Assembly (NCBI GenBank): GCA_048938895.1
Contig: JBHLLU010000040.1
Coordinates: 1-36,131, forward strand
Direction of reading: 5' to 3'
DNA length: 36,131 bases
Source: Promethearchaeota archaeon
GTDB taxonomy: Archaea; Asgardarchaeota; Lokiarchaeia; Sigyniarchaeales; SOKP01
The notes under the pieces were generated by a model. It searched no databases and was not told where the DNA came from. It was given only the letters and a program-made list of their open reading frames with translations. Shown here one piece after another: positions 1 through 36,131 of this stretch. The stretch's first letter is position 1, and each line of letters begins with the position of its first letter. The translations under genes were made by a program, and so were the position numbers.

Positions 1-872
1 TAAGCATTTATCATCCTTGAAAAGTATTGGTCAATAAGAGTTCTTTTCATATTTATATCTCTAAAGAGGATACCATAGAGAGCATCGTTCAGCATCATAT
101 CAAGTCTTTCAAAAGCACCCATTACAGCAATTTCTGGCATACATAATCCTGAACAGTAGTTAGTTAGACGAATATACCTTCCTAATTCTTCACTAACTTC
201 ATCTAAAGCTTTTCTCATTAGTCTGAAATTTTCTTGTGTTGCATAAGTTCCTCCAAAACCCTCTGTAGTAGGACCATAAGGAACATAGTCCAGAAGACTT
301 TGAACAGTCGATCTTATTACGGCAATTACGTCAGCTCCTTGTCTTGAAGCAGCTTGAGCTTGTATGATGTCCTCGTAAATATTTCCTGTTGCTACGATTA
401 CGTAAATAAGAGGTCCTTTTTTGTCACCGTATTTTTCTAGAAGCTCATCTCTTTTTCTTCTGTTTTGAGAAATTAAATCTAACTTTTCTTTAGCAAGCGA
501 ATTAAGGATTGATTTTATCTCTGTAAAATTTTCTAAAGGAAGATTGGTTAAATCCAATTCCATTTTGGCAACCTTCTCAGCTATTTCTTGGGGAGAAAGT
601 TTTGTACTTAGAATAGCATTACCGATATAAATAGCAATTCCTCTTGTTAAACCTTTTTCTCTTTCGATATGATTAACGACGATATTAGGCAATGGTACTT
701 CAAATTCATCAATACCATCAATTCCCAGAAATCTGCATACTGTTCTTTCGATAGTTTTAGTTGTATGCTGATCAATAAATTCTTGAGTTTTCAACGCAAT
801 TTCTTTTGCAGTTTCCCTTGCTTTAGCTACTATCGAAAAGTCTAAGTTCAATTTACTTGAAATTTTCTTCAT
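1..872 (-). CDS. kamD: Lysine 5,6-aminomutase alpha subunit (5' part; runs off the window edge)
   Basis: Not in the ORF track. Manual translation from ATG at 872 gives MKKISSKLNLDFSIVAKARETAKEIALKTQEFIDQHTTKTIERTVCRFLGIDG...GPLIYVIVATGNIYEDIIQAQAASRQGADVIAVIRSTVQSLLDYVPYGPTTEGFGGTYATQENFRLMRKALDEVSEELGRYIRLTNYCSGLCMPEIA...NDALYGILFRDINMKRTLIDQ, which I recognise as KamD. It lies downstream of kamA/kamB. Confidence 0.95.
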   Translation of the reverse strand, partial: MKKISSKLNLDFSIVAKARETAKEIALKTQEFIDQHTTKTIERTVCRFLGIDGIDEFEVPLPNIVVNHIEREKGLTRGIAIYIGNAILSTKLSPQEIAEKVAKMELDLTNLPLENFTEIKSILNSLAKEKLDLISQNRRKRDELLEKYGDKKGPLIYVIVATGNIYEDIIQAQAASRQGADVIAVIRSTVQSLLDYVPYGPTTEGFGGTYATQENFRLMRKALDEVSEELGRYIRLTNYCSGLCMPEIAVMGAFERLDMMLNDALYGILFRDINMKRTLIDQYFSRMINA

Positions 873-914
873 ATAATTCACCAATTTTAATAAATATATA
901 AATATAAACTAAAT

Positions 915-1967
915 TTAATCATTAACTCCAAGATTATATACGGGGATGTTAAGTTCTTCTGCTAGTGCTCGTAAAAATTTATCTTTATCAAATTGATATT
1001 CGTATGGGGATGTTGGATTTATAGTTAGACCGATAAGCTTTATTGGGTTAAGAACTTTTAATATTCCACCCTTTTTTTGAAATTTTTTAAAGATATTCTT
1101 ACTAATAAACAATTTGGTACTATCTTCAACTAGAAACGTGATTCCTTTATATTTTTGAGAATATTTCATTAAATCTTCCAAAAATCTATCAGTAATAGCC
1201 CCTTTTATTACAACGTATTGAGAATTATCATCCAGACTTTTGATAATATCTTGAGCCGAATCTAAGGCGGTAGCTATTTCTAAATTGATTATTGAATGTG
1301 ATTTAGTAATAATACCAACTTTTGATTTTCTTATTATTTCATTACATAAATCTATAATTTCTTGATCATTTTCAGGTTCTAACCCTAATAGCTGAACAGT
1401 ATGGATCGTTAAATCAATTACTTCCTTCATACTTCTTGATACTGAAGCGCCAGTGGACACAATTGTAGCATCAGATATTAAAGGTGTAGCATAAGACCTT
1501 CTATCAAAAGCTCCATCAATTAAGATTAAATCACATCCTAAACTACTTAGTTCCGAGCAAATTTTCGCTAACTGGCTATTTATCGAAGGACCAGCTAATT
1601 CAATGTAGCCTTCAGTTTTTGCTTTCAATATCATAATTTCTCCTAATGGAGTGTTAAATCCTGTTTCTTTAATTAATTCAAACTTAATATTACTTTGTTC
1701 AAAACACTGCTTAGCAGTTGCTATAAGAGTTCCTTTAGTGATATAGATTCTAGGTTTAGGGAGCTCAGTAATAACATCATATTTTTCTCCATCTCTTCCT
1801 ATTGATGTAAGACCTAAAACGATTTGTTCTCCTATATTTCTTATAATATAATTTAAAGTAGTGGTTTTACTAACATTTTTGGCAAGTCCTATAATTGAGA
1901 TGATTTTATAATTCTCAAATTTTTTCAAATACTCAATCATGAAATCCATTTTCTCGCCAAAAACCAT
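915..1967 (-). CDS. kamB: KamB-like lysine 5,6-aminomutase accessory/reactivase subunit
   Basis: N-terminal ISIIGLAKNVSKTTTLN P-loop-like motif, TSIGRDGE, LIDGAFDR and C-terminal TINPTSP. Located between kamA and kamD as in bacterial kam operons. The true start may be a few codons downstream. Confidence 0.75.
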   Translation of the reverse strand: MVFGEKMDFMIEYLKKFENYKIISIIGLAKNVSKTTTLNYIIRNIGEQIVLGLTSIGRDGEKYDVITELPKPRIYITKGTLIATAKQCFEQSNIKFELIKETGFNTPLGEIMILKAKTEGYIELAGPSINSQLAKICSELSSLGCDLILIDGAFDRRSYATPLISDATIVSTGASVSRSMKEVIDLTIHTVQLLGLEPENDQEIIDLCNEIIRKSKVGIITKSHSIINLEIATALDSAQDIIKSLDDNSQYVVIKGAITDRFLEDLMKYSQKYKGITFLVEDSTKLFISKNIFKKFQKKGGILKVLNPIKLIGLTINPTSPYEYQFDKDKFLRALAEELNIPVYNLGVND

Positions 1968-2030
1968 GTCTATTCTTCAATAGTAATAGAAATAAATCTT
2001 AATTATTTAATATATAGATTATAATATAGA

Positions 2031-3794
2031 TCAGTTGTCTTTCAGAATTTTGGGTATGTTATCTTCTTTAAGTTTTTGGGATCTCGTTATATCTAACGGT
2101 GCTTCACATACCCAGCAAACATTTTCTAAATCAATTAATGCTTTTACACATTTTTCACAATATAAAGCATTACATCTACAAATATAACTCATACCCTTTA
2201 CTTGACCTTTACAAATAAGGCAAACTTTTTTTTCTTTATGGATTGTTACTTTTTCTTCAACAATTTGAGTTATTATTGTTCTGCGAATTCGTAACATACC
2301 CTCCAATTGTTCATCTAGCCCTGCAAATTCCATTCTTTTATCAATAGATGGAAAATCTCCGTTTATTTCTTCAATTTTCTCCCATTTATCCAATAAATTT
2401 GTTAAATATTCTTGTTCATGATTAATTTTCAAGATTAATTGTTTATATCCATATCTTTCTGCAATTTGTTGACTTTTAATCAAAAATCTACGAGTTCCCT
2501 TGAGGTCTAATGTGATCAATGAGATTTTTGCTTGTAAGAGACAAAGTTCTGCTAAAAAATAGAATGAATTATTAGATTCAGCAAGTGCTTCTAATTGATA
2601 TACGTACGGCTCTAGTTCATCTAAAACCCGAATTTCATTGGTCATACGTAATTCTGTGAGTAATAAATCGCATAATCCTAATAACGATTCAAATTTTATT
2701 CCTCCTCTATCCCCTTCTTCAATTATCCACTTATAAATCTCTTCTGCTTCTACTCTATTTCTAGCTCTCTTACTCGTTTTTAATATTGACGCTTTGCAGG
2801 AAAGATAGGCAATATGAATCCATTGATTATTTATTTGATCATCTAGCTGCTTTAATTGGAGTAAATATTGTTTTGCCAAATCCAAATTACCCATTTCAAC
2901 GGCTAAATCAATTGAAATGCCAAGAGCAGTAGAAATATCTGTTGGAATTCCCAATTTTTCTCGTATTGATAAACCTCGTTCCGTATATTCAAAAGCAAGT
3001 TCTAAATCACCTAAAAGCCTATAAATTTCTCCAATCTGACTTAATAACCCTCCGGTAAGAGTTTTATTATCAATTTCTTCAAAAAAAGCTAAACTTTGTT
3101 TTATGTAAACAAGGCTTTTATCAAAATCACCTTTTATTTTAAAAAACAATCCAAAATATATTAAACACCACGCAATATAATATATATTGTTCGTTTCTGT
3201 TGCTAATGCATAAGCTTGTTCCAGAAGTTCCAAACCACGATCCACTTGATTTTTAATTAGACCAATATGATAAACATAACTAAGATATGATTCAATTATT
3301 TCAAATTTAGTTCCAAATTTCTTACGTATAATTATACTTAGTTCTATAAACTTCAGTTGCTGATCTATGCTATATATATCCATAGATCTTTTAAGATCAA
3401 GTAGATATGCTTTTCGGAGCATATAGTCTTTTGAAGTTTTTTTTGTATAAGAATTTAATAGAGTTTCGGCTTTTTTAATTGATCCTGAAACTTTTTCTTG
3501 ATTTCCCCTATAAGAACGAGCCTTAGATATTGAAAGTAATGTATCAATGGTTAAGAGAATGTTATTCACGTTTAATGATTCTTTAAATGCTTTTTTGGCG
3601 AGCTCGTGAGCATCTTTATACAACCCTCGTTGAATTAATAGCTCACACTTGAGAAGGTAACATTTGACTAAATTTTCAGTTGTATTAACTGCTTTTTTTT
3701 CGAAATTATTCATTACCTTTAGAGCTTGCTGATACTTACTCTCAAACAGAAGTTTTTTAGCTAAAATTAAGTCTTCAGTATTTGAATTAAACAA
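2031..3794 (-). CDS. Tetratricopeptide-repeat protein with C-terminal C4C4 RING-like zinc finger
   Basis: TPR-like helical repeats (GLFFKIKGDFDKSLVYIKQSLAFFEEI; GEIYRLLGDLELAFEYTERGLSIREKLG). C-terminal CLIC-x10-CRC-x4-CEKC-x10-CWVC. Confidence 0.85.
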   Translation of the reverse strand: MFNSNTEDLILAKKLLFESKYQQALKVMNNFEKKAVNTTENLVKCYLLKCELLIQRGLYKDAHELAKKAFKESLNVNNILLTIDTLLSISKARSYRGNQEKVSGSIKKAETLLNSYTKKTSKDYMLRKAYLLDLKRSMDIYSIDQQLKFIELSIIIRKKFGTKFEIIESYLSYVYHIGLIKNQVDRGLELLEQAYALATETNNIYYIAWCLIYFGLFFKIKGDFDKSLVYIKQSLAFFEEIDNKTLTGGLLSQIGEIYRLLGDLELAFEYTERGLSIREKLGIPTDISTALGISIDLAVEMGNLDLAKQYLLQLKQLDDQINNQWIHIAYLSCKASILKTSKRARNRVEAEEIYKWIIEEGDRGGIKFESLLGLCDLLLTELRMTNEIRVLDELEPYVYQLEALAESNNSFYFLAELCLLQAKISLITLDLKGTRRFLIKSQQIAERYGYKQLILKINHEQEYLTNLLDKWEKIEEINGDFPSIDKRMEFAGLDEQLEGMLRIRRTIITQIVEEKVTIHKEKKVCLICKGQVKGMSYICRCNALYCEKCVKALIDLENVCWVCEAPLDITRSQKLKEDNIPKILKDN

Positions 3795-3897
3795 TTAAAA
3801 CCCTCTGGTTCATACAAATTCAATAACAATGGGAAATGACAAGTTATTATAAGGATTAAGACTAATTTAAGTATATTCACTAGATTAATAATTCTTT

Positions 3898-5136
3898 TTA
3901 CTTATGGTTTAGCTTTCTCCTCGACTTTCGAACTAGATCATTGGGTTCAATTGTCATCTTTTGGCCACTTAGCAAAGCACTTACCCCGATTTGTTTCTCA
4001 CATTCTTCACAATGGCAATTTGGTACGTAATCTTTTGGTTCTTCATAAGTGGTTATGACACCCTCAAAATTCCTTAATACCACTCTGGTATTGCCTTGAG
4101 AAATGGTGTAATCTGGCATTACAGGAATTTTTCCACCTCCTCCTGGAGCATCAACTACAAAAGTCGGAACACATAATCCCGAAGTATGTCCTCTCAATCC
4201 TTCAATTATTTCAATTCCTTGAGCGACACTAGTTCGAAAATGACCAAGCCCTAAAGAAAGATCACATTGATAAATATAATATGGTCGTACTCTAATCTTT
4301 ACCAAATCTTGTACCAATTTCTTCATTATATGAATACAATCATTTACTCCTCTTAATAGAACGGATTGGTTGCCAAGAGGTAAGCCTGCGTCTGCTAACA
4401 ATTCACATGCTTTTGTAGAGTCTTCTGTAATTTCATTCGAGTGGTTAAAATGAGTATTAAACCAGATTGGTTGATATTTTTTTAGCATTTTACATAACTC
4501 TGGAGTAATCCGAAACGGATTTGTGACTGGGGCTCTCGATCCAATACGTATTATTTCTACATGAGGTATTTCTTTTAATCTCCTTAAAATCTCTTCCAGT
4601 TTTTTATCAGAGATTAATAATGCATCCCCGCCAGATAGTAGAACATCCCTTATCGAGGGAGTATTTTTGATATATTCTATACAATCATCTATTTGGGATT
4701 TAGGTGGAGCCATGTCAGCGTGCCCTGCAAATCTCCTTCTTGTACAATGCCTACAATACATCGAACAAACCTCTGTAACCAAAAATAATACTCTGTCTGG
4801 ATAACGATGGGTTAACCCCTCAACAGGAGAATCAATATCCTCACTAAGCGGGTCTTCAAGTTCACCAGTGTATTTTTCTAGCTCATGAATGGTTGGAATA
4901 GCTTGTTTTCTAATAGGATCATAGGGATCATTGGGATCAATTAAGGAAAGATAGTAGGGAGTTATTGCCATTCTATATTCTCTAAGTATTCGTGGATCAT
5001 CTTCTTCCTCTGTAAGGGTAATAAAATTCTTAAGCTCTTCCAATGTAGAAATTCTATTTTTAACTTGCCAGCGCCAATCATTCCAATCCTCATCACTTAT
5101 GTTAGAAAATAATTCATTTCGCCTATTAACTTTCAT
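3898..5136 (-). CDS. kamA: L-lysine 2,3-aminomutase (radical SAM, PLP)
   Basis: Radical-SAM motif CSMYCRHCTRRR, THRYPDRVL, LLSGGD, PLP-lysine motif DAPGGGGKIP, C-terminal CHCEEC Zn site, and kam gene context. Confidence 0.96.
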   Translation of the reverse strand: MKVNRRNELFSNISDEDWNDWRWQVKNRISTLEELKNFITLTEEEDDPRILREYRMAITPYYLSLIDPNDPYDPIRKQAIPTIHELEKYTGELEDPLSEDIDSPVEGLTHRYPDRVLFLVTEVCSMYCRHCTRRRFAGHADMAPPKSQIDDCIEYIKNTPSIRDVLLSGGDALLISDKKLEEILRRLKEIPHVEIIRIGSRAPVTNPFRITPELCKMLKKYQPIWFNTHFNHSNEITEDSTKACELLADAGLPLGNQSVLLRGVNDCIHIMKKLVQDLVKIRVRPYYIYQCDLSLGLGHFRTSVAQGIEIIEGLRGHTSGLCVPTFVVDAPGGGGKIPVMPDYTISQGNTRVVLRNFEGVITTYEEPKDYVPNCHCEECEKQIGVSALLSGQKMTIEPNDLVRKSRRKLNHK

Positions 5137-5419
5137 TTTGAAGACCTATAATCTTTGATTTACAATCTTTATAAGTATTTTATATATGTTAAACTTTAAG
5201 GATATTTAGAGATTTGTGGGAGAAGTACCCCACATTCATAATGTTATAGTTAATAATTCTAAAAAGTTAAAAAATTGTACTAAGCATCAGATTTTTATAC
5301 ATTATGGACCTAGAGCATAGATTGCATATTTCTGCAAAAAGGATAATAACTATTAATATTTATATAGAATGCTGTAATTCTTTTTTATAATTCAATATAT
5401 AAATCAAGGGCAGAAATTC

Positions 5420-8400
5420 ATGAATAGATTGTTTAAAAGTAATAAATGTGCAGGTTTTGTTGTAATTTTTATACTCCTAATCTTTTTTAATATTTACAGT
5501 ACTGTATCATTTAACTGGAATAATAATGATATAAATGCTGATTATTTCAACAATACAAACTATCCAAAACTACATGAAGATAATTTGGAGGAATGGTTGT
5601 ACTTTAGAGAAATCTCTTTAAATCCTTCTACCCCTAAAGGGAATTATCAAATAAAGGTCATACTCAATACAACTAATTTCGATTATACAAAAACTAACTT
5701 AGACGGAAGTGATCTTAGATTTTATAGCACTAATGGAACATACTTAGATTACTGGATTGAATCATGGAATACTGTTGGTGATTCAATAATTTGGGTTAAA
5801 ATAATAGAACAAGGAACTTCTCATTTTTATATGTATTATGGAAATCCATATGCTTTATCAATGTCGGATGGAGAGAAAACATTTGAATTTTTTGATGATT
5901 TTGAAGGAACTAGCTTGAATTTAAGCAAGTGGAATGAGCAAAAAGTTACTCGAACTGGAACATTCACTGTTACTGTAGAGGATAGCTTAGTAAAAGTATT
6001 GATGAGTGGTTTTAATATATACATGGGTATAGGAACCATTATAGGATGGCATGATTTTTACACTACTGGAGGAACATATGGTAGCAAATCTCCTAATGGT
6101 ATTTGTCTTTCGACAGATGATACAATTACAAGAACCGAAGGTGGAACATCTCAGTCTTTTGCTGATGTAGGGGGTCCTGAATGGATTTGGTTATTACAAG
6201 ATATTTATTACTTAAATTCTACTGTAGTTCAATTTTTTGAAAACAATACACTTATTGCCACTCATGATGATACTGCTTCATTTCCCTCTTCAGAAACTAT
6301 CCCAATTAAATTTATGACCAGATGTTATGACTATCCTGCGGGGAGGCATTATATGAATAGTATTCGTTCTAATCAGAATTTAAACAAAGAGGGAACAGCT
6401 CTAAGAATGCTTACAAGACAAGATTGGGATGGAAATTATGATGATAATGCTTTAAGGGTTTGGGTTGATTGGGTATTTATTCATGAAATCCATGAAGATG
6501 ATCCAATACCAAATATAGGTTCTGAGATATCTAATAAAATCCCACCTATAATCACCATTATTAGTCCAAATAATAATGATGTCTATGGCACATCAGCACC
6601 ATATTATCAAATATCAATTTTTGGAGCATCTATTAATGCAACCTGGTATACTCTAGATAATGGTGTGACAAATATCATTTTTACAGAATACTCGGGTTAT
6701 ATAGACCAAACAGAATGGAACAAATTTGGTAATGGTACTATAAATCTCAAATTTTATTCCAACAATACTTGGGGGAATGAAAGTTTTGCTGAAGTTTTAA
6801 TCAGAAAAGATATAATTAAACCGGTTATAACAATAAATTCGCCAATTCAAAATGAATTATATGGAAAAATATCTCCTTCCTTTGATATCTCAGTTATTGA
6901 ACCCAATATAGATTTAATATGGTACACCTTAGATAACGGTATTACTAATATTTCAATCACCGAATTAACCGGGAAAATTGATCAAGCAGAATGGAAAAAA
7001 CACGGAAATGGAACAGTTACAATTAGGTTTTATGTGAAAGATAGAGGAGGAAATGAACAATTTGATGAAGTTACTGTAAGAAAAGAAACAAGTGATCCAA
7101 TTATCATCATCCACAAACCAAAGGAAAATGAACTTTTCAGTACTCTTGCACCTACATATAATATTTCTGTAGTGGAACCAGATTTGGATTCAATGTGGTA
7201 CACACTGGATAATGGTATTACCAATATTACCTTTTCATTATTAATGGATGATATTAGTCAAACAGAATGGAATAAAAAAGGAAATGGAACCGTAATTGTT
7301 CGATTTTATGCTAATGACTCATTAGGGAATGTTGGTTTTTCTGAAGTTATGATAAGAAAAGATATACTCGCACCTCAGATCAACATTGTCTTGCCAATTG
7401 AAAATACTATATTTGGATTTGATGCTCCAGCTTATTCAATAACTGTTATAGAAAATAATCTTCATTCAATGTGGTACACACTCGATAATGGTTTAACAAA
7501 TATTCCATTTAGTAGTTTTACTGGTACAGTCGATGAAACAGAATGGAATAAAAGAAGTGGCGGAACTGTCTCAATTAGATTTTATGCAAATGATACTTTA
7601 GGACATCTAAGCTATGAAGAAGCAATTATTGTAAAAGATATTATTGAACCACTAATAACAATTAACAGTCCGTCTGAAAATGAAATATTTGGTGCAACAG
7701 CTCCAACCTTTAGCCTTTCCATTGTGGAACCAAATTTAAAAAATTTAACATATTCAATTGATAATGGTGTAACTGTTCTAGAGTTTAGCGGTCTTACAGG
7801 TCAAATTGATCAAGCTGAATGGGATAAAATGGGAAATGGAACCGTGTCAATTAGGTTTTATGCTGAGGATGAGGCGGCTAATATAGGAGACTCTGCGGTT
7901 ACAGTAAGAAAAGATATTAGTTTACCTATAATTGACATAATTTCACCTGAAATGCATCAAATGTGCGGTATTAAAGCCCCAAACTTTGAACTTACAATTT
8001 TAGAACCAAACATAGATTTAATGTGGTATACACTTGACTACGGATTAACAAATGTTACATTTACTAGTTTTACAGGATTTATTAGTAAAGCGGAATGGGA
8101 TCTGAAAGGAAATGAATCAGTTATTATAAGATTCTACGTAAGAGATAAAGGGGGAAATGAAGTATTTGCTGAAGTTCTTGTAAGTAAAGACATTTACATA
8201 CCAATAGTTAATATCCTTGTTCCTGAATTAGGCGAGGAAATCATCGATTATCCTCCAATTTATAGTATATCTGTAGATGAAGCAAACTTAATTCATTTGT
8301 GGTATACTTTAGATGGCGGTATAACAAACACTACATTTACAGAATTAATCGGTATAATAGATGACGATACATGGAGTATAATTCCTGATGGACCAACTAC

Positions 8401-8575
8401 AATAAGATTTTATGCAGAAGATAAAGGGGGGAATATTGGTTATGATGAAGTTCTCGTTGTGAAAATTACGACTCGAAATAGGCCAAACCAAATTCCTGGA
8501 TACGATACATTACTTCTAGTTAGTATTTTTGGGATTTCTACATTGATACTTTTAAGAAATCGATATAAAAAATAA
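5420..8575 (+). CDS. Large cell-surface protein: signal/TM segment, DUF2341-like domain, 7 Ig-like ~92-aa repeats, IPGY-TM-basic (Loki-CTERM-type) sorting tail
   Basis: Hydrophobic N-terminus. DGSDLRF...LDYWIESW...IWVK...YMYYGNP...FFDDFEG is DUF2341-like. Repeats P.I.I.SP...WYTLDNG...EW...GTV.IRFYA.D..GN. Ends IPGYDTLLLVSIFGISTLILLRNRYKK. Many N-x-S/T sequons. Confidence 0.88.
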   Translation: MNRLFKSNKCAGFVVIFILLIFFNIYSTVSFNWNNNDINADYFNNTNYPKLHEDNLEEWLYFREISLNPSTPKGNYQIKVILNTTNFDYTKTNLDGSDLRFYSTNGTYLDYWIESWNTVGDSIIWVKIIEQGTSHFYMYYGNPYALSMSDGEKTFEFFDDFEGTSLNLSKWNEQKVTRTGTFTVTVEDSLVKVLMSGFNIYMGIGTIIGWHDFYTTGGTYGSKSPNGICLSTDDTITRTEGGTSQSFADVGGPEWIWLLQDIYYLNSTVVQFFENNTLIATHDDTASFPSSETIPIKFMTRCYDYPAGRHYMNSIRSNQNLNKEGTALRMLTRQDWDGNYDDNALRVWVDWVFIHEIHEDDPIPNIGSEISNKIPPIITIISPNNNDVYGTSAPYYQISIFGASINATWYTLDNGVTNIIFTEYSGYIDQTEWNKFGNGTINLKFYSNNTWGNESFAEVLIRKDIIKPVITINSPIQNELYGKISPSFDISVIEPNIDLIWYTLDNGITNISITELTGKIDQAEWKKHGNGTVTIRFYVKDRGGNEQFDEVTVRKETSDPIIIIHKPKENELFSTLAPTYNISVVEPDLDSMWYTLDNGITNITFSLLMDDISQTEWNKKGNGTVIVRFYANDSLGNVGFSEVMIRKDILAPQINIVLPIENTIFGFDAPAYSITVIENNLHSMWYTLDNGLTNIPFSSFTGTVDETEWNKRSGGTVSIRFYANDTLGHLSYEEAIIVKDIIEPLITINSPSENEIFGATAPTFSLSIVEPNLKNLTYSIDNGVTVLEFSGLTGQIDQAEWDKMGNGTVSIRFYAEDEAANIGDSAVTVRKDISLPIIDIISPEMHQMCGIKAPNFELTILEPNIDLMWYTLDYGLTNVTFTSFTGFISKAEWDLKGNESVIIRFYVRDKGGNEVFAEVLVSKDIYIPIVNILVPELGEEIIDYPPIYSISVDEANLIHLWYTLDGGITNTTFTELIGIIDDDTWSIIPDGPTTIRFYAEDKGGNIGYDEVLVVKITTRNRPNQIPGYDTLLLVSIFGISTLILLRNRYKK
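6541..8465 (+). repeat. Intragenic tandem repeat, 7 units with 276-bp (92-aa) period
   Basis: The WYTLD motif Trp codon falls at 6644, 6920, 7196, 7472, 8024 and 8300, with a diverged TYSIDNG unit at ~7748. Spacing is exactly 276 nt. Confidence 0.92.
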
Positions 8576-8593
8576 TTCTCCCCATTTTTTTTA
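8576..8593 (+). terminator. Probable archaeal oligo-T terminator after the surface protein gene
   Basis: TTCTCCCCATTTTTTTT follows the stop codon at 8575, in a short convergent intergenic gap. Confidence 0.45.
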
Positions 8594-8606
8594 AAATTTC
8601 AAAATC

Positions 8607-9644
8607 TTAGGCGTATTTATTTTTGAAAATTCCTCTTAGAACAGATGATTCTCTTAATAGATTTAATGCAATATTCGCATGATTATATGTATATCCGTTC
8701 CCGATTATCATAACCACATCCTTTCCAACACCTTCAGCCCCAAGTGCGGCTTTAGTGAAGCTAGTAGCCATAGAAAAAAAATATACAATACCACCATTTC
8801 GAACAGGAAGAATAGAGGATAATTCTGTATTAGAAATGCTAAGACAATTGATGGCAATATCAACTTCCTTATCATTATTAACTCCCAGAACCTTGTCTAA
8901 AACATCCATAGGATTTAAAACATCAGCTACTATTACTTCATGACAAAATTCAGTGTTTAGAAGAAATTCGGCTCTTTCCTCGTTTCTTGCTTGACCAATA
9001 ACCTTCCCTTTCTTACCAACTAACCCTTTGGCAACATAGGAACAAAGTAGTCCAGACTTTCCTGTAGCACCTAAAATTAAAACTGTATTTCCGGGTTTTA
9101 CCAAATTCTTGACTTGAGCTGGTGCTCCTGCTACGTCCAAAACTGCTAATGCTAATGTATCCTCCATATCTTCTGGGAGTTTAGCATAAATCCCACTTTC
9201 AAAAAGTATTGCCTTCCCCTCAATTTCTACTCGATCTATATTAGGGTTAATATTAATTATCTTATCGATTCTTAATGGAGTTAAAGAAAGAGAGACAAGC
9301 GTTGCAATTTTATCTCCTTCCTTAATACTAATTTTGTTTTTCAATAATTCCCCAATTTTCTCAACTTTTCCAATAAGCATCCCTCCAGAACCAGTTACCG
9401 GATTTTGCATTTTACCTTTTTCTTCAACAATTTCTATTATTCTTGTTTTAACCTTTTCAATATCTCCCTTAGCTTCTTCTTTAAGTTGGGTGAAACTAGC
9501 TGAATCTATATTTAAGTAATCCACATCTATTAATATTTCATTGTCAAAGATTTCCATATCGTTAGAAATTTTAGTGGCTGGTTGGGGAAGTGCCCCTTTT
9601 GGTTTAATAACCCTATGAGTACCATATTTATTCCCTTTTTTCAT
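8607..9644 (-). CDS. kdd: L-erythro-3,5-diaminohexanoate dehydrogenase
   Basis: YGTHRVIKPKGALPQPA, NIDSASFTQ, KMQNPVTGSGGML, ATLVSLSLTPL, LDVAGAPAQ, FFSMATSFTKAALGAEGVG and IGNGY are characteristic of Kdd. Confidence 0.94.
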   Translation of the reverse strand: MKKGNKYGTHRVIKPKGALPQPATKISNDMEIFDNEILIDVDYLNIDSASFTQLKEEAKGDIEKVKTRIIEIVEEKGKMQNPVTGSGGMLIGKVEKIGELLKNKISIKEGDKIATLVSLSLTPLRIDKIININPNIDRVEIEGKAILFESGIYAKLPEDMEDTLALAVLDVAGAPAQVKNLVKPGNTVLILGATGKSGLLCSYVAKGLVGKKGKVIGQARNEERAEFLLNTEFCHEVIVADVLNPMDVLDKVLGVNNDKEVDIAINCLSISNTELSSILPVRNGGIVYFFSMATSFTKAALGAEGVGKDVVMIIGNGYTYNHANIALNLLRESSVLRGIFKNKYA

Positions 9645-9665
9645 TATAATCCCAAACCTTAATTT

Positions 9666-10373
9666 TTATAACTTTATACCTAAATATAATCCCCTTTGCC
9701 TCATCAATCCATCTTTCAAAAATTCTGCATCAAATCCAGATTCTTTCATGATTTCTAAAAATTTCTCGGTTTCAAAAAGCCCTAATTCATGTCTTTCGAC
9801 AAAGTATTTAATATCTTTATCATGCTCTGCAATTAAATAATGCATATCCATTACTGAAAGATTTTCTTCTAACTTCGTTGTATTTAATCTTGCGATTTTA
9901 ATGTCTTTAGTATCATAAGTTGTCATTCCTGGTGTTCCGACCCAATATGTTGATTTTGTAAACCATGGTTCGATGATTACAATTCCACCAGATTTTAGAT
10001 GATTTGCAAAGTTTCGTATAGTTTTTTCTAAATTATCATAAGTTTTTACATGACCAATCGCACTAAAAAGGCAGGTAATAATGTCAAATTTATCCTCTAA
10101 ATTGAAATTTATCATGTCTGCTTGAATAAAACTAATCTCGTCTAACTTGGATTTAGCAATCTTGAGCATCTCATCATTTAAATCAATGCCAGTACAGATA
10201 AACCTATCTTTTAAATATTCGAGATGACTTCCTGTTCCACAACCTACATCAAGAAGCTTGGGATTATCTGAAATTTTACATTTCTTGATAAGTTTTTTGA
10301 TTTTACATACTTCTTTTTTATAATCTTTCCATGAATAAATCAAATCATAATATTGAGCTAATTCTTTATACAT
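9666..10373 (-). CDS. Class I SAM-dependent methyltransferase, TylM1/DesVI-like (amino-sugar N-methyltransferase fold)
   Basis: LLDVGCGTG motif I, FDIITCLFSAIGH, IIEPWF, MHYLIA...ERHELGLF and RGLYLG. Start set at ATG 10373 (MYKELAQYYDLIY) because the ORF-track extension to 10448 overlaps kce. Confidence 0.85.
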   Translation of the reverse strand: MYKELAQYYDLIYSWKDYKKEVCKIKKLIKKCKISDNPKLLDVGCGTGSHLEYLKDRFICTGIDLNDEMLKIAKSKLDEISFIQADMINFNLEDKFDIITCLFSAIGHVKTYDNLEKTIRNFANHLKSGGIVIIEPWFTKSTYWVGTPGMTTYDTKDIKIARLNTTKLEENLSVMDMHYLIAEHDKDIKYFVERHELGLFETEKFLEIMKESGFDAEFLKDGLMRQRGLYLGIKL

Positions 10374-10407
10374 AATAATCTCAAAGAATTTTTTTTTATT
10401 TTTATAA

Positions 10408-11229
10408 TTATATAGTAAGGATTTTACGTGCTTCCTTTGGTGTTGCAATTTCTCTCCCCAATTCTTCTGCTATTTTAACCACTTTTTCAACTAATTCTCC
10501 ATTTGACTTTGCCAAAACACCTTTAGAAAGATACACATTATCCTCAAATCCAACTCTGGCATGTCCTCCTCTTTCAATAGATATTGACACCATTGGAAAT
10601 TCATATCTGCCAATTCCAGTAACGGTATAGGTAGATCCTTCTGGTATGCTTTCTATTAGAAAGTTTAAATTTCGAGGAGAACCATTCATACCTCCAACCA
10701 CGCCAAGAACAAAATTGAAATGCATTGGATCTTTAATATAACCCTTATCGTGTAATCGTAATACCATATCAACCATACCCTTATCAAAGCATTCTAATTC
10801 ATATTTTATTCCCAAACGATTCATTTCTTCAGCAAAGTAAATAATAGAATTTTCACTATTCACAAAAATATCATCACCACCAAAATTCATAGTCCCACAA
10901 TCTAAAGTGGCTATTTCAGGAGGAGGATCCAAGTATATTGGCTGTAATCTTTCCTCATTACTCATTCCCAAAGCACCACCTGTGGAAGGTAAAATAATAA
11001 TGTCTGGGCATCTTTCTATAATTTCTTCAATGCAAGCTTTAAATCTTTCTTTACTTTGTGTAGGGGTCCCATTATCTTCTCTAACATGTAAATGAATGAT
11101 ACTGGCACCAGCATTATAAGCATATTCAGCTTCTCTTCCAATTTCCTTAACAGTGTAAGGAATGTTAGGATTATTCTCTTTTGTTACCTCTGCTCCACAT
11201 ATTGCACCGGTTATTATTAATTTCTCCAT
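10408..11229 (-). CDS. kce: 3-keto-5-aminohexanoate cleavage enzyme (DUF849/BKACE)
   Basis: LIITGAICGAE, GASIIHLHVR (HxH metal ligands), STGG, TLDCGTMNFG and GGHARVGFEDN. Located upstream of kdd. Confidence 0.93.
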   Translation of the reverse strand: MEKLIITGAICGAEVTKENNPNIPYTVKEIGREAEYAYNAGASIIHLHVREDNGTPTQSKERFKACIEEIIERCPDIIILPSTGGALGMSNEERLQPIYLDPPPEIATLDCGTMNFGGDDIFVNSENSIIYFAEEMNRLGIKYELECFDKGMVDMVLRLHDKGYIKDPMHFNFVLGVVGGMNGSPRNLNFLIESIPEGSTYTVTGIGRYEFPMVSISIERGGHARVGFEDNVYLSKGVLAKSNGELVEKVVKIAEELGREIATPKEARKILTI

Positions 11230-11393
11230 ATCAATATCAATATTTCTATTGTTTTAAATATAATCTCTTCGATATTAGCATTACACCTAAATTAAACCAA
11301 ATATTCTAAAGTTAACACGCTTGTAAGATAGACTTTAAATATAAAAGTTACATTTAAAATATTCAATTCAAGTTTAACGATACATGAAAGAAA

Positions 11394-12575
11394 ATGAAAG
11401 AAGATAATCAAATTAAAGAAATATCTCAGGAGGATGAAGAGGGTGCCCAAAGATTTTTCCAAATAGATTTATTAAAGTCTTTTATGATCCTCCTTGTTAT
11501 ACTTGATCATTCAATTGCTTTTACAGGTTTATATGGCCCAGGATTTGAATTATGGCAAAGAATTGCAATACCCATGTTTCTTGTAATAATGGGATTTAAT
11601 ATGGGTAATTCTTTTTCAAAAGAAGGAGGAAAATCTTTAAGAGAACTTTATTCAAAGGATTATTTTAAGAAGAAATTTTGGCGATATATTTATCCTTATC
11701 TAATTTTATATAGTATTGGTACAATTTTTGGGTTTATATTATATGGTGCTGCCTTTCCTGAAACTCTAAATGAAAATTGGTTATTAGAATATATTATTTT
11801 TCAAAAGTCTCTTCTTGAAGGTCCAGGGAATTGGTTTATACCTGTTTTATTTCAATCTATATTTCTTATGCCCTTACTGTATAAATGCTTTTTAAAAGTA
11901 CCAAAAACATCTTTAACCTTATGCTTTATTATTGAGTTTCTTATGCATTTAATGATATTTTTTATTTTTGGAAAGATAACTAGTACTGGAGAATTAATAC
12001 GGTCATTAAATTTTCGCTATAATATTCTTTTATATCTTTCCGCAATAGGAATGGGAATGTGGTTTTCCAGGAATTATAATCTGTTCAATAAGAAGAATAT
12101 ATTTGTATGGATTTTATTTCCAATAAGTATAATATATATGATAGCCTGGGATTTCTATGATTTTCGCTTGGTTATAAATAGAGGAGATATCCTAACAGGA
12201 GATTATAATTTCTTAACATTTATCTATTCTGCATTTCTCTTTTTAGTTGTTATGAAATTGATATCGCAAAATCCAAAAACTAAAAAGTTAAAAATTTTCA
12301 AAATGATAAGTAGTGCAACTTTTCATATCTATTTAACTCAAGATATTTATTTTGTTATATCGTATATTTTCCATGACTCAATTTGGGTATATGGGGTATC
12401 ATTAATTAACATTCTAGGTATAAGTTCTAATGAGTTCTTGATAAATTTTGGTTTATTAACAACAAATTGGATAATATGTATTTTCTGTGGAATTTTTTGG
12501 TGGTACCTTGATCACAAACTGATTAAATATTATCAAATTAGAAAATTAAGAAAGATGAATCATTCAATTATATAA
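11394..12575 (+). CDS. Acyltransferase family 3 (OafA-like) polytopic membrane protein
   Basis: RFFQIDLLKSFMILLVILDH, AIPMFLVIMG, GNWFIP and SSATFHIYLTQ. About 10 hydrophobic segments. Confidence 0.8.
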   Translation: MKEDNQIKEISQEDEEGAQRFFQIDLLKSFMILLVILDHSIAFTGLYGPGFELWQRIAIPMFLVIMGFNMGNSFSKEGGKSLRELYSKDYFKKKFWRYIYPYLILYSIGTIFGFILYGAAFPETLNENWLLEYIIFQKSLLEGPGNWFIPVLFQSIFLMPLLYKCFLKVPKTSLTLCFIIEFLMHLMIFFIFGKITSTGELIRSLNFRYNILLYLSAIGMGMWFSRNYNLFNKKNIFVWILFPISIIYMIAWDFYDFRLVINRGDILTGDYNFLTFIYSAFLFLVVMKLISQNPKTKKLKIFKMISSATFHIYLTQDIYFVISYIFHDSIWVYGVSLINILGISSNEFLINFGLLTTNWIICIFCGIFWWYLDHKLIKYYQIRKLRKMNHSII

Positions 12576-13767
12576 TTCCCTCTTGATACATCTTATCAAC
12601 ATCTTCTTCATTATATCCTAAAGAATTTAGAATTTCTCTAGTGTGCTGACCCAAACAAGGGGGGGCTGTTCGAATCTCTCCAGGTGTATCGGAAAGCTTG
12701 ATGGGAATCCCAGTCACTTTAACTTTACCTGCCTTTAAATGATCCAGATCTTTTACCATTTTTCTATGGATAACTTGAGGATCAGAAAAGATATCTTTCA
12801 TATTGTATATAGGACCACGAGGTACTCCTGCTCTTTTCAAAGTATTTAACCAATGCGACGCATCTTTTGTTTTGATAATGTTTTCAATTATTCCAACTAT
12901 TTCTTCCCTATTTTCAACTCGTTTAGAATTTGTTGCGAATTTAGGATGATCCATAATTTCTTCTAATCCAACAGCTTTACAAAATTTTTGCCAAAGTTGA
13001 TCATTACCCACGGCTATATTAACATATGTATCCTTTGCTTTAAATGATTGATAAGGTACTATGGTTGGGTGACCTGAACCCAGTGGTTGTGGAATTTCAC
13101 CCGAAGCAAAATAGGCTCCTGCTCTATAAGTAAGCCATGCAACTTGACTATCAAATAACGAAACATCAATCATTTGACCTATTTCAGATTCTTTCCGGTT
13201 AAATAAGGCAATAATAATCCCAAAGGCGGCAAACATTCCTCCTGCTATATCAGCTACAGCAATCCCGACCTTAATTGGGGGACCATTTGGTTCTCCTGTC
13301 AAACTCATTAATCCCCCCATGCCTTGTAACACTTGATCAAATCCAGGTAACAACCGATATGGACCATCTTGCCCAAAGCCCGAGATACTTGCATAAATTA
13401 TTTTAGGATTTAACTCTTTTACCTGTTTATAACCGAAACCTAACTTTTCCATAGTACCAGGTCTAAAATTTTCTACAAGTACATCTGATTGCTCTATCAA
13501 TTTCTTGAAAATCTCTTTAGATTTTACATTTTTCAAATTTAGAGTTAGACTCTTTTTGTTTCGATTGACACTCAGAAAATAAGCACTCTCTCCTTCTATA
13601 AAGGGAGGTCCCCAAGATCTGGAGTCATCTCCTCTTCCAGGCATTTCCAATTTTATGACTTCTGCACCCATATCTGCCAACATCATTGTACAGTAAGGTC
13701 CAGCGAGAGCTCTTGTTAAATCCAAAACTCTAATACCTTCTAGTGGACGAACCATAAATTGATTCAC
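12568..13767 (-). CDS. Family III (CaiB/BaiF/Frc) CoA-transferase
   Basis: PLEGIRVLDLTRALAGP, NRNKKS, ENFRPG, SISGFGQDGP, GFDQVLQ (catalytic Asp) and PPCLGQHT. Overlaps kat by 1 nt. Confidence 0.93.
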   Translation of the reverse strand: MNQFMVRPLEGIRVLDLTRALAGPYCTMMLADMGAEVIKLEMPGRGDDSRSWGPPFIEGESAYFLSVNRNKKSLTLNLKNVKSKEIFKKLIEQSDVLVENFRPGTMEKLGFGYKQVKELNPKIIYASISGFGQDGPYRLLPGFDQVLQGMGGLMSLTGEPNGPPIKVGIAVADIAGGMFAAFGIIIALFNRKESEIGQMIDVSLFDSQVAWLTYRAGAYFASGEIPQPLGSGHPTIVPYQSFKAKDTYVNIAVGNDQLWQKFCKAVGLEEIMDHPKFATNSKRVENREEIVGIIENIIKTKDASHWLNTLKRAGVPRGPIYNMKDIFSDPQVIHRKMVKDLDHLKAGKVKVTGIPIKLSDTPGEIRTAPPCLGQHTREILNSLGYNEEDVDKMYQEGII

Positions 13768-15011
13768 TACATTAATTTTTTAGTTTCATTTAGGGATTCA
13801 CTAATCATATCCGCAGCATAATCTAGATCTTCAGGCGTATGCCTATAACATATATACCCATGATGAAATGGTTGTAAGAACACTTTCCGTCTAATCAATT
13901 GTCTATAAAATTCCTCACGTAATTTTTTATAGAGATTTTTAGGATCACGTTCAAATGTAATGTATGGCATCCAAGGTTCTCCTGTAAAAACGCACGGAAC
14001 CTTGCTTTCTTCTATTAAATCTTTAACTTTATTTGCAAAAATTGTTCCTTTTTTGTTAATATCTTCTAATACATTTTCACGTTCCATTATCTCCAATGTT
14101 TTAAGAGCTGCAACCTGAGCAAGACTATTAGGAAAAAATGTTGAACTAAGAAAAACATGTTCAACTAGTTCATCCATATATTCTTTCTTACCTGTAAGTA
14201 CTCCAATAGGATATCCATTTGCTAAAGCTTTTCCAAATGCAGCTAAATCAGGTATAACCCCCAATTTCTTTTGAGCTCCTCCAAGATCTAAACGAAAACC
14301 AGTACGAATCTCGTCATATATCAGCAAAGAACCATAATCGTTTGCTAATCCACGGACTCCTTCTAAAAATCCAGGCTTAGGCATCTCTACTTGATTACCA
14401 CCGGGGTGATTGATAGGAGTCAAAATTATTGCAGCAACATCCTTCCCATATTGATTCATAAGATGACTGATATGATCTAGGTTGTTATATTCAAATTCAA
14501 TTACATCTTCATATAATTTTTCTGGTATCCCCCCTTTCTGTTCAACGCACCAATCGTGCCAACCATGATATCCACATCTTAGTATTTTAATCCTGTTTGT
14601 ATAACTCCGTGCTACTCGAATAGCAGAAGTTGTAGCATCCGATCCCATTTTAACGAAAACCATTTTTTCAGCACATGGGATTAATTCGTTTAATTTTTTT
14701 GCTAATTGATTTTGAACTGGTTGAGTTAGTGACATACAGAAGCCTTTCTCTTTAATTTGTTTTATAACTTCATTATCAATTTCTTCTTCTCTGTGACCAA
14801 TAATTATAGGTCCATATGCACAAAGCATATCTATATACTCATTTCCATCAACATCAATAACCTTACCACCCTTAGCAGCTTCAAAGAATATTGGATATTC
14901 TCCTTCTACAAAATTATATGGTCGTCTGATACCTAAAATCGCCCCAGGTATTAACCCTAATGCTTCTTCATAGAGTTTGAAAGTATTTTCAAGATTTAAT
15001 TTCTCATTCAT
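13767..15011 (-). CDS. kat: 3-aminobutyryl-CoA aminotransferase (class III PLP aminotransferase, Kat type)
   Basis: Class III motifs DEIRTGFR and FGKALANG. GIRRPYNFVEGEYPIFF, GYHGWHDWCVE.KGGIP, VFLSSTFFPNS, PWMPYITF and QP.HHGYICYRHT match my recollection of Cloacimonas Kat. Co-oriented upstream of kce/kdd. Confidence 0.85.
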   Translation of the reverse strand: MNEKLNLENTFKLYEEALGLIPGAILGIRRPYNFVEGEYPIFFEAAKGGKVIDVDGNEYIDMLCAYGPIIIGHREEEIDNEVIKQIKEKGFCMSLTQPVQNQLAKKLNELIPCAEKMVFVKMGSDATTSAIRVARSYTNRIKILRCGYHGWHDWCVEQKGGIPEKLYEDVIEFEYNNLDHISHLMNQYGKDVAAIILTPINHPGGNQVEMPKPGFLEGVRGLANDYGSLLIYDEIRTGFRLDLGGAQKKLGVIPDLAAFGKALANGYPIGVLTGKKEYMDELVEHVFLSSTFFPNSLAQVAALKTLEIMERENVLEDINKKGTIFANKVKDLIEESKVPCVFTGEPWMPYITFERDPKNLYKKLREEFYRQLIRRKVFLQPFHHGYICYRHTPEDLDYAADMISESLNETKKLM

Positions 15012-15226
15012 ATTTCTTCCTCAAATTGAGAATAATATAGATCATATAATTATTGAAGATTTTTAAAAGGAAACATCTCACAAATCAGTGTTTATATTTC
15101 ACAAAATTTATTTGATTTTTGCTTTCTTTAGACAAACTGTTCCAGTTTTGAGATTATATTTAATAATAAGAGCATTTTAGTTATCAAATTATCTTAGATC
15201 TTTCGAATAAGAAAAATAAATGGGTG

Positions 15227-15403
15227 ATGCAAAGAGTGGGAGAAAAATTAGTATGTTCCGTTTGTGGTAGGGAACAAAACGTTCCTAAATGCTGTGATAA
15301 ATCAATGGTGATTAAGGATGGTTATTTATTATGTTGTTGCTCAGAAGAATGCGGGTATCAACCCATCCCTGAATGTTGTGGGAAAAAAATGATATACGTA
15401 TAA
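15227..15403 (+). CDS. Small Cys-rich protein (58 aa, 10 Cys), tandem desulforedoxin-like metal-binding motifs
   Basis: Below the ORF-track cutoff. Translation: MQRVGEKLVCSVCGREQNVPKCCDKSMVIKDGYLLCCCSEECGYQPIPECCGKKMIYV*. It fills the gap between kat and the next gene, and GGTG immediately precedes the ATG. Confidence 0.8.
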   Translation: MQRVGEKLVCSVCGREQNVPKCCDKSMVIKDGYLLCCCSEECGYQPIPECCGKKMIYV

Positions 15404-15440
15404 AATCAAAAGAAAAAGAAAAATTCTAAAAAATTAATTT

Positions 15441-17018
15441 TTACCATACTAAATTTGCGATTACATCTTTAGCTGTTTCTGCTTGTTTTTTCCCAAGAAT
15501 TTTACGAATCCTTAAATCATTAATCGCATCTTCTAACCGTGTATCAAGATTTTTCATTTCCATTAAGTTATTTTTGTCTCCTTGTGTTTCTACTAAGTCA
15601 ATCATAGAATTATCTTTGTTCATAAGATTCCTAAGTTTCTGTCTAAAACTTTCTTTAACTTTTGTACTTACGGGCCTACCTTTTTCAATTAATATAGGTA
15701 ATACCGGAGCTCTTTCTGTGCTACTATTCGTTTTAGGATCTATGAAATAAAAAATATAAATTGGGATACCTACTACAATATTTTGAGTTTTCAACTCGAG
15801 AGTATAACTGTTAAAGAAGTTTTGAACGTCAGTCATTTCCTTGTCTTTAATACGTTCGATATTATCTAAAGAGGATTGTTTTTCAGTTTTAATTTGGGCG
15901 ACTACTCCTTCAGCTGAACTTAGATCTTTGCTTAATCCAGAATGTTTAGCATCAATTTGTTTTTCGACTTCAGCTTTTTTACGTTCTAATTCCTTAATTT
16001 TCAATTGTCGCGTCTTTTCTAAATCAGAAATTTCACGTTGTACATTTTTCCTTAGTTGAGCAATTTCATTTTTGTACCGTGTAATTGAATTTCCTAAATC
16101 TTGATATTTAATATCAATATCTTTTAAAGATTCTTCTGTTAGGAAAAGATCTCTTTGATTGAGCGCGTTCCGCATACTATCAACGCTTCCTTTTAACGCA
16201 TTAATGTTATTATGCAATTCCCCAGTTTTATCATTCATTTTATATTTGCCGCTCTTTACTAATTCTTCTGGAGTTTTTTCAATCTCTCGTTCTTTTTCTG
16301 CTTGAATTTCTTTATTAAGTACTGCTAATTGTTTTTCTTCTTCTCCTGTATCAACCTTAGTATCTCTTATTTTATCGACGTCTTTTCCTCCTTTTTCAAC
16401 CCATCTTTCACATAATTTTGTAATGGCATCTCCAAAAGTATCAAGGAGTTTAACATCCTTCTGAGATAAATATTCAGGTATATCATTTACAATTTTTGTC
16501 TGATTGACGCTTTTTGAAATAGGTCCTCCCTCGAGTAGAAAATACGAAGAGGGATGTGCACTTAAATTATATTGATTTAAGAAAAAATTCTGAAAATACC
16601 CAATTTCACTAGTATTAAAGAGAGCTTCTTGGATAACCATACCCCTTTTAAAATTCCTAGATCTTTTGAGGTAGGTGCTATTATATTGTTGTAAGGAATT
16701 GAGAAAACTTTCTGGATCTGCTCCTTTAACTACTGCTTCCGGTCTGGGGGGCATTTGGGCAAATTTTCCGACGTTCAATTTTTCTTGTTTGTTATAGAGA
16801 TAACTCATTACACAAGCTCGAGTATCGGATAACGGACTTAATCTAACAGGCCAAAATGCCATTGAAATTTTTGATACTTTGCCCAATTTTTTAAGACTTT
16901 TACTATAAATACCAATACATTCAATTAAAGCCATTGTTAATTCATTTAATATGGTAGCTTGGCTTCTTGCGGGAGTAATTTCGTCTAAATTAATTAAGAA
17001 GGGACATACTTTATCCAT
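15441..17018 (-). CDS. Hypothetical protein with long central coiled coil
   Basis: About 525 aa from ATG 17018 (the ORF track extends to TTG 17060). Central K/E/Q-rich heptad region (EEKQLAVLNKEIQAEKERE...LEKTRQLKIKELERKKAEVEKQIDAK) between globular-looking ends. No family recognised. Confidence 0.8.
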   Translation of the reverse strand: MDKVCPFLINLDEITPARSQATILNELTMALIECIGIYSKSLKKLGKVSKISMAFWPVRLSPLSDTRACVMSYLYNKQEKLNVGKFAQMPPRPEAVVKGADPESFLNSLQQYNSTYLKRSRNFKRGMVIQEALFNTSEIGYFQNFFLNQYNLSAHPSSYFLLEGGPISKSVNQTKIVNDIPEYLSQKDVKLLDTFGDAITKLCERWVEKGGKDVDKIRDTKVDTGEEEKQLAVLNKEIQAEKEREIEKTPEELVKSGKYKMNDKTGELHNNINALKGSVDSMRNALNQRDLFLTEESLKDIDIKYQDLGNSITRYKNEIAQLRKNVQREISDLEKTRQLKIKELERKKAEVEKQIDAKHSGLSKDLSSAEGVVAQIKTEKQSSLDNIERIKDKEMTDVQNFFNSYTLELKTQNIVVGIPIYIFYFIDPKTNSSTERAPVLPILIEKGRPVSTKVKESFRQKLRNLMNKDNSMIDLVETQGDKNNLMEMKNLDTRLEDAINDLRIRKILGKKQAETAKDVIANLVW

Positions 17019-17206
17019 TTTTGGTTCACTTGATATTTCTATATTTATTCTTAATAACAAGATGATAATTAAATTTATGGTTTTGATGAATTTTGAAAAA
17101 ATCTCTTGAGAAATTGATAATTACTTCGTGCAAAGAAACTCTTAAAGATTTAAATAAGTTCAAGGAAAAATAATATCATTGATAAAATCAAAATTTATTT
17201 GGTGAA

Positions 17207-18025
17207 TTGAAGATAGAAGAAAAATTTCTAGAAGGAAAAGGATGTCTTATTACTGGAGGAGCATCTGGTTTTGGAAGAAGTGTTGCTTATGCTTTTGCTG
17301 AAATTGGCGCGGATTTGGTGTTAGTTGATATTAACGAAGAATTACTTAATGAAACAAGCAAAAATATAGAAATGGAAACAAGAAAAAAAGTTATACCTGC
17401 TATATGTGATGTATCAGATGCAAAACAAGTTAAAAAAATGGCAGAACAAGCTTTTTCTGAGTTAGATAATGTATATATCTTATTTAATAACGCAGGTACG
17501 GGGACAAGTTATGGCGTAGATATCCTAAAAATAGGAGAAAAAGCATGGGATTTAACCATAAATACAAATCTTAAAGGACAATGGTTAGTAGATAAATTTG
17601 TGTGCCGAAAGATGAATAGACAGAAATTTAAGCCATTAAGAGGCAAGGTTATACATACAACTTCAATTGCGGGGAAAGTTGTCGACCCTCTCCTTCCTGT
17701 TTATAGCTTAAGCAAGCTAGGAATAATTGGGTTGACTCAACTTGTAGCTAAAAGTTTAGCCCCGCATATTACCTCAAATGCAATAGCACCAGGATTTCAT
17801 CCAACGGGTGTTTATGGAAATAGCGAAGATATCATGATTCAAACTATGAAAGATGGAAATGTTAAAACTCCATTGAATCGAACCGGAACAGTAGAAGATG
17901 TTGTAAATTTAATGATCTTTTTAGCTTCACCTAGAAGTGACTTTATTACGGGTCATACTTTTCCTATAGACGGAGGTATTGCTGAAGTAGGAGTACCACC
18001 AAATACATTGAAATCTGAAATTTAA
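17207..18025 (+). CDS. Short-chain dehydrogenase/reductase (classical SDR)
   Basis: TGGASGFG, NNAG, YSLSK (YxxxK), NAIAPG and FITGHTFPIDGG. GGTGA Shine-Dalgarno before the TTG start. Confidence 0.93.
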   Translation: MKIEEKFLEGKGCLITGGASGFGRSVAYAFAEIGADLVLVDINEELLNETSKNIEMETRKKVIPAICDVSDAKQVKKMAEQAFSELDNVYILFNNAGTGTSYGVDILKIGEKAWDLTINTNLKGQWLVDKFVCRKMNRQKFKPLRGKVIHTTSIAGKVVDPLLPVYSLSKLGIIGLTQLVAKSLAPHITSNAIAPGFHPTGVYGNSEDIMIQTMKDGNVKTPLNRTGTVEDVVNLMIFLASPRSDFITGHTFPIDGGIAEVGVPPNTLKSEI

Positions 18026-18082
18026 TTTATAAAAGAATCAATTTATATAAAAATCAAAATAGAAAAAAATGAGGAGAAAGAT

Positions 18083-18475
18083 ATGGATTTTATTATAGCA
18101 GGTTTAGAAATCTTTTTGGCAGCTGGTTTTTTTGGTTTTTGGATCTATTTTTTCATTTTTGAAAATAAAAAACCTGACCAAAGAGAAGGATATCTCGAAT
18201 TCGAAAGATCATTTCCTTTAGCAGATTTAGGATGGGCTGTACCTTGTTTAATCGTAGGTGCTATTGGTCTTATTATGAATGAAAAATTTGGGATCTTTTT
18301 CTCAATTACAGGAGGGGGTGCCTTAATTTTCTTAGGTTTACTTGATGTTTCACATAATCTACAATATGGGGGATATAAGGGAGCAAAATTTGATATTGCG
18401 TTAAATTTAATAGTTAATCTAATTTGTTTAATTTTCGGAACAATTTTCCTGATTTTTGGTTGGTTCAACATATAA
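18083..18475 (+). CDS. Small 4-TM membrane protein of unknown function
   Basis: Four hydrophobic segments and FERSFPLAD motif. GAGGAG upstream of the ATG. Co-oriented between two SDRs. Confidence 0.8.
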   Translation: MDFIIAGLEIFLAAGFFGFWIYFFIFENKKPDQREGYLEFERSFPLADLGWAVPCLIVGAIGLIMNEKFGIFFSITGGGALIFLGLLDVSHNLQYGGYKGAKFDIALNLIVNLICLIFGTIFLIFGWFNI

Positions 18476-19358
18476 AACATCAAGGAGGAGAGAAACTATA
18501 ACTAAAGATAAAAAAAAGAAAAATCAATCCCTAAAAGGAAGCACAGCCATATTAAGTGGTGCCTCAACTGGCATTGGAAAAGCAACCGCAAAAGAATTTG
18601 TACAATTGGGTGCTAATGTATGTATCATAGCTAGAAGATCCGATGTCTTAAATAAAGCTATAGAAGATTTAAGAAAAGAATTAATTTACAATTCTCAATT
18701 TATTGAAGCAATCAATTGTGATGCAACTGATATGGATAAATTACAGCCACTTATTGAAAATTTTATTGAAAAACATGGTATTCCTGAATATTTAATAAAT
18801 CTGGTTGGATACGCATTACCAGATTATATTGAGAATTATAAATTCGAAGATTTCAAAGAAAATATGGAAAATAATTATTATGGTCAGTTAATACCTACAC
18901 TAATTTTACTTCCCTATTATTTGAAAGAAAAAAGAGGTCACATAGGGTTTGTTTCTTCAGTTGCAGGATATTTTGGCGTAATGGGATATGCAGCATATAG
19001 TCCAACTAAATTTGCTATTGTAGGCTTAGCAGAAACTTTACGAAATGAGTTATCTCCATATAATATAAACATCTCTATCATCTATCCCCCAGATACTCAA
19101 ACTCCGGCATTTGAGAGGGAAAACATTAAAAAACCAAAAGAATGTATGATAATGTCAGAACGTGCGGGTCTCGTCCAACCTGAGGAGGTCGCAAGACCAT
19201 TAATGGAGGGCTTAGTAAAAAAAAAATTCTATATTCTTATTGGGAAAGCAAAATTTTTATGGAGAATGAAAAGATTATTTCCAAACTTGGTAAATAAAAT
19301 CTCAGACAAAGAATTGAAAAAAGCAAGAAAAAAATTAGAAAAAAATTACAAATATTAA
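18456..19358 (+). CDS. SDR, 3-ketodihydrosphingosine reductase (KDSR)-like subfamily
   Basis: SGASTGIG, YSPTKFAIVGLAETLRNEL and IYPPDTQTPAFERENIKKP, which matches the KDSR/Tsc10-like PPDTxTPxFxxENxxKP signature. Start codon uncertain. Confidence 0.8.
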   Translation: MVGSTYKTSRRRETITKDKKKKNQSLKGSTAILSGASTGIGKATAKEFVQLGANVCIIARRSDVLNKAIEDLRKELIYNSQFIEAINCDATDMDKLQPLIENFIEKHGIPEYLINLVGYALPDYIENYKFEDFKENMENNYYGQLIPTLILLPYYLKEKRGHIGFVSSVAGYFGVMGYAAYSPTKFAIVGLAETLRNELSPYNINISIIYPPDTQTPAFERENIKKPKECMIMSERAGLVQPEEVARPLMEGLVKKKFYILIGKAKFLWRMKRLFPNLVNKISDKELKKARKKLEKNYKY

Positions 19359-19391
19359 ATTTTTTCTTTGTTTTAAAATAGCAAAAGCAAT

Positions 19392-20495
19392 ATGAAAATA
19401 GGACTTATCATAAACCCAATTGCCGGTATGGGAGGAAGTGTCGGTCTTAAAGGAACTGATGGAGATATATATTTAAAAGCATTAACGATGGGAGCTAAAC
19501 CCATAACTCCATTTAGAGTAAATGAAGTATTATCTCATATTACAAAGAGAAAGAAAATTTTTTTGTTAGTAGCGCCAGGTAGTATGGGTGCTAATACTTT
19601 GAAAGATAAAGATTATGAGTTTGAAATAATTGGTGAAATCGGTGAAGTAACCTCAGCAGAGGATACAAAAAGAATAGCAAAGCAGATGCTTAAAGAAGAA
19701 ATTGAATTATTAATTTTTTGTGGTGGAGATGGAACTGCAAGGGATATCTATGATGCCATAGGTTTAGAAATCCCAATAGTTGCTGTACCGGGAGGAGTTA
19801 AAATGTATAGCTCTGTATTTTCATACAATCCGAGAGCAGCAGCTCAAATAATAGATGGATTCATAGAAGGTTTTAGTGAAACTGAAGATAGAGAAGTTCT
19901 CGATATTGATGAAACTCTTGTAAGAGAAGATATGTTAAAAGCAACTTTATATGGTTATTTAAAAGTTTTAACCTTCAGAGATCTGATCCAAGCTGGGAAA
20001 GAAGGTTCACAATTTGGAAGAACTGTTGAAGATAATAAACAAGATATTGCTCAATATGTTATTGAAGATATGAAGGATGATATTCTCTATTTATTAGGCT
20101 CGGGAACCACCGTAAAAGCGATTACTGACAATCTCAGTTTACGTAAAACTCTCCTTGGGATTGATGCAATTCTCAATAAAAAATGCAAAGGGATTGATCT
20201 GAATGAAAAAAGCATTCTCAAGTTATTAGAGAAATATCCCAATACAGAGATTATAATTTCCCCTATAGGAGGACAAGGATTTATCTTTGGGAGAGGAAAT
20301 AAACAATTAACTCCAGAAGTTATTAAAAAAATCGGGAAAAAAAATATTAATATTATAGCAACTAAAAATAAAATTAGAAACCTTCGTTGTTTAAGAGTTG
20401 ATACCGGGGATGCAGATCTTGATGTAGAGCTTAAGGGATTTGTAAAAGTTATAATAGGTTATCGAGAAGTGTCCGTTATCAAAATTGAATGTTAA
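19392..20495 (+). CDS. ATP-NAD/AcoX kinase family protein (COG3199-like)
   Basis: IGLIINPIAGMGGSVGLKGTDG, GGDGTARD, PGGVKMYS, GSGTT, PIGGQGFIFGRGNKQL and RVDTGD. Confidence 0.88.
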   Translation: MKIGLIINPIAGMGGSVGLKGTDGDIYLKALTMGAKPITPFRVNEVLSHITKRKKIFLLVAPGSMGANTLKDKDYEFEIIGEIGEVTSAEDTKRIAKQMLKEEIELLIFCGGDGTARDIYDAIGLEIPIVAVPGGVKMYSSVFSYNPRAAAQIIDGFIEGFSETEDREVLDIDETLVREDMLKATLYGYLKVLTFRDLIQAGKEGSQFGRTVEDNKQDIAQYVIEDMKDDILYLLGSGTTVKAITDNLSLRKTLLGIDAILNKKCKGIDLNEKSILKLLEKYPNTEIIISPIGGQGFIFGRGNKQLTPEVIKKIGKKNINIIATKNKIRNLRCLRVDTGDADLDVELKGFVKVIIGYREVSVIKIEC

Positions 20496-20565
20496 GATCT
20501 TTATAAGGATTATAATTAGAAGGGCTTAACTTATAAAATGATATTAGATTTTTAGCTATTATATA

Positions 20566-21681
20566 ATGGAAAAAACCGATGTAATTAAAAAAGCATTAGA
20601 ACTGGGATTTGAAGATATCGGGTTTACCACTGTTGATCCTTTTGATTCACAAGAAGAAATTCTTAACTCTAGAAAAGAAGAATATGCTTGGGCATTGACA
20701 AAAGGAATTGATCTTAAAAAAGGTCTTGATCCGAAAAATATATTACATGATGCAAGATCCATAATAGTTTTAATTGACGTATATTTTAAGGAAGCTTATC
20801 CAACGCATATGGAAGGTTTTTACGGGCGTTGTTATTTGGATGATGATAGAATGACTAGGGGTCAATTGTACCAACGTATTAAAGAATTTCGTAGTTATTT
20901 ACGAGATAATGGTATAGATTCAAGAGCTCCATTTAACATTCCCCACCGTTTAACAGCAGCAAGAGCAGGATTAGGAACGTTTGGTAAAAATAATTTCCTT
21001 TACTCACGAAAAGCCGCAAGAAAAAGTTCTTGGTTAACACCAATTCCATTAATAGTGGATTATGAATTCGAACCTGATGAACCTACGATTGAGATTGGTT
21101 GTCCTAAATGGTGTAAAAACACATGCATTGCTTCTTGTCCTACAGGAGCTCTTAGTAAGCCAAATAAAATAGATCCTCGAAAATGTATATCTTATCTTAG
21201 TTATTATCAAGAAGGAATTACTCCATTGGAGATTCGTGAACAATTAGGAACATGGGTATACGGATGTGATAGATGTCAAGAAGTTTGTCCTCGTAATAGA
21301 CCATGGCTTTCTAAGAATTTACCTTTTAATGAGAGAGTTCTTGCTAAAGAAAAGGATTTCAACTTAGTAAAATTACTTCACATGGATCGAGAATATTATA
21401 AAACAAAAATATGGCCTCAAATGTTTTATATGTCTTTAGATGAGCTGTGGCGCTGGAAAATGAATGTAGCTAGGGCTATGGGAAATTCTATAGATCTCAA
21501 ATATATTCCTGAGTTAATTAAAGCTTTCAAGGAGAATAAAGATGAAAGAGTAAAAGGAATGATTGTATGGGCCTTAGGACGGTTAGGTGGTCTCGAAGCA
21601 AAAAAAGCTCTAGAAGCTTTTCTAAATAACAGTAATGGTTTAGTTAAGGAAGAAATTTTACAGGCTCTTAAAAAATTCTAA
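20566..21681 (+). CDS. Epoxyqueuosine reductase (QueG)-like cobalamin/2x[4Fe-4S] protein with C-terminal HEAT-like repeat
   Basis: ALELGFEDIGF, ARSIIVL, AARAGLGTFGKN, CPKWCKNTCIASCPTGAL, DPRKCISY, GCDRCQEVCPRN and VWALGRLGG. Confidence 0.82.
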   Translation: MEKTDVIKKALELGFEDIGFTTVDPFDSQEEILNSRKEEYAWALTKGIDLKKGLDPKNILHDARSIIVLIDVYFKEAYPTHMEGFYGRCYLDDDRMTRGQLYQRIKEFRSYLRDNGIDSRAPFNIPHRLTAARAGLGTFGKNNFLYSRKAARKSSWLTPIPLIVDYEFEPDEPTIEIGCPKWCKNTCIASCPTGALSKPNKIDPRKCISYLSYYQEGITPLEIREQLGTWVYGCDRCQEVCPRNRPWLSKNLPFNERVLAKEKDFNLVKLLHMDREYYKTKIWPQMFYMSLDELWRWKMNVARAMGNSIDLKYIPELIKAFKENKDERVKGMIVWALGRLGGLEAKKALEAFLNNSNGLVKEEILQALKKF

Positions 21682-22653
21682 CTAAATTTTTTTATGACCC
21701 TTAAGAATTCTAATGATCATTTTATCTCTAAACTTCCTTAGAGATTCATTATCATTACCAAATTCGGGAGTTCGATTTGCTAATTCTTTGTTAACTTCTT
21801 CTTGGATAAAATCAGCATATAATTCTAAATCTTTAACAGCTTGTTCACTCTGATCCTCTAAATTTGATTTTCCGATATGTAGTGTTATCCCTTTAATCCC
21901 TCCTTCTCCTCCGCCTAATTGATAGATTAAATATGGTCCCATAGTAGCCCATCGCAAGCCTGGACCAAAACTTACTGCTTTATCAATATCTTCAGCTGTG
22001 CAAACTCCATCTTCTATTAACTCTCTACACTTATCACTAACAGCACTCTGAATTTGGTTTGCTATAAACCCAGAAACGTCTTTTTTAAGAATAATGGGTA
22101 CTTTATTTATCGATTCAAAAAAGTCAGCAGCCACTCTCGCAGCTTCTTGTGAACCCTTTTCCCCCTCGGGTACAGTTATCTCAACTAAAGGGATAAGGTG
22201 TGGTGGGTTGTATGGATGAGCCCCAATACATCTTTTTGAATATTGCGTGAGTTTTGTAATATCACTAATCAATTTGTAAGATGTACTACTAGCATAAATA
22301 GCATCTGCACTTGCATATTTATCAATTTTTCTAAGCAACTCTTGTTTTATTACTAAATCTTCAATTATTGCCTCTATAATTAGGTGAACATTACTTAATG
22401 CAATTTCAAGTGAGGTTGTGTAATTTATCAATTTCATCATATTAGGGATCTCTTCTTTATTAATTATGTCATTCTCAGCTAAACTTTCAAGATTCCTTTG
22501 GATTTCTGTCCTAGCTTTGGTTTCTTCCTCAGCAGAATAGAGCCATAAATTCACAGGAAAGCCCTTCCAAATAAAATTTGTTGTCCAGCTATTTCCAATG
22601 ACGCCTGCTCCTAGTACTGCAATTTTCTTTATATTAGTAGCTTCCATTTCCAA
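21682..22653 (-). CDS. 3-hydroxyacyl-CoA dehydrogenase family protein, lambda-crystallin/L-carnitine dehydrogenase-like
   Basis: GAGVIGNSW, EAIIEDLVIK, ASSTS, GAHPYNPPHLIPLVE, GFIANQIQ and GPGLRWATMGP. Confidence 0.88.
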   Translation of the reverse strand: MEMEATNIKKIAVLGAGVIGNSWTTNFIWKGFPVNLWLYSAEEETKARTEIQRNLESLAENDIINKEEIPNMMKLINYTTSLEIALSNVHLIIEAIIEDLVIKQELLRKIDKYASADAIYASSTSYKLISDITKLTQYSKRCIGAHPYNPPHLIPLVEITVPEGEKGSQEAARVAADFFESINKVPIILKKDVSGFIANQIQSAVSDKCRELIEDGVCTAEDIDKAVSFGPGLRWATMGPYLIYQLGGGEGGIKGITLHIGKSNLEDQSEQAVKDLELYADFIQEEVNKELANRTPEFGNDNESLRKFRDKMIIRILKGHKKI

Positions 22654-22739
22654 AAGACCAATTTAAAATTGATTTTCTATATAGAATTATATTATATAGT
22701 TCATAAAAATAATTATTCCTTTGAATAAAATGATTTGTT

Positions 22740-23576
22740 ATGAAAAGTAAAATAAAAGTAATTACACTAATAGGAGTAGGATATTTAGGGAAACAAATTA
22801 TTGAGAAATCTCTTTTGTTTAACTATGAAATAAAAGCTTTTGATACCAATCATGAAGACTTAAACTCTTTTACAGAAAATATGAATGAATTAATTAAAAA
22901 GAACAATTTGCAATGTAAAATAACTCAATACAATACTATTGAGGATGCGGTTAAAACTACAGATCTTGTAATAGAGGCTGTTCCAGAAAAACTTGATTTA
23001 AAGAGAGAAGTCTTTTCTAAAATAGATAAAGCAGCTTCACCACATACAATAATCGCTACGAATAGTTCATCAATACCTATTTCGAAAATAGAAGATGTTG
23101 TTGAAAGGAGAGATAAAGTCATGAATATCCATTTTTACGATCTTTTTAAGATTCCTCTTGCTGATATTATGCGGGGAACAAAAACAAGTGATGAAACGTT
23201 CGAGAAAGGCAGGAATTGGTTAGAAAGTATAGAAATTACTCCTCTTGAAGTTAAAAAGGAATGTTATGGATTTGTATTGAATAGAATTTGGAGAGCAATT
23301 AAAAAAGATTGTTTGAAGATTTGGGCTGGAGGTCACGCAGATATTGAAACTGTTGATAAAGCTTGGAAAACGTTTTGTCAATATTTTGTCACCACCGAAG
23401 TTGGACCTTTTCAATTTATGGATCGCATTGGATTAGATGTAGTTTATGATATTGAAATGTCCTATTTTAAAAATAGTGGTCTATCAGATGATAAACCTCC
23501 AGATAGATTAAAAGAATTAGTTGAAAAAGGGAATCTAGGTGTTAAATCGGGAAATGGATTTTATAACTATGAATGA
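22740..23576 (+). CDS. 3-hydroxyacyl(butyryl)-CoA dehydrogenase family protein
   Basis: GVGYLG, EAVPEKLDLK, ATNSSS, GFVLNRI, GPFQFMDRIGLD and GNLGVKSGNGFY. Confidence 0.88.
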   Translation: MKSKIKVITLIGVGYLGKQIIEKSLLFNYEIKAFDTNHEDLNSFTENMNELIKKNNLQCKITQYNTIEDAVKTTDLVIEAVPEKLDLKREVFSKIDKAASPHTIIATNSSSIPISKIEDVVERRDKVMNIHFYDLFKIPLADIMRGTKTSDETFEKGRNWLESIEITPLEVKKECYGFVLNRIWRAIKKDCLKIWAGGHADIETVDKAWKTFCQYFVTTEVGPFQFMDRIGLDVVYDIEMSYFKNSGLSDDKPPDRLKELVEKGNLGVKSGNGFYNYE

Positions 23577-23604
23577 ATTAGGAACTAACTAAATAATTAG
23601 AATT

Positions 23605-23636
23605 GTTTATTTTCTAAACTTTTTTTTGTTATTTTT
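23605..23636 (+). terminator. Probable oligo-T terminator region
   Basis: T-rich tract including a T run at ~23619-23627, downstream of the stop at 23576. Confidence 0.35.
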
Positions 23637-23683
23637 AATTTAAAAAAGTAATCCTTATAGTCGAATTGTTTATTTATATCACA

Positions 23684-24400
23684 ATGTCAGAAAAAAGAAA
23701 AAAAGATATTCCACGTATTAAGGAACTAGAAAGCATCAATTTAGCTACTGAAGATATAAGAGATCTAGTGGTACAAACTAAGATGGAAGTAGAAAAAGAC
23801 AATGAACTCTTAGCTAAACAGAATAATGAGGAATTAAAGAAATACAATATTAAATCTATAGACATTGTTGGTGCTATTGGTGCAGGTAAAACTGCATTAA
23901 TAGAAAAAATCGTTGAAAAATTGTCAGCAAAGTATCGAATCTTAGTTATATGTGGGGATATAACAACTAGAGTCGATGCTGATAGAATTCAGGCTCATAA
24001 CGCTGAAACAATTCAAATTAACACAGGGAGGGAATGTGCTTTAAACGCATATCATATTCACCAAATTATTGAAAATAAGGATTTAAATGACTATGATTTA
24101 TTGTTTATTGAAAATGTTGGAAATTTAATATGCCCCTCTGACTTCACTCTTGGCACAGATAAACGTATAACTGTCGTTTCTACAACAGAGGGGGAATGGG
24201 TTATAGAAAAGCATCCTATGTTATTTAAAATGTCACAAGTTGCTGTAATCAACAAGGTTGATCTTGCTGAAAGATTAGGGACTAATATTCAAAAAATGGA
24301 AGATGATGCTAAATCAATTAATCCAGACATCCAGGTTATTAAAACAAGTGCCAAAACTGGCAAAAATGTTGATGAACTAATAAATATATTAGATTTATAA
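23684..24400 (+). CDS. hypB: Hydrogenase nickel incorporation GTPase HypB (atypical metal site)
   Basis: GAIGAGKT, GDITTRVDADRI, ENVGNLICP, EGEWVIEKHP, NKVD and TSAKTG. Start set at ATG 23684 (MSEKR); the ORF track starts at TTG 23666. Confidence 0.88.
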   Translation: MSEKRKKDIPRIKELESINLATEDIRDLVVQTKMEVEKDNELLAKQNNEELKKYNIKSIDIVGAIGAGKTALIEKIVEKLSAKYRILVICGDITTRVDADRIQAHNAETIQINTGRECALNAYHIHQIIENKDLNDYDLLFIENVGNLICPSDFTLGTDKRITVVSTTEGEWVIEKHPMLFKMSQVAVINKVDLAERLGTNIQKMEDDAKSINPDIQVIKTSAKTGKNVDELINILDL

Positions 24401-24413
24401 TAATTGAGAGATT

Positions 24414-24836
24414 ATGAAGGAAGATCTAAAACAACTAGAACAATTACTTAATGAAAAAGAATATAATCTTGAAAAGATTAAAATTCTAAAGTCAAAATTG
24501 TTGAAAGAGCATATTAAGGGTTTGAAAATTGAACATTATATCGGAGATTATCCTACTTTTATGGAACCTGTAATTCTTGGAGATCAAGTTAAAATTGGTG
24601 ATGATGTTCTTATAGGTCCAAAAGTATACATCGGTAGTAATTCAGTAATTGAAGACTATGCTGAAATTTCAAATTCAATAATATTTGATAATGTGAAAAT
24701 TGGTAGAAATTTCAAATTAGATAACTGTATAATTATTAAGAATAGCAATTTAAATTTTGACAATTTTAGTAGTAAAAATAGTATACTAAAAGGAATAGCT
24801 AAAACTAGGGACGTCTTAGAAATAATTCCACTTTAG
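24414..24836 (+). CDS. Stand-alone left-handed beta-helix (hexapeptide repeat) protein, resembling the C-terminus of NDP-sugar pyrophosphorylases
   Basis: EPVILGDQVKIGDDVLIGPKVYIGSNSVIEDYAEISNSIIFDNVKIG. Confidence 0.8.
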   Translation: MKEDLKQLEQLLNEKEYNLEKIKILKSKLLKEHIKGLKIEHYIGDYPTFMEPVILGDQVKIGDDVLIGPKVYIGSNSVIEDYAEISNSIIFDNVKIGRNFKLDNCIIIKNSNLNFDNFSSKNSILKGIAKTRDVLEIIPL

Positions 24837-24862
24837 GTTAATAAATATAAAAGCCAATTTTT

Positions 24863-25690
24863 TTGAAGGTGTTTTTTTTGAAAGAGAAAAAATATATGAA
24901 CGTAAATCTAAAAAGATGGAACGAACTTGTAAATATAAACGCTAACGCCAAGTCATATGATTTAGAGGGTTTCAAATCTGGGAAAACTTCGCTTTTTCCA
25001 ATTGAACAAGAAGAATTGGGATATGTTGATGGGAAAACATTATTACATCTTCAGTGTCATTTTGGTATGGACACACTTTCATGGGCAAGGAAGGGTGCAA
25101 TAGTAACTGGTATAGATTTCTCAGAAAAAGCTATTTCTTTAGCAAATGATTTGAGTAAAGAACTAAATATTCCTGCTAAATTTATTTTGTCAAATTTATA
25201 TGATGTGCCGAAGAATATTGAAAAAAAATTTGATATTGTTTATACATCATATGGAGTATTATGTTGGTTGCCAGATATAGTTAAGTGGGCTCAAGTTATC
25301 AATCACTGTCTCAAACCAGGGGGAATTTTCTATATAATTGAGAGTCATCCATTTGGCTTTCTTATAAATGAAAACCAAGAACCTTTCGAGGTGGGTTATA
25401 ATTATTTTACAGATGGAAAACCACTTTACTGGGAGGAGGGGCAATCTTATGCGGATCCGACAGCTGAATTAAAAAATCAAGCAAGTTATGAATGGTTTCA
25501 CACTATGGGTGATATAATAAACTCTTTAATAGAGATAAATCTAAAAATAGAATTTTTCCATGAATTTCCAATGTGCTATTTTAAAATTCATCCAAAAATG
25601 AAATTAAGAGAAGATGGATATTGGGAATTTGAAGATTTTAAATTTAACGTTCCGATGATGTTTTCTATAAAAGCACACAAGGAAACTTAA
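24863..25690 (+). CDS. Class I SAM-dependent methyltransferase (LHLQCHFG subfamily)
   Basis: LLHLQCHFGMDTLSWAR, TGIDFS, FDIVYTSYGVLCWLPD and LKPGG. The real start is probably TTG 24878 or ATG 24896. Confidence 0.88.
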   Translation: MKVFFLKEKKYMNVNLKRWNELVNINANAKSYDLEGFKSGKTSLFPIEQEELGYVDGKTLLHLQCHFGMDTLSWARKGAIVTGIDFSEKAISLANDLSKELNIPAKFILSNLYDVPKNIEKKFDIVYTSYGVLCWLPDIVKWAQVINHCLKPGGIFYIIESHPFGFLINENQEPFEVGYNYFTDGKPLYWEEGQSYADPTAELKNQASYEWFHTMGDIINSLIEINLKIEFFHEFPMCYFKIHPKMKLREDGYWEFEDFKFNVPMMFSIKAHKET

Positions 25691-25701
25691 AGTAGATTCC
25701 C

Positions 25702-26343
25702 CTATTGATCCTTCTGGGCAAAAATGTATCTCAAAAAATGGGTATGAAATCCCTGTGTACCATGATTTTCCTGTTCTTCAATTATTCCTTGCTCTAAAAG
25801 GTTTAACTCCTTAAAATCTTTTGCTAGATCGGCTTCTGTGAAATAGTGAGTAGGTCTTCCAGGTTTACTTTCATATGTGTATCTTTCAATCTCTTTTCCT
25901 TTACCAAAACTCAGTTCTTTTTCTGAAAAAACTGTAAAAAAAACAAACCCCTTATGATTTAATATATTATAACAATTATTAAGGACTTTCGTACGTTCTT
26001 CTTTAAGAAATAAATGTAAAGTGTTAAAGCAAAAAATAGCATCAAATTTTTTATCAAGATTATCCATCTCGAGTATGGATCCACAGATGAATTTTGTTAG
26101 AGGGTCGAATTTTTTAGCGATCTTAAAAGCAGCATCAGATAACTCGATTCCTACAACTTTATAACCAATATCAGAAAAATATTTTGAATGTCTTCCATAT
26201 CCAGAACCAGGTACTAATATTGACTTTATTTGATACTTCTTTATTAACTCTAAAAAATAAAAAGCTGATTTACTTGGTAATTCTCCCCAAATTTTTCCTT
26301 CTTCTGAATATCGGGTATTCCAATAAAATTTATTGTGACTCAT
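25702..26343 (-). CDS. Class I SAM-dependent methyltransferase
   Basis: YWNTRY...IWG, ILVPGSGYGRHS, GIELS and FDAIFCFNTLHLF. Start set at ATG 26343 (MSHNKFYW), a short overlap with the upstream gene's end. Confidence 0.85.
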   Translation of the reverse strand: MSHNKFYWNTRYSEEGKIWGELPSKSAFYFLELIKKYQIKSILVPGSGYGRHSKYFSDIGYKVVGIELSDAAFKIAKKFDPLTKFICGSILEMDNLDKKFDAIFCFNTLHLFLKEERTKVLNNCYNILNHKGFVFFTVFSEKELSFGKGKEIERYTYESKPGRPTHYFTEADLAKDFKELNLLEQGIIEEQENHGTQGFHTHFLRYIFAQKDQ

Positions 26344-27745
26344 TGTTATGAATTTGCAAATCTCTTCTTTGTCGGTATCTATATAAATTAAGGAATGCTT
26401 TAGCTGCTCTTTCAAAGCTAGGAAAAATTGGCACATCCATGTCTATGATTTTTTGTCTATATTCATCTCTTCCTTGAATACCAGCGAACGGTAAGGAAAG
26501 AAAAAATGGTTTTTGAAGTTCTTGACATAAATTTTTAAGAAAGAGTAAATTTTCATAGTAACTTTCTAACATACTTTTCTCTCCAGGTTGATATGTTTCT
26601 GCTAACACACCACCAATATAAGGTTCCTCAATAGCAATTCTAGCAATATTAGAATATTCGTCTGAAAAATTCTTCCATGGCAGGTCAAGTGGATTAACTA
26701 CTCCCCCAAACCTAATTAACTGCTTCAACTTTTTTTTAGTTTCGTCTACAAATTCAGGTATGGTTGCTCCAATTTCTGTAATCAAATCTGTAGCTATAGT
26801 GGCATTTCCCCCAGACCATGTCATTAAGAGGATACCATTTTCCGATGGTAAAGTATCCTTATAGTGATAAAAAGCTAACGTTGTATCGATTAATTCTTCA
26901 AATGTACGAACAGAAATAGTATTTGATTGAGTTAATGCTGCTTCCCACAATTGATTTTTAGTTGTTAAACTTCCTGTATGGGAATCTGCTGATCTTTTAC
27001 CTGCTAAAGTTTTTCCACTTCTTAACAAAATAATTGGTTTCTTTGTAGTTTTCAATACATTATATAATCTTCTTCCTTCCTTATCATGATATCTTGAAAA
27101 TCCTTCAAGATAGACCGCTATTATATCCGTTCCTTCATGTGCATCTAAATATTGAATTAAATCAGTAGCATTTATTGAAATAGAATTACCTATGCTTGCT
27201 CCAACTGAAAAATTGACTCCAAGAGAATTTAAATTTATCACAAATCTTTCTGTAAGGTCTCCTGATTGGGAAATAATTGCTACATTACCAACGGGATCTG
27301 ATTTAAATGAAGTGTTAAAAGTAAATCTTCCACCAGTAGAATAAAGACCCATACAATTAGGACCTATAGCACGAGTAGAACTATTTCTTAACAGATGAAA
27401 TATCTCATCTTCAATTTTCCTCCCCTCTTCATCAAACTCACCTGTCCCAGCAGAAAAGATATGTATAGTAGCAAATTTCTTTTTAATGCAGCTTTTTACG
27501 ATATCTACCAAATGATTTCGATTCACAGCAATTACAGCATGTTCAATTCCATCGGGAAGTTCAGATATATCCTTAAAACAGTTAATATCAAGTATTTGTT
27601 CACTTCCTTTTGAAACGAAGAATAGTTTCCCAGAAAATCCTCTGTCAACATACCCTTCAAGTTGCCATTTTCTCTTTTCAGAAGCACCAATAAAGGCTAA
27701 TGTTTTAGGATAGAATAATTTTTCAAAATAATTTATCTGTTCCAC
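26330..27745 (-). CDS. ADP-forming acyl-CoA (acetate-CoA) ligase alpha-subunit-like protein
   Basis: LFYPKTLAFIGAS, SAGTGE, IGPNCMG, ISQSG, SIGNS, YLEG, SHTGSL (phospho-His), SGG and NPLDL. No ATP-grasp beta subunit in the window. Confidence 0.88.
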   Translation of the reverse strand: MEQINYFEKLFYPKTLAFIGASEKRKWQLEGYVDRGFSGKLFFVSKGSEQILDINCFKDISELPDGIEHAVIAVNRNHLVDIVKSCIKKKFATIHIFSAGTGEFDEEGRKIEDEIFHLLRNSSTRAIGPNCMGLYSTGGRFTFNTSFKSDPVGNVAIISQSGDLTERFVINLNSLGVNFSVGASIGNSISINATDLIQYLDAHEGTDIIAVYLEGFSRYHDKEGRRLYNVLKTTKKPIILLRSGKTLAGKRSADSHTGSLTTKNQLWEAALTQSNTISVRTFEELIDTTLAFYHYKDTLPSENGILLMTWSGGNATIATDLITEIGATIPEFVDETKKKLKQLIRFGGVVNPLDLPWKNFSDEYSNIARIAIEEPYIGGVLAETYQPGEKSMLESYYENLLFLKNLCQELQKPFFLSLPFAGIQGRDEYRQKIIDMDVPIFPSFERAAKAFLNLYRYRQRRDLQIHNNESQ

Positions 27746-27803
27746 GCGTGTAATAATATAATTTCAAAATTAAGGTTAATGAAAGTATTTAAAATCCAGC
27801 AAT

Positions 27804-27819
27804 GAATGAATATTCATTC
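27804..27819. promoter_or_regulatory. Perfect 16-bp palindrome GAATGAATATTCATTC, putative TetR/FadR-type operator
   Basis: Self-reverse-complementary. Lies in the divergent intergenic region between the acyl-CoA ligase and the GNAT genes, next to a TTTAAA TATA-like box at ~27788-27793. Confidence 0.6.
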
Positions 27820-27926
27820 CCAATGGGAAGAAATGATTCCTCTTTTAATGCGAACCAAAAAATAAGGATATCATCCTTTAACGTATAATTTTTATTCTAA
27901 TTTACTTTGTAAGTAATATTTAATAG

Positions 27927-28553
27927 GTGATTATCATAGAAAACATACAAGATTTATACAAGTTAAATTATGTACCATTAAATAAAGCAGCAATTGTTAT
28001 TTCAAGAGCATTTCATAATGATCCCTTGTATGCATATATCATCCCTGATGAATCGGAGAGAAAAAAATATTTTCCTTATATATTTAAAGCTTATATCTGG
28101 TATTGCCTTCATTATGGGGAAGTTTATGCAACTTCAGCTGAAATAGAAGGTGTTTCATTATGGGTTCCTTCAGAATTCGCCTACATCACACCTGAACGTT
28201 CTTGGGAATGTGGTGATGAAGTATTTTTCTATAGGCTGGGAAAGAATTATCTTGAAAGATTATCAATTACATCTTACGCCAATGAGGTACATGAAGAACT
28301 TCTAAAAGAACCTCATATTTATCTCATGACTATTGCTGTTGACCCAAAATTTCAAAGAAAAGGATTTGGAGGAAAGCTCTTACTCCCTATTTTAGATAAT
28401 TTAGATAAAAACAAATTGAAATGTTATTTGGATACTAATAAGGAAAGTAATCTCTTGTTTTATAAAAAATTTGGATTTAAGGTTATAAAAGAATTTGAAA
28501 TTGAGAATACAGGGCTAACAAATTGGTCCATGGTTAGATTTCCCAAGGTGTGA
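27927..28553 (+). CDS. GNAT family N-acetyltransferase
   Basis: AFHNDP, GVSLW, HIYLMTIAVDPKFQRKGFGGKLL (motif A) and YLDT...NLLFYKKFGF. Confidence 0.9.
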   Translation: MIIIENIQDLYKLNYVPLNKAAIVISRAFHNDPLYAYIIPDESERKKYFPYIFKAYIWYCLHYGEVYATSAEIEGVSLWVPSEFAYITPERSWECGDEVFFYRLGKNYLERLSITSYANEVHEELLKEPHIYLMTIAVDPKFQRKGFGGKLLLPILDNLDKNKLKCYLDTNKESNLLFYKKFGFKVIKEFEIENTGLTNWSMVRFPKV

Positions 28554-28589
28554 GTCTTAAAAAAATATTTATAATAAGAAAAGGAAAGT

Positions 28590-29882
28590 ATGCATATGAA
28601 TTCAGATATATCTGCACCAATTAAGTGGATTCAGGATAATCAAGATAAACTTGTAAAGTTAATTCAAGATCTAGTAAGAATCCCCAGTGTCTCTGGAGAC
28701 GAAGGAGAGATCCAGAAATTTATTTACAAAAAACTTGAGGAATTAGATCTTAAACCTAAGTTCATATATCCTAGACTTGAAATCTTACGAAAAAGTGATG
28801 ATTATTTTGAAACAACCTCTTTTATGAAATATGGATATAAAAATCGTCCCAACGTAGTAGGAATCCTTTCTGGAAATGGAAAAGGGCGGTCTATATGTCT
28901 AAGTGGACATGTTGACGTAGTGAGTCCAGAACCTGTAGCACATTGGAATTATGATCCATGGAGTGGTGCTGTAGAAGGTGATTTCATATATGGGCGGGGT
29001 GCTGGGGATATGAAAGCAGGAGTGGCATCTACAATTTTTGCTCTACAAGCATTTAAAGAAACGGGAACTAAGTTAAAAGGAGATGTGTATATAGAAACTA
29101 CCATTGATGAGGAAGATGGTGGGATAGGAGGGAATCTATATTTGCGTCTAACTCAACCAAAACCAGATGCTGCAATAATTCCTGAACCAGGGGGTTTTGC
29201 TATTAGCATCGCAAGTGCTGGAGTTATGTATTTTCGTGTTGTTGTGACTGGTTTACCTGCACATGCAGCAACAGCACATTATGGTGTGAATGCCATTGTA
29301 AAAATGGTCCCAATAATCGAAGCTCTTAAAGCATTGAATAAAAAAAGACAAAAAAAAATTAGTTATCGATATGCAGAAGTAGATCCTAGTATGAAAGGAA
29401 AAGCAACAACACTCAATATAGGGGTAATAAAAGCAGGAGACTGGCCATCAACAGTGCCAGCTTTATGTATTCTCGAATGTAGAATAGGATTTCCACCGGG
29501 TGAAACCAGAGATAGTGTTATAAATCAAATAGAAGATACTATCCAAGAAATTGTAAGAAAAGATAAATGGTTGATAGAACATCCTCCTAAAGTTGAGTGG
29601 TTTGGGTGGAAAGCAAGACCTCATGAACAAGATCCTGAACACCCTTTTATAAAGTTATTGGATGAGAAGATCCAAGAAGTCTCAGGTGATAAGCCAATAT
29701 ATTTTGGAGGAACTGCTGGTTTAGACGCTAGATTTTTTGTGAATAATGGCATCCCAGCAGTATCTTTCGGACCGTTAGCAGAAAATATACATTCGATTGA
29801 TGAACACGTTTCCATAGACTCTACTATGAAAACAACAGAAATCATAATTAAGACTATCATGGAGTGGTGTAAGTTAGATTAA
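28590..29882 (+). CDS. M20 ArgE/DapE family deacylase (acetylornithine deacetylase-like)
   Basis: LVRIPSVSGDE, SGHVDVV, YGRGAGDMKAG, DEEDGG, IIPEP, GLPAHAA and FGP...IHSIDE. Confidence 0.92.
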   Translation: MHMNSDISAPIKWIQDNQDKLVKLIQDLVRIPSVSGDEGEIQKFIYKKLEELDLKPKFIYPRLEILRKSDDYFETTSFMKYGYKNRPNVVGILSGNGKGRSICLSGHVDVVSPEPVAHWNYDPWSGAVEGDFIYGRGAGDMKAGVASTIFALQAFKETGTKLKGDVYIETTIDEEDGGIGGNLYLRLTQPKPDAAIIPEPGGFAISIASAGVMYFRVVVTGLPAHAATAHYGVNAIVKMVPIIEALKALNKKRQKKISYRYAEVDPSMKGKATTLNIGVIKAGDWPSTVPALCILECRIGFPPGETRDSVINQIEDTIQEIVRKDKWLIEHPPKVEWFGWKARPHEQDPEHPFIKLLDEKIQEVSGDKPIYFGGTAGLDARFFVNNGIPAVSFGPLAENIHSIDEHVSIDSTMKTTEIIIKTIMEWCKLD

Positions 29883-30060
29883 AAAAAGGATGAGAATATA
29901 ATCTAATTAATCATTAAATAAATGTTATCAAATTCCTTAATTTTGTCCAAAAGCTTACAAAATTTAAGAGAATACAAAATTTTCTTAAAATTCTCACTAT
30001 TTTCGTCGTAATATTTCTCTCCGGTGAAAATTCTGATGCGTATAATAAAATTTGCCTTGG

Positions 30061-31311
30061 TTATTCTAATATATGAAGATTTTCTTCAATAATATTGAAA
30101 CCACTTTCCAAATCTTCATCATTTATAACCAGGGGCATAAGTAATCTTATCGTATTGCCATATTTCCCACATGTAAGAATTACTAAACCTTTTTTATGGC
30201 ATAATCTAACCAATTCTGTAGCCTTATCTTTTGCGGGATTTTTTGTTTGTGCATCAATTAGTTCAAATGCCATCATTGAACCTATACCATGAATTTCCCC
30301 TACAATATCAAATTCTTTCTGCCAAGCCTCAATTCTTTTGTTAACCTTTTGTCCTAAGAGTTTAGCTTTATCCAACAAATTTTCTTCTTCAAATATATCT
30401 AATACTGCTAAAGCTGCTCTACAAGCTATGGGATTGCCTCCAAAGGTTCCTCCCAATCCTCCAACATGCGGTGAATCCATAATTTTCTTGCGTCCTATTA
30501 TTGCACTTAAAGGTAGTCCTGCTGCTAAGCTCTTAGCAAGGACCATAATGTCAGGTACCACATTCCAATGCTCTACTGCAAACATTTTTCCCGTTCGTCC
30601 CATCCCGGATTGGATTTCATCAGCTATAAACAAAATTCCATGTTCTCGACAAATTTCAACAATTTTTGGGAAAAATTCTGGAGGAGGTGTAATAAATCCG
30701 CCTTCACCTTGAATTGGTTCTGCAATGATCGCTGCTACAGATTCGGGAGCAACATGATCAATGAGAAATGTCTCAAATAAGTTAATGTCTCCAAATGGGA
30801 TTCGATAAATCTCTGGAGCAAATGGACCAAAACCTAATTTATATGGTTTTACTTTACTTGTTAGACTCATTCCCATTAGAGTTCTCCCATGGAATGCGTT
30901 TTCAAATGTAATTATTCCTGTACGCTTAGTATAATATCTGGCTATTTTTATGGCATTTTCAACCGCTTCAGCACCACTGTTAGCAAAAAAAGACATTTTT
31001 GGAAAATCTCCAGGAGTAATTTCACATAATCTTCTAGCTAATTCTATATATGGCTCATACATTGCTACATGAAAACAGGTATGGATGCATTTCTCTGCTT
31101 GATCTTTTATGGCTTCGACTACCCTGGGATGACAATGACCGACGTTTATAGTAGCTATACCCCCTGCGAAATCGATCATATTATGGCCCTCTACATCCGT
31201 CATTCTAGCACCATTTGCAGTACTGATAAAAGAGGGTATAGTATTGTAAACTGCTCTTGGAACATACCTTTCTCTTAATTCAAGTAATTTTTTGTTTGAA
31301 TTCATGATCAT
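30061..31311 (-). CDS. gabT: 4-aminobutyrate/5-aminovalerate aminotransferase (class III PLP)
   Basis: IDFAGGIATINVGHCHP, HTCFHVAMYEPY, NSGAEAVENAIKIAR, FHGRT, EPIQGEGGF, DEIQSGMGRTG, AKSLAAG and GGLGGTFGGNP. Confidence 0.88.
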   Translation of the reverse strand: MIMNSNKKLLELRERYVPRAVYNTIPSFISTANGARMTDVEGHNMIDFAGGIATINVGHCHPRVVEAIKDQAEKCIHTCFHVAMYEPYIELARRLCEITPGDFPKMSFFANSGAEAVENAIKIARYYTKRTGIITFENAFHGRTLMGMSLTSKVKPYKLGFGPFAPEIYRIPFGDINLFETFLIDHVAPESVAAIIAEPIQGEGGFITPPPEFFPKIVEICREHGILFIADEIQSGMGRTGKMFAVEHWNVVPDIMVLAKSLAAGLPLSAIIGRKKIMDSPHVGGLGGTFGGNPIACRAALAVLDIFEEENLLDKAKLLGQKVNKRIEAWQKEFDIVGEIHGIGSMMAFELIDAQTKNPAKDKATELVRLCHKKGLVILTCGKYGNTIRLLMPLVINDEDLESGFNIIEENLHILE

Positions 31312-31422
31312 TATTTTTTTAAATATTTCACTTATAAAATTTTTAATGGGTGATTATGTAAAGATATAAAATCCTCACCAATTTCGTAAGAAAATTAGCT
31401 CAGATTTTACATGATATAATCG

Positions 31423-32274
31423 TTATCTAAATGATTGGAGAATTTCGTTTCCAAAATTCTTCACTTCATCTGAAATTTTTTTAGTCCGTTGAAAACTGAC
31501 TAGAAAATAACTTGCACCAGAATTCACGGCTTCTTCGATCTTCGTAAGATAATTTTTAATATCAGAGCCTCTCATTTCTCCTACCATGAATTCTACTTTC
31601 TCCATTCGATTATGTTGCTTTGCTGATTCTTCCACAATTCTTTTCATTTCTTCAGGATCATTCCCTAGCCAAGGTGGAATAAAACAAATATTTCCATATT
31701 TTCCCGTTAATTTTAACATTCGTTTTCCTCGACTTCCAAAAATTAGTGTTGGGTAGGGTTTTTGTATAGGTTTTGGATCTAATATAGCTTCTTTAGCCTG
31801 ATAGTATTTTCCCTCAAAATTTACCTTATCTTTCGTCCATAATTGAATTATTAAATCAAGGCCCTCACATACTTTATCAACTCTGACACTTGGATTGCTC
31901 CATTTACTATATCCTTCAAATTCTATTTGGGACCATCCTGCACCTACTCCCAGCATTGTACGCCCTCCAGATAATACATCTGCTGTGGAAACCATTTTTG
32001 CTAAGATACTTGGAGGTCGAAAAGGAATTGGGGTGACAAGTGTGCCTATTTTGATTTTTTCTGTTTTTGCTAATAAGTAAGTTATAGATATCCAGGTTTC
32101 AAGAGTTCTATTACTATCTAATCTCTTAGGTCGCCCTGGCATTTCCCCCCACATATAATGATCGGGGAGTATAGCTCCATCAAAACCGCATTTATCCGCC
32201 TCTATAACAGCTTCTTCAATAAAAGCATAATTATTATACCAATTTCCTAATCCACCTAAAATAAACTTCATCAT
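31423..32274 (-). CDS. Luciferase-like monooxygenase (LLM) class, probably F420-dependent oxidoreductase
   Basis: GFDGAILPDHY, KIGTLVTPIPFRPPSILAKMVSTADVLSGGRTMLGVGAGW and PKPIQKPYP. Confidence 0.88.
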   Translation of the reverse strand: MMKFILGGLGNWYNNYAFIEEAVIEADKCGFDGAILPDHYMWGEMPGRPKRLDSNRTLETWISITYLLAKTEKIKIGTLVTPIPFRPPSILAKMVSTADVLSGGRTMLGVGAGWSQIEFEGYSKWSNPSVRVDKVCEGLDLIIQLWTKDKVNFEGKYYQAKEAILDPKPIQKPYPTLIFGSRGKRMLKLTGKYGNICFIPPWLGNDPEEMKRIVEESAKQHNRMEKVEFMVGEMRGSDIKNYLTKIEEAVNSGASYFLVSFQRTKKISDEVKNFGNEILQSFR

Positions 32275-32381
32275 AGTAGTACTTTATTCCTCAAGTATTA
32301 TTAATTTATAGATTATATCTCTAATGTTCAGTTCTAAAATCGTATTTATTATTTATAAACCACATTTTTTAATTAAAATGT

Positions 32382-32403
32382 TCGTGAAACAGACCTTTCA
32401 CGA
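32382..32403. promoter_or_regulatory. Inverted repeat TCGTGAAA-N6-TTTCACGA (operator or hairpin)
   Basis: Perfect 8-bp arms in the 240-bp intergenic gap upstream of the LLM gene. Confidence 0.4.
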
Positions 32404-32516
32404 CAATAAATATATCTCTCAATATGACATCAGTACTATGCTAAGAATATCTTCAATTCTCAGCTAGGATAAAAAATTTGAAAAGAATTATTTTGATAAT
32501 GTTGAAGAAAATATTT

Positions 32517-32897
32517 TCAATCTCCTCTCTTTATAATCCCCTGAAAAGAGGAAAACTGTAAAAATGTTTTAGCATCTCCTTCTATTTTAGCAAAAATATT
32601 TACGGGAGATGCTGCTTTCGGTTTGTCGTCTTTACTTGCTGGAGTAGGCCCAAAAAAGATACAAAAACCATTCCCACTTGGCCAAAATCCTATATCGCCC
32701 ACTTCACATTCGATTTGAGAGTTTTCTTGTCCTAAGGATACAGGAATTTCACCATATAATTCTTCTCCCCATCGTGCTAAATCTACATCAAATGGTAATG
32801 CATTCCAGATAGCTTCACATGTCTTAGGATTCTTATCAGTAAGCAGTTTTGCTCTTATTTGTCCAATCTTTTCATTTTCAATGATTATGTATTCCAT
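32517..32897 (-). CDS. Cyclophilin-like fold protein (DUF369/TM1367-like)
   Basis: NPKTCEAIWNALP, RWGEELYG, GDIGFWPSGNGFCIFFGPTPAS and AASPVN. Confidence 0.88.
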   Translation of the reverse strand: MEYIIIENEKIGQIRAKLLTDKNPKTCEAIWNALPFDVDLARWGEELYGEIPVSLGQENSQIECEVGDIGFWPSGNGFCIFFGPTPASKDDKPKAASPVNIFAKIEGDAKTFLQFSSFQGIIKRGD

Positions 32898-32978
32898 GTC
32901 AATTTCACATTCAAATAAATTTTTTAATTAAATTAAGCAATTTTATTATTTAAACGATGTTGATATATATTTGAATAA

Positions 32979-33791
32979 ATGATTCTCGAAAAAACTGTTG
33001 AACTAGTCAAACAAATTTTTAAAGTTCATAGAATAATCCCACCAAAAGTTATTAATGTTGTAATTGGTTTAGGTTATACAGGGGTAGAAATAGCATCATA
33101 TGGTCTAGATCCCATCTTAGGATTAGCCTCTACTTTAACAAGTGTTATTAATAATACTGATTGTAGCAAAATTAAGTTTGCTGGATATATTACTAAAACA
33201 AAACTTATAGAATTATTGGATTGGGCTTCTTTGCCGCCAAGCTTAAAGAAAATCATAGGTGTTGCTACCCTAAATGCGGTGTCTCAATATATATTAAAAA
33301 TAAAAAATCCTTACTCAATTCTAACAGGAGATATACTCGATTATTTAGAGATAAATCAAAATATGAAAATTACAGTTATAGGGTTAATGAAACCCCTTAT
33401 TAACAAATTAAGGAAAAAAACGATTAATATTACTTTAGTGGAAGATACGATTTCAACACCACAAAAATTCAATCATTTCAAATTAAAAAATAGTATAGAA
33501 GAACTAAAAGAAGAAGAACTAAATACTGATATCCTATTTTGTACTGGGACTGCGATAATTAACGATACTATCGAAAAAATTCTAAACTTGTATAAAAATA
33601 ATGCTCAAAAAATTATTGTAATAGGTCCATCTGCAGGGCTTTTACCAGATATTCTGTTTGATCAAGGTGTGGATATTGTAGGAGGCATGGAAATTACTAA
33701 TTCAAATGCAACATTGAAAATCCTCCAGGAAGGAGGGGGGACAATGCTATTTAAAAAATTTGGTAAAAAGTACAATTTAATAAAGAAATAA
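32979..33791 (+). CDS. DUF364 family (putative heavy-metal chelation, Rossmann-like) protein
   Basis: VVIGLGYTGV, IGVATLNAVSQ, TGTAIINDTIE, IGPSA...PDILFDQGVDIVGG and EGGG. Confidence 0.8.
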   Translation: MILEKTVELVKQIFKVHRIIPPKVINVVIGLGYTGVEIASYGLDPILGLASTLTSVINNTDCSKIKFAGYITKTKLIELLDWASLPPSLKKIIGVATLNAVSQYILKIKNPYSILTGDILDYLEINQNMKITVIGLMKPLINKLRKKTINITLVEDTISTPQKFNHFKLKNSIEELKEEELNTDILFCTGTAIINDTIEKILNLYKNNAQKIIVIGPSAGLLPDILFDQGVDIVGGMEITNSNATLKILQEGGGTMLFKKFGKKYNLIKK

Positions 33792-33845
33792 TATATTATT
33801 GTTTTAAACTACTAATTTTTATAAACTATTCTTGACTCATCGATA

Positions 33846-34373
33846 ATGATTGCAGATTTTACCTTTAAGATAATTCTCATTGGTCCTGCGGGTGTGGGTA
33901 AAACCAGTCTTATCCGTAGGTTTGTTGAAAACCAATTCTCATTTAATTATAAGTTTACAATTGGCGTGGATTTTTTAGCTAAAACAATAAATTTAGAAGA
34001 TGGTAGAATTGTTAAACTTTCTATTTGGGATATGGGAGGTCAAGAACGTTTTAAATTCTTGCGAAAAAATTTTTATGAAGGAACACATGGTGCAATATTA
34101 GTTTTTGATCTTTCAAGGGCTAATACTTTTCCTAAAATGAAAGATTGGCTTATAGATATGCGAAGTATCATTGAACATGAAATTCCTTTTATAATTTTGG
34201 GCAATAAATCGGATTTGCTTCTTGAGGTTGGTGAAGTTATTAATAGAGATAGACCACGAGATCTTGCAGAAAAGGAAAATAGTATTTATATTGAAACGTC
34301 TGCAAAAACAGGTGAAAATGTTGAGGATGCTTTTAAAGAATTAACTTTACACTTGATAAAACTAGATGACTAA
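33846..34373 (+). CDS. Rab-like small GTPase (Ras superfamily)
   Basis: G1 GPAGVGKTS, G2/RabF1 TIGVDF, KLSIW, G3 DMGGQE, G4 NKSD and G5 TSAK. No C-terminal Cys. Confidence 0.93.
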   Translation: MIADFTFKIILIGPAGVGKTSLIRRFVENQFSFNYKFTIGVDFLAKTINLEDGRIVKLSIWDMGGQERFKFLRKNFYEGTHGAILVFDLSRANTFPKMKDWLIDMRSIIEHEIPFIILGNKSDLLLEVGEVINRDRPRDLAEKENSIYIETSAKTGENVEDAFKELTLHLIKLDD

Positions 34374-34435
34374 ATTTTGAATTTATCTCTATATTCCACT
34401 TCTATATAAATTAATCACTTTTGAAAATATTTAAA

Positions 34436-34470
34436 TATTAGACTTAGATTATTTATTAGACTTAGATTAT
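34436..34470 (+). repeat. Direct repeat 2 x 17 bp TATTAGACTTAGATTAT (18-bp period)
   Basis: Identical copies at 34436-34452 and 34454-34470, between a TTTAAATA box (34430-34437) and the ATG at 34485. Confidence 0.85.
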
Positions 34471-34484
34471 ATAATAATTGTTCA

Positions 34485-35024
34485 ATGCCGTTATTCGTAT
34501 TCAAGGTAATAATAATAGGAGCAGGTGCTGTAGGAAAGACCAGTCTTTTACAAAGATTTGTAGAAGACACTTTTAACTTCAAATATAAACTTACAATTGG
34601 AGCTGACTTTTTAGCAAAAGTAATTGAGGGATATCCTAATCCCGATACCACATGTAAACTACAGATTTGGGACATTGGAGGTCAAGAAAGATATAAATTT
34701 TTACGTTCAAGTTTTTTTGATGGCGCTAATGGTGCTTTAGTAGTATTTGATATTTCGAGATGGCATACATTTGAAGAATTAGATGATTGGCTTTCAGATT
34801 TACGAGAATTTGCTGGAGACAATGTCCCCTTCATTTTAATTGGAAATAAATCTGATTTAATTAAAGATATTTATGGTGAATTTGATAAGGAAACTGTTGA
34901 GAAATTTGCAATAAGTAAGAATAGTTATTTTGTTGAAACTTCCGCCAAAACAGGTGAAAATGTCGAACAAGCCTTTTTAGATCTTACTCAAAAAATTATA
35001 GAAAAAATAGAATCTGAAACCTAA
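34485..35024 (+). CDS. Rab-like small GTPase (Ras superfamily), tandem paralogue
   Basis: G1 GAGAVGKTS, TIGADF, KLQIW, G3 DIGGQE, G4 NKSD and G5 TSAK. No C-terminal Cys. Confidence 0.93.
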   Translation: MPLFVFKVIIIGAGAVGKTSLLQRFVEDTFNFKYKLTIGADFLAKVIEGYPNPDTTCKLQIWDIGGQERYKFLRSSFFDGANGALVVFDISRWHTFEELDDWLSDLREFAGDNVPFILIGNKSDLIKDIYGEFDKETVEKFAISKNSYFVETSAKTGENVEQAFLDLTQKIIEKIESET

Positions 35025-36131
35025 CTAATCAGTTAATTTTATAACCGCCAAGGATAAAAGGTTTGTATAAAACTTAGCTAAATTACGTCTTTTCATTTCA
35101 TTTAATAGATCTTCATGATCGAAAGCGAGATCATCAAGTTTTTTTTCCAAAACTTTTATATCTTTTTGGATAAACCCAATTTCTTCTTCTAAATTCTTTA
35201 TATCTTGGAGTTTTTGTTCCTTTCTTTCCTTATCTTTTAAGTTATGAATATTCTGCAATTGCCGTTCTGTTGGTTTATTTTTTTCTTTCCTTTCTAATTG
35301 TAATTTTAAGGATTCTGTTCTGATTCTAAATGTATTTTTGTTATGTTCATAAATTTTTTTCTTTTTATTTCGTTCGAGAGTAAAAATTTTTTCGTTTAAT
35401 TTTTTAACTTCTTCTTTCCAAATGGAAGTTTTAGATTTTACAATTCTTTTAGCATTTTCTTGAAGATTCATAATGAGAGAAGGTTCTATATTAGAATTCT
35501 CAGGTATACTTTTAAAGTGAAATATCTTTTCATAATTTTCTATATCTAAAACATAACTATCAATATGTTCTATTTCTTTTCCCTCCCTATCTACCACCAC
35601 ACTCAAAATTTGACTCTCTATAATATATCCTTGAAATTTAACAATAAAAATAAAGAGATAAAGTTCATGATCAACAAATTGGTCAAGAACAAAATATTTT
35701 TGTACATCTTGTCTTTTTAATTCCAATACTGTATAATTCCCTTTAAAGGAATCACTTCTACAAAAGTCTATGACTGCATTTATTAATGGATGGCCTAAAG
35801 CAAAAAAATCAATCTCTTCTCTTTCTTTCGCAATTTCCAAATCAAATGTACCTGTATACTCTTCTGAAAGGTTATATCGAGAGTTTTTTAAAAAATCTTC
35901 TTTAAGCTTAATCTTAGAAAGGAATTTTTCATTTTCTTTAAGAAGTGGTAATTCTGATTTAATTTTCTCCATAAATCCATATTTGTTATTAGATAGATGT
36001 AGAAAAGAATTCAAGAGAAGTGCTAGTTCATTATGAGTTAACTTTACATCTACGCAGGAAGCTAAAGAACTTATAAGACCCTCCATTTGGAATGATTTTT
36101 TATCAATCATTAAATCATCCAGTTGCATTTC
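35025..36131 (-). CDS. C-terminal part of a probable SNF2/RapA(HepA)-like helicase (5' end beyond the window)
   Basis: The frame is open to the window edge (GAA precedes the ATG at 36128). GTFDLEIAKEREEIDFFALGHPLINAV resembles the GTFDR..A...E..F...HPLV segment of RapA-like helicases, and is followed by a long C-terminal coiled coil. Confidence 0.6.
   Translation of the reverse strand, partial: EMQLDDLMIDKKSFQMEGLISSLASCVDVKLTHNELALLLNSFLHLSNNKYGFMEKIKSELPLLKENEKFLSKIKLKEDFLKNSRYNLSEEYTGTFDLEIAKEREEIDFFALGHPLINAVIDFCRSDSFKGNYTVLELKRQDVQKYFVLDQFVDHELYLFIFIVKFQGYIIESQILSVVVDREGKEIEHIDSYVLDIENYEKIFHFKSIPENSNIEPSLIMNLQENAKRIVKSKTSIWKEEVKKLNEKIFTLERNKKKKIYEHNKNTFRIRTESLKLQLERKEKNKPTERQLQNIHNLKDKERKEQKLQDIKNLEEEIGFIQKDIKVLEKKLDDLAFDHEDLLNEMKRRNLAKFYTNLLSLAVIKLTD

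What the first reader, a model, noticed from the sequence alone, without database searches (positions are those of the whole stretch)
1..15011. Near-complete bacterial-type lysine fermentation pathway in a probable Asgard archaeon, using the rare Kat (transaminase) branch instead of Kal
Seen: kat, a CoA-transferase, kce, kdd, kamA, kamB and kamD are all on the minus strand in roughly bacterial order, and there is no 3-aminobutyryl-CoA ammonia-lyase (kal) among them. Established: KamA, KamDE, Kdd and Kce convert lysine to 3-aminobutyryl-CoA plus acetoacetate. Most bacteria then deaminate with Kal to crotonyl-CoA, whereas Cloacimonas acidaminovorans transaminates with Kat to acetoacetyl-CoA. Inference: this archaeon oxidises lysine to acetyl-CoA/acetate without the butyrate branch, which would suit an H2-releasing or syntrophic amino-acid degrader. 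The pathway was probably acquired horizontally.
Basis: partly seen in the sequence, partly recalled or inferred. Interest (0 to 1): 0.85.

Follow-up and report, generated by a model that had tools for sequence, protein, structure and literature searches.

The report
Kat-type lysine fermentation cluster, Asgard archaeon
A Lokiarchaeia-type Asgard archaeon carries a bacterial-style gene cluster for fermenting lysine in which a transaminase (Kat) stands where the usual ammonia-lyase (Kal) would be, and close relatives carry one or the other at the same spot.

Summary
The window is a whole contig of a 4.65 Mb, 31% GC Asgard genome assembled from a metagenome. On its minus strand lie kat-like, a family III CoA-transferase, kce, a methyltransferase, kdd, kamA, a TPR gene, kamB and the 5' half of kamD. 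The rest of kamD and kamE lie on contig C109, which overlaps the window's end by 77 exact bases.

No kal was found in the genome (98.7% complete). The aminotransferase is not HemL. It is 29% identical to true HemL and 63-65% identical to Cloacimonadota and Bacteroidota proteins. It keeps 12 of 12 clade signature residues and branches inside the bacterial Kat clade.

Across 41 Asgard genomes with kce, 33 have this gene, 7 have kal, 1 has neither and none has both. The two genes occupy the same slot in an otherwise syntenic cluster and have swapped at least 4 times.

The cluster was found only in two families of one order, which fits horizontal acquisition. "Rare" does not hold for Asgards either. 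Enzyme activity is untested. A 2020 reconstruction of strain MK-D1 probably already drew lysine fermentation.

The parts
13767..15011 (-). kat-like gene: class III (HemL-like) aminotransferase, predicted 3-aminobutyryl-CoA:2-oxoglutarate aminotransferase
   Evidence: Pfam Aminotran_3, 175 bits. HemL models fall below their cut-offs. It is 29% identical to true HemL and 63-65% to Cloacimonadota and Bacteroidota homologues. It keeps 12 of 12 signature columns, and D233 and K261 are invariant. It sits inside the Kat clade with 100/99 support. It occupies the slot that kal fills in relatives.
12568..13767 (-). family III (CaiB/BaiF) CoA-transferase of unknown specificity; candidate acetoacetate-activating enzyme (inferred)
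   Evidence: PF02515, 466.6 bits. No NCBIfam equivalog is reached; the best scores 386 bits against a cut-off of 750. The closest solved structures are SUGCT (378 bits) and YfdE (330 bits). It lies between kat and kce only in G000, G004, G013 and G002 among 22 Asgard loci. Homologues are mostly 394-395 aa, so the true start may lie a few codons inside this ORF.
10408..11229 (-). [quoted passage not shown]
   Evidence: NF052387, 428.8 bits, cut-off 382; Pfam BKACE, 343.6 bits.
9666..10448 (-). SAM-dependent methyltransferase embedded between kce and kdd; role unknown
   Evidence: Methyltransf_25/11. It overlaps kce by 41 bases. A homologue lies at the same place in 12 of 21 relatives' loci.
8607..9644 (-). 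kdd, L-erythro-3,5-diaminohexanoate dehydrogenase
   Evidence: NF052381, 276.2 bits, cut-off 200.
3898..5136 (-). kamA, lysine 2,3-aminomutase (radical SAM)
   Evidence: TIGR03820, 607.4 bits, cut-off 525.4; Pfam LAM_C and Radical_SAM.
2031..3794 (-). TPR-repeat protein between kamA and kamB; role unknown
   Evidence: TPR_12 and TPR_MalT. No NCBIfam match. A homologue at this place was seen only in G005, at 39% identity.
915..1967 (-). kamB, lysine 5,6-aminomutase reactivase subunit
   Evidence: NF052386, 413.6 bits, cut-off 210.
3..884 (-). [quoted passage not shown]
   Evidence: NF052384 positions 1-284, 482.8 bits. C109:1-753 covers positions 260-510, 489.6 bits. The contigs share a 77-base exact overlap. 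kamE is at C109:785-1576, 392.1 bits, cut-off 280.
21682..22653 (-). 3-hydroxyacyl-CoA dehydrogenase; possible downstream step from acetoacetyl-CoA to 3-hydroxybutyryl-CoA (inferred)
   Evidence: 3HCDH_N, 152.7 bits. NF004783 scores 217.8 bits, below its cut-off of 347.
22740..23576 (+). second 3-hydroxyacyl-CoA dehydrogenase, divergent from the first
   Evidence: 3HCDH_N 121.9 bits and 3HCDH 64.3 bits.

Best explanation
The cluster encodes the Kat variant of anaerobic lysine fermentation, in a Lokiarchaeia-type Asgard archaeon.

Steps assigned from family matches:
- KamA converts lysine to beta-lysine.
- KamDE, which needs B12, converts beta-lysine to 3,5-diaminohexanoate. KamB is the reactivase subunit.
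- Kdd oxidises and deaminates that to 3-keto-5-aminohexanoate.
- Kce cleaves it with acetyl-CoA into acetoacetate and 3-aminobutyryl-CoA.

Step inferred from orthology and gene replacement: the HemL-like aminotransferase moves the amino group of 3-aminobutyryl-CoA onto 2-oxoglutarate. That gives acetoacetyl-CoA and glutamate. One of four glutamate dehydrogenase homologues regenerates 2-oxoglutarate.

Steps inferred from gene content only:
- A CoA-transferase activates acetoacetate. This could be the adjacent family III enzyme or an AtoAD-like pair elsewhere in the genome.
- Thiolases split acetoacetyl-CoA into acetyl-CoA.
- Depending on hydrogen pressure, the two reducing equivalents go either to H2 or formate (3 acetate + 2 NH3 + 2 H2 per lysine) or into reducing acetoacetyl-CoA to butyrate.

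The cluster came from bacteria into one Asgard order. Since then kat and kal have replaced each other repeatedly at one slot.
For: Family scores over curated cut-offs for KamA, KamB, Kdd, Kce and KamE, and two concordant halves of KamD.

No Kal in the genome with two models.

The aminotransferase belongs to the Kat clade:
- The nearest 50%-cluster representative, P0121, is 59% identical and carries a JGI name '3-aminobutanoyl-CoA transaminase'.
- It is 64.7% identical to Bacteroidota locus L023 and 64.0% and 62.7% to two Cloacimonadota loci. Those three are 65-68% identical to one another. Perret et al. report about 65% between the two characterised Kat groups (PMC3149608, section read).
- In the careful tree, three true HemL rows form the outgroup (100/100). 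The Kat clade of 45 rows has 100/99 support. The 17 Asgard rows are one clade (100/99), sister to Elusimicrobiota (99/97), inside a clade with Cloacimonadota and Bacteroidota (100/98).

Context in bacteria: 16 of 37 bacterial loci at 52% identity or more carry kce, kdd or kam genes. None of 43 loci at 46% or less does.

Co-occurrence in Asgards:
- Among 41 relatives including G000, Kat occurs in 24, Kce over cut-off in 26 and Kal in 2. The 2 with Kal are exactly the Kce genomes without Kat.
- In the phylum sample of 151 genomes, Kce occurs in 20, Kat in 14 and Kal in 5. One genome has neither and none has both.
- The flanks and gene order are the same around kat and around kal.

No HemB/ALAD was found, so a HemL would have no pathway to serve.

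Downstream genes are present.
Against: - No enzyme assay and no expression data exist for this cluster.
- The characterised sequences themselves (CLOAM0809, DIG1_60031) were not in hand. Only proteins of the same phyla were compared.
- A Thermodesulfobacteriota/Syntrophales subclade of the same Kat clade has no lysine genes nearby. Perret et al. also doubted Kat function for the NaphS2 homologue. Clade membership alone therefore does not fix the substrate.
- The reactivase ATPase KamC is missing. The best genome match is a true MutS.
- There is no route to make B12 from ALA. KamDE activity would depend on imported corrinoid and on an unknown reactivation partner.
- The cluster is interrupted by two genes on the opposite strand.
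Confidence: 0.8

Rival explanations
1. The aminotransferase belongs to the Kat clade but acts on a different amine, such as another beta-aminoacyl-CoA or a free beta-amino acid. 3-aminobutyryl-CoA would then be handled some other way.
For: The Thermodesulfobacteriota subclade lacks lysine genes nearby and departs from the lysine-context consensus at several of the 12 signature columns, for example 6 of 12, 4 of 12 and 7 of 12 rows agreeing. The clade therefore holds more than one function. Perret et al. say the same of the NaphS2 homologue.
Against: The Asgard rows keep the lysine-context residue in nearly all signature columns: 17 of 17 rows in 8 columns, and the window protein in 12 of 12. 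The gene sits next to kce in every Asgard locus examined and is replaced by kal at the same slot. No genome has both.
Confidence: 0.1
2. The cluster is a decaying or conditionally inactive remnant in this genus. KamC is missing and B12 cannot be made, so the 5,6-aminomutase step fails.
For: No KamC over cut-off. The only match (205 bits, cut-off 300) is a genuine MutS scoring 941 bits. No ALAD was found. Two unrelated genes are inserted on the opposite strand.
Against: All pathway reading frames are intact. They are 62-90% identical across genus relatives in conserved order, which points to purifying selection. KamC is absent from the cluster in all family-f1 loci examined, so its absence is a lineage trait and not a recent loss. 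The figure legend for MK-D1 predicts B12 exchange with partners (PMC7015854).
Confidence: 0.08
3. The aminotransferase is the organism's glutamate-1-semialdehyde aminomutase (HemL).
For: The best curated family and solved-structure matches are HemL.
Against: Scores are far below the HemL cut-offs: 271 bits against 527. It is 29% identical to true HemL proteins, which form a separate clade with 100/100 support. No ALAD/HemB is present in the genome.
Confidence: 0.01
4. kamA serves synthesis of a beta-lysine osmolyte, as AblA does in methanogens, and not catabolism.
For: KamA scores over the cut-off of the model named lys_2_3_AblA.
Against: There is no adjacent beta-lysine acetyltransferase. kamA sits in a conserved cluster with kamDE, kdd, kce and kat or kal, which are catabolic steps.
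Confidence: 0.02
5. The contig is bacterial contamination or a chimera in the assembled genome.
For: Genome contamination is estimated at 7.49%. Pathway proteins are 60-66% identical to bacterial ones.
Against: The same cluster with the same flanks occurs in many relatives, including single-contig genomes G006 and G032. The contig also carries two Ras-family GTPases and an archaea-only hypothetical protein next to kat. Its GC content is 31.5% against 31.1% for the genome. Logan contigs of run X1 cover 11553-14792 and 94-3927 without a difference, although that run may be the source sample.
Confidence: 0.01

Closest known systems
Variant lysine fermentation pathway with Kat (3-aminobutyryl-CoA aminotransferase, EC 2.6.1.111) of 'Candidatus Cloacamonas acidaminovorans' and a digester Bacteroidetes genome (Perret et al. 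2011, PMC3149608; sections 5, 8 and 9 read)
   Same: A HemL-like class III aminotransferase stands at the kal locus, kal is absent and tetrapyrrole synthesis is absent. The gene order kat-kce-kdd-kamA-kamB-kamD-kamE matches the Bacteroidota locus L023. Identity to proteins of those two phyla is 63-65%.
   Different: The host is an archaeon. The cluster holds no atoA, atoD or thiolase, and L023 has all three. A family III CoA-transferase follows kat. A methyltransferase lies between kce and kdd. KamC is missing. Unlike what that paper reports for Cloacamonas, 3-hydroxybutyryl-CoA dehydrogenase and crotonase homologues are present.
Canonical Kal-type lysine fermentation (Fusobacterium nucleatum, Clostridium sticklandii; as summarised in PMC3149608, section 5)
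   Same: Steps from lysine to 3-aminobutyryl-CoA plus acetoacetate use the same enzyme families.
   Different: Kal deaminates to crotonyl-CoA. Here no Kal exists in the genome. Seven Asgard relatives do carry the Kal form, at the same slot.
Metabolic reconstruction of 'Candidatus Prometheoarchaeum syntrophicum' MK-D1 (Imachi et al. 2020, PMC7015854; passages and figure legends read, figure and supplements not seen)
   Same: It is an Asgard archaeon that degrades amino acids syntrophically. The Fig. 2a legend lists acetoacetate, an amino-butyryl-CoA, butyryl-CoA and B12 exchange. That suggests lysine fermentation was already drawn.
   Different: The word lysine does not occur in the held text, and neither Kat nor Kal is named. 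Which enzyme was assigned to the amino-butyryl-CoA step may be in supplements I could not read.
Glutamate-1-semialdehyde 2,1-aminomutase (HemL)
   Same: Same fold class and the same PLP-binding Lys and Asp. It is the best match among solved structures.
   Different: 29% identity, a separate clade, scores below the curated cut-offs, and no pathway for its product.

Membership tests
Kat, 3-aminobutyryl-CoA aminotransferase | Class III PLP aminotransferase with catalytic Lys and PLP-binding Asp | tested here: met
   PF00202, 175 bits. K261 and D233 are invariant in all 65 aligned rows.
Kat, 3-aminobutyryl-CoA aminotransferase | Branches with the Kat proteins of Cloacimonadota and Bacteroidota and apart from HemL | tested here: met
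   Careful tree of 65 rows: Kat clade 100/99, and Asgard rows within a Cloacimonadota+Bacteroidota+Elusimicrobiota clade at 100/98. The characterised proteins themselves were not among the rows.
Kat, 3-aminobutyryl-CoA aminotransferase | About 60-65% identity to characterised Kat groups (figure from PMC3149608) | tested here: inconclusive
   62.7-64.7% identity to proteins of the same two phyla. CLOAM0809 and DIG1_60031 could not be fetched.
Kat, 3-aminobutyryl-CoA aminotransferase | Sits at the kal position of a lysine fermentation cluster in a genome without kal | tested here: met
   Kat and Kal exclude each other in the 41 kce-positive Asgard genomes.
Kat, 3-aminobutyryl-CoA aminotransferase | Transaminates 3-aminobutyryl-CoA with 2-oxoglutarate and acts only on CoA esters | not testable with these tools
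   This needs a recombinant enzyme assay.
Lysine fermentation pathway (KamA, KamDE, Kdd, Kce) | All four core activities encoded | tested here: met
   Scores over cut-off for KamA, Kdd, Kce and KamE. KamD is in two halves across a 77-base contig overlap.
Lysine fermentation pathway (KamA, KamDE, Kdd, Kce) | Reactivase pair KamB plus KamC for the 5,6-aminomutase | tested here: not met
   KamB is present. KamC is not: the best match scores 205 bits against a cut-off of 300 and is a true MutS. KamC is present in the clusters of G032 and G025 and in Bacteroidota L023.
Lysine fermentation pathway (KamA, KamDE, Kdd, Kce) | Acetoacetate CoA-transferase and acetoacetyl-CoA thiolase available | tested here: met
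   Family I CoA-transferase pairs lie on C54 and C161. There are 21 Thiolase_N matches. None is in the cluster, and their specificity is not known.
HemL (glutamate-1-semialdehyde aminomutase) | Reaches the curated HemL score and groups with HemL | tested here: not met
   271 bits against a cut-off of 527.3. True HemL proteins score 589-616 bits and form the outgroup.

The most novel reading that the evidence does not exclude
Within one Lokiarchaeia family, kat and kal behave as interchangeable cassettes at a single slot of an otherwise fixed lysine fermentation cluster. They have swapped at least four times among close relatives. The swap would tune how the amino group and the reducing equivalents of lysine are handled. 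With Kat, nitrogen is kept as glutamate and two reducing equivalents must go to a hydrogen-consuming partner or to butyrate. With Kal, ammonia is released and crotonyl-CoA forms directly. That would make it a genetic dial for partner dependence in the closest prokaryotic relatives of eukaryotes.
Probability: 0.25. Interest if true: 0.7.

Novelty: new member of a known kind. Interest (0 to 1): 0.45.

Why it matters
Asgard archaea are central to models in which eukaryotes arose from a syntrophic, amino-acid-degrading archaeon. Knowing which lysine route they use fixes the nitrogen and electron balance that such models assume. It also identifies a bacterial operon that entered one Asgard order.

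The in-place alternation of kat and kal gives independent comparative support for the function of Kat. So far that function has been shown biochemically only for two bacterial enzymes. The alternation also offers a natural experiment on what each variant is good for.

Beyond that, the finding is an extension of a known pathway to a new host and not a new mechanism.

Tried and rejected
SSU rRNA: no match to the archaeal model in G000, so no rRNA-based taxonomy was possible.

Expression: the look-up of sequencing runs listed no RNA holder. It listed 10 DNA rows from 5 studies, labelled sediment, marsh or soil metagenomes or simply metagenome. This says nothing about expression.

Read laying: Logan contigs of X1 match the window without differences over long pieces, but X1 may be the source sample. 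A joint from 11646 to 15101 in X2 and X3 has only 20 letters on its shorter side. I did not count it as evidence of a variant lacking CoA-transferase and kat.

KamC: the only genome match proved to be MutS.

Solved structures: there is none for Kat, only HemL-type entries. No structure prediction or complex prediction was run, because neither would settle substrate specificity.

Literature searches:
- Searches returned nothing.
- One search returned one unrelated paper.
- Searches returned no paper on Asgard lysine fermentation.
- One search matched only author names.
- (KamB/KamC) returned nothing.
My statement that a Kat-type pathway in Asgards is not described in print rests on these searches of the held library only.

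Rows dropped:
- One search dropped L054 and L057 as too short.
- One search dropped 21 further near-duplicate or long-branch rows out of 83 and added 5 rows (L118-L122).
- One search used only loci already fetched, so its bacterial sampling is biased towards Kat carriers. G036 and G038 had Kce only (26% of columns) and fell outside the Asgard group without support.

The 'Thorarchaeota' and 'Hodarchaeota' labels on some homologues were not taken as evidence of a wider range. Those rows branch among genus-g1 sequences, and the phylum sample found the gene in two families only.

Full report
What is there. The window is the whole of contig C60 of a 4.65 Mb, 174-contig genome (completeness 98.74%, contamination 7.49%). 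Its GC content is 31.5%, against 31.1% for the genome. Curated family models place the following genes on the minus strand:
- kamD N-terminal half, 3-884
- kamB, 915-1967
- a TPR protein, 2031-3794
- kamA, 3898-5136
- kdd, 8607-9644
- a SAM methyltransferase, 9666-10448
- kce, 10408-11229
- a family III CoA-transferase, 12568-13767
- a HemL-like class III aminotransferase, 13767-15011

KamA, KamB, Kdd and Kce all score above their curated cut-offs. Two genes on the plus strand interrupt the row: a DUF2341 surface protein (5420-8575) and an Acyl_transf_3 protein (11394-12575).

The reverse-complemented end of the window is identical over 77 bases to the start of contig C109. C109 carries the remaining half of kamD and then kamE, which scores 392 bits against a cut-off of 280. 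The core pathway from lysine to 3-aminobutyryl-CoA plus acetoacetate is therefore fully encoded across that junction.

Whose DNA it is. Several lines say Asgard archaeon:
- The 120 best homologues of the aminotransferase are 73-90% identical. Every one that names an organism names an archaeon: Promethearchaeota, Lokiarchaeota, Thorarchaeota, Hodarchaeota or simply archaeon. Two others are labelled only marine sediment metagenome.
- The contig carries two Ras-family small GTPases, scoring 159 and 166 bits.
- The gene next to kat belongs to a family of hypothetical proteins seen almost only in archaea.
- The same cluster with the same flanking genes occurs in relatives of the same genus, family and order, among them the single-contig genomes G006 and G032.

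Contamination or a chimera is therefore very unlikely. No rRNA gene was found in the assembly.

Is the aminotransferase Kat or HemL? Its best curated matches are HemL models, but at 271-273 bits against cut-offs of 398 and 527. The same is true of the Bacteroidota homologue L023.
- Sequence neighbours. A search of 1.84 billion cluster representatives gave one close relative, P0121, at 59% identity. The next full-length hits were at 45% or less. P0121 carries a JGI name '3-aminobutanoyl-CoA transaminase'.
- Bacterial relatives. A scan of species-representative genomes returned homologues at 52-65% identity, a few at 43-46%, and the rest at 39% or below. The closest are from Bacteroidota (ADurb.Bin139), Elusimicrobiota and Cloacimonadota.
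- Identities. The window protein is 64.7% identical to the Bacteroidota protein and 64.0% and 62.7% to the two Cloacimonadota proteins. Those three are 65-68% identical to each other. Perret et al. characterised Kat from those two phyla and report about 65% identity between the two groups (PMC3149608, sections 5 and 9 read).
- True HemL. I fetched three proteins that score 589-616 bits on the HemL model. The window protein is 29% identical to them.
- Tree. In a 65-row IQ-TREE analysis (LG+G4, ultrafast bootstrap / SH-aLRT), the HemL rows form the outgroup (100/100). A Kat clade of 45 rows has 100/99 support. The 17 Asgard rows are one clade (100/99). They are sister to Elusimicrobiota (99/97), inside a clade with Cloacimonadota and Bacteroidota (100/98). 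An 83-row quick tree agrees.
- Signature columns. Twelve alignment columns separate lysine-context bacterial Kat rows from all other HemL-like rows. The window protein has the Kat residue in all twelve. The PLP lysine and aspartate are invariant.
- No use for a HemL. The genome has no HemB/ALAD, so a HemL would have no pathway to feed. Perret et al. used the same argument for Cloacamonas.

Gene context.
- In bacteria, 16 of 37 loci at 52% identity or more have kce, kdd or kam genes within the fetched flanks. None of 43 loci at 46% or less does.
- Bacteroidota locus L023 reads atoD-kat-kce-kdd-kamA-kamB-kamC-kamD-kamE-atoA-thiolase. That is the same order as the window, apart from the ato, thiolase and kamC genes.
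- A Thermodesulfobacteriota/Syntrophales subclade has no such neighbours and departs at several signature columns. Clade membership alone therefore does not prove the substrate.

The kat/kal alternation. This is the strongest comparative evidence.
- In 41 genomes of the window's order, G000 included, the Kat orthologue (67% identity or more) is in 24. Kce over cut-off is in 26. Kal over cut-off is in 2, and those 2 are exactly the Kce genomes without Kat.
- In an even sample of 151 genomes of the phylum, Kce is in 20, Kat in 14 and Kal in 5. One genome, G167 (85% complete, 580 contigs), has neither. None has both.
- Removing the overlap between the two samples leaves 41 Kce genomes: 33 with Kat, 7 with Kal and 1 with neither.
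- All lie in two families of one order. None of the 25 other families sampled (0 of 124 genomes) had Kce, Kat or Kal at these thresholds.
- In the fetched loci the neighbourhood is the same whichever gene is present. The pattern is orf539-[kat or kal]-kce-(methyltransferase)-kdd-kamA-kamB-kamD-kamE.
- On a tree of Kce+Kdd+KamA, Kat-type and Kal-type clusters are interleaved within family f1. For example, G146 (Kal) is sister to G127 (Kat) at 99/93. Parsimony needs 5 changes, and well-supported branches force at least 4.
- This is the same replacement logic by which Kat was first discovered, now seen repeatedly among close relatives.

Downstream steps and the butyrate question. The genome holds:
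- four strong glutamate dehydrogenase homologues
- 21 thiolase-domain matches
- two family I CoA-transferase pairs
- 24 crotonase-family matches
- about 15 acyl-CoA dehydrogenases
- three EtfAB pairs, each beside an acyl-CoA dehydrogenase

Two 3-hydroxyacyl-CoA dehydrogenase genes lie on the window itself.

By stoichiometry (my inference), the Kat route with full oxidation gives 3 acetate + 2 NH3 + 2 H2 per lysine and needs a hydrogen sink. The same genes would also allow one acetoacetyl-CoA to be reduced to butyrate, which balances the electrons internally.

Open points in the cluster.
- The CoA-transferase next to kat is family III. Its nearest solved relatives are succinate-hydroxymethylglutarate CoA-transferase and YfdE. 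It reaches no curated equivalog. It lies in the cluster only in G000, G004, G013 and G002.
- The homologues of that CoA-transferase are 74-92% identical. Four carry Promethearchaeota names and four carry Deltaproteobacteria names. Its role as the acetoacetate-activating enzyme is a guess, at about 40%.
- KamC, the reactivase ATPase, is in the clusters of G032 and G025 and of Bacteroidota L023. It is missing from all family-f1 clusters examined and from G000 as a whole.
- With no ALAD, corrinoid for KamDE must be imported. This agrees with the B12 exchange predicted in the MK-D1 figure legend.

Origin. The evidence fits transfer of the whole operon from bacteria into an ancestor of this order:
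- The Asgard Kat clade is nested within bacterial rows.
- All pathway proteins are 60-66% identical to those of Bacteroidota, Spirochaetota and Bacillota loci.
- The gene order is shared with bacteria.
- The distribution is confined to one order.

The direction is inferred from this nesting. Bacterial sampling for the other genes was limited to Kat carriers.

Prior knowledge. No held paper names lysine fermentation, Kat or Kal in Asgard archaea. However, the legend of Fig. 2a of Imachi et al. 2020 lists acetoacetate, an amino-butyryl-CoA and butyryl-CoA. Lysine fermentation was therefore probably already drawn for MK-D1. I could not see the figure or the supplements.

I rate this as a new member of a known kind. 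It is a solid, well-supported extension of the Kat pathway to Asgard archaea. The kat/kal cassette alternation is the part most worth following up.

Noticed in passing
window 9666-10448 (-): A SAM-dependent methyltransferase sits between kce and kdd and overlaps kce by 41 bases. A homologue lies at the same place in 12 of 21 relatives' loci, in both Kat-type and Kal-type clusters. No known step of lysine fermentation needs a methyltransferase.
   Followed up: partly
window 2031-3794 (-): A 587-aa TPR protein lies between kamA and kamB and has no curated family. Only G005 has a homologue there, at 39% identity. In the other family (G032, G025) the reactivase ATPase gene kamC lies between kamB and kamD instead.
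   Followed up: partly
G000 whole genome; C163:7316-8653: No KamC was found in the genome. The only match is a true MutS scoring 941 bits. How the 5,6-aminomutase is reactivated with KamB alone is unexplained.
   Followed up: yes
window 12568-13767 (-): Homologues of the family III CoA-transferase are 74-92% identical. Four carry Promethearchaeota names and four carry Deltaproteobacteria names, the latter at 75-76% identity. This hints at recent exchange between the domains.
   Followed up: partly
window 33846-34373 (+) and 34485-35024 (+): Two adjacent Ras-family small GTPases, 159 and 166 bits on Pfam Ras. From recall, expanded small GTPase families are typical of Asgard archaea.
   Followed up: no
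window 5420-8575 (+) and 11394-12575 (+): A 1051-aa DUF2341/Ig-like surface protein and an Acyl_transf_3 membrane acyltransferase are inserted on the opposite strand inside the cluster. G001 has the acyltransferase between kat and kce, with no CoA-transferase.
   Followed up: partly
L003 (G000:C109) 4351-5610, 6100-7011, 10543-11475: Just beyond kamE lie an ornithine aminotransferase (525 bits, cut-off 378), a carbamate kinase and an ornithine carbamoyltransferase. The region thus gathers several amino-acid catabolic genes. A beta-glucuronidase (597 bits) lies among them.
   Followed up: no
window 30061-31311 (-), 28590-29882 (+), 26330-27745 (-): Three further genes lie on the contig: a 4-aminobutyrate aminotransferase (TIGR00700, 548.6 bits, cut-off 506.65), an ArgE/DapE-family deacylase, and an acetate-CoA ligase (ADP-forming) alpha-like protein that scores below its cut-off.
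   Followed up: no
G000 whole genome: No ALAD/HemB was found, so tetrapyrroles including B12 are probably not made from ALA. The B12-dependent KamDE would then rely on imported corrinoid.
   Followed up: partly
L033-L046, L055, L059, L062 (bacterial loci): A Thermodesulfobacteriota/Syntrophales subclade of the Kat clade has no lysine genes within 10 kb and departs from the lysine-context residues at several signature columns. It may act on another acyl-CoA amine.
   Followed up: partly
window 11646-15101: Contigs of runs X2 and X3 show a joint that skips 3454 bases, covering part of the acyltransferase, the CoA-transferase and kat, with 16 other letters between. The shorter side is only 20 letters, so it may come from another organism.
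   Followed up: no
window 15441-17060 (-): A 539-aa protein of an archaea-only hypothetical family flanks kat or kal in 14 of the 17 family-f1 loci examined, at 60-88% identity. Its function is unknown and it may belong to the cluster.
   Followed up: partly
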